NCBI GenBank assembly: GCA_024404505.1
Contig: JAKSPU010000004.1
Location: 1-59,206 of the forward strand
Length of the DNA: 59,206 nucleotides
Source: Clostridia bacterium
GTDB lineage: Bacteria; Bacillota; Clostridia; Oscillospirales; CAG-272
Direction of reading: 5' to 3'
Below are positions 1-59,206 of the stretch, one piece after another (positions within the stretch are counted from its first letter, which is position 1; each line of letters starts with the position of its first letter). The position numbers and the translations under genes were made by a program. The notes under the pieces are model-generated. The model made no database searches and was not told where the DNA came from. It saw only the letters and a program-made list of their open reading frames with translations.

Positions 1-108
1 TTTATGCAAGCATATGTGCCGTCAAGGCGTCAGCCGTGCATTGTGCGGTGATGCCAATAGTCTCCCGAGCCTGATGCGTTTTTCTTTGACCGATTTTTCA
101 TTTTTGAC

Positions 109-137
109 TTGCAAAGACGCGGCAGTTATGGTATACT
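109..137 (+). promoter_or_regulatory. Putative sigma70/SigA promoter for the GHL10 gene
   Basis: TTGCAA (109-114), 17 bp, TATACT (132-137) with TGn extended -10. Confidence 0.55.
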
Positions 138-195
138 GTGTATATCATTCCATCGTGGGGTCACTATACCGCCCGATACGAAAGGGGTCCCGCCT

Positions 196-1680
196 ATGAG
201 ACAATCTTTATTTCTCCGGCTGCTTCTCCTGTCCCTGATCCTCTGCGCGTTCCTGCTGACCGCCTGCTCGGACAGCCCGGACGAAGCACAGACCGACACC
301 GGCACGGGACAGCCCGAACAATCCGAAACCGTGGAGGAAACCGACATGACTGACACAGACACCATTCCCGCGACCGAGCCTGTCACGGAGCCTGTGACGG
401 AGGCTCCCACCGAGTCACCGACGGAAGCGCCCACCGAAGCCCCGACAGAGCCGGAGACCGATCCCGTGCGCGAGCCGCTCGAGTTGGCTCTTGACTTTGA
501 GCCCTTCGTTCCCGACAGCCCTGCCGAGCTGCACGACGTCAAGGCCATGTGGCTGTCACAGTTCGATATGAACAATCTGTACGTCAACGGAGGGAAGCAG
601 CGCGACGAGGCATCCTTCCGTAAGCTGCTGGATACGCTGCTCCAGAACGTCTACGACAGCGGCTTCAACACTCTGTTCGTGCAGGTGCGTCCCAACGCGG
701 ACAGCATCTATCCGTCCGAGATCTATCCGCCGAGCGTATACGCGGTCGGGAAATACGGCAATGATTTCGAGTACGATCCCTTTGCCATCATCGTGGAGGC
801 AGCGCGCAGCTACGGCTTCTCCATCCACGCGTGGATCAACCCCATGAGAGGCGTCACGCCTGCCGAGATGAAACTGATCCCCGAGGGCTACGATATCCGT
901 GCATGGTATGAGGACGACGATCTGCGCGGACGGTATCTGGTCGAGTACGGCGGACGCATCTACCTCAATCCGGCTTATGCAGAGGTCCGCGACATGATCG
1001 TGTACGGCGCGCGTGAGATTTTGCAGAAGTACGATGTGGACGGCGTCCACATGGATGATTACTTCTATCCGAGCGAGGCTGCCGCGTCCTTCGACGCCGA
1101 CGCTTACGCTGCCTACAAGGCAGAAGGCGGACGCGCCTCACTGCAGAATTGGCGGAGGCTGAATCTGTCCGCGCTGGTTTCCTCGCTTTACCGCATGACC
1201 AAGCGCGAGGGCAAGGATCTCCTCTTCGGCATCAGCCCGGCCGGGGTCCTGAATACCGTACAGAACAAGCAGTACGCCGACGTGACCCGCTGGTGCAAGG
1301 AGCCCGGCTTCATCGATTACATACTTCCGCAGGATTACTTCGGCTTTGAGCACGCGACCGTGCCGTTCGACGAGGTATGTCACACATGGGAGGACCTGAT
1401 CGAGACAGACTATGTGACGCTGCTCATCGGCATGAGCTTCGGCAAGGCGCTCTCAAAGACCGACCAATACGCCGGGTCCGGCAAGAACGAGTGGGCTCAG
1501 CACAACGACATCATGGTCCGCTCGCTGCAGTATACCTGCACGCTGGAAAAATGCCGCGGCATAAGCGTCTTCTGCTACCAATACTACTATGATCCCGTAA
1601 GCGGCAAGCCCGTTGCCGGCACGCAGACCGAACGCGACAAGTTCACGCCCGAGCTTATCGCCGCGTCTTGGGAGAACTGA
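196..1680 (+). CDS. Lipoprotein, family-10-like glycosyl hydrolase (GHL10/DUF187, YddW-like)
   Basis: Lipobox LLTAC; T/E/P linker; motifs GFNTLFVQVRP, HAWINP, DGVHMDDYFYP, FGISPAG, IDYILPQDY; start moved to ATG 196 after AAAGGGG. Confidence 0.85.
   Translation: MRQSLFLRLLLLSLILCAFLLTACSDSPDEAQTDTGTGQPEQSETVEETDMTDTDTIPATEPVTEPVTEAPTESPTEAPTEAPTEPETDPVREPLELALDFEPFVPDSPAELHDVKAMWLSQFDMNNLYVNGGKQRDEASFRKLLDTLLQNVYDSGFNTLFVQVRPNADSIYPSEIYPPSVYAVGKYGNDFEYDPFAIIVEAARSYGFSIHAWINPMRGVTPAEMKLIPEGYDIRAWYEDDDLRGRYLVEYGGRIYLNPAYAEVRDMIVYGAREILQKYDVDGVHMDDYFYPSEAAASFDADAYAAYKAEGGRASLQNWRRLNLSALVSSLYRMTKREGKDLLFGISPAGVLNTVQNKQYADVTRWCKEPGFIDYILPQDYFGFEHATVPFDEVCHTWEDLIETDYVTLLIGMSFGKALSKTDQYAGSGKNEWAQHNDIMVRSLQYTCTLEKCRGISVFCYQYYYDPVSGKPVAGTQTERDKFTPELIAASWEN
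370..462 (+). repeat. Coding 12-bp-period tandem repeat (TEPV/TEAP/TESP linker)
   Basis: ATEPVTEPVTEAPTESPTEAPTEAPTEPETD in the translation. Confidence 0.7.
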
Positions 1681-1711
1681 TTCCCGATCAATTTTTACGA
1701 GGTGACGCCCC

Positions 1712-2443
1712 ATGTCCCGATCAACCCCTCAGACCGTCCGGTCACTTTCACACGAGCTGAAGCGTCAGAAAAAGCAGAACGAACGTCTCCGAAAGGAGAA
1801 CGAAGAACTGCGGAAACGTCTCGACAAGAAGGAAAACGACTCTCTTGAGCGTTCCTCGATCCAGGCCGAGGACGTCGACCGCCGGATAAAGCTATACCGT
1901 CAGCAGTCGTTCTTCCGGTACTTCTCTACCCTGTTCAATACATCCCCCGCCTACCGGCTGATCAACCGCTCCGTGAACGTGTTCAAAAAGTTCAAGCTTG
2001 TGCGTACCATTATCTCCATCATTGCCCTGATCCTCGCGTCCACCGTGCTGCTGACGCTGATTCTGACTATTCTTCCCTTCCTCATTGCGTTCCTCCTTCT
2101 TGTGGTACTTCTGACCGTGCTGTCTATCCGGCGCATGAACAAGCTGATGAAGCAGCGGCTGATCGGCAAGCGGATAGTCATCCTGATCCCGCCGCCGGAC
2201 TGCACCTTCCGGGCGGACAGCTTTTTCGTCGGCAGCACGCGGGAGCTGGCGGACCGGGAGGATACGGCCGTTCTGGTGGTCTCCCCGTACCATCTGCTCA
2301 CGCGGGGCATATCGGGCAAAGGCCCGTATCTGACCGCGCGGAAGGAAGGATACGATCTTTACATGGTGCGTCCCGTGTACTTCTTCATGCTCCGCAAGTT
2401 CGTCATCGATAAATCCGATGCCGACGTGACGCTCATTTTCTGA
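1712..2443 (+). CDS. Hypothetical membrane protein with N-terminal coiled coil
   Basis: GAGGTG RBS; K/E-rich heptad N-terminus; long hydrophobic stretch (about 2 TM). Confidence 0.75.
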   Translation: MSRSTPQTVRSLSHELKRQKKQNERLRKENEELRKRLDKKENDSLERSSIQAEDVDRRIKLYRQQSFFRYFSTLFNTSPAYRLINRSVNVFKKFKLVRTIISIIALILASTVLLTLILTILPFLIAFLLLVVLLTVLSIRRMNKLMKQRLIGKRIVILIPPPDCTFRADSFFVGSTRELADREDTAVLVVSPYHLLTRGISGKGPYLTARKEGYDLYMVRPVYFFMLRKFVIDKSDADVTLIF

Positions 2444-2451
2444 TCATCTTC

Positions 2452-2480
2452 TTGACAAATGTCATTTCCCGATGTATAAT
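2452..2480 (+). promoter_or_regulatory. Consensus sigma70/SigA promoter
   Basis: TTGACA, 17 bp, TATAAT. Confidence 0.8.
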
Positions 2481-2534
2481 AACGTTACCGGAACGTCTGA
2501 TCCTCCGGATTTCTGAAAGGAGACACCTCTGCCT

Positions 2535-2831
2535 ATGAATACGACACTTACCATCGTATACCTCATTCTGCTCGGGGCCATGAGCTTTATCACGTTCACC
2601 GTATTTGCCATTGACAAGAAAAGCTCTCACAATGAATCCAACGGCCGTATCCCCGAGATCGTGCTGCTGTCCCTCACCTCCTTCGGCGGGTCGATCGGCG
2701 CTATGCTCGGTATGTACGTCCTGCGCCACAAGACCAATTTCAAAACCAAGTATCATTTCGCTCTGACTGCGTGGATCTCCCTGATCGTTCAGATCGGTCT
2801 CGCCGTCCTGATGCTGCTCAATCTTGCTTAA
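2535..2831 (+). CDS. DUF1294 family small membrane protein
   Basis: FAIDKK..RIPE..L...GGSIGAMLGMYVLRHKT signature; AAGGAG RBS. Confidence 0.85.
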   Translation: MNTTLTIVYLILLGAMSFITFTVFAIDKKSSHNESNGRIPEIVLLSLTSFGGSIGAMLGMYVLRHKTNFKTKYHFALTAWISLIVQIGLAVLMLLNLA

Positions 2832-2843
2832 GGAGGTTACGAC

Positions 2844-3092
2844 ATGGCACGCTCTAATGAATTCACCCACGGCGGCAGCAACTCCAAGAATATGGGACTT
2901 TTGCTGCGCGCGCTCGCAAACATCATCGCCTTCGCTCTCATGTGGTTCGGCCTCCTGTTCTGGGTCGGCGGCTGCACGCTGATCTCCCTCCCCGCGGCCA
3001 TTCCCGTCGTTCTGACGATCGTCGGTGCCGCGCTGACCGTACTGCTGCTCATCGCCAACCTGTTCGGCCCGTTCGCGCATAGAGTCAAGTAA
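2844..3092 (+). CDS. Small hypothetical membrane protein (2 TM)
   Basis: AAGGAGG RBS, hydrophobic 82 aa, directly behind the DUF1294 gene. Confidence 0.7.
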   Translation: MARSNEFTHGGSNSKNMGLLLRALANIIAFALMWFGLLFWVGGCTLISLPAAIPVVLTIVGAALTVLLLIANLFGPFAHRVK

Positions 3093-3114
3093 ACAGTAAG
3101 CATATCCGACAAAA

Positions 3115-3295
3115 GGGGCTGTCTCACTTACGTGATCCAGCCCCGCAAATCCGGCTCGGCGGATGAAATCCGCCGTTTTGGCCTTGTAGAAACATTGAAT
3201 TTCAATGTTAATTAGCCAAAACCGCCGGAGTTTGCTCGAAAATGGCGGCACCCGACCGCCATTTTCGAGGGGCTGTCGCTTAATGCGACAGCCCC
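3115..3295. repeat. Structured ~180-bp MITE-like element / bidirectional terminator region
   Basis: Ends GGGGCTGTCTCA / TGCGACAGCCCC (11/12 inverted match); several internal hairpins; lies between convergent genes. Confidence 0.5.
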
Positions 3296-3302
3296 GCTTT
3301 TT

Positions 3303-4964
3303 TCAGTTTCCTTCGTCCTTGGATTTCTTTTCAAGCCATTCGTAATGGTCACGGCCGATCAATTCGTCTATATAGAAGTTGGACCTCATCTCGATCTGCC
3401 TGTTCATATAGTCGATGCCGTATATCTCCGCCAGCGTATGGCAGTCGGAGAACAGATTGACACCGAGGCCGAGGCGGTCGCCGGTGATCTCGTATCCCAT
3501 GGCGGCCAAAATGGTCGGATAGAAATCGAACGACGTGAAATCGCGGCGCTTGTTATCCTCCGTTGTGACGACGGAATTGATGATCAGGTTATAGCGGGCG
3601 CGCTCCTTCTGCAGCTTGCCGCTCATTCCCTTTGCTTTCAGGATATCCTTCATGTTGACGTGGTCACCGACGATGACGATCGTCGTGTCCTCGTAGAAGG
3701 GCTGCTGCTTGACCCAGCTGATCAGATCGCCTATGTCGCGCGAGGTGGTCGCGTATACGTTCTCGAAGAACTCGGGATGACTTCTCACGCTGCCCTTGCA
3801 GCCGTACTCGGGATCCGCCTCATACAGGTACCCGTTGAAGTGCGTGTCGATCGTACTGATGAACAGGTGCCACGGACCGTCACCCTCCTCGTCGAGCCGG
3901 GTCATGATCTCCTTTGCGAAGAGGCACGATACCTCATCCGAGAAGCCCCACTCGTTGACCTGCGACTGCGGCACGACCAGACCAAAGTCGTCAACGCTGT
4001 TGACGTCGACGATCTCATACGAGCCGTGGCGCGTGAAATACTGCTTGACACCGCCGAAGCTGGTCCTGCAGCCATCGATCAGCACGTTGCGGTAGCCGTC
4101 GTTCTTGAGGATGTCGCCGAGCGTATACGCTCCGCGCATGAAGTTGTCTTCCTTATAAGCGTTGTTCTGTTCCGCCGGGACCTTGAACGGCACGCCGCTC
4201 GTGTTGGCAATGATCGACGCGGTCGTCCACGTCGTTCCGAAGCCGTTCAGCATACCTCTTGTTTCTCTGTCGCTCGCAAAGAAGATCGCGTCCTCGTCAA
4301 AGAGCAGCTCGTACATCTCGGGAATGACTTCGTGATCCCAGATGCCGCCCTGATCCTCGGTAAACATGGTCGTCTCCAGCGACTCGACCTCGATCAAAAG
4401 CAGATTACGCTTCTTCTCCGGAGTCTTCAGCTCGACGTCCTGCGGGCGGACGTACTCGGATTCGATGAAATCAGAGGTGTTGGTCTGCGTATAAATGTAA
4501 GAGAACACGCCGGCCAGCCATAAGCCGACCACGACGAGCAGCACGCATACGATCGCCGTGAACAGCTTGCGGCGGCGGATCGGATATACCTGAACGCCAG
4601 CGGACTTTTCCGTTTTTCCGATGACAAGCTTCTTGTGGAAGAAATCGTACTGCAGAAGGATCACGACCGCCGTCACCAGCAGCATGATCTGAACGGGATA
4701 CTCGAATATTTCAAGCAGGATCGTTTCGCCGGGCTGGGTCCCGCCGTTCAGACCGTAAAAGACTACCTGCTCGAACAGCTGGTCCGGATATTCTGTCCGA
4801 TAGTAGATGCCGAGGGCGAATACCATCGCGCATACTGATACGAGAATGATGTGCAGGATAAAGAGAGTCTTCTGCTTTTTGGTCCTGAGGATGCCCTCCG
4901 GCGCTTGATTCTCCGCGCCTCCCTGCTTTTTCTCAAGGCTTTTCTTTTTACTGTTTTTGCTCAT
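3303..4964 (-). CDS. LTA synthase / phosphoglycerol transferase (MdoB/OpgB-like) sulfatase-fold membrane protein
   Basis: About 3 N-terminal TM segments; EVESLE, TTWT (Thr nucleophile), TIDTH, VGDH, DFYPTILAAMG, LGLGVNLF. Confidence 0.8.
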   Translation of the reverse strand: MSKNSKKKSLEKKQGGAENQAPEGILRTKKQKTLFILHIILVSVCAMVFALGIYYRTEYPDQLFEQVVFYGLNGGTQPGETILLEIFEYPVQIMLLVTAVVILLQYDFFHKKLVIGKTEKSAGVQVYPIRRRKLFTAIVCVLLVVVGLWLAGVFSYIYTQTNTSDFIESEYVRPQDVELKTPEKKRNLLLIEVESLETTMFTEDQGGIWDHEVIPEMYELLFDEDAIFFASDRETRGMLNGFGTTWTTASIIANTSGVPFKVPAEQNNAYKEDNFMRGAYTLGDILKNDGYRNVLIDGCRTSFGGVKQYFTRHGSYEIVDVNSVDDFGLVVPQSQVNEWGFSDEVSCLFAKEIMTRLDEEGDGPWHLFISTIDTHFNGYLYEADPEYGCKGSVRSHPEFFENVYATTSRDIGDLISWVKQQPFYEDTTIVIVGDHVNMKDILKAKGMSGKLQKERARYNLIINSVVTTEDNKRRDFTSFDFYPTILAAMGYEITGDRLGLGVNLFSDCHTLAEIYGIDYMNRQIEMRSNFYIDELIGRDHYEWLEKKSKDEGN

Positions 4965-5156
4965 TGTTTGAATTCTCCTTGCATGAAGGATCCTTTTTGC
5001 CTTTTCGCAAAAAGTTTTATCTCTGCGGACGAAATACCGTTCCGGGGCTTGATTTTTGCATGATATTTTATTATACTATAATGTGGATGCGAAAACAAGT
5101 CGTAATTGTGAATTTACACTTAATTATACTTAATGTTTACGGAGGTGTGTGAGCTG

Positions 5157-7091
5157 ATGAAATTTACGAAAGATCTTACAGGAGATCAGAAACGTACTCT
5201 GATCCGAATCCTCATCGCGGCGTGCGCTCTGATCGCGCTCCATTTCATACCTGTCTCCGGCTGGCCTCGAATTTTGCTGTACGCAGCCGCTTACGCACTC
5301 ATCGGATACGATATCGTATGGGAGGCTGTTCACGGGATATTGCACGGTGAAGTCCTTGACGAGTGCTTCCTGATGACCGCCGCCACGCTCGGCGCTTTCG
5401 TACTCGCCGTATACGACGGCAGCTTTGACGGCACCGAGGCTGTGGCCGTCATGCTGTTCTACCAGATCGGCGAGCTGTTTCAGGACGTTGCCGTCGAACG
5501 CAGCCGCAGCAGTATCACGGAGCTGATGGATATCCGTCCAGATACAGCCGTGCTGGAAACCGATTCAGGCACGACGACCGTCGACGCTGCGTCCGTGGCC
5601 GTCGGATCCGTCATTCTTGTGTCACCCGGTGAGCGCATCCCCCTCGACGGATACGTGCTGGAGGGGGAATCGTCGCTGGACACCTCCGCGTTGACCGGTG
5701 AAAGCAGGCCACGCAGGGTATCCGCGGGCAGCGAGGTGCTCAGCGGCTGCGTGAATCAGACCGGCCTTCTCCGCATCCTGACTACCAAAGCCTTCGGTGA
5801 ATCCACAGCGTCCCGCGTCCTTGACCTGATCGAGAACGCAAGTGCCCGCAAATCCGGATCTGAAGCGTTCATTTCACGCTTCGCGCGGATCTATACCCCC
5901 GTCGTTTGTGCGTGTGCGCTCGCGCTGGCGCTTCTTCCTCCGCTCGCGGGTCTCCTGATCCCCGGGGTCACGGCTGACTTCCCGATGTGGATCTACCGGG
6001 CGCTGACCTTTCTCGTCATCAGCTGTCCCTGTGCGCTCGTGGTCAGCATCCCGCTCACGTTCTTTGCCTGCCTCGGCGGTGCGGGTCACGCCGGTATCCT
6101 GATCAAGGGCTCCAACCTGCTCGAAGCGCTTTCAAAGGCCGATACCGTTCTGTTTGACAAAACAGGTACCTTGACCCGGGGGCGGTTCACGGTCACAGGG
6201 TTTATAGATCCGTCCGTTGATACGAACGAGCTGCTCGAGCTGGCCGCACACGCCGAGTGTGCTTCCCTGCATCCCATCGCCGCGGCGCTGCGCGAAGCGT
6301 ACGTCGGAGACATCGACCGCACGCGCGTGTCCGACGTCCGGGAGATCGGCGGTTACGGTGTGACGGCTGTCGTTGACGGCAAGTCCGTTGCCGTCGGCAG
6401 TGAGCGCCTTTTGAGCAGCGTCGGCACAGCCGTCCCGAAAACGTCCGGGGCAGACGACGAGGACGACAAAGGCCACACGGTCGTGCATATCGCTGTCAAC
6501 GGTTTCTATTCCGGGTCCGTCGTGATCTCCGACGGTGTGAAAGACAACGCGCGCTCCGCGGTCGAGGGTCTTCGGGAAAACGGCGTCAGGCGCATCATGA
6601 TGCTGACCGGAGATAACGCGTCCGCAGCGAAGCAGACCGCGGGAGCGCTCGGCATCACAGAATACCGCTCGGAGCTTCTGCCCGAGGACAAGGTCAACGA
6701 AACCGAATCGGCTATGGCCGACCCCGCGCGCCGCGGCAGTGTGATCTTCGTCGGTGACGGCATCAACGACGCACCGGTGCTGACCCGTGCCGACGTCGGG
6801 ATCGCCATGGGCGCACTCGGCACGGACGCCGCCATTGAGGCCGCCGACGTCGTTCTGATGGACGACGATCCGCTGAAGGTCGTACAGGCGATCCGTCTTT
6901 CCCGCCGGTGTATGCGTATCGTATACGAGAATATCGTATTCTCGATCTTCGTCAAGGCGGCGTGCCTTCTGCTCAGCGCCGTCGGTGTGGCCGATATGGG
7001 AGCTGCCGTGTTTGCCGACGTCGGAGTCATGGTGATATGCGTACTCAACGCCGCACGCGCTCTTCGTGTCCCAGCCGTGAAGAACGCGTGA
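5157..7091 (+). CDS. cadA: Heavy-metal translocating P1B-type ATPase (Zn/Cd/Co; CadA/ZntA-like), no N-terminal HMA domain
   Basis: TGES, SCPC, DKTGTLT, HP, TGD, GDGINDAP motifs; GGAGG RBS. Confidence 0.9.
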   Translation: MKFTKDLTGDQKRTLIRILIAACALIALHFIPVSGWPRILLYAAAYALIGYDIVWEAVHGILHGEVLDECFLMTAATLGAFVLAVYDGSFDGTEAVAVMLFYQIGELFQDVAVERSRSSITELMDIRPDTAVLETDSGTTTVDAASVAVGSVILVSPGERIPLDGYVLEGESSLDTSALTGESRPRRVSAGSEVLSGCVNQTGLLRILTTKAFGESTASRVLDLIENASARKSGSEAFISRFARIYTPVVCACALALALLPPLAGLLIPGVTADFPMWIYRALTFLVISCPCALVVSIPLTFFACLGGAGHAGILIKGSNLLEALSKADTVLFDKTGTLTRGRFTVTGFIDPSVDTNELLELAAHAECASLHPIAAALREAYVGDIDRTRVSDVREIGGYGVTAVVDGKSVAVGSERLLSSVGTAVPKTSGADDEDDKGHTVVHIAVNGFYSGSVVISDGVKDNARSAVEGLRENGVRRIMMLTGDNASAAKQTAGALGITEYRSELLPEDKVNETESAMADPARRGSVIFVGDGINDAPVLTRADVGIAMGALGTDAAIEAADVVLMDDDPLKVVQAIRLSRRCMRIVYENIVFSIFVKAACLLLSAVGVADMGAAVFADVGVMVICVLNAARALRVPAVKNA

Positions 7092-7135
7092 ATCGGAAGC
7101 AGCGATGCTTGGACGCAGGATTCCGCGCGATATAA

Positions 7136-7432
7136 CATCGCCGGATGCCCCGAGCAAGCTGCCACCCTCACCACCCTTTCCCCGCCTGGGAGGCGGGGGA
7201 AGTATTTATAAAAGCAAAGAGAAGGGCCGCCCGCGGGCGGCCCTTCTCTTTGCATCCTCATCCGCAGACTACACGACTGCGGCTCATGAAAAACGTAAAC
7301 TCAATCTTGGTCAATCGTTTTCATTAAAAGTTCTTGGGATTCTCAAGGACTTCTTTCAAGAAGTCCTTGAGCGGGGTGTGGGGCAGCGCCCCACGGACGT
7401 CCTTGGAGCGTGGGGCAGCGCCCCACACGTTC
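7136..7432. repeat. Multi-hairpin intergenic repeat family, copy 1
   Basis: Hairpins at 7178-7201, 7214-7253, 7342-7371 and doubled GTGGGGCAGCGCCCCAC; homologous to 31351, 36633, 52080 and 58977. Confidence 0.85.
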
Positions 7433-7436
7433 TTCC

Positions 7437-9269
7437 TTACTCTGCATACCCATACGAATAAGCGAGCCGTCCTATGGGAGCGCTGTCGCCGCTGACGTAG
7501 TAGTCCATTATGTCGAACTGTTCGGTGACGTTGTCGGCTGCCTTGAAGCGGATGAGGCTGCCGGGCTGCACGCCGAGGAGGGACCACGGGATCGAGAGAA
7601 ACAGGTCCTTCCCTTCGAGCTTCATTCCGGCCGTGCCGACCGTCTTCCATTCGCCGTCCTTGAGCTGCTCGATCGACGTTTTGCCGTCCGACGGGCTGCG
7701 GTTGACGATAAAATCGAAGCCTGCGAAGGACTCATCGGCACCTGTGGAAAGGAGCAGATTCATCCAGCCCGTGTCCCCTTCCTCGTATGCGGTGATTTCC
7801 TCCGCGCAGGTCACGCGGACGTACAGATTCTTCTCGTCGTGGATCACGCGGATCCCGGCGATATCGTTGCGGTCGGAATCGTCCCTGTACAGGTACGTGC
7901 CTGCGGCATCAAAGTGACGGCGGGTCATGCAGTCGCCGACAAAATCGGCATACGCGACGGCACGGTCCCACGCAGGGTCCCCGGCCCCCTTCTCGATGCG
8001 GACGGATGCTATCGGAAGCGCGTAAGCAGCCGCATCGGTGTACTTGTACCGCCGAACGTTCTCAAGCAGCTGGAGATAGTAATTGTCCCCGTATCCGCCC
8101 TTCATCATCTCGATGTCGCGGCTGTATTCGTGATTGTACACGTCAACGAACTTGTTCGGTCCGAGATGCTGCGCCTGCCACTCGTTGAAGCTGGCACAGA
8201 GAACGAGCGTTACCTTGTCATCGTTTGCGTGGACGGTATCCCACATATCCTGGAACGAACGACCGGCGGTCCAATCGTCCTCGACCCTGCCCGTCACGTT
8301 GTTGTACGCGCGGCTGGATTCCGGGTGCATGAGAGACGCGTCGATGCCCGTGTGGCTGTGCTGGGCAACGGGACAGGCGATCGCGCCGTTGTGGATGTAC
8401 TGCGGGTATTCCCAGCTCATCCACGGCAGACCGTTGTCATTGTTGTCGCCGTTCGGCCACTGCGATTCACGGATCTCGAAGTATTCCTTCATCTTCCACC
8501 CGACGAAGGAGGCCTCGCCGCCATACTTGACCATGTCCGACGCGTTGTTGTTGTCCTTGGTCGTCGCAACGATCAGCGGTTTTCCGTGCGGCTTGAACCA
8601 CAGGTCGTCCCACTCCGGATGCGCTTCGTAGTAGGCTGCGTACAGCTTGTCCACGGTCGTCGCGGAATCCGTGTTGGTGTAGAAGCTGACCTTCGGGACG
8701 TCGAAGCCCTGCTGCGAGAAGTTGGTCAGCACGGACATCAGAACGTTCACGACGTCCTCGTATATGAACTTGTTCGTCGCGTCGATGCAGAGGAAGTCGA
8801 CGCCCGCCATGGTCAGAAGCTCCATGTGGCGCGTGACGACCCACGGGTCCGTCATGCTGTAATAGCCGTACAGCGGCTCTCCCCAGAAGTAGAACTGACC
8901 GTAATCCGAAACGTCGTTCAGCTGTGCGATGCCTTCCTCTCCTTCGTCGATCAGCTCCTGAATGTTGTTGATCTGCCGGGTCAGCTCGGGATGCTGACCG
9001 AGCCAGAGCGAGTAGAAGACGCCGACGTACCGCTCACCGTCTTTCTTCGCGTCGGCAGCCTGCCAGGTACGTCCGAGCGCGTCCGAGCCGGACAGGCTCA
9101 TGACGGCGTTTTGCTGCGGCGTCAGGCCGCGCTCATCTCTTTCTCCCACGGTATATTCCTCCTTTGATCCGCAGCCTGTGAGTGCTGACAGGAGGGCTGC
9201 CGTCGTCAGAAGGACGCACAGCCCGACCGACAGGCCCCTCGGCAAACGGTGATTCCGATCTTGTTTCAT
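7437..9269 (-). CDS. Lipoprotein, GH99/GH71-like putative glycoside hydrolase
   Basis: Lipobox LTGC; YVGVFY, WGEPLYGYY..D.WV, AGVDF..D.TN, SFNEW, SRDIE. Confidence 0.7.
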   Translation of the reverse strand: MKQDRNHRLPRGLSVGLCVLLTTAALLSALTGCGSKEEYTVGERDERGLTPQQNAVMSLSGSDALGRTWQAADAKKDGERYVGVFYSLWLGQHPELTRQINNIQELIDEGEEGIAQLNDVSDYGQFYFWGEPLYGYYSMTDPWVVTRHMELLTMAGVDFLCIDATNKFIYEDVVNVLMSVLTNFSQQGFDVPKVSFYTNTDSATTVDKLYAAYYEAHPEWDDLWFKPHGKPLIVATTKDNNNASDMVKYGGEASFVGWKMKEYFEIRESQWPNGDNNDNGLPWMSWEYPQYIHNGAIACPVAQHSHTGIDASLMHPESSRAYNNVTGRVEDDWTAGRSFQDMWDTVHANDDKVTLVLCASFNEWQAQHLGPNKFVDVYNHEYSRDIEMMKGGYGDNYYLQLLENVRRYKYTDAAAYALPIASVRIEKGAGDPAWDRAVAYADFVGDCMTRRHFDAAGTYLYRDDSDRNDIAGIRVIHDEKNLYVRVTCAEEITAYEEGDTGWMNLLLSTGADESFAGFDFIVNRSPSDGKTSIEQLKDGEWKTVGTAGMKLEGKDLFLSIPWSLLGVQPGSLIRFKAADNVTEQFDIMDYYVSGDSAPIGRLAYSYGYAE

Positions 9270-9291
9270 ATCCGTCTCCCGTGTTCGATAG

Positions 9292-12200
9292 TCAGAAATC
9301 CTTTTTTCTGCGCTTGGTCATAGCGGCACCGGCGGCGAGCAGCACGGCAGGCGCTGCGGCTGCGAGCGCGCTGCTGCAGCCCTTACCGGACGTTTCCGTG
9401 CCGGCCTCGCTTTCAGGTGCGTCCGTGACGACGGTTTCCGGTCCGGCGGTTTCATCGTCCGTTTCGGGCAGCGTTTCCGGTGCCGGAATGACGCTGCTGT
9501 ACGTGAAGCGGAAGCGTCCGCAGGGTGCGGTGTCACCGTCGTTGTAGACGCTCATGAGATCGCCGTCCGCAAGGTTGTTGTCCGCCCACTTGAAGTTGAT
9601 CACGAAGTCTCGTCCGTCGATCCCAAGTGCCGCTCTCGGCACGGCGATCTGAAGCAGGTTCCCGGCGACCGTGTAGTCGATCTCCGCGGCGCTCTCCCAG
9701 CTCCAGCCGCCCGTCGACTTCTCCAGCAGAGCCTTTTCATCGGGTGACGTCCGGTTGACGACGTACCCGAAGGTCTCCCATGCGGGAGCGTCGCTGCCCT
9801 CTACGCCGATGAACAGACGCATCCACAGCGGGTCGGAGGAAGGTGTCAGCGCGTCCTTGGTCGTCACCATAAAATAAACGTTGTTCTCGTCGTAGGTGAC
9901 CTTGGAGGACACGATGTCGTTGCGTCCGGTGGTATTGTCGTAATGGTATCCCTGATATCCGTCCGCGTTCCGGACGCCGGTATTGTCTGCGTAGGTGCGG
10001 AATTCGGGCTGGATGTCCGCCCACTGCTCCGCGCCGGCGTGCAGGTCGATGGTCTTTGCGATATTGGCGGGTGCCTGCGGCTCCACGCCCTTATACTGAC
10101 GGATAAAGGACACCATCTGATAGTAGTAATGATCCTTCAGCACACCGTTCGACGGCTCGATGTCCCGGCTGAAGCCGGCTGTCGCGTTATCGGGGAGTGC
10201 GTTGGTCGTTCCCCACATTTCGTCATAGCGTCCGGCGACCCATTCGTTCCAGCCGGTTATGTAGATGAAGGAGGGATCGACAGAAAGCGCATACTCGAAC
10301 TGATCCTTGAAGTTATACCCCCAGAGGATGGCGTCATCGGTGGGGACAAGGCAGCCCTTTTCGATCGAGTAGGCGCGGCCGTACTGATCGTCGTATCCGG
10401 CGTTCATGGCGGTAAGGCCCTTCGCGTCGCTCCAGTTCTGTGCCACGCTGACGCTCATTTCCTCCACAATCGACTTATCCTTTACGTTCAGCATGGATTG
10501 CTGCGGGTATACCGAGATCCACTTCCAGAAGGTATACTTGCGGAGCAGCGAGGAGTCGGGCGACCACGACGTCGTGATCCTTCCGTTCTCGATGATCTGG
10601 CGGTAATCCTGCGTGTAGCAGGGATTGATCGGACGCCACGAGAAGAATTCATAGATCTCCTTGTCGTGCGCGTCGTGCAGATCGAGTCCGGACGGGCTTC
10701 CTACCATGAGAGGCTTGCCCTCCCACAGGAACCACAGGTCCTTATAAAGACCCTTGGAATAGATGTTGTCGTACAGCTCGCGGATCTGCGTGGCTGCCTG
10801 ATCGTACTGGAACATATTCAGCATCGCGCTGATACCGGGGGCCTTCACACCGTCGTTCCGCGCCTCTGACCAGACCTCAAGCAGCTCGTTGATGGCCGCC
10901 ATGTAATTCTCCGTGCCGTTGGTATTGTCAAAAATGACCACGTCGATGTCGGCGTCCGCCAGCAGCTCAGCCTGATTCCGCAGCACCCAGCGATCTACGC
11001 CGTTATTATAGTAGCCCCATACAGGCTCGTCCCAGAACACGGTGGTGATCCCGTTCCACGCGGGATGCTTATAATCGTTCCGCGCCTCCGGGTACTGCTC
11101 GATGGTCAGCGTACCGTTGATGATCTTGTTCCGGTAGTGCGAGGAGTGCCATGTGTGGTAGAAGATGCCGACGTATTTATCGCGTCGGGGACCGGCAGCA
11201 GCAGCGTCCGTGACCGTGCGTCCGAGGCCGTCGACAGCCGTCCATACGCCCGGATTGATGAATTCAGTCGGCAGCGCGGCGCCGAGCGGTGTGAACTGTC
11301 CCTTGAAGCCGCAGAGACGTGCGACAAGCGACAGGCCGCAGGCGGAGCCGTTGACGTACAGCTCGGACGTATCGGACGCGAGTTCTACCGTGCAGACCTG
11401 CATATTGGTGACGCCGTGACGGACAATGAAGAGGTATTCTCCGGCAGGAAGCTCCGCGGGGAGCTTGGCCCACGTGCCTCTTTGGATCCCGCTGACGGTC
11501 TCCGAGGCTGCGGGGGCTTCCGCGACGGTCTTCTGATAACTTCCCTTCCACGCATACAGGGACAGATCAAGCGTATTGCCCGAGGCATCCGACGGAGCGG
11601 CAGGGATATACACCTCCGCGCCGGTGAACGTGTCGTCCACATTGAAGCGGATACCGTACTGATCGTTGTACGCCATCTCCCGGCGGGCAAAATCACCGGC
11701 GGGGTACAGGTCGGACGGCGTGGGGTCCACGTCGTTTTTCGACAGATTGCTGATCGGCAGGAAGGAGAAGTCCTCGCCGATATACTTGACCTTGACCATG
11801 GGCGCCTGATCGATGACCTGATCGTCACGGAAGGTGCGGATATTCTCCACGGTCTCTTTGGCGGTCCAGATGCCGACCTGCTCGCCCTGAACGCTCTGAT
11901 TCTCGATGTAGAAGAGATACTCGCCCGCGTCAGCATAGCTGTCGCAGGTGACGGTCAGCGTGGCGTTGTCGTTGAAGTCGACCCACGTGCGCGAAGCGAC
12001 GGGCGTGCCGCGCAGCGTTGCCTCGTAGGAATCCGCCCATCTGTACAGAGACAGGCGCAGCGTGCCTTTATTGTTGTTGTAGCTCGGGCAGGCGGCGTTG
12101 ACCTCCTTGATCGGCAGGGGCGAATTGAACTGTACAGCAAAGGTACTCATGATCTCAATGGCTTGTCCCTGATTCCCCGAGTAAGCGTCTGCGTAGCCCG

Positions 12201-12738
12201 TCACCTCGGATATCTTTACGTCCTTGGGAGCAAACTTGAGTCCCTGGATGTTGGGACCGTCCGCCTTGGACATGATTGTGAAGGTGTGCGTGCCGGCAGG
12301 CAGGTCGATCTCGGCGGGGGTGGTATCCTTCCACGAACGCCATCCGGCGCCCGGCACCTGATTCTTCAGCGTGCCGATCTCCTCTCCGTCGAGCAGGAAC
12401 ACGAAATTGCCGCCCGCGACGTTATCGGCCCAGCCGGTGACGAGACAGACCTGATAAGTGCCGGCCGCACCGACCTGTATCTCGACGCTGATGGTGTCTC
12501 CGACGCGGACCGCGTCGAAATACGGCTCGGGACACAGATTCTTTTCGATATAGATACGGTCGGCCGAGCTGCCGTTATAGGTAAAATCCGAATAAGATTC
12601 CGCGAGGCTGATCTCGGTGACCGAGGTCGATGATACGGTGACGGTACCCTTTGCAAAAGCGGTGAGGGGTGCCAGCATACTGCCGGTCAGCAGCGCGGTG
12701 AGCGTCAGGCAGAGAGAGCGAAGCAGCGACTTTTTCAT
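9292..12738 (-). CDS. Secreted multimodular GH99/71-like hydrolase: CBM6/35-like domain, two repeated beta modules, catalytic domain, Cys-containing C-terminal anchor
   Basis: Signal peptide (..TAFA/K); YVGIFY, WDEPVWGYY, TGWNEW, SRDIEP; tail GKGCSS-hydrophobic-KRRKKDF. Confidence 0.75.
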   Translation of the reverse strand: MKKSLLRSLCLTLTALLTGSMLAPLTAFAKGTVTVSSTSVTEISLAESYSDFTYNGSSADRIYIEKNLCPEPYFDAVRVGDTISVEIQVGAAGTYQVCLVTGWADNVAGGNFVFLLDGEEIGTLKNQVPGAGWRSWKDTTPAEIDLPAGTHTFTIMSKADGPNIQGLKFAPKDVKISEVTGYADAYSGNQGQAIEIMSTFAVQFNSPLPIKEVNAACPSYNNNKGTLRLSLYRWADSYEATLRGTPVASRTWVDFNDNATLTVTCDSYADAGEYLFYIENQSVQGEQVGIWTAKETVENIRTFRDDQVIDQAPMVKVKYIGEDFSFLPISNLSKNDVDPTPSDLYPAGDFARREMAYNDQYGIRFNVDDTFTGAEVYIPAAPSDASGNTLDLSLYAWKGSYQKTVAEAPAASETVSGIQRGTWAKLPAELPAGEYLFIVRHGVTNMQVCTVELASDTSELYVNGSACGLSLVARLCGFKGQFTPLGAALPTEFINPGVWTAVDGLGRTVTDAAAAGPRRDKYVGIFYHTWHSSHYRNKIINGTLTIEQYPEARNDYKHPAWNGITTVFWDEPVWGYYNNGVDRWVLRNQAELLADADIDVVIFDNTNGTENYMAAINELLEVWSEARNDGVKAPGISAMLNMFQYDQAATQIRELYDNIYSKGLYKDLWFLWEGKPLMVGSPSGLDLHDAHDKEIYEFFSWRPINPCYTQDYRQIIENGRITTSWSPDSSLLRKYTFWKWISVYPQQSMLNVKDKSIVEEMSVSVAQNWSDAKGLTAMNAGYDDQYGRAYSIEKGCLVPTDDAILWGYNFKDQFEYALSVDPSFIYITGWNEWVAGRYDEMWGTTNALPDNATAGFSRDIEPSNGVLKDHYYYQMVSFIRQYKGVEPQAPANIAKTIDLHAGAEQWADIQPEFRTYADNTGVRNADGYQGYHYDNTTGRNDIVSSKVTYDENNVYFMVTTKDALTPSSDPLWMRLFIGVEGSDAPAWETFGYVVNRTSPDEKALLEKSTGGWSWESAAEIDYTVAGNLLQIAVPRAALGIDGRDFVINFKWADNNLADGDLMSVYNDGDTAPCGRFRFTYSSVIPAPETLPETDDETAGPETVVTDAPESEAGTETSGKGCSSALAAAAPAVLLAAGAAMTKRRKKDF

Positions 12739-12784
12739 TTGTTTGATCCTCCTTCAGGATGGGGTCAACTTCGGATCGTTCGTT

Positions 12785-13888
12785 TCAGGCGTCATACAAC
12801 GCGCCGAACAGGGCGCGCAGGATGGTGTGGACGTAGACGCGGATGCCGAAGTCGTTCGGGTGGTTGATGTTGTTGCCGAGGAAATCACGCATCCTTTTGC
12901 CCGTGGACTGCATCCACACGAACATCCCGTATACCGGAGCGACGACAGTCTGCGGATACTCGGCGGCAAGGCTGAACAGGATGTCCTCAAAGTACACCTG
13001 ATTGCCGACCCAGCAGGACTGCGGATTCGGCGTTTCAGCCGATTGCAGCAGCACCGTGCCGTCCGGATGCTCGGCGTAGAAGCGGCGGAGCATCTCCCCG
13101 ATTTGAGCCTTATATGCGACGGGCGGCGTGAAGCTGTCGTTGCCGCCGACGCGAAGCATCAGAAGGTCGATGTCCTTCCCTGCTATGCGCTTGTCCCACT
13201 CATCGAGGCAGTTCTCGGCTCTCCAGCCTCCGACAGCCTGATTCTCGAGTGAGACCGGGACTCCGAAGGTCTGACCGATCCACTCGGTCACGATATGCGG
13301 ATAGTCGGGCATACCGGGGTTGATGAAGCCGCCGTATTTCGTGCCGCTGGCACAGCAGCCGACGGCAACGCTGTCACCGTAGCACATGACGCTGACCGGC
13401 TTCCCCGCCCGGAGCTTTTCGAGCAGAGGGGCTGACGCAGCGCTCTGATCAGGAGGGATGAATCCGGTGTACGCGTCCCTGTGCGTATAAGTCACGGCGC
13501 ACTGTCTGTCGACGACCATGAACGGCTCACCGTAGATGATGTAGCGCTGCACCGTGCGGTCAAAATCATACTCAAGCTCGTCCCAATCGACGCCGATGCG
13601 GATATTGGGATCGTTAGGCTGTGTCGGGAAGTATTCATCCGGCTCCCAATAGGGGATGGACGAATCGGGCAGACGGTAGATCCGTCTGCCCTCGATACGG
13701 TAATCGACGCCCTCCCGGTAGGTGACGGAAAGGCGGTAGTCGCGGACGGTCACGGGGCCGTCCGGCTCATAGAGAAGCGTGGCGGCACCATCGGCACCGA
13801 CGAACATGATAGTCTCGTCCCAGACTCCGCACCCGCGCCAGATGGGGCGCAGGTGCAGGGCGGGCGTATAAGCTTCCGTTGTCATCAT
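12785..13888 (-). CDS. SGNH/GDSL hydrolase (putative carbohydrate esterase)
   Basis: Blocks YGDSV, AVGG, GGND, NHPND. Confidence 0.8.
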   Translation of the reverse strand: MMTTEAYTPALHLRPIWRGCGVWDETIMFVGADGAATLLYEPDGPVTVRDYRLSVTYREGVDYRIEGRRIYRLPDSSIPYWEPDEYFPTQPNDPNIRIGVDWDELEYDFDRTVQRYIIYGEPFMVVDRQCAVTYTHRDAYTGFIPPDQSAASAPLLEKLRAGKPVSVMCYGDSVAVGCCASGTKYGGFINPGMPDYPHIVTEWIGQTFGVPVSLENQAVGGWRAENCLDEWDKRIAGKDIDLLMLRVGGNDSFTPPVAYKAQIGEMLRRFYAEHPDGTVLLQSAETPNPQSCWVGNQVYFEDILFSLAAEYPQTVVAPVYGMFVWMQSTGKRMRDFLGNNINHPNDFGIRVYVHTILRALFGALYDA

Positions 13889-13902
13889 GACGTTCTCTCC
13901 TC

Positions 13903-15396
13903 TTACTGCAGCTTCTTGAGGATCTTTTCGATGTTACGGTCAAACCGCTTGGAGGCTGCGGTGTAGCCGGAGGAGAAGGTATCGCGGTTGTCGTTGACGG
14001 CAGTCTTGAAGAGCGGATAGAAGCCCAGCTCCTCGGAGAAGTACATAGCCATATCGAACACGCGGTTGTTGAAGAGCAGGTCGAGCATTTCGGCGGACTC
14101 GGCATCGCGTACGTTGCGGGAGGTCAGCATGACGTCGTAGTAAGCCGGCTTGAGCGTGAGGGAAGACATGGCGGCATACGCCTGCAGGGTGTCGGCGACC
14201 AGCTCAACCATATCCTCCTTGACGGCGGAGGTCACGCACAGGCAGGAGCCGCTCTCATGCGTCCAGGTCTTGTAGTTTTCCTGTGCCTTGTCATACTTCG
14301 GAACGGTCAGGACGCCGTAGTCTCCGGTCATCTCGCGGTTGAACGCATTGAGGTACAGCGCGCAGTCACCGAAGAACAGGCCGCGGCCGGACATGAACGC
14401 GGAATTGCCGAGGAACTCCTGTCCGGGAGGCGACATGAAGGTCGCGTTGTTGGCGTGATAGATGTTCTGGGCAAGACCCAGCACGGTCATGGCCTTGTCC
14501 ATCTGGTTGGAGTCGGAAAGGTACAGGACGGGAGAATCGGTGTCACGGCTGTTGATGATGTAACGGAGACCGGAGCCGATGAACAGAGTGTTGCCGTACT
14601 CCCACGTCGTCACGAAGCCGTAAGTATCGTTTGCGTCCATCTTGCCGTCGCCGTTGCTGTCGGAGGAAACGCCCTGGATGACCTTATTGAAGTAATCAAG
14701 CGTCCAATCACCGTTCTTGACGGTCGTATAGGGATCGGGGACGGTCTCGGCGTACTGACGCTGCATCTCCTTGTTGAAGATCAGCACGTAGGTCACGTCG
14801 TCGTCGCCCGTGTTGGCGTCACCGGTCATGAAGAAGATATTGCCGCCGAGCGAGAAATCTGCAGTACCGGCATCCCACCAGGGCTTTTCGAGATCGACGC
14901 CGAGCTTGATGAAGTCATACATATAGTTGTTGACGGAAAGCGGCACGGTCTCGAAAATGCGCTGGTTGACGATGTAGAAGTCGCCGGTACCGGTCTGCGC
15001 CTCGGTCTTGCACTGCTCGGAAGCGGAGTACGGGTCCTTGATGATGACCTCCAGCTCCATTTTGCACATATCCTCAAGTCGGTTGTTGCGCTCATAGACA
15101 GCGTCGTTGATGACCTGTGCGGAGCCGCCGTTGGGGTCGACCATACCGTTCACGGCGTCGACCTCGCTCTTGAAGACGTCCACGCCGAGGATGGTGAAGG
15201 TCTCACCGTTCCAGTCGATATCGAGAGACTCCAGCATTGCGTCGGCAGGGGACTTTGTCTCGCCCTCGGTGCCGGGCGCGTTCGTGGATTTGCCGTCCGT
15301 TTCCTCATCTTCTCCGTCTCCGTTGGCGCAGGAAGCGAGCGGGCAGACGAGAAGCGCGAGTGCCAGCAAAAGGGACATGAATTTTAGTTTTTTCAT
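13903..15396 (-). CDS. Extracellular solute-binding lipoprotein (carbohydrate ABC-type)
   Basis: Lipobox LASC; DAVYERN, KPWWD, GDWTLD, DSNGDGKMD, YGVLTVPKYD, PAYYD; start at MKKLK. Confidence 0.8.
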   Translation of the reverse strand: MKKLKFMSLLLALALLVCPLASCANGDGEDEETDGKSTNAPGTEGETKSPADAMLESLDIDWNGETFTILGVDVFKSEVDAVNGMVDPNGGSAQVINDAVYERNNRLEDMCKMELEVIIKDPYSASEQCKTEAQTGTGDFYIVNQRIFETVPLSVNNYMYDFIKLGVDLEKPWWDAGTADFSLGGNIFFMTGDANTGDDDVTYVLIFNKEMQRQYAETVPDPYTTVKNGDWTLDYFNKVIQGVSSDSNGDGKMDANDTYGFVTTWEYGNTLFIGSGLRYIINSRDTDSPVLYLSDSNQMDKAMTVLGLAQNIYHANNATFMSPPGQEFLGNSAFMSGRGLFFGDCALYLNAFNREMTGDYGVLTVPKYDKAQENYKTWTHESGSCLCVTSAVKEDMVELVADTLQAYAAMSSLTLKPAYYDVMLTSRNVRDAESAEMLDLLFNNRVFDMAMYFSEELGFYPLFKTAVNDNRDTFSSGYTAASKRFDRNIEKILKKLQ

Positions 15397-15439
15397 GGTA
15401 TTATTCTTCCTTTCCGCAAATATGGGTATCCCTGTATAC

Positions 15440-15468
15440 ATTATATATTTTTTCTCCGTGCTTGTCAA
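15440..15468 (-). promoter_or_regulatory. Consensus sigma70/SigA promoter for the SBP-SGNH-GH-GH unit
   Basis: Minus strand TTGACA (15468-15463), 17 bp, TATAAT (15445-15440). Confidence 0.75.
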
Positions 15469-15480
15469 TGAGTTTCCGTG

Positions 15481-15518
15481 AAAAAACGGGGCTGCCGCAC
15501 GAAAGTGCGGCAGCCCCG
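15481..15518 (-). terminator. Rho-independent terminator of the 18412-15557 gene
   Basis: CGGGGCTGCCGCAC-TTTC-GTGCGGCAGCCCCG followed by T6 on the minus strand. Confidence 0.85.
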
Positions 15519-15556
15519 CGCCCTTACCCGTTGCCGGGTATCGGAGCGTAAGCCGA

Positions 15557-18412
15557 TCAATACAGCTTAGCGGACAGGATGCGGTCGTTCTGAACGACTA
15601 CGAACAGAGTGTCACCGCAGACCTTGACGTACACGAACTGAGAGCCGGCGGAAAGGTCGGCGTCAGAGGTGACGTTGGCAACGGTCTCACCGGTGGTCTT
15701 GTCGACCACGTACAGAACGATGTTACCGGCCTGAGCCTTGGGAGCGACCAGCGCGTACTTATCGTACATACCGACAGCGTATGCGTTGGGAACGTCGTAC
15801 TCGGCGATAGAACCGTCGGAAGCAAGCACGGAAAGCTTGCCGCCGGTGGTAGCTGCATAGCAGGCACCGGCGGTATCGACGTCAAGGTAGAAGGACTCAG
15901 CCATAGCCTTGGAATCAACGACTGCGGGATTGGCGGCGTCGGTGACGTTCAGCTTGAACATCACGTTCTGCTTATCGGAGAACAGGTAAGCGATATACTC
16001 ACCGCCTACGTTGGCAACGCCGAGACCGTTCACACGCATGGACTTGCCGTCTTCAGCGCAGACACAGAGTCTGGAGACCTGAGTCAGGGTCTTGGCATCG
16101 TAGTCGATCTTATAGACCTCAAGGTAAACGTCGTTTTGGGAATCGTAGTTGGCAAGACCGACGTACAGGTAGCCGCGGTCGTCAACTGCGAGGCCCTTTG
16201 CGAATGCGTTGGCCTCGAAGGTGAGGTATGCAACGCGCTCGCCGGTGGCAACGTCGATCATGGAGACGTTGTTGGGGTTGGCGTTCAGGACGCCTGCAAA
16301 GAAGTACTTGCCGTCGGGAGAGAAGGCAGCACCGCGGGTGAAGCCTGCGACACCGAGCTGGTCAGCGTTGATGGCAAGGGTCTCCTGCAGCTTGACGTTG
16401 TTCCAGTCGATCTCGGGAGCAACGGGCTCAGCGGGCATGGACTTAGCGAAGTAAGCCTCTGCCTCCTCAGCGGTCTCGAAGAATGCGAACCATGCAACGT
16501 CGATGGAGCCGCCGTTGCCGAGGAAGTAGTCGAGACGGCAGTAGTTGCAGACGGAGGTATCGTTGAAGGAAGCGGAAGCGGTCATATCGACCACGAGAAC
16601 GTGCCACTCACCGTCGTTCTGGTACTCATAGCGTGCCTCGTCATCGCCGCCGTGCCAGCCGCCGGTGGAACCGATGAAGAACTCACCGCCGTTCGTGCCG
16701 GTGGTGCGATACTTGAGCGCACCGTACTTGGCAGACTTGGCGTTGGCGTTGAGGTTGACGACTGCGACGTAGGGGTCGCCGCCGTTGGAGGTAAGGGTGA
16801 TGAAGCCGTCGCCCATCTCAGCCGTGGTATGGGACACGGTGGAGCCGGTGCCGCCGTTGACCTGATCCATGATGAACTCGGGATAAACGATGTACACGGG
16901 ATCACCGGGGATAACGGTCTCGGACAGGGCCTTGACCTCGATAGAGGAGAAGAGAACGGTGGTTGCACGGGCAGTTGCACCGATATCGGAAGCAGCGTTA
17001 TCGACGACAAGCGTGTTCTCAACGGTGTTGACGGAGCCGTCAGCACCGGTCAGGGTAGCGGTCTTGACGAAGTGGACGTCCTGATTGGTGTGCAGACCTG
17101 CATACTCATCGATTGCGACGGAACCGTCGAGTGCGATGGAGACGAGCAGGGTCTTGCCGGCGTAGATGTTGACGACGTTGTTGTCATCGGTGATCAGGAT
17201 GTCACCGGTCTCGCAGGCATAGTTGAAGCGGTAGTTGGTAACACGGGACGGCCACTCGGCGTCATACGCCTTGATGGTGACGGTCAGACCGCCGTCGTTG
17301 CGGCTGATGCAGATGCCTGCACCTCCACAGGAGTTGCCTTCGGGATGACCGTCGGTCTCGTAGTAGTTGTTGATCGGGTAGAAGACCAGATCATTGATGT
17401 GCGTATCGGGACCAGCCACGTCATCGGAGGTGACGCCTTCGGTACCACGGACGAAGAAGTAAGCGCCTTCAGCGTTCTGGCACCAGAAGTCCTTCAGAGC
17501 AACAGAGTACTTACCGTCCATGGTCGTGACGAAGTCGCAGATACCGGCGAGCTTGTACTTGCCGTCCTCGATGCCGCACTGGTTGATGGGCAGCTCGGGG
17601 GTGAACAGGTTGAACAGGTCGGAGGAAGCGAAGTCGCTCTGGGAAGCGACGTCGGAGGTCAGGGACTTGGTCGCATCGCCGAGCACGGGCTTGCGGTAGT
17701 CGATGTTGACCTTGACGGAGGTGATGGCGACCATGGTGCCGTCAGCCAGCTTGTAGAGAGCGGTCAGGGTGTGATTACCGGACGGAATGGAGGAAACGTC
17801 TGCATAGATGTTGAAACGGGTTGCGAAGGTACCGCCGGCACCGGTCACAGCGGCGACGACACCATCTTCCGGATTAAAGAACCATTCCTCGCTGAAGACG
17901 GGCGCGTTCTTGTCGATGCGGTAGCCGAGGGCGGTGATGTCCTGCGTCGTGCCGATCCAACCCCAGAAGCGGACGGATGCGGAGTCGCTGGGGATGTCAA
18001 CGATCTCGGGGCAGGAAGCTGCCTGGCCAGGCGTGAAGAACGTGACGAGCTTATTGCCTTCAGCGTCCCAAGCCTCGCACTCGTCGAAGGACTTGGCAGC
18101 GAAGCAAGCCTTCTCGGCGTCGAGGTCGTAGATGCCGTCAGCGGGCTCGGTCTCAGCGGGCTCGGTGGGAGCCTCGGTTGCGGGCTCGGTGGGAGCGGCC
18201 GTTGCCGGCTCTGTGGGAGCATCCGTAGCGGGCTCGGTGGGAGCGTCGGTCGCGGGCTCGGTGGGAGCATCGGTCGCGGCCTGAGTGGGCTCGGCATCGG
18301 TGCCGGTCTCGGCGACGGTGGTACCGGTGTCGTCTCCGTTATTCTTACAAGCCACGAGGCAGGTCAGCATCATAGCGGAAAGAAGCAGGAGAGCAAGAAT
18401 TCTCTTGGTCAT
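15557..18412 (-). CDS. Large surface lipoprotein: TEP stalk, several beta-sandwich modules, C-terminal beta-propeller-like domain
   Basis: Lipobox LVAC; (ATDAPTEP)n; AFSPDGKYFFAG and KGLAVDDRGYLYVG blade-like motifs; start at MTKRIL. Confidence 0.75.
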   Translation of the reverse strand: MTKRILALLLLSAMMLTCLVACKNNGDDTGTTVAETGTDAEPTQAATDAPTEPATDAPTEPATDAPTEPATAAPTEPATEAPTEPAETEPADGIYDLDAEKACFAAKSFDECEAWDAEGNKLVTFFTPGQAASCPEIVDIPSDSASVRFWGWIGTTQDITALGYRIDKNAPVFSEEWFFNPEDGVVAAVTGAGGTFATRFNIYADVSSIPSGNHTLTALYKLADGTMVAITSVKVNIDYRKPVLGDATKSLTSDVASQSDFASSDLFNLFTPELPINQCGIEDGKYKLAGICDFVTTMDGKYSVALKDFWCQNAEGAYFFVRGTEGVTSDDVAGPDTHINDLVFYPINNYYETDGHPEGNSCGGAGICISRNDGGLTVTIKAYDAEWPSRVTNYRFNYACETGDILITDDNNVVNIYAGKTLLVSIALDGSVAIDEYAGLHTNQDVHFVKTATLTGADGSVNTVENTLVVDNAASDIGATARATTVLFSSIEVKALSETVIPGDPVYIVYPEFIMDQVNGGTGSTVSHTTAEMGDGFITLTSNGGDPYVAVVNLNANAKSAKYGALKYRTTGTNGGEFFIGSTGGWHGGDDEARYEYQNDGEWHVLVVDMTASASFNDTSVCNYCRLDYFLGNGGSIDVAWFAFFETAEEAEAYFAKSMPAEPVAPEIDWNNVKLQETLAINADQLGVAGFTRGAAFSPDGKYFFAGVLNANPNNVSMIDVATGERVAYLTFEANAFAKGLAVDDRGYLYVGLANYDSQNDVYLEVYKIDYDAKTLTQVSRLCVCAEDGKSMRVNGLGVANVGGEYIAYLFSDKQNVMFKLNVTDAANPAVVDSKAMAESFYLDVDTAGACYAATTGGKLSVLASDGSIAEYDVPNAYAVGMYDKYALVAPKAQAGNIVLYVVDKTTGETVANVTSDADLSAGSQFVYVKVCGDTLFVVVQNDRILSAKLY
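18140..18290 (-). repeat. Coding 24-bp tandem repeat (ATDAPTEP x~5)
   Basis: Recurring GGGCTCGGTGGGAGC on + strand; translation ATDAPTEP/ATAAPTEP/ATEAPTEP. Confidence 0.8.
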
Positions 18413-18633
18413 TGTTTTGTACCTCTCAATACAAATTCTCCCGATGCCGTAAACGCATTTTCCGGGAGTCAAATCGCATTATAGCACATTCCCGGCTTTT
18501 ATTCAATACTTTTTTTCATCGTCTTGAAAATATGTTGGAATCATCAATCTGCTCATCAGATTATTGTGCATTTTTACCATTTCACGACATTATTTCACCC
18601 TGCTTGGGAGGGCGGAATTATTTGCATCTTCTA

Positions 18634-18662
18634 TTGACACCTCCCTGCCTGTGTGCTATAAT
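18634..18662 (+). promoter_or_regulatory. Sigma70/SigA promoter for fucU
   Basis: TTGACA, 17 bp, TATAAT with TGn extended -10. Confidence 0.8.
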
Positions 18663-18702
18663 CAAATCGTAAAAAACAAACCCGGAAACGGAGGAATTCA
18701 TC

Positions 18703-19152
18703 ATGTTGAAAGGCATCCCGAAGCTGTTATCTCCCGAGCTGCTCAAGGTCCTGTGCGAAATGGGACACGGAGACCGCATCGTCATCGGTGACGGCAATTT
18801 CCCGTCAGAAAGCGTCGGCAGGAATGCCGCCGCTGTCATCCGGTATGACGGGCAAAGCATCCCCTCGCTGCTTGACGCCATACTGACTGTTTTCCCGCTC
18901 GACACCTATACCGACAAGCCCGTCCTGCTGATGGAGCTTATGGATCGGGACAAGGGCATCGTAGACACGCCGATCTGGGACGAGTACAGAGACGTCGTCG
19001 CGGCGCACGACGCCCGCGGCGCGGACGCCGTCGGCACCGTGGAGCGCTTTGCCTTCTACGACGAGGCGAAGAAGTGCTACGCCGTCATCGCCACCGGAGA
19101 GACCGCTATCTACGCAAACGTCATCCTGCAGAAGGGCGTCGTGACGGACTGA
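18703..19152 (+). CDS. fucU: L-fucose mutarotase (RbsD/FucU family)
   Basis: MLKGIPKLLSPELLKVLCEMGHGD..IGDGNFP; ERFAFY; TGE..YANVILQKGV. Confidence 0.9.
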   Translation: MLKGIPKLLSPELLKVLCEMGHGDRIVIGDGNFPSESVGRNAAAVIRYDGQSIPSLLDAILTVFPLDTYTDKPVLLMELMDRDKGIVDTPIWDEYRDVVAAHDARGADAVGTVERFAFYDEAKKCYAVIATGETAIYANVILQKGVVTD

Positions 19153-19230
19153 CCGTCCCCCTGCCCCGCTTTCCGGTCCCCGGCCCGAAATCAGCCGTTC
19201 CTGAAATTTTTATATATGGAGGATCACATT

Positions 19231-20958
19231 ATGGCTAAGCAAACTGACATCCGCGCCGTGACAGGCACGGACCGGCTCGGACGCGCCCTGCCCATATCGG
19301 GCGAGGTCCCCGCACTCCGCAAGGACCGATACGTCGGCATCTTTTACTTCCTCTGCCTCGACCAGCACGGCACGGACGGTCCCTACGACGTCGAGAAGAT
19401 CCTCGCCGCCGATCCGACAGCCGCTTGGGACGAAAAGAATCCGCTCTGGGGCCGCATCGACGGCGCCGCGCACCACTGGGGCGAGCCTCTGTTCGGCTAC
19501 TATTTTACGCGCGACGAGTGGGTCATCCGGAAGCATATCGAGATGCTTTCCTTCGCTGACGTCGATTTTCTCGTTTTCGACACGACCAACCGCGCCATTT
19601 ACAGGGACTCCGCGCTGAAGATCATGCGTATCCTCAACGAGTACGTTCAGGCGGGCGTAAAAGTGCCGAAGGTCGCGTTCATGACCAACACGCTGTCCGG
19701 CGAGACGGTCAATGAGATCTATAAGGAGATCTACGCCCCCGGGAATTACCCGGACACGTGGTTTATCTGGGAGGGCAAGCCGCTCATCATCGGCATCCCG
19801 GAGCAATGCTCTGACCATGCGCGTGATTTCTTCACCTTCCGCATCTCGCAGTGGCCGAACGAGGACCAGAAGCAGGACGGTTTCCCGTGGATGGAGTTCA
19901 TCCGTCCGCAGCGCGTCTTCCGGACCCGCGCGGGTGAAGCGGAGATCGTCAACGTCTCCGTCGCTCAGCATCCCAACTGCGCGCACAGCGACGGCGCGTT
20001 CTTCGGTGAGACCGACGCGTGGGGCCGTTCCTACCACAACGGCGCAATGGATACCCGCTTCCGCGCAACGGATTGGGGCTTCAACGTCGCCGAACAGTGG
20101 GAGTATGCCATGTCCAAGGACCCGAAGATCATCTTCCTGACCGGCTGGAACGAATGGACGGCCGGGCGCTGGAGCTGGGACCGCTCGGGAGAGATGTCCT
20201 ATACCGTCTCCAACGAGGAAGGGCAGACCGTGCATTACGTCCGGCCTCCCCGTCCGTACATCCGCCATACCTTCTGCGACTGCTGCAACGAGGAGTACAG
20301 CCGCGACATCGAGCCGATGAGAGGCGGATACTTTGACAACTACTACCTCCAGATGATCTCCAAGATCCGCGAGTTCAAGGGTATGCCCGAAATGCCCGCA
20401 GATGAGATGCCCGCGGACGGTCACGGCTGGTCTGAGGGCATCGGATACAGCGATTATCCCTTCGGCAACGCACACAGATCCTGCCGCGGCTTCGGAAAGA
20501 ACTTCTACGAGAACACGTCCGGCGTCAACGATATCCTCGACATGACGGTCAGCGCGTCCGCACGCGCCCTGCGCTTCACCGCGGAATGTGCCGCGGACAT
20601 TGTGCGGACGGGATCGTGGATGCGCCTCCTCGTACACGTCGGAACAGAACGCTCCGCCGCCCCGTGCGGCTACGAGTACGTCGCCAACTTCGGCAAGTCG
20701 GAATCCGACCGTGCCATGCTCGCCAAATGGAACGGCACCGCTTACGAGCCGGTCTGCTCGATCCCGATGTCCGTCGAAGGCGCGAAGATCACGCTGATCC
20801 TGCCCCGGCGTTCTCTGGGACTTACGGACAGCTCACCCGTATCGCTCACGTTCAAGTGGGCCGATCAGGTCGGTGATGCGCCGACGGTCGAGGACTTCTA
20901 TACGGAGGGCGACACCGCGCCCTACGGCCGTCTCTCCTACAGATATGAGATCAAGTGA
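19231..20958 (+). CDS. Cytoplasmic GH99/71-like putative glycoside hydrolase (no signal peptide)
   Basis: YVGIFY, WGEPLFGYY, DVDFLVFDTTN, TGWNEW, YSRDIEP; paralog of 7437 and 9292; GGAGG RBS. Confidence 0.7.
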   Translation: MAKQTDIRAVTGTDRLGRALPISGEVPALRKDRYVGIFYFLCLDQHGTDGPYDVEKILAADPTAAWDEKNPLWGRIDGAAHHWGEPLFGYYFTRDEWVIRKHIEMLSFADVDFLVFDTTNRAIYRDSALKIMRILNEYVQAGVKVPKVAFMTNTLSGETVNEIYKEIYAPGNYPDTWFIWEGKPLIIGIPEQCSDHARDFFTFRISQWPNEDQKQDGFPWMEFIRPQRVFRTRAGEAEIVNVSVAQHPNCAHSDGAFFGETDAWGRSYHNGAMDTRFRATDWGFNVAEQWEYAMSKDPKIIFLTGWNEWTAGRWSWDRSGEMSYTVSNEEGQTVHYVRPPRPYIRHTFCDCCNEEYSRDIEPMRGGYFDNYYLQMISKIREFKGMPEMPADEMPADGHGWSEGIGYSDYPFGNAHRSCRGFGKNFYENTSGVNDILDMTVSASARALRFTAECAADIVRTGSWMRLLVHVGTERSAAPCGYEYVANFGKSESDRAMLAKWNGTAYEPVCSIPMSVEGAKITLILPRRSLGLTDSSPVSLTFKWADQVGDAPTVEDFYTEGDTAPYGRLSYRYEIK

Positions 20959-21032
20959 ACCAAATATCCTTATTGGGGAAGACTTTTTTCACATAAAAGT
21001 AAAATTCTGACCATATCACCGCAAATACTGAC

Positions 21033-21061
21033 TTGACAAACGTTCCAAAATTTGTTAAAAT
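21033..21061 (+). promoter_or_regulatory. Sigma70/SigA promoter
   Basis: TTGACA, 17 bp, TAAAAT with TGn extended -10. Confidence 0.7.
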
Positions 21062-21102
21062 TACATAGGATTTACTATTATATTCCAGAAGGAGGCATAT
21101 CT

Positions 21103-22875
21103 ATGAAATTCAACCGCAGATCCGCGCTCTCCCTGTTCTCTCTGCTGCTGATCGCAGCCATGCTGTCTTCCACGTTCGTATGCCCCGTGTCCGCCGATGA
21201 GGACGGTCAGAAATCCGAAAACCGAGTCGTCGCACATTGGAAATTCCAGAACGATCCTGCGTACGTATCCGGTGACATCAACACCGATGATCTCACCGTC
21301 AAGGACATCTCCGGCAACGGCAACGACCTCGTCGTTGTCTCCGAGGGCAACGGTGATCAGCTCGATATCTTTTCGTGGGATAACGGTGTCAATCCCCAGA
21401 CCCTTGAAAGCGATGCCCGCGTGACTGCGCTCAAATTCGACAACAGCCTTGCCAAGGCAAAGTCCGTCGACCCTTACGAGGCCGACCAGACCGCGTACAG
21501 CGGCGCTTACGTCTCCGGTAAGTATCTCGAGACCGTGAGCAGCGCCCCGATCAACAACTTCTCCACGCCCACCGGCTGGACGGTCGAGATCATCTTCATG
21601 ATTTCCCCCGAGTTCAACAACAACTACAACCGCTACACCGGCCTGTTCTCCCGTCAGGGCGTGGTCGAGAGCCAGAACGAGCCTGCCTTCTCCATGGCTG
21701 TGACCGAGCTGTGCTCGGGCGGTGAAGCGGACGGCGCGCTCGGCACAACCGGCGCCACCGGCTATCAGTACCTCCACGTCGACGTCGATGAAAACAAGAG
21801 CAACCACGAGGAACTGAACGGCTCCCTGTTCGCGGACACGTGGCATCACTACATGGTCACGAGCGACGGTGAACTCACCGATATCTACATCGACGGCGAG
21901 TACATCACCTCGTACACCGAGAACAACCAGATCTACATCACCGACCCCAATTTCAGCTGGGAAGTCGGTGTCGGCCGTAAGCTCAAGGGCGAAAACGCCA
22001 CGATGAACGAGGAGTATCCCGAGGGACTCATCCGCCGTCTCTTCTGCGGCACCATCTCCGAGATCCGCTTCTGCGAGGATTACATGGATATCGAGAACTC
22101 CCTGTTCTATACCGGTGACGTCCCCGGTGCCGATGAACAGGAAACGTCCGCTCCCGCCGCGAAGCCCAAGCTCACCAACGACAACGTCATGGATATGTGG
22201 GATCCCGATGCCATCGGCAACATCTTCCCCGCCACCGGCAGCCAGACCAACGCCAGCCTCTGTGAGGAAGGTCTGCTGCTTGAGTACACCGGTGACGAGA
22301 CCACCTCTCCCGACCCGTTCTACACCTACCCCATCGCCGCGTACTACAAGAAGACCTCCAGCACCATGCCCGATCCCGAAAAGTGCAACTACGTCACCAT
22401 CAAGATGAAGCCCGAGAACTGCGACGGTATGTTCCAGTTGTTCACGCAGGCTCCGAACGAGGCCAATTCCGAAACGGTTGAGTACACGCCCGAGGATATG
22501 CACGAGGACGGCTGGTATTACCTGATGTTCGATATGTCGCTCACCGACCTTGTCGATCAGAGAAAGCTGTCCACCATACGTCTGGACTGGTCCTGCGGCA
22601 ATACCACCGTCGGCGCGAACATGATCATCGGCGCGATCGGCTTCTTCGAGGAGGAGAAGGACGCGTGCGAGTGGTGCGGCATCGAGTACGTCACCATGGC
22701 GCCGAAGACCAAGGCCCCCGCTACCGAGGCGCCCGATCCCGTGACCGAAGCTCCCACCGATGAGGCTGTCACCGATCCCGGGAAGTCCGGCTGCGGCTCG
22801 ATCATCACGTCCGGTGCCGCTCTCGTCATGATGGCAGCCGCTGCCGCCGTGGCGCTTGGCAGAAAGCACGACTGA
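21103..22875 (+). CDS. Secreted LamG/ConA-like domain protein with Cys-containing C-terminal anchor
   Basis: Signal peptide ..VSA/D; VVAHWKF, KDISGNGND, WHHY..T.DG...IYIDG, FCGTISEIRF; tail KSGCGS-hydrophobic-RKHD. Confidence 0.75.
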   Translation: MKFNRRSALSLFSLLLIAAMLSSTFVCPVSADEDGQKSENRVVAHWKFQNDPAYVSGDINTDDLTVKDISGNGNDLVVVSEGNGDQLDIFSWDNGVNPQTLESDARVTALKFDNSLAKAKSVDPYEADQTAYSGAYVSGKYLETVSSAPINNFSTPTGWTVEIIFMISPEFNNNYNRYTGLFSRQGVVESQNEPAFSMAVTELCSGGEADGALGTTGATGYQYLHVDVDENKSNHEELNGSLFADTWHHYMVTSDGELTDIYIDGEYITSYTENNQIYITDPNFSWEVGVGRKLKGENATMNEEYPEGLIRRLFCGTISEIRFCEDYMDIENSLFYTGDVPGADEQETSAPAAKPKLTNDNVMDMWDPDAIGNIFPATGSQTNASLCEEGLLLEYTGDETTSPDPFYTYPIAAYYKKTSSTMPDPEKCNYVTIKMKPENCDGMFQLFTQAPNEANSETVEYTPEDMHEDGWYYLMFDMSLTDLVDQRKLSTIRLDWSCGNTTVGANMIIGAIGFFEEEKDACEWCGIEYVTMAPKTKAPATEAPDPVTEAPTDEAVTDPGKSGCGSIITSGAALVMMAAAAAVALGRKHD

Positions 22876-22907
22876 TATTCACAAATAATCAAATCAGGCA
22901 TAAATAA

Positions 22908-22938
22908 GGCCCCTTTCCTCGTGAAAGGGGCCCATTTT
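22908..22938. terminator. Hairpin terminator between convergent genes
   Basis: GGCCCCTTTC-CTCGT-GAAAGGGGCC with T-rich flank. Confidence 0.75.
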
Positions 22939-22945
22939 GCGGATA

Positions 22946-24322
22946 TCAGATCGGCTGGCAGTAGAACGGCTCCTCGGGATGGGAGACGAAGTCCTTCTCG
23001 TCGAGATGGCAGGACACGTTTTTGACGATGACTCTGCCCTTACCGGGGGCGTTCCACGACTTGATGAGCTGCGGAGCGTGATTGTTTCTGATCGTCACGT
23101 CCTCAAGGGTGATGGACTTGTAGTTGCCCGCGTGGATAAAGGTCACGTCCCCGCGGTCCGGACGGAAGGAGGCCGTCACGTCGGACAGCGTGAGCGATAC
23201 GGGACACGCCGCGTCACCGTACAGGTAGAGCGGCTCGGAGAGATTCTTCGCTTTGATATGCTCAAAGGTGATGTCGCAGAGCGGCTTGTTGCATTGCCAG
23301 ATCGAGTTGCCGGAGAAGTTGAAGCACAGGAATCTGTCGGCTCCGTCCACGGTGCAGTCGCGGATGACGACGTTGCCCGGCCTGTACCGGATCTTCGACG
23401 AGTAATCAGCGTAGTAGGTGAAGATAGCCAGCATATTGTGACGCTGGGTGTAGCCTGCCGCGTCGTTGGCGTTCACGCCCGCCTTCTTCTCCTCCGTCGT
23501 CATGCCGCCGCGGAAGGAGTAGCGCGCGGGCGCGTAGATCCTGCATCGCGTGGCCAGCATATTGGTGCCTCCGAAGCGGAACGCGCTGCACGCGGTGTTC
23601 AGGATGCAGTCCTCCACCAGCACATTCCTGTTGTCAAAGCCTGCCACGCAGTCGTCGCCCGTATAGAACGCGCATCTGCGGATGATGACGTCGTCGCAGC
23701 CCGTGATATGGATACCGTCGTGTCCCGCGAGATTGACCACGTTCTCACACAGGATATCGGACGAGTGCCAGATGCACTCCGGCCAGTTGGAGCTGTTCTG
23801 CATGGTATAGCCGCGCAGGACGATGTGGCGGCAGCAGATCATGCTGATGCCGTGCGGTCCGCGGTAGAATTCCTCGCCGTGCTCGTCGTAGCAGTTGCTG
23901 CCGTCTATCACTGACCCCTTGTCTCCGATGACGGCGATATGCTCGGCCAAGTAGGCACGGATCAGGCCGTTGTACCAGCGGCCTGCATACTTGCGGCATA
24001 CACTCTCAAATCTGCCGTCCGGGACGGGTCCGCGCGACTTGACGTCCTTCGGCACCGGCTCGACCGTGTCCTCGTCGAGGATGAAGTAGTCCTCCGGATC
24101 GCGCGATCCGACGAGCACCGCGCCCGAGAGCAGATGCAGCGTCACGTTCGACCGCAGCCGGATGCCGCCCGTCCGGAACGTGCCGGCGGGAATGACGACC
24201 TCACCGCCGCCCGAAAGAAAGCAGGCGTCGACAGCAGCCTGAATTGCCTTATGCTGCATAACCTCAGCGCCGGGGACGGCGCCGTAGTCGAGTACGTTGA
24301 AAACCTTTTTCATATCGGTCAA
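22946..24322 (-). CDS. Glycoside hydrolase family 28-like (pectin-lyase beta-helix fold)
   Basis: FNVLDYGA, AIQAAVDAC..GGGEVVIPAG, LRSNVTLHL, HDGIH, GDDCVA; TTG start with AAGGAG RBS. Confidence 0.75.
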   Translation of the reverse strand: MTDMKKVFNVLDYGAVPGAEVMQHKAIQAAVDACFLSGGGEVVIPAGTFRTGGIRLRSNVTLHLLSGAVLVGSRDPEDYFILDEDTVEPVPKDVKSRGPVPDGRFESVCRKYAGRWYNGLIRAYLAEHIAVIGDKGSVIDGSNCYDEHGEEFYRGPHGISMICCRHIVLRGYTMQNSSNWPECIWHSSDILCENVVNLAGHDGIHITGCDDVIIRRCAFYTGDDCVAGFDNRNVLVEDCILNTACSAFRFGGTNMLATRCRIYAPARYSFRGGMTTEEKKAGVNANDAAGYTQRHNMLAIFTYYADYSSKIRYRPGNVVIRDCTVDGADRFLCFNFSGNSIWQCNKPLCDITFEHIKAKNLSEPLYLYGDAACPVSLTLSDVTASFRPDRGDVTFIHAGNYKSITLEDVTIRNNHAPQLIKSWNAPGKGRVIVKNVSCHLDEKDFVSHPEEPFYCQPI

Positions 24323-24547
24323 AGCTCCTTTTTCTTCCCGGACGCCGGTGGCTGCCGGGGTCTTTGTGATATGATTATACCATATCCGTGCTGAAAATGT
24401 CGGTCAATATTTGTCCTGTTTCAGCCATTATTTGACTTTTTTATTCAGACCTGATGTTCTGCCGTCCGCTTCCGTTCTTGAATGACGGCATGGGTACGGC
24501 AAAAGCGATTTGAAGAACCCTTTTTTCACGGGTTGAGTCCGAAACGG

Positions 24548-24576
24548 TTGACATACCGAGGATATAATGGTATAAT
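24548..24576 (+). promoter_or_regulatory. Sigma70/SigA promoter
   Basis: TTGACA, 17 bp, TATAAT with TGn extended -10. Confidence 0.8.
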
Positions 24577-24632
24577 GGAAACATAAATCCCGCGATCCGA
24601 TACCAGAAAAAACTTATAGAAACGGAGACGGT

Positions 24633-26963
24633 ATGAAAATGAAAGCCTTCCATGTAAACAGAAACGCCCGCTGGGCGCTTTACCTGATCCTGTCCGTCGT
24701 CCTGCTTGCGCTCCTTGTGACGCTGGCAGCATGCAACAGAGGCGACGATCCGGGTCAGGATACGACAACCGATCAGGTGTCAGAGACGCAGCCCGGCACG
24801 GAACCCGCCCCGGACACCGACGCGCCCGCCACCGACGCCGACACGGTCCCCGAGACCGAGCCGGAAACCGAAACGGAGCCGGAAACGCAGCCCCTGTCCA
24901 ACAAAACTATTTCCTTCTACGAGGACTTCCCCGTTGAGGACGCATTCACCGCCAACGGCTACGAGCTGTCGGTCACGGCAGAGGGCGGCGAACATCTCCT
25001 GTCTGTGAAGCGCCTGTCCGATCAGGGCAAGCGTGTCACGGTCAAGTTCGACAACTACCTCAAGACCCTCGGGCTTGATACGCCTGACGCGAACACCATC
25101 CAATACATCGTCCTCAACGTGCGCAAGGGCGGTGAGGGTACCGCGTGGGAGCCTGTCTTCCTCGCCGTCGGCAAGGAGACCTTCAAGGCAGGCTCGGGCG
25201 GAACGATCAAGCAGCTGCTGATCTCCTCCTTCTCCTCCATGCCCACGGACGGCACGACGTGGTATATGCGCGACGTCTCCGTCGCGGCCTCGCTTGACGA
25301 GGCGCTGCTCATGGGCGGCATGACGCAGTATGTGCTGGGTTACGGCTCAACGCTCGATCTGTCCGCGTCCGATCCCGTCAACCACGTGAAGATCACCGCG
25401 CCCGACGAGGACGAGAGCGTATCCTTCTGGTTTGATCACTTCACCGAGAAGGTCAACTGCGACACCGTGCCGGTCAAGGACACCGTCGGGTACACGATCC
25501 AGATGGCGAAGAACGAATACGAGGCGTGCCAATTCTTCCTGTCCGCGCCGAGCGACCGACGCTTCACCGTGGAGTACACGCCCTTTACCAACGAGGCGGG
25601 CGCGTCCCTGTACACGGAGCTTCGCGTGGAGTTCTACCCCACCGAGGGCGCCGGCCTGACGATCCCCGATTGTCTGATCCCCTATGAGAACTACGTCGGC
25701 TTTGAGGTGCCGGAGGACGTCGCGTGGTCGTACGATGTGCGCGGCTGCGTATCCGTTCCCGCGGGCACGACGCGCGGCTTCGTGATCCAGGTCAAGACAA
25801 CGATGGACACGGCCCCCGGTCTGTACAGCGCCGACTTCAATATCTATGACGCGGACACGAAGAAGTGCGTCAAGACCGCGAAGGTTTACACCTACGTGTA
25901 CGACGTGACGCTCTCCGAGGAGACCGCCATGAAGACCCAGATCCTCTGCTGGAACGGCCAGTGGCTGACACCTTACCGGGATTGGGGTTATATCAATTCC
26001 GACGAGGATCAACTGACCATCCTGCGCGGGCTGTGCGACTTCCTGCTCGACTACCGCATCTGCACGCAGGGCAACTGGGGCGAGGAATGGCTGAACAATC
26101 CCCGCGTGACCTCCGTCGGCATCGGGGACGGCTCCGAGTATTCCCTTTACGTTTCCAAGAATCCCGACTGGAACAAGAAATTCGTGCTGTACAAGGTCGA
26201 CGAGCCTGCCGAGGCGCGTCGGCTCGAGGAGCTGAAAACGATCACCGAGCAGTATCGTTCCACATGGGAGAATGTCCGCGTCGTCTGCCCGTTCGAGACG
26301 GATATCCGGTACGACAACACCGACCAGATCGACTATATGTCCCGCTACGTCAACGTCTGGTGTCCGAAGTTTTACAGCTTCACGCCCCGCGACCTGAGCT
26401 TCGTCACCGGCACCCGCTACACGCAGTCCGTGTCCAATGACGAAAAGTACGGCACCTTCGAGCAGAGAATGAAGGGCTACCGCGACAGGGGCGACGAGAC
26501 CTGGATCTATGTGTCCTGTCTGCCAGAGTCGAGCGCGCCTTACCTGAACGTGATGCTGTACAACGACGGCACGCAGCCCGAGACCATCTTCTGGATGTGC
26601 TACCGCTACGATCTGACCGGCTTCCTGTACTGGAATCTCTTCTATTGGGAGAATTCCGGCTACGGCAACGGATACCTGCGCTACCCCGTCACCAAGACCG
26701 GCCCCGGCGACGGTCTGCTGCTGTACCCCGGCTGTGCTTACGGTACGAGTGAACCCATGCCCTCCATGCGTCTCGTCGGTATGCGTGACGGCATCGAGGA
26801 CTATCAGCTTCTGACCATGCTCGAAAAGACCTGCGGCAAGGAGCTGACCGACGATCTCGTCAGCCACATCGCTACCTCCGTCGTCACCTTCAACACCGAC
26901 GACGACGTGCTTCACAACGCCCGCGTGTTCATGCTGAAGACGCTGGAGGAGAACAGCAAATAA
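24633..26963 (+). CDS. Lipoprotein with DUF4091 (GH123-related) domain
   Basis: Lipobox LAAC; TEPE linker; AKNEYEACQ, VDEP, GFLYW, GDGLLLYPG, PSMRL..MRDGIEDY. Confidence 0.75.
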   Translation: MKMKAFHVNRNARWALYLILSVVLLALLVTLAACNRGDDPGQDTTTDQVSETQPGTEPAPDTDAPATDADTVPETEPETETEPETQPLSNKTISFYEDFPVEDAFTANGYELSVTAEGGEHLLSVKRLSDQGKRVTVKFDNYLKTLGLDTPDANTIQYIVLNVRKGGEGTAWEPVFLAVGKETFKAGSGGTIKQLLISSFSSMPTDGTTWYMRDVSVAASLDEALLMGGMTQYVLGYGSTLDLSASDPVNHVKITAPDEDESVSFWFDHFTEKVNCDTVPVKDTVGYTIQMAKNEYEACQFFLSAPSDRRFTVEYTPFTNEAGASLYTELRVEFYPTEGAGLTIPDCLIPYENYVGFEVPEDVAWSYDVRGCVSVPAGTTRGFVIQVKTTMDTAPGLYSADFNIYDADTKKCVKTAKVYTYVYDVTLSEETAMKTQILCWNGQWLTPYRDWGYINSDEDQLTILRGLCDFLLDYRICTQGNWGEEWLNNPRVTSVGIGDGSEYSLYVSKNPDWNKKFVLYKVDEPAEARRLEELKTITEQYRSTWENVRVVCPFETDIRYDNTDQIDYMSRYVNVWCPKFYSFTPRDLSFVTGTRYTQSVSNDEKYGTFEQRMKGYRDRGDETWIYVSCLPESSAPYLNVMLYNDGTQPETIFWMCYRYDLTGFLYWNLFYWENSGYGNGYLRYPVTKTGPGDGLLLYPGCAYGTSEPMPSMRLVGMRDGIEDYQLLTMLEKTCGKELTDDLVSHIATSVVTFNTDDDVLHNARVFMLKTLEENSK

Positions 26964-26966
26964 GAT

Positions 26967-26991
26967 GCGTGCGGGGCTCTGCCCCGCACGC
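26967..26991. repeat. Isolated terminal hairpin module of the intergenic repeat family
   Basis: GCGTGCGGGGC-TCT-GCCCCGCACGC, matching the GGGGCTCTGCCCC end module of the other copies. Confidence 0.6.
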
Positions 26992-27090
26992 CGCTCTAAT
27001 GCTTCTGAAAAGAAGGATTTTAATTATCCCGGGAACTTTCATACAGGGGAAAAATTGATCATAAATTTTGTATCACTGAAAGGAAAGACC

Positions 27091-28206
27091 ATGATCATCC
27101 AAACCGAAAGACTGATCCTCCGCCCGTGGTGTGACGCGGACGCGGAGAGCCTGTACGAATACGCAAAAGACGACCGTGTCGGCCCTGCCGCCGGCTGGCC
27201 TGTACACACAAGCGTGGAAAACAGCCGCGAGATCATCCGCACCGTGCTGTCGGAGCCGGAAACCTACGCCGTCTGCCTCAAGGAAGACAACAAGGCCATC
27301 GGCAGCATCGGTCTGATGGTCGGAAAACAAAGCAATCTCGGCCTGCCGGATGACGAGGGCGAGATCGGTTACTGGATCGGCGTGCCCTTCTGGGGCCGGG
27401 GACTGATCCCAGAAGCCGTCCGCGCACTTACCCGCCGCGCCTTTTTGGAGCTGGGTCTTTCGACGCTGTGGTGCGGCTACTTTGACGGCAATGAAAAATC
27501 AAAGCGGGTACAGGAAAAGTGCGGCTTTGTTTACCATCACGCGAACCGGGACATATATTGGAAGCTGATAGACAGGGTTCTGACCGAGCACGTCACGCGG
27601 CTGCCGAGGGACGTATGGGAAAGCAGCGTCAGGCCGTCAGACCGCATCACCATCCGTCCCGAAACGCACGGGGACTATAAGGACGTCGTTTCACTCGTGC
27701 TGCGCTCCTTCCGGGAGGGGACGGACTACTCCGACGGGACGGACATCGTCGCGCTGATCGAGGAGATCAGGGACTCGGAATACTATATTCCCGAGCTTGC
27801 GTTCGTTGCGGAGCTGGACGGAGAGATCGTCGGGCATTTCCTGTTCTCACACTTCCCATTGTCCCGGACGCCTGAAGGCGGTCACGGCGGGGCGGCGGAT
27901 ACCGACGTCGTGATGCTGGCACCCGTGTCCGTCCACGCCGATCATCTGCGCCAGGGCATCGGCTCGGCGATGATAAGGCTCGGTATCGCAAAAGTGAAAG
28001 AGATGGGATTCCGGGGCATCATCGTCGAGGGCAACTTCCGCTTTTACAATACCGTCGGCTTCCGCACATCGTCGGAATACGGCATCTTCCCGGTCAGCGG
28101 GTACCCGATGACGGAGCCGCGATGCCAGATGTGCATGGAGACATTCCCCGGCTCACTCAAGGACAGAGGCGGGTACGTCGTGTACGATATGTATTACAAC
28201 GCCTGA
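27091..28206 (+). CDS. Tandem GNAT N-acetyltransferase fusion (RimJ/RimL-like + YhbS-like)
   Basis: TERLILRPW..EIGYWIG.PFWGRG..N..S.RV.EKCGF; second domain IRPET..VAE.DGEIVGH..LAPVSV..RQGIG. Confidence 0.85.
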   Translation: MIIQTERLILRPWCDADAESLYEYAKDDRVGPAAGWPVHTSVENSREIIRTVLSEPETYAVCLKEDNKAIGSIGLMVGKQSNLGLPDDEGEIGYWIGVPFWGRGLIPEAVRALTRRAFLELGLSTLWCGYFDGNEKSKRVQEKCGFVYHHANRDIYWKLIDRVLTEHVTRLPRDVWESSVRPSDRITIRPETHGDYKDVVSLVLRSFREGTDYSDGTDIVALIEEIRDSEYYIPELAFVAELDGEIVGHFLFSHFPLSRTPEGGHGGAADTDVVMLAPVSVHADHLRQGIGSAMIRLGIAKVKEMGFRGIIVEGNFRFYNTVGFRTSSEYGIFPVSGYPMTEPRCQMCMETFPGSLKDRGGYVVYDMYYNA

Positions 28207-28255
28207 CCGAAGCCGATCCGCAGGATCGCAGGAGCGCGAAAAGGACCGACATACA

Positions 28256-28295
28256 AAGCACCGGTCGACCCGTTGAAACGGGTCGACCGGTGCTT
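28256..28295. terminator. Perfect hairpin, probable bidirectional terminator
   Basis: AAGCACCGGTCGACCCGT-TGAA-ACGGGTCGACCGGTGCTT between convergent genes. Confidence 0.8.
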
Positions 28296-28308
28296 CATTT
28301 ATCTTGTT

Positions 28309-29601
28309 TTACAGCTTTGATGCCTGCTCCGCAAACCATTGCAGCATAGCCGGCTCGGTGGTGACATCGTTCTGCGGGATCCCGTACCAATGTGCGGCGC
28401 CGCCGACCTCATAGCCTCCGAACGGGAATTCATCCGCCGGGGCAAGATATCCGTTGACGGAATTCGCGTATCCGACCGTGAAGATCGCCTTTCTTTCATA
28501 GCCGGCATCGGTGAGTATCTTCTCGAGCGCGTCTCCGGTCAGCGTCAGCATCTCAAACGGCACGAACGCGAAAACGAAGCTTTTTCCGAACGCAAGCAGC
28601 TGCAAAGGGACGGTCAGGTCAAATCCCACGCCGGAATCCAGACGGCGCAGCATCGACCGTGTCCATTGCAGCTCACGGAGGGTGTAATGCTTGGTGATGT
28701 CGTCGCGGTCAAGCGCGAAATACTGCTCCTCAAGCGCACGGATCGACGAAAGCAGCGCTTCGCGGTCGGTCATAGCCAGCATGGGCAGCGTGACCTCTTC
28801 ATATGCACACGTCATGCTTCCTTCTTCCGGAGGCAGCGCCTCACCCGCGTGTGCCGATGAGGCACGGAGGACGGGATCGGTCAGCTGGCGGCCTAGCAGT
28901 TCTATCGCAGTGTCGCAATCCAGATCGCCGCCGCGCATCGGATCCACGTCGGCACCGCGGTTCTGCAGATACAGAAGCGGCACCTCGTCCGTGGACGCCG
29001 CGTTCAGCACCGACAGAAAGTCAGCGGAAACGGTCATCCCGCCGTTGATGACGGCATGGCAGGACGCCGAGCAGACGACACCGCGGAGGCATCCGTCCGT
29101 GTCTGTGAAGGACGCGCAGCGGATGGAAGGATCTATGACGTCCCGTCCGCGGCGGTTATAGCAGTTGACAAGCGTTTCCGGGGTGATATCGAACGCGAAA
29201 CGTCCCGGAACGGCGCGGTCACGCGCTTCCGCCGCGGCACGTCCGCACTGCTCACCCACCCACGCGAGGTAGTCGTAGTCCATCGGCAGCTCGTCAAGCA
29301 CCCCGCTGACGGGCGCCGCGTGCGTGTGGATGCAGCACAGCGACATATCCTCACGGGAGATGCCGGTAAGTCCGGTGATCTGATCCGAGATCAGCGTATA
29401 TACACGGGGGGAAAAGCCGATGAGGTCGAAGGACGCGATGAGGTGGAGCTTTTCTCCGCAGACGAGGACGCAGGTCTTGACGTACAACGGGTCCCGGATG
29501 CTCTCGGCGGGAGAGAGGCGGAATCCGTATCCGTCCAAAAAGTTGCCGCGCAGAGCGGGCGTGATCTCCCTTTGTGCAAAGCCGGCGCAAAGCAGAGCCA
29601 T
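28309..29601 (-). CDS. Neutral/alkaline ceramidase N-terminal-domain family protein (putative amidohydrolase)
   Basis: GFAQREITP, RDPLY, HTHAAP, NRR, CHA, SADF, GYAN...GYL...GGYE motifs. Confidence 0.7.
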   Translation of the reverse strand: MALLCAGFAQREITPALRGNFLDGYGFRLSPAESIRDPLYVKTCVLVCGEKLHLIASFDLIGFSPRVYTLISDQITGLTGISREDMSLCCIHTHAAPVSGVLDELPMDYDYLAWVGEQCGRAAAEARDRAVPGRFAFDITPETLVNCYNRRGRDVIDPSIRCASFTDTDGCLRGVVCSASCHAVINGGMTVSADFLSVLNAASTDEVPLLYLQNRGADVDPMRGGDLDCDTAIELLGRQLTDPVLRASSAHAGEALPPEEGSMTCAYEEVTLPMLAMTDREALLSSIRALEEQYFALDRDDITKHYTLRELQWTRSMLRRLDSGVGFDLTVPLQLLAFGKSFVFAFVPFEMLTLTGDALEKILTDAGYERKAIFTVGYANSVNGYLAPADEFPFGGYEVGGAAHWYGIPQNDVTTEPAMLQWFAEQASKL

Positions 29602-29806
29602 AACATACCTTCCCTTCCCGGCCGCGCCTTTGCGGCCGTATGTCTTTATACGTGCCCATTATACATCCCGCACGTCTCGCAGGCAAGGTATTTTGCGGGA
29701 AAAGTAAATATTGTCCTGATTATTGATCAATTCAGTACAAGACGCCGCAGGTCTCTCCTGTTATAATATGATTGTAACAGACTTGCACAGAAAGGAAAAA
29801 ACGACC

Positions 29807-31321
29807 ATGAAACGGATGCTTTGCCTTCTTCTTACATTTCTGCTTTTGCTGACAGCCGTCTGTCTTCCCATGACCGCCTGCGCTGAAGGCGAGGAGGGCC
29901 CCGGGACTACGCACGACACATCGGCACCCGAGGAGCAGACCGAAGGCCGCGACGAGTACGGACGTCTGCTGGTGCCGTCCTCACTGCCGGACGATCTGCA
30001 ATTTGACAATGAAACCGTGACGATCTTCTTCCGGGACCGCTGCTCGATCATGGATACGACGCTTGAATTCAAGTCGGAGGGACTCAACAGCGAGCCTGTC
30101 AACGACGCCGTGTTCACGCGCAACAAGGAGGTCGAGAACCGGCTGGGCGTCATTCTGGAGTATGAGCTGATCGACGGCGTGACCTTCGATCCGTACCTCT
30201 CCGCTGTCCGCAAGAGCTGGCAGGCGGGTGACGGCTCCTACGATATCCTCGCGTACTACGCCTATTACGGCGTTGCGATGGCGACCGAGGGCATGATGTC
30301 CAATCTGCTTGACGAGACGTACATGGATCTCTCCAAGCCGTGGTGGAATCAGGATTTTGTCAATGAGATGACGCTCTGCGACCAGCTTTACTTTGCCGTC
30401 GGAGACCTGAGTCTTTCTGCGACGCAATGCACGAACGCGGTGTTCTTCAACAAAAAGATGATGAGTGAGATGTTCGGTGGGACCGACCTGTATGCGACCG
30501 TGCAGAACGGCGATTGGACGATGGACACCTTCGGCACCATGATCGCGCAGTGCTATTCCGATATCAACGGCGATGGCAAGCGTGACCGCGGCGACCGCTA
30601 CGGTGCGGAGCTGACGGCTGTCTCCATCCCGATGGACGCCTACATCATGGCTCTCGGCTGCAGCATCACGGAAAAGGACGAGGACGGGATCCCGCAGATC
30701 GCGTTCGGCTCCGACCACTGTGTTGACGCGTTCGACAAGCTCTTTGAGCTGATCATCCACAACGAGGGCTCTCTCACCGGTCCGTGTCTCTACGAGCATT
30801 ACGACGAGGCGCAGGAGAAGTTCACAAGCTCCGAAACGCTGTTCCTTCTGGACGTGTTCCAGGCGACCGACAAGCTGCGGACGATGTCCGTGGACTACGG
30901 TGTGCTCCCGATGTTCAAGTATGACAAGGCGCAGGCCGGCTACTACACGAGCGTATCCGATCTGTTCTCCCTTTTGTCGATCTTTGCCGCGACCCGTCAC
31001 GGTGCCGCCGCGGATGCTGTCATGGAGCTGATGGCGCAGAAATCCTATGAAAAGGTCACGCCCGCTTACTTCGAGATCTCCCTCAAGCAGAAGTACAGCC
31101 AATCCAATCAGGACGCGCTGATGTTCGATCTGACACTCGCCGGACGCCGCTTCAATTTCGGCTTCGTCTACTCCAACGAGCTCGGCAATCCCACTCACCT
31201 GTGGCGTCAGATCATCGAGTCCCAGTCCAACACCTTCGCCTCCCGCCTCAAGAGCGTCAACCGTACCTACTCCAACAGCCTGAAAAAGCTCGTAGGAAAG
31301 TATGAGAAAATGGGCGGGTAA
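29807..31321 (+). CDS. Extracellular solute-binding lipoprotein
   Basis: Lipobox MTAC; NDAVFTRN, KPWW, GDWTMD, DINGDGKRD, YGVLPMFKYD. Confidence 0.8.
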   Translation: MKRMLCLLLTFLLLLTAVCLPMTACAEGEEGPGTTHDTSAPEEQTEGRDEYGRLLVPSSLPDDLQFDNETVTIFFRDRCSIMDTTLEFKSEGLNSEPVNDAVFTRNKEVENRLGVILEYELIDGVTFDPYLSAVRKSWQAGDGSYDILAYYAYYGVAMATEGMMSNLLDETYMDLSKPWWNQDFVNEMTLCDQLYFAVGDLSLSATQCTNAVFFNKKMMSEMFGGTDLYATVQNGDWTMDTFGTMIAQCYSDINGDGKRDRGDRYGAELTAVSIPMDAYIMALGCSITEKDEDGIPQIAFGSDHCVDAFDKLFELIIHNEGSLTGPCLYEHYDEAQEKFTSSETLFLLDVFQATDKLRTMSVDYGVLPMFKYDKAQAGYYTSVSDLFSLLSIFAATRHGAAADAVMELMAQKSYEKVTPAYFEISLKQKYSQSNQDALMFDLTLAGRRFNFGFVYSNELGNPTHLWRQIIESQSNTFASRLKSVNRTYSNSLKKLVGKYEKMGG

Positions 31322-31350
31322 GACGCGCCGGGGCTCTTCTCCACGACGCA

Positions 31351-31656
31351 GGAACGTGCGGGGCTCTGCCCCCGGACCCCGGCAGGGCTCTGCCCAGCAC
31401 ATTCTGAAGGGCAAGCCCTTCAGACGCTTAAGCCCTTCTTGAAAGAAGGGCTTAAGAATCCCAAGAACTTTCAAAAAAAGAATATTTACTGAGGTTCGGT
31501 TTTCGCCGGACGAGATTGGTGGGTGCCGTCATGGACGCCCACCTTTTTGAAACGCAGTCGCGGGGGTCCCTATCCCCGCTCTGACGTGCAGGCCCGCGCC
31601 CCGCAGGATGAGGGTGCAGGGAGAAGGGAGCGGCACAGCCGCTCCCTTCTCCCTGC
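31351..31656. repeat. Multi-hairpin intergenic repeat family, copy 2 (inverted relative to copies 1, 3 and 5)
   Basis: Reverse complement aligns with 36720-36947 and 59066-59206; hairpins at 31427-31456, 31518-31543, 31616-31656. Confidence 0.85.
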
Positions 31657-31670
31657 TGTCAGATACGATC

Positions 31671-32567
31671 TTATTCCTTCTTCCCGCTTTTCTTCCGCGC
31701 CTCGGATGGCGATACACCGTACACGGAACGGAATACCCTTGTAAAATAGCTGCTGTCCGAAAATCCTACCGTCTGCGCGATCTCCGATACCGATCTTGAG
31801 GTCGTCACGAGCAGGGTCTGTGCCTTCGACAGGCGGTATTCATTCAGGTAGGACATGGCGGTACGTCCCGTCAGCGCGTGGAATCTGCGGCAGAAATAGG
31901 ACGGATTCATACAGCAGACGCCCGCGAGATCGGCCAGCGTGATGTCGGAAGCGTAATGGGCGGCGATATACCGCATCGCCGGAGACAGCTGATCCACTTC
32001 ATAAGGCTTGCGGACGTGCATCTCATCTGCCGGCTCGTTCCGGAACAGCTCGGCGAACAGCTTCAGGATATCCCCTTTGATCGCCATTTCATAGCCTGTC
32101 CGCTGCTCAAGGCTTTCGTCCAGAATATCCTCAAGAAGCGCCCGGATGCGCGCGTTGTCCCCTATGCTGCTGCGGAACTGCACGCTGCGGTCCGTCACCG
32201 CGCTGATGTAGCGGATGCTGCAGATATCGTCCCGGCGGTCGTACAGGCTCGGGTCGATCATCAGGCAATGATACCGCAGCCGCCCCGCGTCACATTCCAC
32301 GGTATGCGGCTCACACGGGTTGATGAGGATGATGTCCCCGGTGCTGCATGGGATCCTGCGGCAGTCGCAGACGCAGACGCCCTGCCCTTCCAGAATGATC
32401 AGGATCTCCAGCTGCTCGTGCCACGTGATGGGTGCGTGGCCGGATTGCGCCGTCAGAACGGAATCACGGTTGATCCGGATGGGAAACAGATCGTCCGAAA
32501 ACGGGATGGATTCATACTGACCGCTCCCGGCATCGGGAAGGACATCGGGCCGTTTGTCCTGTTTCAT
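31671..32567 (-). CDS. AraC family transcriptional regulator (cupin + HTH)
   Basis: WHEQLE cupin; LADLA..MNPSYFCRRF; VSEIAQTVGFSDSSYFTRVF..YGVSP. Confidence 0.9.
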   Translation of the reverse strand: MKQDKRPDVLPDAGSGQYESIPFSDDLFPIRINRDSVLTAQSGHAPITWHEQLEILIILEGQGVCVCDCRRIPCSTGDIILINPCEPHTVECDAGRLRYHCLMIDPSLYDRRDDICSIRYISAVTDRSVQFRSSIGDNARIRALLEDILDESLEQRTGYEMAIKGDILKLFAELFRNEPADEMHVRKPYEVDQLSPAMRYIAAHYASDITLADLAGVCCMNPSYFCRRFHALTGRTAMSYLNEYRLSKAQTLLVTTSRSVSEIAQTVGFSDSSYFTRVFRSVYGVSPSEARKKSGKKE

Positions 32568-32602
32568 GGAACATACCTCCGTTCGTGTCGTTATCTGCGT
32601 CT

Positions 32603-32744
32603 ATTGTACCCGTTCGCGGCGGGATTGTCAAGCAGAAAATCAAAAAAATCACGCGGAATACCTCATTTCACGGCGAATAAATCAATTCCGTCCTGAAAGC
32701 GGTAAAACGCGGTATTGACAAGGACGAGGCCGTGGGAGTATAAT
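32603..32744. promoter_or_regulatory. Divergent promoters for AraC and the kinase-SIS-DegT operon
   Basis: Minus: TTGACA (32631-32626), 17 bp, TACAAT. Plus: TTGACA (32715), 18 bp, TATAAT (32739). Confidence 0.7.
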
Positions 32745-32800
32745 GAGCATATTAAAAGCAGTATGTCCGCCATTGGGAGGACATTCGGAAAGGAGCCGCC

Positions 32801-33793
32801 ATGTCCGATCCCCGGACCGGTATCCGCTATGTCGCCGGCATTGACGGCGGCGGTACCAAAACGAATCTCGTCCTGTATGAGGCAGCTGCCGACGGCACTC
32901 TCCGTCCGGCCGCGTCCTGCCGCGCCGGCGGCATGAACTACAACCACATCGGCGTCCCGCGTGCGGTCGCTTCGGTCACCGACGGGCTGATGACCCTCTG
33001 CGCGTCCTGCGGACTATCCCCGGACAAGCTGTCGGCGGTCGGCATCGGAGACCCGTCTTGCGATATCGAGACAGCCGGTCCTACCGGTGACGCGTTCCGC
33101 GCCGCGTTGTCCGACGCGGTCCGCGTGCCGATCTTACTCAGAAGCGACGCTTACGTCTCTCTGTTTTCTCTGACCGGAGGTCTTTGCCCCGGCGTGCTGA
33201 CCATCTCCGGCACCGGGGCGATCTGCATCGGTGAGGACGCGGAACGTCGTCTGTACGTCGCGGGCGGATGGGGGCAGCTGACGGGAGACGAGGGCTCCGG
33301 ATACTACATCGGTCTATCGGGGATCAAGGCCGCGCTCCGCGCAGCGGACGGCATAGCGCCAATGACAGCTCTTCTGCCGGCGGTGCTGGATTTCTTCGGA
33401 GTTTCCGATCCCCGTGACCTCATCGGCGTGCTATACGACCCGGAAAAGTCCGTGTCGCCCGCCGACTTTGCCCGCACGGTCGATATCTGCGCGCAGAACG
33501 GAGACGCGGCTGCCGAGGATATCCTTTCCCGCGCGGCTGAATATCTCGCCGCCTATACCGCCTCCGTCGTGCGCCGCTCGGGTGCCACGCTCGTCGGGGT
33601 ACACGGCAGCGTGCTGATCGGGAACGCGACGGTCCGTGCAGGATTCGAGGCACGTCTGCGCGTTCTCTGCCCCGGTGTGCGTATCCGTGAACCGGCTACG
33701 TCTCCGGAAGAAGCAGCCGCCCGGCTGGCGATGCGCGAGCTGCTGCGGCTTCCCTGCTCTTTCGGTACGGCTTGCATTACAAATTCTGATTAA
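32801..33793 (+). CDS. BadF/BadG/BcrA/BcrD-type sugar kinase (N-acetylglucosamine kinase-like)
   Basis: GIDGGGTKT, SDA, ISGTG, GGWG..GDEGSGYYIG. Confidence 0.85.
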   Translation: MSDPRTGIRYVAGIDGGGTKTNLVLYEAAADGTLRPAASCRAGGMNYNHIGVPRAVASVTDGLMTLCASCGLSPDKLSAVGIGDPSCDIETAGPTGDAFRAALSDAVRVPILLRSDAYVSLFSLTGGLCPGVLTISGTGAICIGEDAERRLYVAGGWGQLTGDEGSGYYIGLSGIKAALRAADGIAPMTALLPAVLDFFGVSDPRDLIGVLYDPEKSVSPADFARTVDICAQNGDAAAEDILSRAAEYLAAYTASVVRRSGATLVGVHGSVLIGNATVRAGFEARLRVLCPGVRIREPATSPEEAAARLAMRELLRLPCSFGTACITNSD

Positions 33794-33808
33794 ACAGAGG
33801 AATCAGCC

Positions 33809-34543
33809 ATGAACGCAAAGGAACTGTATTACAATGAGATCGAGCGTCTGATCGGCGCCGTCCGTATGACGCAGGATGAAAACATCGAACAGGCCGCCGT
33901 GCTGTGCGCGGACGCGCTCTGCGCGGACGGCTTCCTGTTCACCTTCGGCACCGGCCACTCTCATATGCTGGCCGAGGAGATCTTCTACCGCGCCGGGGGA
34001 CTTGCCCGCGTGTGTCCGATCCTTGAGGACGCGCTGATGCTGCATAAGGCTGCCGCGCGGTCAAGTCAGCTGGAGCGCGCACCGGGACTCGCCGGGCTTC
34101 TGCTGGACGATATCGACGCGGTGAAGTACGGCGGTGTGATGTTCATCTTTTCCAATTCCGGCTGCAACACGGTCGCCGTCGATATGGCCGAAGAGGCATG
34201 TGCCCGCGGGCTGAAGACGATCTGCATCACAAGTCTTACCCACTCCGCCGCCATGACCTCCCGCCATCCGGGCGGGAAGAAGCTCTGCGACGTGTGCGAC
34301 GTCGTCATCGATAACGGCGGCTGCCTCGGTGACGCCGCGGTCGATGCCGGCGGCATCCGCACCGGCGCTACCTCGACCGTCATCGGTGCGATGATCATGG
34401 AGGCCATAGTCGCCCGCACGGTCCAGCTCTGCCGGGAGCGCGGCGTCACACCGGAGGTCTTCGGCTCCGCCAACGTGCAGGGCGGAGACGACGTCAACGC
34501 CGCCTATATCGCCAAATACAAGCCGCTCGTCAAATCTCTTTGA
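33809..34543 (+). CDS. SIS-domain phosphosugar-binding/isomerase protein (UPF0309-like)
   Basis: FGTGHSHMLAEEIFYRAGGL, SNSG.N, SRHP.GKKL, DN....GDA. Confidence 0.85.
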   Translation: MNAKELYYNEIERLIGAVRMTQDENIEQAAVLCADALCADGFLFTFGTGHSHMLAEEIFYRAGGLARVCPILEDALMLHKAAARSSQLERAPGLAGLLLDDIDAVKYGGVMFIFSNSGCNTVAVDMAEEACARGLKTICITSLTHSAAMTSRHPGGKKLCDVCDVVIDNGGCLGDAAVDAGGIRTGATSTVIGAMIMEAIVARTVQLCRERGVTPEVFGSANVQGGDDVNAAYIAKYKPLVKSL

Positions 34544-34571
34544 AAAGATACGGAAAGGAAGGTACATTCTC

Positions 34572-35765
34572 ATGCTTGCTGCTTTCGGAGGAACACCCGT
34601 CCGCACGTCCCCCTTCCCCGGCTGGGTGCGCGTCACGGACAACGACCGTCAGAATCTGATCCGAACCGTCCGCTCGGGCGAATGGACGGAGGGCGCGCAG
34701 AGGCGCGCGTTTGAGACCCGCTTTGCCGCCGGTTGCGGCGCGAAGCATTGCTTCGCCGTCGCCAACGGCACCGTCTCGCTGGAGCTGATCCTGCGGGCGA
34801 TGGGCATCGGGTACGGTGACGAGGTCATCCTGCCGCCGTGGACGTTCATCGCGACCTTCTCGTCCATCGTCTTTACGGGCGCTACGCCCGTGTTCGCGGA
34901 CATCGACGCCGACACCTACTGCCTGTCCGCCGCCGATACCGAGCGTAAGATCACATCGCGCACCAAAGCCATCGTCGCCGTTGCCGTCGCGGGACGTCCC
35001 GTCGACTTTGACGCGCTGGAAGCGCTGGCGAAAAGACACGGGATCAAGCTGATCGTTGATGCGGCACAGGCGGTCGGCGCCTCGTGGAGAGGAAAGCGCA
35101 TCTGCACGTATGGGGATGCCGCGTCCGTCTCCTGCCAGAACACCAAGAACCTTACCTGCGGCGAGGGCGGCATCATCACGACGAACGACGACGCGCTGGC
35201 GGAGCGGCTGTCCGCCCTGCTGGGCCGTACCGGGCAGACGTCCTTTGCCTCGGTCGCGCAGGATCATAATCTGAGCGAGTTCCAATCCGCGCTGCTCAAC
35301 TCCCAATACGAAAAGCTGTACGGTGAGATCGACACGCGTGCGGACAACGCCGCTTACCTCTGCGGACGGCTGCACGGTCTTGATTTCGTCGCGCCGACCG
35401 CTTACGACGAGCGCGTCACCCGGCACGCCTACCATCTGTTCATTCTCCGCTTCAATTCCGCCGTGCTGGCGGAGAGAGGCATTAACCGGGATCAGTTCCT
35501 TGCCGCCGTTTCTGCCGAGGGCATCCCGCTCGGAGCGGGATACGCGCCCCTGTACGCCTTCCCGTGCGTCAGCTCCGACTATACGAGGCGTATCATCGGC
35601 ACGACGGTGGATACGTCTCCGCTGCCCAACACAGAGGCAGCCGCTTACACCGAGGGCTCGTGGATGTATCAATCCGTGCTTCTCGGCACGCACCGCGACA
35701 TGGACGATATCGCCGACGCGCTGATCAAGGTATGGGCGCACGCGGACGACGTCCGCAGGCTGTAA
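34572..35765 (+). CDS. DegT/DnrJ/EryC1/StrS sugar aminotransferase (PLP Lys retained)
   Basis: NGT, GDEVI, TFIAT, DAAQA, SCQNTKNLTCGEGG (Lys192). Confidence 0.9.
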   Translation: MLAAFGGTPVRTSPFPGWVRVTDNDRQNLIRTVRSGEWTEGAQRRAFETRFAAGCGAKHCFAVANGTVSLELILRAMGIGYGDEVILPPWTFIATFSSIVFTGATPVFADIDADTYCLSAADTERKITSRTKAIVAVAVAGRPVDFDALEALAKRHGIKLIVDAAQAVGASWRGKRICTYGDAASVSCQNTKNLTCGEGGIITTNDDALAERLSALLGRTGQTSFASVAQDHNLSEFQSALLNSQYEKLYGEIDTRADNAAYLCGRLHGLDFVAPTAYDERVTRHAYHLFILRFNSAVLAERGINRDQFLAAVSAEGIPLGAGYAPLYAFPCVSSDYTRRIIGTTVDTSPLPNTEAAAYTEGSWMYQSVLLGTHRDMDDIADALIKVWAHADDVRRL

Positions 35766-35780
35766 AAGGAGGGGAAAGCC

Positions 35781-36614
35781 ATGAAACAGTACAGTAATCC
35801 CGCGCTGGAAGCGCTTGAACTCGACATTCTGGACAGCGGCGTGTGGGGTACCATCGGCCCCCGTTCCGTATCCGCCGCAGCCGCTCTCGCCTCTTTCGCC
35901 GGAGCGTCCCGCGGTCTTCTCTGCCACAGCGCGGACGCCGCATACGAATCGCTGCTTCGTGCGTTCGGCTGCGCGCACGGGGATAAGATCGTGACCACCG
36001 ACCTCTGCAGCCCCTCCCACGTGCTTGTCGCCGTCTGCACGGGAACGGCCCCCCTGTTCTGCCCTGCGGACGAGGAGATTCCCTGCCTGCCCGACCCGGA
36101 TGCACTTGACGTGCTTCTCACAGACGGCGTTCGTGCCGTCGTCGCGGACTTTGCGTCCGAACAGGCAGATACCGACCGGTATCCGCTGGATAAGCTTGCA
36201 GACGTCTGCCGCACCCACCGCGTCCCGCTGATCCTCGACGTGGGCGGCTGTCTGAAGGCCAAGTGGCGCGGACAGCCCCTGACCGCATATTGCGATGCCG
36301 CTGTCTTTAATCTCGGCAAGGGCAGCGAGCTGTATGCCGGCATGGGCGGACTTGTCGCAACGGATTCGGAAGAAATCGCTGCCGGCGCGTTCGCGTACCA
36401 CAACTGCGGCCGCGGCCCCGGCGACGGCTGCTCGCTGAATTTTGACGAGATCGTGGGCGGTGATTTCCGCGTCACCGAATGGACTGCGGGAGCCGCCAAG
36501 CTGTTGCTTTCTCAGGAAGCATTTGCGGAGGCAGCGCCCAGGCTTCTGTGCCGTATGAAGGAACAGCCGCTGTACGACACGGACTATTTCCGGAAAATGA
36601 CGGGATGCCGATAA
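35781..36614 (+). CDS. Truncated, degenerate DegT-family paralog (probably non-catalytic subunit)
   Basis: Collinear with the upstream gene, but DVGG and NLGKGSELYAGMGG replace the PLP motifs; retains HNCGR..GGDFRVTE; AAGGAGG RBS. Confidence 0.75.
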   Translation: MKQYSNPALEALELDILDSGVWGTIGPRSVSAAAALASFAGASRGLLCHSADAAYESLLRAFGCAHGDKIVTTDLCSPSHVLVAVCTGTAPLFCPADEEIPCLPDPDALDVLLTDGVRAVVADFASEQADTDRYPLDKLADVCRTHRVPLILDVGGCLKAKWRGQPLTAYCDAAVFNLGKGSELYAGMGGLVATDSEEIAAGAFAYHNCGRGPGDGCSLNFDEIVGGDFRVTEWTAGAAKLLLSQEAFAEAAPRLLCRMKEQPLYDTDYFRKMTGCR

Positions 36615-36632
36615 AGGATTCCATAATCCCGG

Positions 36633-36947
36633 GCGTTTCCGCATCGCCCTAAGTTCTGCTAAACTTTTTCCCCCCTGTCCCCCCGCCCCACGGGCGGGGG
36701 GACACATATATTTTGTTACGCAGGGAGAAGGGAGCGGCTGCGCCGCTCCCTTCTCCCTGCACCCTCATCCTGCGAGACGCGGGGAAGCGATGAAACCAAA
36801 ATGGCGGGCGCCCATGACAGCACCCACCCATCTCATTCGGCGTAAATCGAGCCTCATTGAGTATTCTTTTTGAAAGTTCTTGAGATTCTCAAGGACTTCT
36901 TTCAAGAAGTCCTTGAGCGGGGTCCGGGGCAGAGCCCCGCGCGTTCC
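36633..36947. repeat. Multi-hairpin intergenic repeat family, copy 3 (most complete)
   Basis: GCGTTTCCGCATCGCC start, hairpins A, B (36720-36760), D (36803-36828), E, and GGGGCAGAGCCCC..CGTTCC end. Confidence 0.85.
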
Positions 36948-36951
36948 CCTC

Positions 36952-37683
36952 TTACTTCCACTCCGACGGAGCCATGCCCGTTTCACGGCGGAAGATGCGG
37001 GAAAAATAGAGGGAGTCGCGGAAGCCGGACATCCACGCGATCTCCTGAATGGAAAGGCCGGAACGGGGACGGAGGTGGAGCAGGCGCTTCGCGTGCTCGA
37101 TGCGCACCCACGTCAGGTGCCGGAGCGGGGTGTGACCGGTCTCACTCTCGAACAAGCGGCGGAAATAATCCTCGTTCATCGGTATGAGCGCCTGCGTTTC
37201 GGCGAAGGTGTAGGAAGGATTGGAGAAATTGGCGATGATGGAGTCGATGGCAAAAGCGACGTACGTGTTGACGGGCTTTTCCTTCATGAACGACGTCATA
37301 TAGCATAGCAGCACCGCGTGCAGATTGTCCACGATCTCCTTGTAATTGTCCCTTTTCAGAAGGTACTCGCGGTACAGTACCTCCATGACGTTGAGAAAGT
37401 CGTTGTTCTCGCTGTCGCGGAAGGTGATCCAATGCCGCATCGGGAACGCGCTGTCCTCAAATTCATAGTGGTAATTCTGAAATCCTGCCTCCGCGGAGTC
37501 GGAATGCTCCACACCGGGCGGTATGACGAATACGTCTCCCTCCCGGAACGGAACGGTCTCGCCGCCTATCTCCACGACCCCGCTGCCCTTCGTGTAGCGA
37601 ACGACCTCCCAGAATTCGTGGCTGTGTATCTTGTATAGCTTGATCGGCTCGTGCAGCCTGCCCGCGTATTTGACCTTCGACAT
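36952..37683 (-). CDS. AraC family transcriptional regulator
   Basis: HSHEFWE cupin; YFRRLF; IQEIAWMSGFRDSLYFSRIF..ETGMAPS; start at MSKVK with GGAGG RBS. Confidence 0.9.
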   Translation of the reverse strand: MSKVKYAGRLHEPIKLYKIHSHEFWEVVRYTKGSGVVEIGGETVPFREGDVFVIPPGVEHSDSAEAGFQNYHYEFEDSAFPMRHWITFRDSENNDFLNVMEVLYREYLLKRDNYKEIVDNLHAVLLCYMTSFMKEKPVNTYVAFAIDSIIANFSNPSYTFAETQALIPMNEDYFRRLFESETGHTPLRHLTWVRIEHAKRLLHLRPRSGLSIQEIAWMSGFRDSLYFSRIFRRETGMAPSEWK

Positions 37684-37720
37684 GAGAAAATTCCTCCAGC
37701 ACGTCTTTTCTGATGCGTCA

Positions 37721-37792
37721 AGTATACCATAAAAGCTGCAGGACGTCAATAGAAGTGCGTTAAGAAAAGTCGGTTTTGTCCATAAGAAAGTC
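37721..37792. promoter_or_regulatory. AraC promoter and candidate AraC-binding direct repeats
   Basis: Minus TTGACG (37749-37744), 17 bp, TATACT; TAAGAAA(A)GTC at 37761 and 37783 (22-bp period). Confidence 0.5.
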
Positions 37793-37887
37793 ACTTTTAT
37801 GTATTTTCATGCTTTGAGCATATTGCTATAATTAATACAACGGCATCATTATCTAATGGATTATTTGCACGAAAGGCAAGGGATACC

Positions 37888-38703
37888 ATGGACCACAAAG
37901 TACGACTCGGGCTGTACGAAAAAGCGATGCCCGGGGATATATCCATCCGCGACAAGCTGCTGCTCACCCGCCGCTGCGGCTTCGACTGGATGGAGATCAG
38001 CATCGACGAAACGCCGGAAAAGATGGGACGCGTGTTCGCCCCCGCAACGGCAGCAGCCATTGCCCGCGACGTGCGGGAAACGGGAGTGCCGATCGACACG
38101 ATGTGCCTCTCCGGCCACCGTAGATTCCCGCTCGGCGAGGAGGATCCCATGAATCTGGAGCTTATGTACCGTGCCGTCGATTTCGCCCGCACGGTCGGCA
38201 TCCGAATCATCCAGCTGGCGGGATACGATACCTATTACCATCCCTCCACGGAGGAAACAGCGTCCCGCTTCGGCGAAAACCTCCGGCGCGCGGTCGCATA
38301 CGCCGCCGCGAAAGGCGTCTGCCTCGGCTTTGAGACCATGGAAACGCCGTTTATGAACACCACGGAAAAGGCGATGCGGTACGTCACGGCGGTCGACTCC
38401 CCTTGGCTCGGCGTGTACCCGGACATCGGCAACGTCACGAACGCCGTCCCGGATGCCTGCGCCGACCTCGAAACGGGACGCGGTCACATCTTCGCCGCAC
38501 ATCTCAAGGAAACGAAGCCCGGCATCTTCCGTGACCTTGAATTCGGTCAGGGGCGCGTGGACTTCGACGCCTGCATCCGCACGCTGCTGTCCATTGGCGT
38601 CACGATGTTCAACTGCGAATTCTGGTACGACGGACACACCGATCCCGAAACATACATAAGGAGGAACGCAGACTATGTCAAAGCGGTATTTGCTCGGACT
38701 TGA
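37888..38703 (+). CDS. ulaE: L-ribulose-5-phosphate 3-epimerase (UlaE/SgbU)
   Basis: LGLYEKAMP, GFDWMEISIDET, MCLSGHRRFPLG, IQLAGYD, YPDIGN, HLKET. Confidence 0.9.
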   Translation: MDHKVRLGLYEKAMPGDISIRDKLLLTRRCGFDWMEISIDETPEKMGRVFAPATAAAIARDVRETGVPIDTMCLSGHRRFPLGEEDPMNLELMYRAVDFARTVGIRIIQLAGYDTYYHPSTEETASRFGENLRRAVAYAAAKGVCLGFETMETPFMNTTEKAMRYVTAVDSPWLGVYPDIGNVTNAVPDACADLETGRGHIFAAHLKETKPGIFRDLEFGQGRVDFDACIRTLLSIGVTMFNCEFWYDGHTDPETYIRRNADYVKAVFART

Positions 38704-40147
38704 TAACGGCGGCTCTCTCATCAAAGCCGCGCTCTTCGACAGGGACGGTCGTCAGATCGCCTGCGAGAGCATCCCCACCCCGCAGGATTGCCCGCGTCCG
38801 GGCTTCTGCGAACGCACGCCGGAGGTGATCCGGGAGGCCAACTTCACGCTGATCCGCCGGATGACGGACAAGTACGGCGCCGATATCGCCGGAGTCGGCA
38901 TCTGCGGTCACGGCAAGGGCTTGTACCTTCTGGACAAGTCCGGCACGCCGATGGCACCCGGCATCGCGTCCACGGACAACAGGGCTCTTTCGGTCGTCGA
39001 GGGTTGGGAAGCCGACGGTACGACCTCACGCGCCTATGAGCTGACCGTGCAGAAGGTCATGGCCTGCCAGCCGGTCAGCCTGCTCCGATGGATGAAGAAG
39101 AACGACCGCACGACCTACGACCGTATCGGTACGATCCTGTCCGTCAAGGACCTCGTGCGTTTCTTCCTGACGGGGGAGGCGTTTGCCGAATACACAGACG
39201 TGTCCGGCACCAATCTCGTCAACCTGTGGACAGGTGCCTACGACGACCGCCTGACCGACCTTTTCGGGATACCGGAAATGTCCGGATGCCTGCCGCCGAT
39301 CCGCTCCTCGGACGAGGTCTGCGGATACGTGACAGAGGAGGCAGCGGCCGCGACCGGTCTGCCCGCCGGAACGCCCGTGGCGGGCGGTATGTTCGACATC
39401 GATGCTTGCGCGCTTTCGCTCGGCTGCACCAAGGCCGGCGATATGTGCGTGATCGCCGGTACGTGGTCTATCAACGAAATGATCACGGACGCGCCGGTCT
39501 CGGACGGCTCGGTCGCCATGAATTCCATTTTCTGCGATCCCGCGTTCCGGCTCGCGGAGGAATCCAGCGCCACGTCCGCCGGCAATCTGGAATGGTTCCG
39601 CGCACAGTGGAACGTGCGTGATTACGGTGAGTTGGAAAAGCTCGTATCGTCCGTGCCGACAGAAAAATGCAACGCATACTGGTTCCCGTTCCTGTACGCC
39701 TCCAATCTGAATCCGCGCGCTCGCGGCTCGATGGTCGGACTCTCCGGGGACATGACGCTCGCCCACACCGCGCGGGCCGTCTATGAGGGCGTCGTCTTCT
39801 CACACATGACGCACTGCGGGGCGATCTTCTCGTCGCTCGGACGTCCGGCGGAGATCCGACTCGCGGGCGGTGTGGTCCATTCGCCGACGTGGACGCAGAT
39901 GTTCGCCGACGCGCTCGGCACACCCGTCCGCGTCATGCCTGACACCGAGCTCGGCGCGAAGGGCGCGGCCATGGCCGCGGGCGTCGCGTGCGGCTGGTTT
40001 GCCGACTACAAGGAGGCCGTCACCTCCTGCGTGCCGGAGGGCAGCCTCCTGTTCCCGGATGACGCCATGACGAAGGTGTACGCGTCCAAATACGAAAAGT
40101 ACAAGAAGATCGCCGACGCGCTCGACAGCGTGTGGGCTGACGTATAA
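38675..40147 (+). CDS. lyxK: FGGY carbohydrate kinase, L-xylulose/3-keto-L-gulonate kinase-like
   Basis: [44 protein letters not shown]. Confidence 0.8.
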
Positions 40148-40161
40148 GGGAGGACTTATCC

Positions 40162-40857
40162 ATGCTTGAAGAACTGAAACGAAAGGTTTGCACCGCGAAT
40201 CTCGATCTTGTGAAGCACGGCGTCGTGCTGTTCACGTGGGGCAACGTCAGTGCGCGCGATCCGGAGACTGGACTTGTGGTCATCAAGCCGAGCGGCGTAG
40301 CGTACGAGGTCATGCAGCCGGACGATATGGTCGTCGTTGATATGGACGGCAATATCGTCGAAGGCCGTCTGCGCCCCTCGACCGACCTGCCGACCCATCT
40401 TGAGCTGTACAAGGCCGACGCCCGCATCGGCGGTGTCGTCCACACGCACTCGACCTACGCCTCGGCATGGGCGCAGGCAGGCCGTGCGATCCCGTTCTAC
40501 GGCACGACCCACGCCGACTACTTCCACGGGGAGATCCCCTGCACGCGCAGCCTGACCGCCGAAGAGGTAGCCGAAGCCTACGAAAAGAACACCGGAACGG
40601 TCATCCGCGAGACCTTCACGGAGGGCGGATACGATTGGATCGGCACGCCCGGCGTGCTGGTCCGCAATCACGGTGTGTTCTCGTGGGGAAAGGACGCCGC
40701 CGAGGCTGTCTACCACGCGGTCGTGATGGAGGCCGTCGCCAAGATGGCCGTCGAGACCGAACGCATCAATCCCGCGGTCACGCCCGCTCCCGACTACCTG
40801 CTGGAAAAGCATTATCAACGCAAGCACGGCAAGAACGCCTATTACGGGCAGAAATAA
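40162..40857 (+). CDS. araD: L-ribulose-5-phosphate 4-epimerase (AraD/UlaF/SgbE)
   Basis: [40 protein letters not shown]. Confidence 0.93.
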
Positions 40858-40885
40858 AATAATAATTTGTAAAGGAGATATTACC

Positions 40886-42091
40886 ATGTCCGCCATGACA
40901 AAATCCGAAATGCTCGCCTTCCTCGATAAGAACGAGGGCCTTCTGAATCTGCAGCCCATCTTCATCCCGCGCCGCTTCTGCAAGCCCGGCTACCGTCTGC
41001 GTCTGCATCCCGACGACTACTACGCGTTCGGTATGGAGCGCGGCGCCATCAAGGAGAGATGGTTCTCCTCCGTCATCTGCGCAATGAACGGCGATAAGGC
41101 CAAGCCCGACGAGGGTCTGTCCTACGTCAACGTCGACGGTACCGAGGAGGGCCGCGTCTCCCTCAAGGACTTCGTCGACACGCTCGGCGCCGACCTCATC
41201 GGTCAGGAGCTGATGGACCGCTACGGCACGTGGCCGATGTACTCCAAGTTCTACGACTACTCCGATCCGCTGTTCCATCACCTGCATCTCGGCTTTGAGG
41301 ACGCTGCCCGCGTCGGCAAGCTGGGCAAGCCCGAGGCATACTACTACTCCCCCCAGATGAACAACTACGCCGGCAACTTCCCGCACACCTACTTCGGCTT
41401 CTCGCCCGACGTGACCAAGGAGGAGGTCCGTGAGCGCCTTCTGCACTTCACCGAATCCGATACCCGCATCACCGAGCTGTCCCGCGCCTACCGCATCCAG
41501 CTCGGCACCGGCTGGTACACCGCGCCCGGCGTCATCCACGCGCCCGGCTCCTACCTGACCTACGAGCCGCAGTGGAACAGTGACGTCAACAGCGTGTTCG
41601 AGAACGTCGTGAACGGCGAGATCTTCCCGCAGTCCTTCCTCGACGAGAACCTGCCCGAGAACGAGCAGGGCGACGTCGATAAGGTGATGAACCTGCTCGA
41701 CTGGGACAAGAACGTCGATCCCGACTACCGCGGCCACTACTTCCGCGCCCCCATCACCATCGAGGAGGATGAGAACCACATCCGCAAGCAGGTCGTGTAC
41801 GGCAACCCGTACATCGCCGCCCGTGAGCTGACCGTCCTGCCCGGCAAGACCGTGACCGTCACGGATGAGTCCGCCTACGGCTTCATCATCGTTCAGGGCT
41901 ACGGCAAAATCCAGAACCACAACGTGTCCACCGCGACCATGCTGCGCTTCGGTCAGTTCGCCGAGGACGAGTTCTTCGTGTCCGCCGACCGCGCCGCAAA
42001 GGGCGTGACCATTGTGAACCACAGCAGCTGCGAGCCGCTCGTGCTGCTCCAGCACTATCCGTCCCGCGAGGGGTATACGCCCGCACAGTGA
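40886..42091 (+). CDS. Cupin-fold, type I phosphomannose-isomerase-like putative sugar isomerase
   Basis: SKFYDYSDPLFHHLH, KPEAYY, VIHAPG, YEPQWNSD resemble the PMI metal motif; strong codon bias. Confidence 0.6.
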   Translation: MSAMTKSEMLAFLDKNEGLLNLQPIFIPRRFCKPGYRLRLHPDDYYAFGMERGAIKERWFSSVICAMNGDKAKPDEGLSYVNVDGTEEGRVSLKDFVDTLGADLIGQELMDRYGTWPMYSKFYDYSDPLFHHLHLGFEDAARVGKLGKPEAYYYSPQMNNYAGNFPHTYFGFSPDVTKEEVRERLLHFTESDTRITELSRAYRIQLGTGWYTAPGVIHAPGSYLTYEPQWNSDVNSVFENVVNGEIFPQSFLDENLPENEQGDVDKVMNLLDWDKNVDPDYRGHYFRAPITIEEDENHIRKQVVYGNPYIAARELTVLPGKTVTVTDESAYGFIIVQGYGKIQNHNVSTATMLRFGQFAEDEFFVSADRAAKGVTIVNHSSCEPLVLLQHYPSREGYTPAQ

Positions 42092-42137
42092 GTTCCCTGC
42101 CCGCTTGAAATGATATTCTGAAAGGAGCCGTCTGACT

Positions 42138-44096
42138 ATGAATCGCATCCCGTTCATCCGTTTTCTGATGATTTCAGCCGTGTTTTGTCTGGCCGTCCTC
42201 TGCGCTTGCTCCGGTGACAAGACCGGGCAGGACACGACCGCCGACACGTCCGTGCCGACCGACCCTGCCGTGACGGAGACTCCCGTCACGGCTCCCGCGA
42301 CCGAGCCCGAGACGGAAGTGGAGACCGAGCCCGCCGTCTGGTCGCCCGACGTCATCGCGTGGTACGACGTGGACAACGGCTCCTCCTGCAATACCCGCCC
42401 CGACAACGGCTGGTACTTCCCCTATGCCGAAACGCCCGACGTAACGACAAAAGACGGTATGTTCCGCTCCGCCACGCCGCTGCTCGGCACATACGATCAG
42501 GGTGACATAGCCGTCGCGCGGCAGCACCTCTACTGGCTCGGCGAGGCGGGCTTCACCGCACTCGCCGTGGACGTGACCAACGTCCGCTCGTGGAAGAACA
42601 ATACCGAGAAAGGTATGCAGCTCTACTATGAGGGTGTGTACAAGCACACGGAGACGCTGTTCGCAGCCGCAAAGTCGCTTTGCGACGAGGGCGTGGTGAA
42701 CGTACCGAAGATCTACGTCAGCGTCCGTATGTTCGGAGAGGACTATGCAGCCCTTGCCGACGTGCTGGCCGAGTACCGAGAGCTGTATGAGAAGTATCCC
42801 GCGCAATGCTGGCATCAAAGCGGTAACGATAAGCCCTTCATCGCAGTTTTCGTTGATCACGCGGTGTACAACACGTGGGGCAGTAATCCGAAAACCGACG
42901 TCGTGGACGATTTCTTCGACTTCCGCTGGACGAACGGCTATCTGGCCGGGTATGCCAAGGACGACGGAAAGGGCGGAAAGGCCATCTCCGCAGCCCGTAA
43001 GATGTGGTTGTTCGTCGAAAACTGGAAAGGCACGGAGAACGGCAGTTACGCGCCCATCTACACGGCGGGTGCGGACGGCAGCCCCGAAATGATGGTCGCG
43101 TCGGTCTCCGTCCACGGCGGCTGGAACGACGACGGCTCGAACTGGGACGCCATCAACCACACGGTCGGCGGCAGGACAACGCTCGAGCGTCAGCTTGAGC
43201 CCGTGTTCGCCTATCAGCCGAAGGTCGTCATCATCGACCGATTCAACTACCCGCTCGTCTGGCGCGAGCAGCCACAGGAGGGCCTCGGCCTGTACCACAG
43301 CGGCCACTACGAGCCGTGTCAGGAGCTGGGCTTCGACGTACTGTACGCGGTCACGAGGCAGGTCTTTGCCATGCGCGGACTTACCGGTGAAGGCCCTGCG
43401 GCCGTTACCGACGGAAAATCGTCCGACGGTTACTTCATGCCCGACATGAAGGTGCTGCCTGCCGAATACCGCATCGGCACGACGAAGGATCTCTCCGGCG
43501 CGGAGTGGTGCATGATGTCTTTGGAAAAAGGCATCGACTACCGGCTCTTTACCGGCGTGGACACGCTGTACGTCCAGACCCGCAACGCCTTCGGTGAGAG
43601 CGAGGTCACCCGTATCACGGTCGAAAAGCTGAAAAGCTCCGCCGAGCCGTTCGTGTTCGAGTTCGAGCCTTACGGCAGCGAGTCCAAGTGGAACAAGGCC
43701 GGCAACTCGTGGGCGAGCGCCGATAACTTCACGATGTGGGTGACGGACGAATGGTCCGGCGGCGCGGCTCTGTACTGTTCGATGCACGTGGACGAGAAGC
43801 CCAACCCCGACTCCGCCATCACGACCTCCCTCACCGTCCCGACGCCCGGAAAATACAACGTCCGGGTCGGATTCATCAAGAACGGCACCAGCCCCGTCGT
43901 GCAGCTGTATCTCGACGGTCAGCCGCTCGGAGATGCCTTCGATGCTTTTGCCGGTTCGCCGACCTATGACAGCCTCACGCTCGGCACTATCACGCTGACC
44001 GCGGGCGATCATATCCTCTCCATCCGTTCTGAGGAAACCAACTCCGGACGCTGGGAGATCTGGCTTGACGCCCTTCTCTTTGAGCCTTCCGACTGA
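42138..44096 (+). CDS. Lipoprotein, divergent GH99-like domain with C-terminal CBM-like beta-sandwich
   Basis: Lipobox LCAC; TEP linker; PLLGTYD..D....QH......GF..LAVDVTN; C-terminal PGKYNV..LDGQPLG..LTAGDHILSI. Confidence 0.6.
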   Translation: MNRIPFIRFLMISAVFCLAVLCACSGDKTGQDTTADTSVPTDPAVTETPVTAPATEPETEVETEPAVWSPDVIAWYDVDNGSSCNTRPDNGWYFPYAETPDVTTKDGMFRSATPLLGTYDQGDIAVARQHLYWLGEAGFTALAVDVTNVRSWKNNTEKGMQLYYEGVYKHTETLFAAAKSLCDEGVVNVPKIYVSVRMFGEDYAALADVLAEYRELYEKYPAQCWHQSGNDKPFIAVFVDHAVYNTWGSNPKTDVVDDFFDFRWTNGYLAGYAKDDGKGGKAISAARKMWLFVENWKGTENGSYAPIYTAGADGSPEMMVASVSVHGGWNDDGSNWDAINHTVGGRTTLERQLEPVFAYQPKVVIIDRFNYPLVWREQPQEGLGLYHSGHYEPCQELGFDVLYAVTRQVFAMRGLTGEGPAAVTDGKSSDGYFMPDMKVLPAEYRIGTTKDLSGAEWCMMSLEKGIDYRLFTGVDTLYVQTRNAFGESEVTRITVEKLKSSAEPFVFEFEPYGSESKWNKAGNSWASADNFTMWVTDEWSGGAALYCSMHVDEKPNPDSAITTSLTVPTPGKYNVRVGFIKNGTSPVVQLYLDGQPLGDAFDAFAGSPTYDSLTLGTITLTAGDHILSIRSEETNSGRWEIWLDALLFEPSD

Positions 44097-44131
44097 TTCA
44101 TAAGAAATACAAATATGGAAGGAACAACGCC

Positions 44132-45649
44132 ATGAAAAAAATAATCAAGCCCCTCTCCCTCCTCCTTGCTCTCCTGATGCTTCTCTGCCTGCCCGCCTGC
44201 TCCGATCCCGGCACCGAGTCCGGGGACGGAACGGGCAGCGGGAACGATACCACGCCCGTCACCGAGGCGGAGACCGTTTCCCCGTTCGTGACCGATCTGC
44301 CCGACACCGATCTCGGTGGCGAGGTCATCACCTTCCTCGTGCAGAGAGATCCCTGCTTCGTGCATTTCTACGACGTCAACGTGACCGACTACAACGACGG
44401 CGTCATCAATCAGGCCGTCTACGATCGCAACCGCACCGTTGAGTCCAAGCTGCATATCACCATCAACGACGTTGACGGCGGCGGTGACAATTCCGCGCCC
44501 GACAAGCTGCGCCGCAGCGTCACCTCCGGCGACGGCGACTACGACGCGGCGTGGCTGAAGACGCATTACTTCTTCGCCACCACGCTCGAGGGCTGCAACC
44601 ACAACCTCGGCAACGTACAGAACCTCGATCTCAACAAGCTGTACTGGGATCAGAACGCACAGGATGATTATCTCATGGGCGGCAATCTGTACGGAATGCT
44701 GGGCGACATCTCCACCACAGCCACCATGTTCACCCACCTCTTCGGCATCAACAAGATCGTGGCGAACCAGCACGGCATCGATCTCTCCGACATCTACGAG
44801 ACCGTGCTGAACGGCGATTGGACGCTTGACGTTTTCCGTGAATACTGCGCGCAGTGTGAATGGTCCGACCTCAACGGAGACGGCAAGCGCGACGGACTCG
44901 ATATGTTCGCGTTCGGAACGTCCCCGTCGCTCATCTTCGGCGGCTTCTCCGCATCGGGCGAGAAGTGGATCATCAAGGACGAGGACGGCAATTATATGCT
45001 GTCCGAGCTGACGCAGCGTAAGACCGACGTCCTGCAGGCCATCGTCGACGTATGCAACGACCAGAATACGACGGTCGCGTTCTGGAACATCGGCTCGATC
45101 CCCGGGGTGACCGATACCTACGCATACGTCTACCGTGCTAAATTCGAGAATAACACCATCATGTTCTCCGACCTCGACATGGGCGAGGTGCTGGATACCC
45201 GCTCGACCATGAAGGACGACTTCGGCATCGTCCCGCTGCCGAAGTACGACAAGACGCAGGACTCGTACAGCGTCTACGCATACCAGTTCTTCCCGCTTCT
45301 TTCCATTCCTTCTTCCGTGTCCGAGGATCGCCGCGATATGATCGGATACGCGCTTGACGTGCTCGCGTCCGAGTCCTACAAGACCCTGACGCCCGCGTTC
45401 TACGACATCGCGATGGGCGGCATGGTGCTGCGCGACCCGGAGTCCGTGCAGATCCTTGACATCATCCTCCGCAGCCGCCGCTATGAGCTGCTGACCATTT
45501 ACCAGTGGGCCGGCGACAGCTTCTACAATTCGCTGCAGACTATGCTCATGAGCGGCAAATGCACGATCGCCAACGTCTACAAGAAGGGCGAACGATCGCT
45601 CAATAAGGAGATCGAGAACGTCAGTAAGAAGGCTGCCGCTCTGAAATGA
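44132..45649 (+). CDS. Extracellular solute-binding lipoprotein
   Basis: Lipobox LPAC; NQAVYDRN, YWDQ, GDWTLD, DLNGDGKRD, FGIVPLPKYD. Confidence 0.8.
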   Translation: MKKIIKPLSLLLALLMLLCLPACSDPGTESGDGTGSGNDTTPVTEAETVSPFVTDLPDTDLGGEVITFLVQRDPCFVHFYDVNVTDYNDGVINQAVYDRNRTVESKLHITINDVDGGGDNSAPDKLRRSVTSGDGDYDAAWLKTHYFFATTLEGCNHNLGNVQNLDLNKLYWDQNAQDDYLMGGNLYGMLGDISTTATMFTHLFGINKIVANQHGIDLSDIYETVLNGDWTLDVFREYCAQCEWSDLNGDGKRDGLDMFAFGTSPSLIFGGFSASGEKWIIKDEDGNYMLSELTQRKTDVLQAIVDVCNDQNTTVAFWNIGSIPGVTDTYAYVYRAKFENNTIMFSDLDMGEVLDTRSTMKDDFGIVPLPKYDKTQDSYSVYAYQFFPLLSIPSSVSEDRRDMIGYALDVLASESYKTLTPAFYDIAMGGMVLRDPESVQILDIILRSRRYELLTIYQWAGDSFYNSLQTMLMSGKCTIANVYKKGERSLNKEIENVSKKAAALK

Positions 45650-45662
45650 TCCCACTTTGAGA

Positions 45663-45705
45663 CGGAGGCGTTGAAAAAACGCCTCCGCCCGAAGGCAGAG
45701 GCGTT
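45663..45705. terminator. Terminator hairpin(s) between convergent genes
   Basis: AACGCCTC-CGCC-CGAA-GGCA-GAGGCGTT preceded by an A run (T-tail on minus strand); alternative stem CGGAGGCGTT/AACGCCTCCG. Confidence 0.65.
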
Positions 45706-45727
45706 GATGTGCATAGGTACGTCCGAT

Positions 45728-46309
45728 TCAGGACAACGGCGGCAGCTTGTATCCGCACTCCATGCAGAATTTCTGCGACGCGGTGCGCTTCGTGCCACAT
45801 TCCGGACAGAAGCCCGTCTTTTCCCCCGGCTCTTCCCTTTTCGGGGGAGCGGGCTGCCGCATTGTCCCCGTAAGTCCGAAGAAGCCCGGTGCGTTGTCGG
45901 TCTGCATCTGCATCGGCTCCGAGCTGTACACGATCCCGATCTCCACGTCGTGGGGCGGCATGATGAGCGCGTTGGCAAAGATGGGACGTCCGGCTATGTA
46001 CACGTCTGTCCTGCCGTCCATCATCATGTACCTTTCGAGATCGAGAGGCACGACCTCACCGGGCTTCGCTTTGCTTTTTACCTTGAACGGCATTATCGTC
46101 ACGTCAAACGACGGCGCGTCGTCAGGTGTTTCGGTCGACAGGAGGACAGCCCGACCGTCCGTGTCCCGGTCGAATACGATCGTGCGGCAGGCGGGACAGA
46201 GGTCCGCCTCCGCTTTACGGAACGTCTTACGACAGACGGGGCAAACGACGTCCGTCAGGAAATAGGGGTCTTTCTTCTGTTCACGGTACTCGTCAAGCGT
46301 TGGTGCCAT
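45728..46309 (-). CDS. Hypothetical protein with N- and C-terminal zinc ribbons
   Basis: CPVC..CPAC and CPECG..CMECG; AAGGAG RBS before MAPTL. Confidence 0.7.
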   Translation of the reverse strand: MAPTLDEYREQKKDPYFLTDVVCPVCRKTFRKAEADLCPACRTIVFDRDTDGRAVLLSTETPDDAPSFDVTIMPFKVKSKAKPGEVVPLDLERYMMMDGRTDVYIAGRPIFANALIMPPHDVEIGIVYSSEPMQMQTDNAPGFFGLTGTMRQPAPPKREEPGEKTGFCPECGTKRTASQKFCMECGYKLPPLS

Positions 46310-46378
46310 ATGCGTACGTCTCCTTCCGATCCTTTCGGTCCGATGCCTTTTCCGGCAGCCCCGGAGCTTTCTGTCTGC

Positions 46379-46407
46379 ATTATAGCATACTATCTGATCC
46401 GTGTCAA
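46379..46407 (-). promoter_or_regulatory. Sigma70/SigA promoter for the zinc-ribbon gene
   Basis: Minus TTGACA, 17 bp, TATAAT with TGn extended -10. Confidence 0.75.
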
Positions 46408-46453
46408 TCATATCAAGCGTGTTTTATCTTCTTTCAGAGAGGAGTATTTTACT

Positions 46454-48712
46454 ATGACAAACGCAGATTTCATCCGCCTCCCTTACGCTCCCGCCAATGA
46501 AGAGCTGACTGTATGCGGCGTACCGTTCTCTGTCGAGCGCAGGGACGGCGTCGTCAGAAAGCTGGAGGGCAACCACGTGCTTGCCGACGGCTGCTTTGAA
46601 ACGCTGTACTTTCTCGGTATGTCCACAGATTCGTGGCAATGCTCCGAGTGGTGGGGCCAGACCGAGGTGCAGTACGACGCGTCCATCCGCCTCTTCTTCG
46701 GCGACAGGGTCGGACGCATCCGCCTGATCTTCGATGACCGCACCGAGGAGCTGATCTCCGTCCTGTTCGGCGTCAACGCCTTCAACTACAACCTGTTCTT
46801 CAAGCCGCAGGACAAGGAGGGCAACCTGATGTCCTTCGGCGCGCCCTACGACGAACCGTTCAAATCCGATCCCGCCGCGCGCGCTCTGCTGAACGCGGCT
46901 CTGTGCATGACGGAGAACACCTCTGCCGACGCCGAGAAGATGACCAAGTGGGTATTCGCTTACAAGCCCCGCGCCGGCAAGAAGCTCGTCAAGATCGAGT
47001 GGTTCAAGGAGGAGGGCAAGCGTGCCGACTTCGTGATCTCCGCGATCACGGGCGTTCCTGCCGGGACGGACGACACGACCGGTCTGCCCGCCGTCGACCT
47101 TGACTTCTTCCTCAAAAAGGCGTGGTACGCCCCAGTGGAGGCGCTCAAGCGTCGCGTGTACACCTACCTTGACGAGATACCCGCATCGGTCGGACTTCTT
47201 GACGTTCCTGGCTTCGACGCGCCGGACGTGCGGTTCTACAACAAGGACGGGCTTGACCTGTTCACCAACGTCTACCGCAAGAACATCATGGACATGGCCT
47301 ACAAGAAGGTCACGGACGACGGGATGCCGCACACGTCGAGCGCGGCTACGGCCGATTTCGGCTGCTACATCGGCTTCGGCACCTACGCCATCCACGACAG
47401 CTACGGCGGTCACGTCTGGACGCGCGACATCGGACGGCTGCTCATCGAGCTGTCCTCGTGGGGATACTTCGACCGCGTGTCCATCGCCGTCGACAAGCTG
47501 CATGAGCTGCTCTATTACCCGTCCGTCCGGTTCCATATCCCGCACTGGAAGCGCGTCGCCAACCTCATCGCCCGTGATGAAAACGATCTGTTCAACGAGG
47601 GCAACGAGAACGACGGACACGCATCGATCATGATCGCCATCTACACCTATTGGCGCAAGAGCGGCGTCGGCAAGGAATGGCTGGTCAAAAACCGTGATCA
47701 TCTCAAGGCTGCCGCCGACTACTATCTTTGGCAGGAGGCCAACCCGAAGCAATCCAACTTCGACCGCATCCTGTACTCGCATTCCGAGACCTCGTCCCAG
47801 ACCTACGGCGGCTACGACCTGTACGCCAACGTCATTTCGCTGACCGCTCTGCGGATGTACGCCCGGATGTTCGATGAACTTGGTGAGAATAACTACGCCA
47901 ACGAGCTGCGCCGCCTCGCCGACAAGCTGGAAGCGGGTGTGACCGAGATATTCACGCTCGATCACCCGAAGTTCGGCAGAGTGTGGACCGACACGACCGA
48001 CGACTGCTGGACGTACGAGTACAAGCGCTTCTGCGCCCTTCTGATGGCGTCCGACGTGTACACGCTCGATCCCGCGAAGGAGCTGCCCGCGCTCTTTGAG
48101 ATCATGACGCGCACGATGGCGGCGCAGAAGGAGCTTTACTACGATCCGTATTCCGGGCGTCAGATGGGGTACGGTCAGGGATATTTGTCCGGCGCGATGC
48201 TGATGCTGGACGCGTACCGGGATTATTCCGATTGCGTGCGTGCCTCCGGTAATCTCTGTTACCACGAAACAGACGTCCCGTACATCGTCCCGGAGGGCGT
48301 TATCCGCCACGGATCCGGCCAGTACTGGTACCGCAACAGCGACCTCGGCAACGCGGTGCAGCAGGCGGAGATCGTCAAGGAGGCGCGGCTGATGGTCGGC
48401 GTCGACGATCTTGACGGCAGCAGTTTCAGGCTGATCCCGCGTCTCCCGGACGATATGACCGCCATCGAGGCCAAAGACGTTCCCGTCACGAAAAACGGTC
48501 ACGTCACGCGCGTATCCTTCCGCTACGCCCGCGACGGCGCGGGTGCCGTCCGCGTCTCTGACGGCGAAACGACCTACAGCCTGACGCTCGAGGGCGAAAA
48601 GCCCGAGTTTGTCCGCGTGGGGCCGTTCGCAAAGTCCTGCATCACGACCGACGCGGCGCTGACCGGCGTCACCGCCGTTCAGGGCGCGTACTACGCATAT
48701 ATCACTATCTGA
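46454..48712 (+). CDS. Cytoplasmic putative six-hairpin glycosidase-like protein
   Basis: GAGGAG RBS before ATG 46454; VWTRD, ENDG, helical core; no signal peptide. The 45671 start in the ORF track overlaps another gene. Confidence 0.55.
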   Translation: MTNADFIRLPYAPANEELTVCGVPFSVERRDGVVRKLEGNHVLADGCFETLYFLGMSTDSWQCSEWWGQTEVQYDASIRLFFGDRVGRIRLIFDDRTEELISVLFGVNAFNYNLFFKPQDKEGNLMSFGAPYDEPFKSDPAARALLNAALCMTENTSADAEKMTKWVFAYKPRAGKKLVKIEWFKEEGKRADFVISAITGVPAGTDDTTGLPAVDLDFFLKKAWYAPVEALKRRVYTYLDEIPASVGLLDVPGFDAPDVRFYNKDGLDLFTNVYRKNIMDMAYKKVTDDGMPHTSSAATADFGCYIGFGTYAIHDSYGGHVWTRDIGRLLIELSSWGYFDRVSIAVDKLHELLYYPSVRFHIPHWKRVANLIARDENDLFNEGNENDGHASIMIAIYTYWRKSGVGKEWLVKNRDHLKAAADYYLWQEANPKQSNFDRILYSHSETSSQTYGGYDLYANVISLTALRMYARMFDELGENNYANELRRLADKLEAGVTEIFTLDHPKFGRVWTDTTDDCWTYEYKRFCALLMASDVYTLDPAKELPALFEIMTRTMAAQKELYYDPYSGRQMGYGQGYLSGAMLMLDAYRDYSDCVRASGNLCYHETDVPYIVPEGVIRHGSGQYWYRNSDLGNAVQQAEIVKEARLMVGVDDLDGSSFRLIPRLPDDMTAIEAKDVPVTKNGHVTRVSFRYARDGAGAVRVSDGETTYSLTLEGEKPEFVRVGPFAKSCITTDAALTGVTAVQGAYYAYITI

Positions 48713-48727
48713 CAGGAGGTGCTTTCC

Positions 48728-51700
48728 ATGAGACGCATCCCTACGGAAAACGAGATTCCCGTCACGCTTGATCTGCAGGACGAGCGTGCGACCGCCTTCG
48801 GGCGCGCCTGCTGCTTCATGCGGCAGGCGTACCCCAACATGGCGCTTATGACGTACGACAACAGAGTCGGACGCGGCGCGGAGCATCTGGTACTCTGCAA
48901 GCTGGTCGTCGGCATCGGTACGGGAGATGCCCGCGAATGGCTGACCTACGAGGCCTGCACCGATGAAACGACCGCCGACAATATCCCGGGCGGTCTGCAC
49001 AGCCGCACCGTCACGGAAAGCGGACACACCGTTTTCGCCGACATCTTCCCGGCGGCGCTCCCCGAGCAGGACAGGTACCGCGGTGCGGCGGTCGTGCATC
49101 TGCATTCGGATGCGCCCGGATTGTGCGTGCGCTTCGGCTGCGGGAACATCGCGTTCATGCACCACTCCCCGAACGCCGTCATGAAGGGCCCGGATATCGA
49201 CTGCGAGGAGGGCGCGGCTGTCCTGTCCGGCAATGGGCAGACCGTTACGATCACGCACACCGACCGTGACTTCTTCACCTGCGTGCGCGGAGGTTTTGAA
49301 TTCCGTGTGATCGAAAAAGCGCCCTCCGGCAGCTTCGCCGAGGGATATACCGACGCGTCCGACGCGTTCCTGATGCTCGGCTTCTCGACCGATGCCGACG
49401 AGGCGCTGTATCTCGCGTCGCTCGATCCTGACGACGAGATCAGAAAGGTGCGCGCCTACTACGACCGTATGTTCCGCGAGCTGTGGATCCACACACCGGA
49501 TCCCGAGCTTGACGAGGCGTTCACGCACGCCTACCTGAATCTCAGCTACTCGTGGCTGTACCCGCTCGGCTGGATCGAGTGCATCCAGCATTGGCCGACC
49601 ATGTTCCATATGGAGCAGACCGCCGCCGAGGAGTGGGCGGGTCACGCCTCCCGCACGCGCGATACGCTGCTCTCGCAGCTTGGCTTCATGACGAAGGAGG
49701 GCTGCATCATCGAGCTCAATCCCAACCACACCGCAAGGCGCGATTGGGGCGGCGACAACCACTTCTTCTTCCGCGAGGCCCTGCATTACATCCGCCAGAC
49801 GAACGACCTTGATTTCGCACGCACCATCGAGCCGCACATGGACAAGATCCTCGCCCAGACCTTTGGCGAGTACGACGCGGTCGGCACCGGCGTGCTGGCA
49901 TGGCACTCCCAGATCGGCAATCAGGAGGACTTTGAGTCCACACCCGGACACGGTGCCGCGCCCGGCTCGGTCGGCGTACAGATGCTGCGCGAGGCGGGCG
50001 AGCTGTACCGTATCCTTGCCGACGCGGACGGGAACGACGCGTTCCGCGATAAGTCCGCGCAGTATGACGCGTGGGCGGACTACTGCCTCGGACAATGGAA
50101 AAAGCACCTGTGGAAGCGCGATCTCGGACGCGCCGTCTGGTTTACGGACGACTACGGCGAGACCCGTCTCGACACCACCTACCACGGTATCTGCTACCCT
50201 GTCATGTTTGGTCAGGTCGACAGCTTCGACGCACAATCCTCGCTCGACCACCTGCTCCACCGGATGACGGGACACGAGGGCGAGGTGTTCCAATCCAACC
50301 ACTTCGGCGATCACTACTACGAGTGGGTGCCGACGTGGGGTATGCAAGCGGGCAGCAATATGCAGGCGTTTGCGACCGCGGCGTATGCCGCCGTTGGCAA
50401 GCACGAGGATGCCGTCCGTCCGCTCGACTTCGTCGCGCGGCGCGTGTGCGGCCCCTACCAGCGCGGCTCCTTCCCCGAGACGGCGAACGAGAAGCGCTTC
50501 GGCTACTTCTCCCCCTCCGCGGGCGTTTACGCACAGGCTGTCATCGAATCCCTGTTCGGTCTCTCCCTTGACCGCACTCAAGGGACGCTGACCGTCTCCC
50601 CCTGCTTCCCTGCCGCGTGGGATCACGCGCAGCTGCACCTGCCCGACTACGACTATCAGTACGAAAAGACCGCTGACGGCTTTACCCTCACGCTGCACGC
50701 CGACGTTCCCGTCCGCAAGACACTCGTATGGCGCACCGATCTGCTCCGCAGCGCTTCCGTGACGGTCAACGGCGTGGCTGCCGCAAGCAGTCTGACAAGC
50801 GAGTGCGGCTTCTCCGTGCTGACCTGTGAGCTGGGCTGTAATTCCGACGTGACGGTCACCGTCCGCACGGTCCCGCTCGGCGCCACCGTTTCCTGTGCGC
50901 CGTTCGCCGTGTGCGGCGAGCCGCTGACCGTCAGCGTCACGGGCGGTGAGCTGATCGGCATCGACGATCGCTGCGGCGTCCTTGACGAAAGCGGCTGTGT
51001 CCGCACCGACCTGCTCGATGAGTACGATAAGTACGGTGACTTCGGCCTCGTCAACTTCGCGCGGCGCACCGTTGCGGCGCGTGTGCGCGTCGGTGACGTG
51101 ACCGCCCTGATCCCCGTGTCCTTCACCGTCCTGCCCCGGCTTGTGTTCAGTGCCTCCTATGACGCGAACAAGCACATCGTGCGTCTGTCCGTCCGCAGCC
51201 ATCTGCCGCGGGAGATCGGGAACGCGTCTCTGCTCCTCCGATCCGGCAGCGTGACCGCCTCCGCGCGTCTCTCGGTACCGGCCGGCGGCACCGCAAGTGT
51301 CGATATCCCGTATGCAGGGATCCCGGTCCCCGGCAAAAACCGCGCTGCACTGCACGTTGACGGCGTCTTTGACGGTGAGGTCACGTTCGACGCACCGCTG
51401 GACGAGTCTCCCGAAAAGCTGCCGCTGCCTGCGGACATGATCATGCCTTACGCGGGATGGCGCGGCATCGCTTACTTCCCGCATCACGGCTGCACGGTCA
51501 TCAATCCCGACATCTTCCTCGTTGATATGCCGGAGTCCGTTACGGTCGACGGGCTGACCTTCCCGCTCGCGGGCGGATTCCTGCCCGTTGCAACGCGCAC
51601 GAACAGGATGCTGACTATCCCGGTTGACCGGGATGCCCGTAAGCTGTACGTCTTGTTCTGCGCGATGGCGGACGATCACGAGATCTGCACGCCGCTGTTC

Positions 51701-52069
51701 GACGCGGAGATCGGATGTGAAAAGGGCAGCGCCTACCTGCCGCCGCTGTACAGGAAAACGCTTTACTTCCCCGGCGACTTTGACTACGGCTTTGCCAACG
51801 GTCCCGTCGTGCAGTTCTCCACGCACACGCCCGACACCGTACGTCCGTCCGTTCTGCCGCCTCTCGCGGAGGATGACTACGCCGAAACCGTACCGCCGCT
51901 CTACCCGGTGCGCACCCTGTGGTGCCGGAACAGAGCTGCCGAGGCCGGGAACGCGGTCTTCAATCTGCTTGAATTCGACCTCGGCGTGACGCGCCGTATC
52001 AACACCCTTACCTTCATCGCCCGTGCCTCCGACGCTGCCGGCGGCGTGTTCGGGATCACGTATGTCTGA
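48728..52069 (+). CDS. Large cytoplasmic putative (alpha/alpha)6 glycoside hydrolase-like protein
   Basis: AGGAGG RBS; TPDPELDEAF..A..NL, G.FPE, SAG.Y...IESLFGL, LTVSPCFPAAWD resemble GH78/GH94/GH116-like cores. Confidence 0.55.
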   Translation: MRRIPTENEIPVTLDLQDERATAFGRACCFMRQAYPNMALMTYDNRVGRGAEHLVLCKLVVGIGTGDAREWLTYEACTDETTADNIPGGLHSRTVTESGHTVFADIFPAALPEQDRYRGAAVVHLHSDAPGLCVRFGCGNIAFMHHSPNAVMKGPDIDCEEGAAVLSGNGQTVTITHTDRDFFTCVRGGFEFRVIEKAPSGSFAEGYTDASDAFLMLGFSTDADEALYLASLDPDDEIRKVRAYYDRMFRELWIHTPDPELDEAFTHAYLNLSYSWLYPLGWIECIQHWPTMFHMEQTAAEEWAGHASRTRDTLLSQLGFMTKEGCIIELNPNHTARRDWGGDNHFFFREALHYIRQTNDLDFARTIEPHMDKILAQTFGEYDAVGTGVLAWHSQIGNQEDFESTPGHGAAPGSVGVQMLREAGELYRILADADGNDAFRDKSAQYDAWADYCLGQWKKHLWKRDLGRAVWFTDDYGETRLDTTYHGICYPVMFGQVDSFDAQSSLDHLLHRMTGHEGEVFQSNHFGDHYYEWVPTWGMQAGSNMQAFATAAYAAVGKHEDAVRPLDFVARRVCGPYQRGSFPETANEKRFGYFSPSAGVYAQAVIESLFGLSLDRTQGTLTVSPCFPAAWDHAQLHLPDYDYQYEKTADGFTLTLHADVPVRKTLVWRTDLLRSASVTVNGVAAASSLTSECGFSVLTCELGCNSDVTVTVRTVPLGATVSCAPFAVCGEPLTVSVTGGELIGIDDRCGVLDESGCVRTDLLDEYDKYGDFGLVNFARRTVAARVRVGDVTALIPVSFTVLPRLVFSASYDANKHIVRLSVRSHLPREIGNASLLLRSGSVTASARLSVPAGGTASVDIPYAGIPVPGKNRAALHVDGVFDGEVTFDAPLDESPEKLPLPADMIMPYAGWRGIAYFPHHGCTVINPDIFLVDMPESVTVDGLTFPLAGGFLPVATRTNRMLTIPVDRDARKLYVLFCAMADDHEICTPLFDAEIGCEKGSAYLPPLYRKTLYFPGDFDYGFANGPVVQFSTHTPDTVRPSVLPPLAEDDYAETVPPLYPVRTLWCRNRAAEAGNAVFNLLEFDLGVTRRINTLTFIARASDAAGGVFGITYV

Positions 52070-52079
52070 TGCAAAATGA

Positions 52080-52226
52080 TGCAGGGCTCTGCCCTGCACC
52101 CGCTCAAGGACTTCATGAAAGAAGTCCTTGAGAATCTCAAGAACCTTTATATAGGGTCGATAATAGTACAAGGTTTCGTTTATACTGATGGAAACGGCGG
52201 GTGCCCAGATGGGTACCCGCCGTTCC
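52080..52226. repeat. Multi-hairpin intergenic repeat family, copy 4 (partial, inverted)
   Basis: TGCAGGGCTCTGCCCTGCA, CTCAAGGACTTC..GAAGTCCTTGAGAATCTCAAGAAC, GGCGGGTGCCC-AGAT-GGGTACCCGCC. Confidence 0.8.
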
Positions 52227-52236
52227 TGCTTTGTTA

Positions 52237-52830
52237 TCAATTATCCGTTACAAGTACAGCCCTGCAGGGGGCGCCGTCCGCGCCTGTCAGATTGAGCGGT
52301 GCGGCGTACAGCGTATATACGCCGTCCGGCACCTCCCCCAGCCTGATGCCCTCAAGCAGCACGACCTCACGTGAAAGCAGCGCAAGATGCACCGCCATGG
52401 GGCCGTCCTCCGGTCCGACGGTCTGGGATTCGTTGCCGATCAGGTACAGGCCTGCGTCGGCAAACACGCGTGCAGCTTCGAGCGTCACGGTCGCGCGTCC
52501 GCGGATCAGGATGCGCTTTGCCGCCTCGGGGTCCTGCACACGGGCGCGGAACAGAACGTCATGCGCGTCCTCCGCGCTTATATCACCCGACATGGTAACG
52601 ACACAGGCAGGACCTATGAACCGGTCAAGGCTGACACGGTCGATGCTCTTCCCTTCCCGGATAAAATGGTACAGCGCGTCAACGTGCGTGCCGTTATGTG
52701 CGCACATGGAAAAGGCGGTCAGGTTGTACAGCGCGCCGTCCTCCATCCGGGACAGCACCGTTCTGACTGGGCCCGGATCGCCGGGATACACGCTGCACTC
52801 AAACAACGGCTGTGAAATATCGTAGATCAT
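52237..52830 (-). CDS. Cyclase family protein (kynurenine formamidase KynB-like)
   Basis: YDISQP..YPGDP, HNGTHVDA..H, VH..LL, E, DGAPCRAVL. Confidence 0.85.
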   Translation of the reverse strand: MIYDISQPLFECSVYPGDPGPVRTVLSRMEDGALYNLTAFSMCAHNGTHVDALYHFIREGKSIDRVSLDRFIGPACVVTMSGDISAEDAHDVLFRARVQDPEAAKRILIRGRATVTLEAARVFADAGLYLIGNESQTVGPEDGPMAVHLALLSREVVLLEGIRLGEVPDGVYTLYAAPLNLTGADGAPCRAVLVTDN

Positions 52831-52965
52831 GATTTCAACTCCTTCCCTTTCCCCTAATACCCCGCTTTCTCGGCCAATATTACATGAATCAAATATTTTT
52901 TGAGTTTTCGGGAGCCTTATGCGGGTGCGGGGCTGTATAAATCTGATATATATTGCTCCTTTGCC

Positions 52966-52994
52966 TTGACAACATATTCCCGTTGTGTTATAAT
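52966..52994 (+). promoter_or_regulatory. Sigma70/SigA promoter for the ATP-grasp operon
   Basis: TTGACA, 17 bp, TATAAT with TGn extended -10. Confidence 0.8.
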
Positions 52995-53100
52995 ATGATG
53001 AATATGTATGTTTTCCTTCCCCGGGTCCGGTTATGGATCCGGTCTGCGGAGACTTACATTTCCATTCTTACGCTCCAGACGAAACAGAGGTGTTTTTACT

Positions 53101-54300
53101 ATGAAAAAGCTCATGATCCTCGGCGGGTCCCGTTACGCGCTGCCCGTCATCCGGGCGGCGCACAGCCTCGGGCTGTACGTCATCACCTGCGACTACCTGC
53201 CGGACAACATCGCGCATAAATATTCCGACGAATACTGTAACGTCAGCATCATCGACAAGGAAGCGACTCTCGAGGCCGCCAGACGGCTGAAGCCGGACGG
53301 CGTCATCTCCTTCGCCTGCGACCCCGGCGTCGTCACCGCCGCCTACGTCGCCGAGCAGCTCGGACTTCCCTCCGTCGGCTCCTATGAAGCTGTCTCGATC
53401 CTTCAGAACAAGGGCAGATTCCGCCGTTTCCTGACCGAGCACGGTTTCAACGTCCCGACGGCCAAGGGCTACACCTCCGCCGATGATGCAGTCAGGGATG
53501 TCGATCTCTTCCATTGGCCCGTCATCGTCAAGCCGACCGACAGCGCCGGCTCCAAGGGCGTCACCCGCGTCGACGATCCCGCCAAGCTGCGTGAAAGCAT
53601 TGCCTACGCTCTCTCCTTCTCGCATTGCAGCGAGTTCATCGTAGAGGACTTCATCACCCAGCACGGCTTCTCGTCGGACACCGACAGCTTCTCCGTCGAT
53701 GGCGAACTCAGATTCGTATCCTTCAACTCCCAGCGCTTCGACCGCGGAGCCGAGAATCCGTACACACCCGCCGCGTACAGCTGGCCGTCGTCCATGACGG
53801 AGGAGCATCAGCGGGAGCTTGCGTCGGAGATACAGCGTCTGATCACCCTCCTCGGACTCGGCACCTCGGTGTATAACATCGAGACACGCGAAGGCACGGA
53901 CGGTAAAGCGTATATCATGGAGCTGTCCCCGCGCGGCGGAGGCAACCGCCTCTCAGAGTGCCTCGAGTACGCGACCGGCGTCAAGCTGGTGGAGAACGCG
54001 GTCCGCGCAGCGGTCGGGATGCCTGTGGTCGGCGTGGAGCAGAAGCCGTACGACGGCTGCTGGGCAGAGGTCATCCTACACAGCGACAAGCCCGGCGTAT
54101 TCGACAGCCTGTGGATCTCCGACGAGATCGCCGGGAACGTATTTGAGCGCGACCTGTGGATCGAGCCGGGCACGAAGGTCGGCGGATTCAGCGCGGCCAA
54201 CGAGGCCGTCGGCACGCTCGTGCTGAAATTCGAGAACGACAGCCGGCTTCAGGAAGTCATGGCTGACGTGTCCCGCTACGTGAAGATCCTGGTCAAGTGA
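53101..54300 (+). CDS. ATP-grasp ligase (CPS-like / L-amino-acid ligase type)
   Basis: KKLMILGG, NKGRFR, PVIVKPTDSAGSKGV, IVEDFI, MELSPRGGG; GAGGTG RBS. Confidence 0.85.
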   Translation: MKKLMILGGSRYALPVIRAAHSLGLYVITCDYLPDNIAHKYSDEYCNVSIIDKEATLEAARRLKPDGVISFACDPGVVTAAYVAEQLGLPSVGSYEAVSILQNKGRFRRFLTEHGFNVPTAKGYTSADDAVRDVDLFHWPVIVKPTDSAGSKGVTRVDDPAKLRESIAYALSFSHCSEFIVEDFITQHGFSSDTDSFSVDGELRFVSFNSQRFDRGAENPYTPAAYSWPSSMTEEHQRELASEIQRLITLLGLGTSVYNIETREGTDGKAYIMELSPRGGGNRLSECLEYATGVKLVENAVRAAVGMPVVGVEQKPYDGCWAEVILHSDKPGVFDSLWISDEIAGNVFERDLWIEPGTKVGGFSAANEAVGTLVLKFENDSRLQEVMADVSRYVKILVK

Positions 54301-54307
54301 CGGAAAT

Positions 54308-55273
54308 ATGAATCCTTTCAACGAAATAGGCGGCTACCTCGGCGCCGAGCCGTATACGGGCTGCCACGGGGAATACTATCCCGACGCGGTCGCTCTGAAC
54401 ACCGCGCGGAACGCTCTCGTATACGCCGTCAGGGTGCGCGGCATCCGCAAGCTGCGGATACCGGCATACCTGTGCGATTCGGTCTCGCTGGTTTGCGACC
54501 GCGAGCATATCCCCTACGAGTATTACCACACCGGCGCCGACCTCCGTCCGGTCATCGACCGTCCGCCGGTGCCGGGTGAATACCTCTACGTCGTCAACCT
54601 GTACGGCCAGATGTCCAACGCGGAGCTTGCCGCGCTGCGGGACAGATACGGCCGCGTGATCGTCGACAACATCCACGCCTTCTACCAGCCGCCGATCAAA
54701 GGGGCTGACACGATCTGGTCCTGCCGCAAGTTCTTCGGCGTCCCGGACGGAGCTTACCTTGTGACGGACACGCTGCTTCCGGACGACCTTCCGACCGACG
54801 TTTCCGACGGGCGGACGTCACACATTTATGGTCGGCTGCGCGACGGTGCGACGGCACATTACGCGGAGTTCCGCGCGAATGACGACGCCTTCGAGCAGCT
54901 CCCCCTGATGCGTATGTCGGAGCTGACGCACAGGATGCTGTCCGTCATCGACTACGAACGCGTAAAACGCATCCGGGAGGAGAATTTTACCTGCCTGCAC
55001 CGGCTGCTCGGCAGTCGGAACGGTCTGAGGCTCCGGATGCCGGAGGGACCTTACGCCTACCCGTTCCTGTGCGAAAACGGTCCCCGGGTCAGAAAATATC
55101 TGGCAAGCCGGAAGATATACGTGGCGACTCTGTGGCCGAACGTGTCGGAGAACGGAAACGATACCGAGCGCTATTGCGCCGAAAACATCCTGCCGCTGCC
55201 GTGCGATCAGCGATACGGCGCGGAGGAAATGCAAATCATAGCGGAGGAATTGGAACATGTACGAAAATCTTAA
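54308..55273 (+). CDS. Divergent DegT-like PLP-dependent protein
   Basis: NTARNAL, IPAYLC, VNLYG, IVDN.HAF, SCRKFFGVPDGAYL, LPLPCDQRY. Confidence 0.7.
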   Translation: MNPFNEIGGYLGAEPYTGCHGEYYPDAVALNTARNALVYAVRVRGIRKLRIPAYLCDSVSLVCDREHIPYEYYHTGADLRPVIDRPPVPGEYLYVVNLYGQMSNAELAALRDRYGRVIVDNIHAFYQPPIKGADTIWSCRKFFGVPDGAYLVTDTLLPDDLPTDVSDGRTSHIYGRLRDGATAHYAEFRANDDAFEQLPLMRMSELTHRMLSVIDYERVKRIREENFTCLHRLLGSRNGLRLRMPEGPYAYPFLCENGPRVRKYLASRKIYVATLWPNVSENGNDTERYCAENILPLPCDQRYGAEEMQIIAEELEHVRKS

Positions 55274-56573
55274 AGGGAAAAAGCTGCTGGTGATGGATCG
55301 TACCGCGCTGGCTGCCTGTGCGGTCAGGAGAGCAAAGGAGCTTGGCATCAAGACCATCGTCGCCAACTTCTATCCGGAGGCGCTGTCTCCCTCCAAACAG
55401 ATCGCCGATGAAAAGGTGGACATCGATATTTCCGATATCGACGCCATGGTAAAGCTCGTCCGCGAGCGCCACGTCGACGGCATCTTCGTCGGCTGGACCG
55501 ATTCCCACCTGCCCTTCTACGCGCAGATCTGCGAGCGTGCCGGTCTTCCCTGCTGCGGCACGGTGGAGCAGTTCGATATCCTTTCCAACGACAAACGTAA
55601 ATTCAAGGAGGCGTGCCGCCAATACGGCGTGCCCACCCCGACCGAATACAAGGTCGGTATCGACTTCGACCGTGCCGTGCTCGACACCATTGAGTATCCC
55701 GTCATGGTCAAGCCCGCCGACGGCAGCGGCGGACGCGGCATCATGAGATGCGACAACGAGGAACAGATGATCGCGCACTACAAAAAGCTGTACGACGCGT
55801 CTGCCTCCAAGAAGATCGTCGTGGAGCGGTACATCGAAAGCCCCAACGAGATCTTCATCCACTACACCGTTCAGGACGGTGAGTGCAGCCTCTCGAGCGC
55901 TTTCATGAAGTTCAAAACGCAGGCGGAGACCGACAAGGCCGCCTCCTGCCTGTTCCACACCTTCGCTCCCGAGTTCATGGCCAAGTACAAGTATAAGGAG
56001 ACCGTCGAGCCTGCCGTCATCAACATGATCAAGGGTCTCGGCCTCCGGTACGGCAACGTGATGTTCCAGGGCTTCGAGGAAAACGGGAAATTCTACTTCC
56101 ACGAGTCCGGTCTGCGCCCGGGCGGAGATCAGTTCTACGTCTTTACCGAAAAGCTGACCGGTCTCAGCTCGCTCAACCTGCTGATCGAGTTCGCCCTGAC
56201 AGGCCGGATGGACAGCTGCCGTGCCGCCGATCTCGACGACTACCGGTACAGCCGGTACTGCTGCAATTACTACGTCCCGCTGAAGCCCGGACGGATCACG
56301 AGCGTGTCCGGCATCGAGGCCGTGAACGCCATGCCCGAGGTGCTTCAGAACGTTCAGTTCAAGTTCCCGGGCGACGTGATCTCCGATACGAGCTCGCTCG
56401 ACCGCGTGATATTCCGCATCCACGTCATGGCCAAGACCAGAGAGGACTTCGCAAACGCTCTCTGCCGCGTCAGCCGGACGCTGGAGATCCTCGACGAGAA
56501 CGGGAACGAAATGCAGCTTGAAAAGCTCACGTATGACGGCATCATGAAAATGGCCGAGGAGACATGGGGATGA
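55257..56573 (+). CDS. ATP-grasp ligase
   Basis: DKRKFK..C..YGVPTP, YPVMVKPADGSGGRGI, VVERYI, HESGLRPGG. Confidence 0.85.
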   Translation: MYENLKGKKLLVMDRTALAACAVRRAKELGIKTIVANFYPEALSPSKQIADEKVDIDISDIDAMVKLVRERHVDGIFVGWTDSHLPFYAQICERAGLPCCGTVEQFDILSNDKRKFKEACRQYGVPTPTEYKVGIDFDRAVLDTIEYPVMVKPADGSGGRGIMRCDNEEQMIAHYKKLYDASASKKIVVERYIESPNEIFIHYTVQDGECSLSSAFMKFKTQAETDKAASCLFHTFAPEFMAKYKYKETVEPAVINMIKGLGLRYGNVMFQGFEENGKFYFHESGLRPGGDQFYVFTEKLTGLSSLNLLIEFALTGRMDSCRAADLDDYRYSRYCCNYYVPLKPGRITSVSGIEAVNAMPEVLQNVQFKFPGDVISDTSSLDRVIFRIHVMAKTREDFANALCRVSRTLEILDENGNEMQLEKLTYDGIMKMAEETWG

Positions 56574-57706
56574 AAAAAGTCAAGAGCAACGACGGCATCG
56601 CCGCGTGGAAGATCGACAACGGGCTTGAGCGCTTTCTCGGAAAGTGCGCCGACCGCGGCGAGTTCGGGAAACGGCTGTACGTAGGCTTTTACCGCCTCTT
56701 TGACGCCGAATACTACAAGAAGGGTCTCAAGTTCATCGACCGCAACATCGAGGCCTTCGTACCGGGCGGCGTGACCGAAAAGCAGCATAAGCAGTATGTC
56801 CGCGATATGGTCTACTCGCTGCACCGCTTCGGCTGTATGTTCGACGAGTATTTCATGTTCAGATACCCCGTACTCAACACCAAGGGGCGCGAGGCGTTCA
56901 TCACGGACAAGAAGCGCTGGGATTACTACGCCCGCATGAACAGGGACGAAAACAAGATCCTGTTCAACGACAAGGAGAAGGCGTACGAACTGTTCGGTAA
57001 GTACTATCACCGTGAGTTGATCAAGATCACCGGCGAGGGCGACAAGGAGCTGTTCAGCGCGTTTGCCGCACGTCACACGCGGTTTATCGTCAAGCCGTAT
57101 GACGGCAGCGGCGGCAAGGGCATCGCTATCCTCGATTCCGCCGACTTTTCCGACACGGACGCGCTCTTTGCCGAAGTCCTGAGCCGCGGCACGACCGTCT
57201 GTGAGGAGCTGATCAAGGAAGTCCCCGAGCTTCAGGCGCTGCATCCCTCCTCCATCAATACCGTCCGCGTCCCGACCGTGCTGGCCGGCGGAGAGGTACA
57301 TATCTTCTGCCCGTTCATGCGTATCGGCAAGGGCGGCTCGGTGGTGGATAACGCCGCCTCCGGCGGTGTGTTTGCCGCGGTCGACCCGGACACCGGCATC
57401 GTGACGAGCAGAGGCATCGACGAGCACGGACATGAGTTCCTCGTACACCCGGACACCGGCTTCGTTATCCCCGGCTTCCGCATCCCGCGCTGGGACGAGG
57501 CGGTCGCGCTGGTCAACGAGCTTGCCCGCGTCGTGGAGGGCAACCACTACTGCGGATGGGATCTGGCCCTCACCGAAGACGGCTGGATCATGGTCGAGGG
57601 GAATCCCCGCGGTCAGCTCGTGGAGCAGTATGTCACACACAACGGATGCCGTGAGGAGCTTGAAAAGCTGATCGGCATCATCGAAAAAGAGAATACGGAG
57701 GCTTGA
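56570..57706 (+). CDS. Sugar-transfer-associated ATP-grasp protein (ATPgrasp_ST)
   Basis: IVKP.DGSGGKGI, SINTVR, VDN..SGG, HPDTG, GWDLA, VEGN. Confidence 0.8.
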   Translation: MKKVKSNDGIAAWKIDNGLERFLGKCADRGEFGKRLYVGFYRLFDAEYYKKGLKFIDRNIEAFVPGGVTEKQHKQYVRDMVYSLHRFGCMFDEYFMFRYPVLNTKGREAFITDKKRWDYYARMNRDENKILFNDKEKAYELFGKYYHRELIKITGEGDKELFSAFAARHTRFIVKPYDGSGGKGIAILDSADFSDTDALFAEVLSRGTTVCEELIKEVPELQALHPSSINTVRVPTVLAGGEVHIFCPFMRIGKGGSVVDNAASGGVFAAVDPDTGIVTSRGIDEHGHEFLVHPDTGFVIPGFRIPRWDEAVALVNELARVVEGNHYCGWDLALTEDGWIMVEGNPRGQLVEQYVTHNGCREELEKLIGIIEKENTEA

Positions 57707-58767
57707 TCATCGTGTGGATCAACAGACGGATATACGAGCTGCGCGGCATCAAAAAGATCCTTGAACAGCCCACCTACGAAAAGGACAAGCCGCGTAAATC
57801 CAAGGCAAAGCGCCGCAAGGAGCTCTTGAAATGGCTTCGGAAATACAAGGAAGTCAATAAGTTCTATAACCTCTACGGCTGCGACGTGGAGGGAGTCGAT
57901 CCGGAGACCTTCGTGGATTATCGTATCAACTTCATGGGCAACCGCGACAGACTGAATTACTCCGGCAAGCCCTTCTCGCAGGTCGGTCTGCTTCAGGACA
58001 AGTTCCAATTCTATAAGTACATGAGCGTCAACGGTATCCCCGTGGTACCCGTTTTCGCGTTCCAGTGCGACGGCAGGCTGTACGACGTAAATATGAATCC
58101 GGTCGACCCGGACGCCACCCTCGGGCATGAGACCAACCTCTTCGTGAAGTGCATCGACGGTCTGGGCGGCGACGGCGTGTACCATTTCAATGACTACGAG
58201 GCATACAAGGCAGCCGCGGACAAGCTCGCGCACGGAAAGTTCATTATCCAGCACGGGATCAGACAGGCGGCCGAAATCAACGCTATGTACAGCGGGGCGA
58301 TCAATACCCTCCGCCTCGTCACGACGAACGACGGGCAGAACGTATCCGTCTTCGCGGCCGCGTTCCGGATCGCGACCTCCTACTCCGGCAAGGTCGATAA
58401 CCTGAGCGCGGGCGGCATCGCCGTCGGCGTGAATCCGGACGGCTCGCTGAGGCCCCTCGGCAAGATCAAGAAGCTCAAGGATAACTTCGACACGTCGCTT
58501 TCGGAGCATCCCGATACGCACGTCGTATTCGCCGATTTCCGGATCGCGGCCTACGATCAGGCCGTCGAGCTGGTCAAGAAGGCTCACAGGTTCTTCTATA
58601 ACGTCCCGAGTATCGGCTGGGACGTGGTGTTCACCGAGGACGGCGTGCAGCTGCTTGAGGGCAACGATAACTGGGGAATGTCCCTGATCCAGAGCACGAA
58701 CGGCCCGATGCGGGAAAAGTGGCTGGCTTTCGTGGCACAGATCGACGCCGCCCGGAATCAGAAGTGA
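57703..58767 (+). CDS. Sugar-transfer-associated ATP-grasp protein (ATPgrasp_ST)
   Basis: DK, FVK..DG.GG.GV, INTLRLVT, VDNLSAGG, HPDT, IGWDV, LEGN; TTG start overlaps the upstream stop, GGAGG RBS. Confidence 0.75.
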   Translation: MIIVWINRRIYELRGIKKILEQPTYEKDKPRKSKAKRRKELLKWLRKYKEVNKFYNLYGCDVEGVDPETFVDYRINFMGNRDRLNYSGKPFSQVGLLQDKFQFYKYMSVNGIPVVPVFAFQCDGRLYDVNMNPVDPDATLGHETNLFVKCIDGLGGDGVYHFNDYEAYKAAADKLAHGKFIIQHGIRQAAEINAMYSGAINTLRLVTTNDGQNVSVFAAAFRIATSYSGKVDNLSAGGIAVGVNPDGSLRPLGKIKKLKDNFDTSLSEHPDTHVVFADFRIAAYDQAVELVKKAHRFFYNVPSIGWDVVFTEDGVQLLEGNDNWGMSLIQSTNGPMREKWLAFVAQIDAARNQK

Positions 58768-58783
58768 CAAAGGAGAAGTCCGC

Positions 58784-58900
58784 ATGAGCGAACTCACGAC
58801 GTTGGTAAAGACGCTGAGCCGGGACATTTCCGCGATCTGGAAAGATGAATCGTTCGGGCCGTTCGACGAATTATACCAGTTTTCGTACGATGCCTTGTGA
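58784..58900 (+). CDS. Short 38-aa ORF or truncated gene remnant
   Basis: AAGGAG RBS, ATG 16 bp after the operon's last stop; MSELTTLVKTLSRDISAIWKDESFGPFDELYQFSYDAL. Confidence 0.35.
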   Translation: MSELTTLVKTLSRDISAIWKDESFGPFDELYQFSYDAL

Positions 58901-58976
58901 TTTCAGCGTTCGGGGACCTACCCCCTCCCGTGCGCGGGAAATAAAGGAAGACCTGCGCTCTGCCGTCTGAAACCCA

Positions 58977-59206
58977 GCGTTTCCGCATCGCCGGAAGTGC
59001 TGTTAAACCTTTTTCCCTCCCCCCTGCCCCCCGCCCCACAGGCGGGGGGAAACTTTATTATTAAAGCAGGGAGAAGGGCCGCCTGCGGGCGGCCCTTCTC
59101 CCTGCACTCTCATCCTGCGGGACGCGGCCTTTATGTAAGAGTGGGTCAGGGGTCCCCGCGACTGCGTTTCAAAAAAGGCGGGCGCCCATGACGGCACCCA
59201 CCAATC
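58977..59206. repeat. Multi-hairpin intergenic repeat family, copy 5 (runs off window end)
   Basis: GCGTTTCCGCATCGCC start, hairpins A, B (59066-59105), D (59177-59202); close to the reverse complement of 31515-31656. Confidence 0.85.

Follow-up and report, generated by a model that had tools for sequence, protein, structure and literature searches.

Mosaic hairpin repeats with a covarying core beside gene ends in the draft genome of a gut Clostridia bacterium

The intergenic hairpin repeats in the window (the whole stretch of 59,206 nt analysed here) belong to a large family, which is probably a new one of 3'-UTR hairpins and terminators, comparable to REP, BIME and BOX repeats and seeded by MITEs. 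In this genome intergenic spacers are filled by A-B units, by D-E-F(n) units or by E-F(n) alone. Within the order the E-F core is widespread and of old age. Substitutions in its stems come in pairs, and the occupancy of orthologous sites differs between species.

The genome under study is a draft (89% complete, 229 contigs), in which BLAST finds about 490 repeat loci. Together these total 75,721 nt, or 2.6% of the 2.95 Mb, and they are carried by 196 of the 229 contigs. A contig end lies within 300 nt of 263 of the 490 loci, i.e., the assembly often breaks on the repeats. DNA contigs of four sequencing runs end at element edges as well, and the depth of their repeat bins is about 3 to about 50 times that of the flanks (413 versus about 7 in X1); no DNA contig of these runs bridges an empty site. 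Knowledge of the repeats will aid the assembly and annotation of a large group of uncultured gut Clostridia. Integron attC sites were considered and dropped because the elements are dispersed on the 196 contigs and not arrayed, and DNA uptake sequences were also considered and then dropped.

The architecture strings of 485 module-defined loci over the whole genome keep the order A-B-D-E-F(n) that the preliminary description had derived from the window (modules counted: A 190, B 173, D 214, E 311, F 446). Two building units can be distinguished, A-B and D-E-F(1-5), and E-F(n) also occurs alone. Junctions inside the units are fixed, with a D-E gap of 14-18 nt (185 pairs) and an A-B gap of 2-4 nt (118 pairs); the B-D junction varies from 25 to 71 nt. 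E measures 30 nt and forms a hairpin of 13-14 bp, B measures 41 nt, and the whole D-E-F unit about 175-250 nt. The E-F core comprises 82 nt with two hairpins and conserved single-stranded runs. The F hairpins are G+C-rich, 13-17 nt long and mostly in direct tandem, with one to five copies per locus. Nested insertions and tandem arrays are present.

The fixed F end bears on a rolling-circle origin, in which a non-autonomous IS91- or Helitron-like element would have a constant F end with a subterminal hairpin and GTTC, and a variable other end. Read-through would then give the nested series EF, DEF, BDEF and ABDEF, and a shared F end is indeed seen; GTTC is found at either edge of the elements (left GTTCTTG, right CGTTC), IS91 targets GTTC/CTTG, and terminal inverted repeats and target duplications are missing in this genome. 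However, the left ends are not ragged but coincide with discrete borders between modules, and A-B, D and F are each also found alone. In addition, Y2_Tnp gave no hit in 29 genomes of the genus, a search that is uncalibrated because the control genomes were silent too. We regard a rolling-circle origin as extremely unlikely.

Within the window, the five copies are present at the positions given by the preliminary description, and the variants of the E and B stems that it listed are present. The full set of modules is seen in copy 3 alone, and copies 1, 2, 4 and 5 are partial. Copy 1 (7136..7432, minus strand) reads A-B-E-F-F in the earlier plus orientation and has no D hairpin; A lies at 7180-7198, B at 7214-7253, E at 7342-7371 and the two F hairpins at 7378-7394 and 7410-7426. 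Its F end is 4 nt from the stop codon (7437-7439) of the minus-strand gene 7437-9269. Copy 2 (31351..31656, plus strand) is read after the gene 29723-31321 and starts at B in the earlier orientation. Its F' units (about 31351-31425) include an extra CTGAAGGGC hairpin and are followed by E' (31427-31456), a D' terminator hairpin with T-run (31514-31548) and B (31616-31656).

Copy 3 (36633..36947, minus strand) is the sole complete A-B-D-E-F copy. Its hairpin A (36676-36704) is terminator-like on the plus strand, B follows at 36720-36760 and E lies at 36888-36917; the D' terminator is read on the minus strand from 36828 to 36803 and then runs into ATTTTGG. In the F unit (36919-36949) an inner hairpin (36925-36939) lies within a GGGG/CCCC outer helix, and the stop codon of the minus-strand gene 36952-37794 is 4 nt past this unit. 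Copy 4 (52080..52226, plus strand) consists of D-like-E-F only, with F' at 52081-52099, E' at 52103-52132 and the D-like hairpin at 52191-52225; the stop of the gene 48719-52069 lies 10 nt before it. Copy 5 (58925..59206, no strand assigned) holds A-B and the start of D and is cut by the window end. Sequence common to the other A copies reaches to about 58925 and thereby upstream of 58977, where this copy had been thought to begin. The supposed solo end module at 26967-26991 is repeat material, but it is really part of a decayed F'E' unit (26964..27045, plus strand) in an operon spacer. The F' hairpin of this unit (26968-26990) starts 4 nt past the stop of the gene 24633-26963 and is followed by what remains of the E' loop and the next conserved run. 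The GNAT gene on its 3' side most likely starts at the ATG at 27092.

Gene context was taken from our own crude ORF-based gene calls, which place four of the window copies between convergent genes, as described before. If loci at contig ends are set aside, 212 loci remain in the whole genome; 93 of them (44%, compared with 16% of all spacers) occupy convergent spacers and 19 (9%, compared with 18%) divergent spacers, a bias with a chi-square p of 1e-27. In co-directional spacers F faces the upstream gene in 46 of 61 E-containing elements (p 9e-5). In 57 of 96 loci F follows the stop codon at a distance of 5-19 nt, and inside operons six E-F-only units precede the next start by 23-37 nt. The D-E-F unit is oriented relative to the gene whose end adjoins F; A-B-only units have no orientation to genes (19 of 36). 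In relatives a cruder ORF test looked for gene ends up to 120 nt from the F side and found them for 30 of 62 hits within the genus and for 12 of 22 hits from other genera. The orientation rule is shown for this genome only. The sign of the GC skew is uninformative on replication-relative versus gene-relative orientation, as genes are not co-oriented with it (813 versus 915).

On its gene strand D folds with -29.3 kcal/mol, on the other strand with -20.2 kcal/mol, and the gene strand yields the better D fold in 181 of 188 copies. At least five T are found in the next 8 nt after 126 of 129 pattern-found D' hairpins. In the window scan the D' hairpin of copy 3 was flagged as terminator-like, and the fold of copy 3 as a whole has -68.8 kcal/mol (z -4.85) for the gene strand, compared with -58.6 kcal/mol (z -3.52) for the other. 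By these predictions D is a canonical intrinsic terminator solely on the gene strand. Read on that strand, the D-E-F unit starts a few to about 20 nt past the stop codon with one to five F hairpins, followed by the E hairpin, and the D-containing form ends in a G+C-rich hairpin and a T-run, a predicted Rho-independent terminator. The idea of a structured RNA at 3' ends, which had been raised for the window copies, is partly supported, with respect to gene 3' ends and to one module being a predicted terminator; the working strand is the opposite of the one on which the modules had been described. For a large share of genes it is probably the repeats that provide the ends of transcripts, and through this they would shape the expression of operons.

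Pairing is strongly conserved in the stems. Over 126 genome copies of E, 1244 of 1260 cells are Watson-Crick paired, and the RNAfold-predicted pairs of B hold 2529 Watson-Crick and 29 G-U pairs in 137 copies. A pair-counting tool finds changes on both sides in 10 of 19 pairs within the genome, and none of 500 shuffles reaches the score; the repeat copies are related, and counts over copies are not independent events. Across genera both sides change in 17 of 20 pairs, 96.8% of the cells are paired and conserved unpaired runs adjoin the covarying stems. The larger alignment thus bears out the covariation first noted among the window copies, strongly so both within the genome and between genera, and with it the proposal that the structure is maintained by selection or by a copying or repair mechanism. 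DNA-level, hairpin-templated repair could also keep perfect palindromes, without any RNA function. A coding role of E-F was dropped because the stem changes are non-conservative at the protein level.

Sites that act at the DNA level without an RNA role (as cruciforms or protein-binding sites in nucleoid organisation, recombination or DNA uptake) and tolerate 3' intergenic positions would agree with the near-perfect, symmetric palindromes of E and B and with the conserved primary sequence next to the stems. However, the stem sequences are free to vary as long as pairing is kept, which argues against sequence-specific binding of a dimer, and the terminator is strand-specific and the orientation gene-relative. 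Such sites are highly unlikely to account for the family.

The same stems could also belong to a cis-acting structured RNA family, in which the E-F core is a 3'-UTR or intercistronic motif under purifying selection and is recognised by a trans-acting protein or RNase; copies would then arise mainly via recombination or gene conversion and mobility would be incidental. The conserved unpaired runs and the consistent placement right past stop codons and within operons speak for it, as do three segments that co-vary between genera, which suggests alternative pairing. The core is moreover 80-90% identical between species whose flanking coding DNA fails to align. On the other hand, E shows no strand asymmetry (mismatches 5 G-T versus 5 A-C, equal fold energy on both strands) and hundreds of near-identical copies per genome require a copying process. 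Rfam gave no matches in the whole window, and copy 3 only generic hairpin hits far below the gathering score, so that a catalogued RNA family, which would have spoken against a new element, was not found. Taking these points together with the carriers and sites in relatives described below, we consider a cis-acting RNA family rather unlikely.

The E-F core is found far beyond this genome. It gives BLAST hits in 21 of 24 same-genus genomes, and a covariance model of the core matches 35 of 100 family genomes and 10 of 134 genomes from seven other families of the order. An exact 30-nt pattern gave no hit in the species genomes because the relatives carry other stem variants; with a degenerate core pattern at least 61 loci were obtained. 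No match to the repeat was found in plasmid and phage collections, and among viral contigs one carries the degenerate core pattern. The covariance model is a ready marker, and the E-F core a candidate new family for RNA and repeat databases.

In related species the core lies inside elements of 190-510 nt with terminal inverted repeats (TIRs). Their loci hold 93 hits of the TIR motif, whose left-right pairs are 190-510 nt apart and enclose the core and other inner modules, and an element in its entirety is built as an inverted doublet of F-E arms; AATT is a possible target duplication. In the 2.95 Mb of the genome studied here the motif has a single hit. The earlier statement that TIRs are lacking accordingly applies to this genome and not to its relatives. 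Likewise, target duplications were not seen around 15 E-F-only units here, where the longest shared flank word averages 3.8 versus 3.92 in shuffled pairings, in line with the window.

Orthologous loci, taken from proteins as flanking coding DNA does not align within the genus, are filled, empty or variant between species; these differences are between species, not strains. At eight syntenic sites filled in a relative the module is missing here in all eight, and of 27 loci compared for the site that follows the Gln-tRNA synthetase gene one is filled, that of this genome. The eight syntenic sites, together with the TIR-bounded carriers, nested insertions and tandem arrays of relatives, speak against the RNA family with incidental mobility. 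In its favour, the spacer before the Gln-tRNA synthetase gene contains the core in 8 of 21 species, with E stems that differ and are always paired; the other species have a short hairpin-free spacer (seven), other repeats (four) or variants (two). For this spacer, long persistence in place together with function is an equally good or better explanation than selfish mobility.

The preliminary description had favoured as one candidate a REP/REPIN- or IS200/IS605-derived element, whose hairpins would be mobilised in single-stranded DNA form by a Y1 HUH enzyme (RAYT/TnpA) in trans. Hairpin-rich elements without TIR or target duplication in this genome, the short G+C-rich tandem palindromes of F and the existence of Y1 genes in the family (24 of 100 genomes) would suit this origin. 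The enzyme searches did not. As stated before for the window, no transposase of this kind was detected: neither Y1 (PF01797) nor the TnpB zinc-ribbon family has a hit in this 89% complete genome. Among the family genomes Y1 occurs in 11 of the 35 with the core and in 13 of the 65 without it (Fisher p 0.23); its presence in 9 of 19 genomes with at least nine core hits rests on a post-hoc cut and is invalid as a test. Six genomes (G062, G066, G076, G099, G106 and G121) have 24-45 scored core hits and no Y1, and none of 16 Y1 loci in relatives has repeat modules or the core nearby, so that copies flanking a RAYT/TnpA gene were not found. Fifteen single genes lie between two neighbouring elements, and the ten that were scanned with Pfam are ordinary or without a match. 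Movement by a Y1 enzyme is not supported and is judged very unlikely. Among 20 DDE_Tnp_1 loci of the genus none is bounded by the relatives' TIRs; draft genomes often lose IS copies, which bears on any search for an autonomous parent.

Under the preferred reading of a MITE-seeded family of 3'-UTR hairpins and terminators, MITE-type transposition and nested insertion of elements into one another would have spread the modules, which would then have been retained where harmless or useful. For the forms in this genome transposition is what we infer, as neither TIR nor target duplication is seen here. The modules would be co-transcribed as 3'-UTR or intercistronic stem-loops; D' would end transcripts, and the stem-loops may block 3' exonucleases in the way of REP elements. 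Spread without terminal repeats, target duplications or a recognised transposase bears on how such elements move.

It is also conceivable, though rather unlikely, that the E-F core forms a genuine structured nucleic-acid motif which the order has conserved and which works with a dedicated, still-unrecognised partner. If so, an RNA-binding protein or RNase would decide what becomes of hundreds of mRNA 3' ends; alternatively, a non-HUH enzyme would copy the hairpin. In both cases repeat and enzyme would form a new partnership like that of REP and RAYT but with another catalyst, and the three-way co-variation that links the upstream run to the two sides of the E apex would then point to a structural switch.

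Several known systems invite comparison. E. coli REP/BIME comprise hundreds of extragenic G+C-rich palindromes, with several motifs in a fixed-order mosaic; they sit past stop codons, between convergent genes and inside operons, and their proposed role is that of 3' stem-loops stabilising the upstream mRNA. The Clostridia repeat is similar in all these respects. However, it has no sequence likeness to REP/BIME, stands in another phylum and has no RAYT partner that we could find, and its modules are longer, one of them a complete predicted intrinsic terminator. REP/REPIN palindromes are about 20-40 nt long, imperfect and often arranged as inverted doublets (REPIN). Palindrome-associated elements derived from IS200/IS605 and REPIN-RAYT systems have hairpin ends and neither TIR nor target duplication, which matches the copies of this genome; the defining Y1 enzyme, in contrast, showed no link to the Clostridia repeat in the genomes and loci compared above.

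BOX modules are arranged as A-Bn-C, and the variable number of the inner module (Bn) is paralleled by F1-5 here. According to PMC10969869, the pneumococcal repeats BOX, RUP and SPRITE cluster and insert into one another, as the modules do here in another Firmicutes host, and SPRITE is a terminator-like dispersed repeat, to which D' is likened solely in its predicted mode of action. Likened by description and not by sequence, the Clostridia family differs in being far more abundant (2.6% of the genome), in spanning an order of uncultured gut Clostridia and in its strong gene-relative orientation. Neisseria Correia elements and MITEs (PMC10969869) resemble the relatives' elements of 190-510 nt with TIRs and long palindromic bodies, in co-location with genes and in presence or absence between genomes. 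Unlike these, the copies of this genome have no TIRs (one motif hit) and no target duplication, no parent IS is known, and the best conserved part is internal (E-F) and not terminal.

In the literature the motif strings appear only as single chance matches in two unrelated papers, and nothing specific on repeats or MITEs in these taxa was found. REP is mentioned in PMC3184786 and PMC8040213; the latter (Fremin & Bhatt) lists 250 palindromic candidates, which may include the repeat motif. Taken by analogy, the Clostridia family may resemble in function both the REP/BIME repeats of E. coli and the pneumococcal BOX, RUP and SPRITE repeats.

Sequence comparison within the window confirmed the positions that the preliminary description had given for five copies of the repeat and for a short sixth one near 26964, and all follow one common order of the hairpin modules A, B, D, E and F, as had been claimed. 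The quoted variants of the E and B stems were also correct. The sole complete copy in the window is copy 3 (36633-36947); copy 1 (7136-7432) is without the D hairpin, copy 2 (31351-31656) starts at B, copy 4 (52080-52226) is a D-like-E-F unit and copy 5 (58977-end) continues past the window end. A search of the whole window against Rfam returned no family at its gathering score, and a permissive scan of copy 3 gave generic hairpin noise alone.

At 26964-27092 lies a decayed F'E' repeat (primes denote the reverse strand), which is non-coding and stands ahead of a GNAT acetyltransferase ORF (26965-28206), the true start of which is most likely the ATG at 27092. Two other kinds of repetition were seen in the window. 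Six 24-nt repeats in tandem (18131-18313), within a long minus-strand ORF (15557-18472), have inverted matches at 348-449 in ORF 109-1680, which suggests a low-complexity repeat coding region common to both ORFs. One repeated DNA stretch is common to three adjacent genes (53008-58767), probably a run of paralogues, and one of the three, at 57703-58767, has a match to the sugar-transfer ATP-grasp family.

The draft genome to which the window belongs, as contig C164, has 2.95 Mb in 229 contigs (60.7% G+C, rated 89% complete). BLAST with the five window copies detected 490 merged loci on 196 contigs, together 75,721 nt or 2.6% of the genome, and 263 of the 490 are no more than 300 nt from a contig end. 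Iterated nhmmer profiles found 190 copies of A, 173 of B, 214 of D and 311 of E, and a pattern found 446 of F. When module strings were counted over 485 loci, many of them cut by contig ends, EF was the commonest (56 loci), followed by A (43), DEF (41), AB (34), DEFF and EFF (21 each) and ABDEFF (14). The D-E gap is 14-18 nt (185 pairs) and the A-B gap 2-4 nt (118 pairs), whereas B and D are 25-71 nt apart. The fixed order of the modules holds, but what had been described as one element is, by these spacings, two units that often adjoin, [A-B] and [D-E-F(n)]. More repeat modules are present on the left side of both A and D.

The hairpins are almost perfectly paired. Of 1260 cells of the E stem, from 126 clean copies in this genome, 1244 are paired, and the stem falls into discrete types (45, 37, 11, 8 and 4 occurrences, plus singletons). 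In 137 copies of B the median number of pairs is 19, and the pairs comprise 2529 Watson-Crick and 29 G-U ones. In a set of 55 sequences, drawn from the window and from related species, pairing covers 92.8% of cells and two-sided changes occur at 10 of 19 pairs, a score reached by none of 500 shuffles. In other genera 96.8% of cells are paired and 17 of 20 pairs show two-sided changes, based on 29 matches aligned to the covariance model and thus biased toward its structure. The small F hairpin is enclosed by an outer GGGG/CCCC helix, and for this reason the length of the G-run before F tracks the hairpin length. A comparison of genera shows joint changes, C to T in step with G to A, in the upstream run and on the two sides of the E apex. 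As the repeat copies are related, the covariation counts represent few independent events seen many times, and hairpin-templated DNA repair could be an alternative keeper of perfect palindromes.

Gene context was derived from our own ORF and GC3-based gene calls. Among 212 loci separated from the nearest contig end by over 400 nt, convergent spacers hold 93 (44% vs. 16% of all spacers) and divergent spacers 19 (9% vs. 18%; p 1e-27). Of 61 E-containing elements in co-directional spacers, 46 have F pointing toward the upstream gene (p 9e-5), and the first F hairpin follows the stop codon by 5-19 nt in 57 of 96 loci, abutting it in the closest cases. D folds much better on the strand of the upstream gene (-29.3 vs. 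-20.2 kcal/mol; 181 of 188 copies). There it takes the form of a G+C-rich hairpin with five or more T in the next 8 nt, in 126 of 129 hairpins found by a pattern that left 76 of 205 examined D hits unmatched. The D-E-F units have their left border at this T-run. The orientation of F to the stop codon and the strand features of D thus show that D-E-F has its working strand opposite to that first described; read on the gene strand, the unit would be a 3'-UTR cassette ending in a terminator. Copy 3 offers a terminator-like hairpin to both of its neighbours, A to the left gene and D' to the right one. Six E-F-only units lie within operons, 23-37 nt ahead of the next start codon, and A-B-only units have no gene-relative orientation (19 of 36).

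In BLAST against 24 same-genus genomes, the final 80 nt (E-F) have matches in 21, the A, B and D matches are confined to this genome, and the flanking coding DNA gave no alignment within the genus. A pattern scan of species genomes found at least 61 loci of the 82-nt E-F core, which among the matches listed all come from uncultured gut "Eubacteriales/Clostridia/Oscillospiraceae" MAGs, bar one contig. This contig (L011), labelled Selenomonadaceae, carries the core next to an ORF that shares 70% identity with a protein encoded by this genome, and is probably mis-binned or mislabelled. The covariance model of E and F (R1) has matches in 35 of the 100 other family genomes, where matches were counted up to 45 per genome, and in 10 of 134 genomes from seven other families of the order, where alignments show the same architecture. 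In the relatives from the pattern scan the core makes up the right-hand side of a long palindrome with a diverged inverted F'-E' arm on the left, bounded by terminal inverted repeats (TIRs) that lie 190-510 nt apart and enclose several different inner modules. The TIR motif has one match in this genome.

Eight syntenic sites filled in a relative are all unfilled here, four being short, plainly empty spacers, and the site after the Gln-tRNA synthetase gene carries the element in one of 27 loci, that of this genome. The spacer upstream of the same gene (C174:12756-12870) was compared with its orthologues (L130-L151) across 21 species. R1 detects the core in eight; seven are hairpin-free (about 55 nt or less), of which three look like remnants with the linker kept and both hairpins lost; four hold other repeats and two hold variants. 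The E' stems differ between species and are paired in every case. Directly ahead of the start codon, seven species have in common a conserved leader of some 70 nt that contains a hairpin of its own. Filled, empty and persisting orthologous sites therefore show that elements are gained and lost, while some sites are kept across species.

Nested insertions and tandem arrays were also found. On contigs C159, C162, C151, C219, C61 and C208, outside the window, the E stem is interrupted by a distinct element of some 76 nt that has 16-nt TIRs and is flanked by a 6-nt duplication (CTYAAG); it is a classical MITE with the E hairpin as target. In several relatives (L015, L016, L017, L065) E and F are separated by a nested palindromic module of roughly 77 nt, which also occurs, inverted, inside a different TIR-bounded element (L069:4645-4965). 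One related MAG has head-to-tail arrays of three copies (L055:2433-2826, spacing 179 nt) and two copies (L034:2616-3008, spacing 357 nt), each unit with an E hairpin.

Among the candidates of the preliminary description was a REP/REPIN or IS200/IS605-derived element moved in trans by a Y1 HUH transposase. Y1 exceeds its family cut-off in 10 of 29 same-genus genomes and occurs in 24 of 100 family genomes, in 11 of 35 core-positive vs. 13 of 65 core-negative ones (Fisher p 0.23). This genome (89% complete) gave no Y1 match, and none of 16 different Y1 loci carries modules or core. TnpB is absent from this genome; Y2/IS91 gave no match in 29 genomes, with control genomes equally silent. None of 20 DDE_Tnp_1 loci of the genus is bounded by the relatives' TIRs, no target duplication was found at 15 E-F-only units of this genome, and searches for the core in plasmid and phage collections placed it on neither. 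We regard the HUH, rolling-circle and DNA-site explanations as weaker.

We somewhat favour the view that the repeats are new, very abundant mosaic extragenic palindromes. MITE-type elements and nested insertion would have seeded the family, and copies would be retained in 3' UTRs and operon spacers, where, once transcribed, they may form stem-loops just past stop codons, with D' supplying the transcript ends and a possible effect on the mRNA. The main rival explanation, a purely functional RNA motif acting with a putative partner, we consider rather improbable. Two aspects merit further attention, the copying mechanism and the conservation of the core throughout an order. Motif strings gave chance single matches in two unrelated papers alone; a human-microbiome screen lists 250 palindromic candidates (PMC8040213), which may include the motif and would then be an earlier sighting of it. 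The repeats belong to none of the known families tested. In their manner of working they would resemble E. coli REP/BIME and pneumococcal BOX/RUP/SPRITE (reviewed in PMC10969869).

Follow-up and report, generated by a model that had tools for sequence, protein, structure and literature searches.

Cysteine-containing C-terminal tails of secreted proteins in gut Clostridia and a possible Lgt-CPBP system for their processing

Why do two secreted proteins that are otherwise unrelated, encoded in one stretch of Clostridia DNA, end in the same way? The window (the whole 59,206-nucleotide stretch that was analysed) contains an open reading frame whose translation is a secreted protein of 1148 aa (9292..12738, minus strand) and another for a secreted, ConA-like/Laminin_G_3-like protein of 590 aa counted from its ATG (21103..22875, plus strand). 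The first-pass annotation had described both as otherwise unrelated Sec-secreted, lipobox-free proteins with a common C-terminal end, and this was confirmed by the translations and by an identity of 17% in a forced alignment. The larger protein begins with a Sec signal peptide of 29 aa ending in TAFA (12652..12738, minus strand) and the smaller with one of 31 aa ending in PVSA (21103..21195, plus strand); neither includes a lipobox, and the putative cleavage sites are inferred from the A-x-A-like ends.

The C termini read SGKGCSSALAAAAPAVLLAAGAAMTKRRKKDF before the stop in the 1148-aa protein (9292-9390, minus strand) and KSGCGSIITSGAALVMMAAAAAVALGRKHD before the stop in the 590-aa protein (22783-22875, plus strand). 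In the translation of the former, an acidic T/E/P-rich stalk of about 35 aa (9382..9486, minus strand, limits approximate) leads into a Gly-Cys dipeptide (9376..9381, minus strand; Cys codon 9376-9378), where the Cys is proposed to be lipidated and the chain to be cut directly after it. The part proposed to be removed consists of S-S, a membrane helix of about 18 hydrophobic residues, KRRKKDF and the stop (9292..9375, minus strand). The 590-aa protein has a T/E/P/A-rich stalk of about 30 aa (22699..22788, plus strand, limits again approximate), a Gly-Cys (22789..22794, plus strand; Cys codon 22792-22794) and a putatively removed part made of G-S, a hydrophobic helix, GRKHD and the stop (22795..22875, plus strand), so that 26 residues follow the Cys here and 27 in the larger protein. 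Upstream of the tails, the 1148-aa protein has a weak CBM35-like region (Pfam CBM_35, 21.3 bits, under the 28-bit cut-off) and a C-terminal half paralogous to the adjoining lipoprotein at 7437-9269, and the 590-aa protein scores 27.3 bits for Laminin_G_3 (cut-off, 27.6). The eight window lipoproteins noted earlier, most with an acidic T/E/P/D stalk after the lipobox, were reproduced using a loose lipobox rule, and a stricter rule gave five candidates; all eight are genes other than those of the tail proteins.

The tail satisfies the tripartite architecture with an invariant Cys seen in MYXO-CTERM, here as Gly-Cys, helix and K/R cluster, and yet no sorting-signal model in NCBIfam release 20.0 captures it above cut-off, which bears out the suggestion that no existing CTERM model fits. 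The tail of the 1148-aa protein reached 13.3 to 13.8 bits with MYXO-CTERM model TIGR03901 (cut-off, 20) and 13.0 bits with TIGR03382 (cut-off, 15.85), the tail of the 590-aa protein matched neither, and at E <= 1 the two models matched just 2 and 3, respectively, of 42 tails. LPXTG_anchor gave 13.5 bits (cut-off, 15.9), spanning only the helix and basic part. Both proteins had been said to lack LPXTG and SLH; they indeed fall under the cut-offs of all LPXTG and CTERM models, and no SLH domain was reported. Membership in the LPXTG/sortase class was rejected, as there is no LPXTG-like motif and no sortase domain in 25/25 genomes of the genus. The genome holding the window (2.95 Mb, 89% complete) gave no sortase or rhomboid match and, for exosortase, just a 12.6-bit match under cut-off, in line with the proposed sortase independence.

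A genuine sorting signal had been expected to recur many times in the genome. Of the genome's 10,468 stop-to-stop ORFs with a length of 100 aa or more, 52 have a C terminus that matches the tail profile (A1), a pattern far beyond chance; the tails of the 1148-aa and 590-aa proteins score 53.1 and 57.9 bits. The layout is a T/E/P stalk, Gly-Cys, x-[SA], about 20 hydrophobic residues and a K/R cluster, with 24 to 34 residues (median, 26) after the Cys. Gly-Cys is invariant in 42/42 aligned tails; because the regular expression that collected the tails demanded G, at most one residue and then C, the Cys invariance arises partly by construction, whereas the uniform G-C does not. A crude heuristic detected a signal-peptide-like N terminus in 47 of 48 regex-selected proteins, the exception being cut by a contig end. 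These are signal peptidase I-type signal peptides rather than lipoprotein signals with the lipobox [LVI][ASTVI][GAS]C, on which ground we rejected classical N-terminal lipoproteins. The tail itself is no lipobox either, with a polar residue at −3, where 109 of the 169 lipoprotein candidates identified by lipobox in this genome have Leu.

The cargo comprises diverse, mostly sugar-degrading, glycan-active secreted proteins, with domains including Laminin_G_3 (7/42), GH2, GH28, GH32, GH106, F5/8-type C and NPCBM, which agrees with the earlier idea that glycan-active proteins are displayed. Conservation of the Cys in orthologs, on which that idea also depended, was observed for both window proteins: the tail is present in 84/120 best homologues of the 590-aa protein and retained in an orthologue that shares 47% identity with the 1148-aa protein.

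A link between the tail and a CPBP (CAAX-protease) enzyme had also been suggested, and the tails do co-occur with one specific CPBP family. In the genome of the window, but on another contig, the CPBP gene (contig C186, 38829-39632) overlaps by 4 nt a gene for a divergent Lgt paralogue, Lgt2 (37930-38832); the coupling of CPBP to a dedicated Lgt paralogue goes beyond what the first-pass annotation had conceived. The CPBP scores 62.7 bits against Pfam PF02517 (cut-off, 22.4), and across 21 orthologues its EExxxR, FxxxH and HxxxD motifs are invariant or nearly so (E127, E128, R132, F161, H165 and H209 invariant; D213 kept in at least 90%); EExxxR, FxxxH and HxxxN/D are the catalytic motifs of CPBP/Rce1-like enzymes. 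Its structure model is confident (pLDDT 86), and the top Foldseek match is Rce1 (4cad_C; probability 0.94, TM 0.46 to 0.48), with a weak E value of 0.28. It was rejected as a curated myxosortase (Mrt_core, NF040914, 18.1 versus 100; MrtJ, NF033192, 24.4 versus 75).

Lgt2 scores 99.6 bits against Pfam PF01790 (cut-off, 24.9) and was rejected as the housekeeping Lgt, being under the equivalog cut-offs (TIGR00544, 73.3 versus 118.9; NF000778, 110.2 versus 334) and branching separately. The tree groups the CPBP-linked Lgts into a single clade (100/98) that excludes canonical Lgt, and 5/5 other positive genomes encode a canonical Lgt elsewhere in addition to the CPBP-linked one. R149, R219, E223 and R226 of Lgt2 are invariant and align, via Lgt1, with the GR-G arginine and the Y..R...E..R helix of the solved E. 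coli Lgt; R149 and R219 fall on R143 and R239, the essential catalytic arginines of that enzyme.

Tails are present in 24/24 genus genomes, and in a set of 16 genomes that represent other families of its order, 12 gave no match and 4 gave one or two weak ones. We extended the comparison to even samples of 300 further genomes of the order and 398 of the class. CPBP was present in 6/300 genomes of the order, and exactly those six hold 4 to 8 tails; of the 294 CPBP-negative genomes, 281 had no match and 13 a single weak one. In the class sample, all four CPBP-positive genomes (4/398) have Gly-Cys tails, and the CPBP-negative genomes with more than one match have Cys-less PQTGD tails. Multi-copy or inspected Gly-Cys tails are confined to these ten positive genomes, and 18 single weak matches in CPBP-negative genomes (13 order, 5 class) were not inspected. 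One genus genome (G018, 88% complete) has 34 tail matches, yet neither the Lgt paralogue nor CPBP was found in it. A Haft preprint uses, as a criterion for Cys-type CTERM systems, that signal and enzyme never occur one without the other in a genome; the genomes here satisfy it, apart from the gap in G018 and the uninspected matches. Because the positive genera within family f1 may form a single clade, the genome counts overstate the number of independent co-occurrence events; no fewer than four family-level lineages take part (f1, f5, f45 and f94, plus f96).

The genes are also physically linked. Lgt2 followed by CPBP, adjoining and on the same strand, was observed in 23/24 genus genomes, and Lgt and CPBP are adjacent in all of the best 80 of 234 related loci found across GTDB species, mostly overlapping, a constancy that speaks for a common substrate of the two steps. 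In no fewer than 22 of these 80 loci the 6-kb flanks contain a Gly-Cys-tail gene, mostly directly upstream, and G202, G109 and G653 have compact same-strand substrate-Lgt-CPBP cassettes.

We therefore suggest, with moderate confidence in the explanation as a whole, that this is a Gram-positive MYXO-CTERM-like system in which a translationally coupled Lgt-CPBP pair is dedicated to the tails, an Lgt-type enzyme lipidating the Cys and CPBP then removing the helix. The protein would be exported by Sec and cut by signal peptidase I, and its C-terminal helix would stop transfer with the K/R cluster inside. At the outer face of the membrane, the Lgt paralogue may then move a lipid, probably diacylglycerol, onto the thiol of the Cys, whereupon CPBP would cleave immediately behind this lipidated residue, as Rce1 cuts behind prenyl-Cys, and the helix would be lost. 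The C-terminal lipid would hold the protein on the outer leaflet, and the stalk, passing through the wall, would display the glycan-active domains. The sequences show directly the signal with its abundance and conservation, the gene pair with its intact catalytic residues, and the co-occurrence and adjacency of pair and tails. Lipidation and cleavage remain inferred in the absence of biochemical, proteomic or expression data; the order of the steps, the identity of the lipid and the topology of the enzymes are likewise inferences.

The same gene pair might instead perform other chemistry: lipidation without helix removal (a double anchor), cleavage without lipidation (enzyme release), or transfer by the Lgt paralogue of a group other than diacylglycerol. 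The data show neither the order nor the nature of the steps, 25 of 50 tails have an additional Cys within the helix, and three class genomes with CPBP and tails (G475, G549 and G715) have no neighbouring Lgt, no Lgt of the CPBP-linked clade being found at all in G475 and G715. The unbroken, mostly overlapping Lgt-CPBP pairing across the 80 loci speaks against such chemistry, as does the statement in PMC11980579 that Rce1-type enzymes work after Cys lipidation; we regard it as unlikely.

Alternatively, the pair might serve ordinary N-terminal lipoproteins in an alternative maturation or N-acylation, with tail co-occurrence due to shared ancestry or linkage. These genomes are rich in lipoproteins (the 169 candidates above), and the CPBP-like LnsB of S. 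aureus is required for lipoprotein N-acylation according to PMC7387801. The same paper describes LnsB as lacking the CPBP catalytic residues, however, and these are invariant in the Clostridia CPBP. Further, the co-occurrence is patchy and spans several families and orders, tail genes without lipobox sit inside the Lgt-CPBP cassettes, and there are relatives that bear lipoproteins and do not have the pair, which together make this reading very improbable.

Hardly any more credible is the possibility that the tail is a mere stop-transfer anchor, its Gly-Cys kept for helix capping, a disulfide or metal binding, with the gene pair unrelated. Processing data are absent, and plain C-terminal helix anchors without the motif occur on some homologous cargo, but a dipeptide that stays invariant in cargo of unrelated kinds and in different orders is what a site recognized by an enzyme typically looks like, and the tails are strictly associated with the gene pair in both occurrence and position. 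Least likely of all is covalent attachment of the Cys to the wall or a surface polymer by sortase-like transfer, since, although the long stalks suit wall-spanning display and the absence of sortase from the genus (0/25, versus 15/16 genomes of other families) implies that the tail system may have taken over the task of sortase, CPBP enzymes hydrolyse their substrates at Glu/His sites and have no Cys that could form an acyl-enzyme, the partner gene encodes an Lgt-family lipid transferase, and sortase coexists with the pair in 4/5 other positive genomes.

Several known systems come close to this one. MYXO-CTERM/MrtX, JDVT-CTERM/MrtJ, SYNERG-CTERM and CGP-CTERM, like the Clostridia tail, are tripartite, with an invariant Cys beside the membrane helix and a basic end. 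MYXO-CTERM-type systems further resemble the Clostridia one in having dozens of substrates per genome, in having a CPBP enzyme found via co-occurrence and neighbourhood, and in the two proposed steps of Cys lipidation and a cut after the Cys. According to PMC11980579, MrtX is a CPBP protease that cleaves MYXO-CTERM Cys-dependently, and the lipidating enzyme is unknown, an "Lgt-like acyl-transferase" having been proposed, whereas the Clostridia operon encodes a dedicated Lgt paralogue. MYXO-CTERM belongs to Myxococcota; the Clostridia host is an uncultured lineage with presumably one membrane and hence no type II secretion step, its motif is a single G-C-x-[SA], and its CPBP lies outside the curated myxosortase family.

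The Lgt/LspA pathway likewise uses an Lgt-family enzyme, has a small residue before the Cys at the outer face and yields a lipid-anchored, stalk-borne surface protein once an intramembrane protease has removed the adjoining helix (the removal and the lipid anchor being only proposed in Clostridia). The Clostridia signal differs in being C-terminal, without Leu at −3, the protease is CPBP rather than LspA, and the Lgt forms a separate clade beside the housekeeping copy. The tail Cys has an inverted topology relative to known Lgt substrates, an observation that, like the missing lipobox, counts against Lgt lipidation. LPXTG proteins are also Sec-exported Gram-positive surface proteins with a tripartite C-terminal signal, but the enzyme type differs and the presumed product is a lipid anchor, not a wall linkage. 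Eukaryotic/archaeal CaaX processing shares the protease fold and motifs, and the Rce1 cut directly after a lipidated Cys near the C terminus is the model for the proposed CPBP step; however, about 26 residues including the whole helix, not 3, follow the Clostridia Cys, and an Lgt-type enzyme presumably supplies diacylglycerol, at the outer face, in place of a prenyl group.

By the textbook view, Gram-positive bacteria display proteins either through sortase or as N-terminal lipoproteins. We raise, with slightly less conviction than doubt, the wider possibility that the tail proteins are "reverse lipoproteins" of gut Clostridia, in which an Lgt paralogue diacylglycerylates a lipobox-free Cys before a C-terminal helix that a coupled CAAX-type protease then takes off; Gram-positive bacteria would have a third major display route, and the long-sought class of enzymes that lipidate all Cys-type signals, MYXO-CTERM among them, would for the first time have been identified genetically. 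Gene order points to such an answer for MYXO-CTERM, since an Lgt paralogue is coupled to the sorting protease in every one of the 80 loci. If true, Cys-type C-terminal sorting extends to Gram-positive gut bacteria, and dozens of glycoside hydrolases and lectin-like proteins in abundant uncultured Clostridia of herbivore and human guts are flagged as cell-surface proteins, which bears on models of fibre and glycan degradation. The annotation had known of no Cys-type CTERM described for Clostridia; we found no printed description of the tail or the Lgt-CPBP system in the literature, and the tail, the CPBP clade and the Lgt clade offer three ready profile families that NCBIfam release 20.0 does not capture above cut-off.

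The substrate-Lgt-CPBP cassette seems to be passed from family to family and across orders, and in one genus the tail route appears to have replaced sortase and grown to about 50 substrates. Homologous cargo of other lineages ends in sortase-like PQTGD tails.

Two proteins of the window end in the same way. The first-pass annotation had described a common C-terminal tail on two otherwise unrelated, Sec-secreted proteins without a lipobox, and translation bears this out: the 1,148-aa product of the ORF at 12738-9292 (reverse strand) and the 590-aa product of that at 21103-22875 (forward strand) both pass from a T/E/P-rich stalk into Gly-Cys (codons at 9376-9381, reverse, and 22789-22794, forward), two small polar residues, a hydrophobic stretch of about 20 residues, and an end rich in K/R. 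Each N terminus is a Sec-type signal peptide lacking a lipobox, and beyond the shared tail the proteins are unrelated (a forced alignment gives 17% identity). Pfam found in them only a weak CBM35-like and a Laminin_G_3/ConA-like region. The absence of LPXTG and SLH noted in that annotation also holds, as no LPXTG or other CTERM model reached its cutoff and the domain search reported no SLH domain. The eight lipoproteins it counted, most with an acidic stalk past the lipobox Cys, were recovered with a loose lipobox rule; a stricter rule gives five.

The same tail recurs across the proteome of the source genome, G000 (2.95 Mb, 229 contigs, 60.7% G+C, 89% complete). Among 10,468 ORFs (stop to stop, minimum 100 aa), 56 matched a C-terminal regular expression, and filtering on linker and hydrophobicity kept 48 of these; a crude heuristic called the N terminus signal-peptide-like in 47 of the 48, the exception being truncated at a contig end. 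Gly and Cys are invariant in an alignment of 42 tails, and all 42 have Gly-Cys although the expression also permitted G-x-C. The profile built from this alignment matched 52 C termini, with the motif [DGK]-[KSGE]-G-C-[KGSAR]-[SA]-[VAS]-[LIV]-[GAS], 24 to 34 residues after the Cys (median, 26), and an additional Cys within the helix in 25 of 50 tails. A displaced lipobox does not account for the tail: the tails are polar at -3 with Gly at -1, whereas in the 169 lipobox candidates of this genome position -3 is Leu (109 of 169) and position -1 is A/G/S. The cargo of the 42 tail proteins is diverse and also, as had been supposed, glycan active; it includes Laminin_G_3 (seven proteins), GH2 (three), GH28 (two), F5/8-type C (two), GH32, GH106, NPCBM, and other domains. 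One contig (C152, 7612-14926) carries four tandem paralogues of about 520 to 570 aa whose tails (...DEGCKSVIGGC...) are almost the same and have another Cys five residues past the first.

The Gly-Cys tail lies outside any curated sorting-signal family of NCBIfam (release 20.0). For the tail of the 1,148-aa protein, all matches were below cutoff (MYXO-CTERM, 13.3 to 13.8 bits versus 20), and for that of the 590-aa protein there were none. Among the 42 tails, the commonest model was GVDTG_CTERM (13 tails; best E value, 6.8e-4), and the matches were scattered over 33 families, which we read as the generic likeness of helix-plus-basic ends.

Searching G000 for enzymes that might process the tail, we found no match to sortase or rhomboid and, for exosortase, only one 12.6-bit match, below cutoff and with internal stops; the genome has five CPBP (CAAX-protease-type) genes and two Lgt genes. 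One Lgt gene (Lgt2; contig C186, 37930-38832) overlaps a CPBP gene (38829-39632) by 4 nt, and some 4 kb upstream of the pair is a gene for a tail protein. Lgt2 scores 99.6 bits against Pfam LGT, yet it falls under the Lgt equivalog cutoffs, and its CPBP partner fits no curated CPBP subfamily (MrtJ, 24.4 versus 75; Mrt_core, 18.1 versus 100). In 21 CPBP orthologues, the catalytic-motif residues E127, E128, R132, F161, H165, and H209 are invariant and D213 is nearly so; a confident AlphaFold model (pLDDT, 86.3; pTM, 0.85) had as its top Foldseek match the CAAX protease Rce1 (4cad_C; probability, 0.94; TM score, 0.46 to 0.48), with a weak E value of 0.28. In Lgt2, R149, R219, E223, and R226 are invariant. 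No solved structure was found for Lgt2 by sequence alone, and it was mapped onto the solved Escherichia coli Lgt via the other Lgt of G000 (Lgt1; 35% identity), which aligned these residues with the GR-G arginine and the Y..R...E..R helix, whose arginines we take to be catalytic. The Lgt2 motif GR.GC...GCCYG was considered as an altered active site and dropped, as Lgt1 has it too and it is thus a lineage trait. A complex prediction for Lgt2 and CPBP (score, 0.00; mark, 0.32) speaks neither for nor against binding, and no complex is claimed. Another CPBP gene follows the pair after 1.3 kb (C186, 40898-41908, forward), and its product is similar to MroQ and to the CPBP portion of ABC-permease/CPBP fusions (73 bits, below cutoff).

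The occurrence of the pair follows that of the tails, in line with the co-occurrence with CPBP that the first-pass annotation had raised. We compared G000 with 24 genomes of its genus and 16 genomes from 16 other families of the order (41 genomes in all). Tails are present in all 24 congeners, with 4 to 65 matches apiece, and 23 of the 24 have orthologues of CPBP (53 to 64% identity) and Lgt2 (49 to 69% identity), always adjacent in the order Lgt2-CPBP and mostly overlapping by 4 to 8 nt; the exception (G018, 88% complete) has tails, and neither gene was found. Neither orthologue was detected in the 16 genomes of other families, 12 of which lack a tail match and 4 of which have one or two weak matches (E ≥ 0.006). 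In 300 genomes of the order (30 families, 153 genera, at most 24 tail candidates scored per genome), six have the CPBP, belonging to genera g20, g22, and g27 of family f1 and genus g83 of family f5, and exactly these six have four to eight tail matches; of the 294 without it, 281 have no tail match and 13 have a single weak, uninspected one. In f1, 12 genomes from nine further genera have neither the CPBP nor tail matches. Among 398 other genomes scored from the class, four have the CPBP, all in other orders, with 14 (G475), 24 (G653), 2 (G549), and 3 (G715) tail matches, the tails of the last three being confirmed by eye. Among CPBP-negative genomes of the class, multiple matches occurred only in G603 and G697. 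These were ruled out as exceptions: their five matches (L189 to L193) are PQTGD/ATGD tails without Cys, and neither genome was found to have a CPBP of the Lgt2-linked family. The T/E/P stalks before these sortase-type tails closely resemble those of Gly-Cys proteins. CPBP-negative genomes of the order and class samples together gave 18 single weak, uninspected matches, the 13 above included.

Gene order gives the same association at the level of loci. Relatives of the CPBP are encoded in 234 stretches from GTDB species, and in all of the best 80 (64% to 39% identity), an Lgt2-type gene lies directly upstream on the same strand. At least 22 of these 80 loci have a Gly-Cys-tail gene within the 6-kb flanks, in most cases immediately upstream of Lgt2, including distant loci such as L126, L129, L134, L136, and L141; tail matches (2 to 23 each) occurred in all 10 such distant genomes, two of which (G148 and G244) are counted again among the sampled genomes. 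Compact same-strand cassettes are present in G202 (tail, tail, Lgt2, CPBP, tail), G109 (tail, Lgt2, CPBP), and G653 (tail, Lgt2, CPBP, with a further tail gene downstream). Variants of the dipeptide are rare, with Ser-Cys (L085, 6988-8913, reverse) and Lys-Cys (L182, 368-2140, forward) on tail proteins beside the enzyme pair. The Lgt2 of G202 (L151, family f5) nests within the f1 clade, and the CPBP of G475 (L174), from another order, scores 315 bits, above any sampled same-family genome outside the source genus; on these grounds, the sequences suggest that the substrate-Lgt-CPBP cassette may move horizontally.

Pfam LGT scores separate three classes of Lgt: a canonical class (209 to 271 bits) in nearly all genomes, a B class (124 to 147 bits), and the CPBP-linked class (92 to 118 bits), found within that sample only in the genus. 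In a maximum-likelihood tree of 10 canonical, 10 B, and 32 of 84 linked sequences, the linked class forms one clade (100/98), nested among B-type paralogues, and the canonical class another (100/99). The linked Lgt is a dedicated extra paralogue. Each of the five other positive genomes has, besides the linked Lgt, one canonical Lgt located elsewhere. The idea that the linked one is the genus's only Lgt was rejected, as the Pfam search revealed a canonical Lgt that a protein query had missed. No canonical Lgt (>200 bits) was seen in G000, G008, G019, G022, G023, or G024; G000, G008, G019, and G024 have a B-type Lgt (124 to 141 bits; in G000, contig C31, 5578-6435, reverse) plus the linked one, and G022 and G023 have only the linked one, apart from a weak 57.9-bit match in G022.

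Directly observed are the tail signal and an Lgt2-CPBP pair that keeps its residues intact, co-occurs with tails, and lies adjacent to tail genes. The best-supported reading is a two-step, lipidate-then-cut route, of which the lipidation, cleavage, order, lipid, and topology are all inferred. We hypothesize that the Lgt paralogue would attach a lipid to the tail Cys at the outer membrane face and that the CPBP would then cleave directly past the lipidated Cys, as Rce1 does past prenyl-Cys, leaving a C-terminally lipid-anchored protein atop a wall-spanning stalk. Some observations run against this reading: the CPBPs of G475, G549, and G715 have no adjoining Lgt, the sole Lgt of G549 is sister to the linked clade, and the Lgts of G475 and G715 are only canonical and B type. 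The rare Ser-Cys and Lys-Cys dipeptides and the 18 uninspected single weak matches also count against it. The main rival holds that the Lgt-linked CPBP acts in lipoprotein N-acylation, a process in which LnsB has a role (PMC7387801). It fits poorly, because LnsB, according to that source, lacks the catalytic residues and because Gly-Cys tails track the Lgt2-CPBP pair.

The lipidate-then-cut route mirrors the working model for MYXO-CTERM, in which MrtX, a CPBP, is shown to cleave Cys dependently; for MYXO-CTERM, the lipidating enzyme is "unknown," with an "Lgt-like acyl-transferase" as the leading guess (PMC11980579; Haft preprint, 10.1101/2023.06.07.544157). The Gly-Cys tail and its CPBP differ in failing the curated membership tests for signal and enzyme and in the addition of a dedicated Lgt. 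We file the system as a variant of the Cys-type CTERM/CPBP kind that would work like MYXO-CTERM sorting, with lipidation and cleavage inferred. The supposition that no such signal had been described for Clostridia stands as far as open-access papers and preprints without supplements go: neither an Lgt-CPBP operon nor, for Clostridia or Firmicutes, a C-terminal signal of the Cys type was found described there, and the text of the Haft preprint, supplements excluded, lacks "Firmicutes," "Clostridi," "Bacillota," and "Lgt." The Gly-Cys system makes the question of the lipidating enzyme directly testable. The original observation of the tails is confirmed, and its interpretation as a Cys-dependent anchoring signal is supported.

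That anchoring would be sortase independent, as first proposed, agrees with the lack of any detected sortase domain in all 25 genus genomes searched (G000 to G024); 15 of the 16 other-family genomes of the order each gave between one and five sortase matches. Replacement of sortase does not hold as a general rule, however: four of the five other positive genomes retain sortases alongside the pair, and only the genus and G109 fit, so sortase loss with tail expansion is particular to them.

The tail Cys is conserved in orthologues. The G003 orthologue of the 1,148-aa protein (47% identity, full length) keeps the tail, and among the best 120 homologues of the 590-aa protein, 84 have the Gly-Cys tail, 11 have a different tripartite tail (AP[QN]TFD, helix, basic end), and 25 either lack a tail or end in a plain helix anchor; one cargo with interchangeable ends is the behavior of a sorting signal. 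The carriers of the AP[QN]TFD tail, in which a hydrophobic helix and then K/R follow the motif, are P0082, P0088, P0090, P0092, P0093, P0095, P0096, P0099, P0105, P0106, and P0115 (homologues of 21103-22872). The four of these tails that were compared with the NCBIfam CTERM models matched none, and the AP[QN]TFD tail may represent another sorting signal not yet curated, perhaps a variant of the sortase type.

Within the window, one unassigned module is present in three paralogous copies, at 7437-9269 (reverse), 9292-12738 (reverse), and 19216-20958 (forward), the first two genes adjoining. Their translations share stretches such as ...YVG.FY... and ...GEP..GYY..., and the copies have three different ends: an N-terminal lipobox, a C-terminal Gly-Cys tail, and no signal peptide at all.
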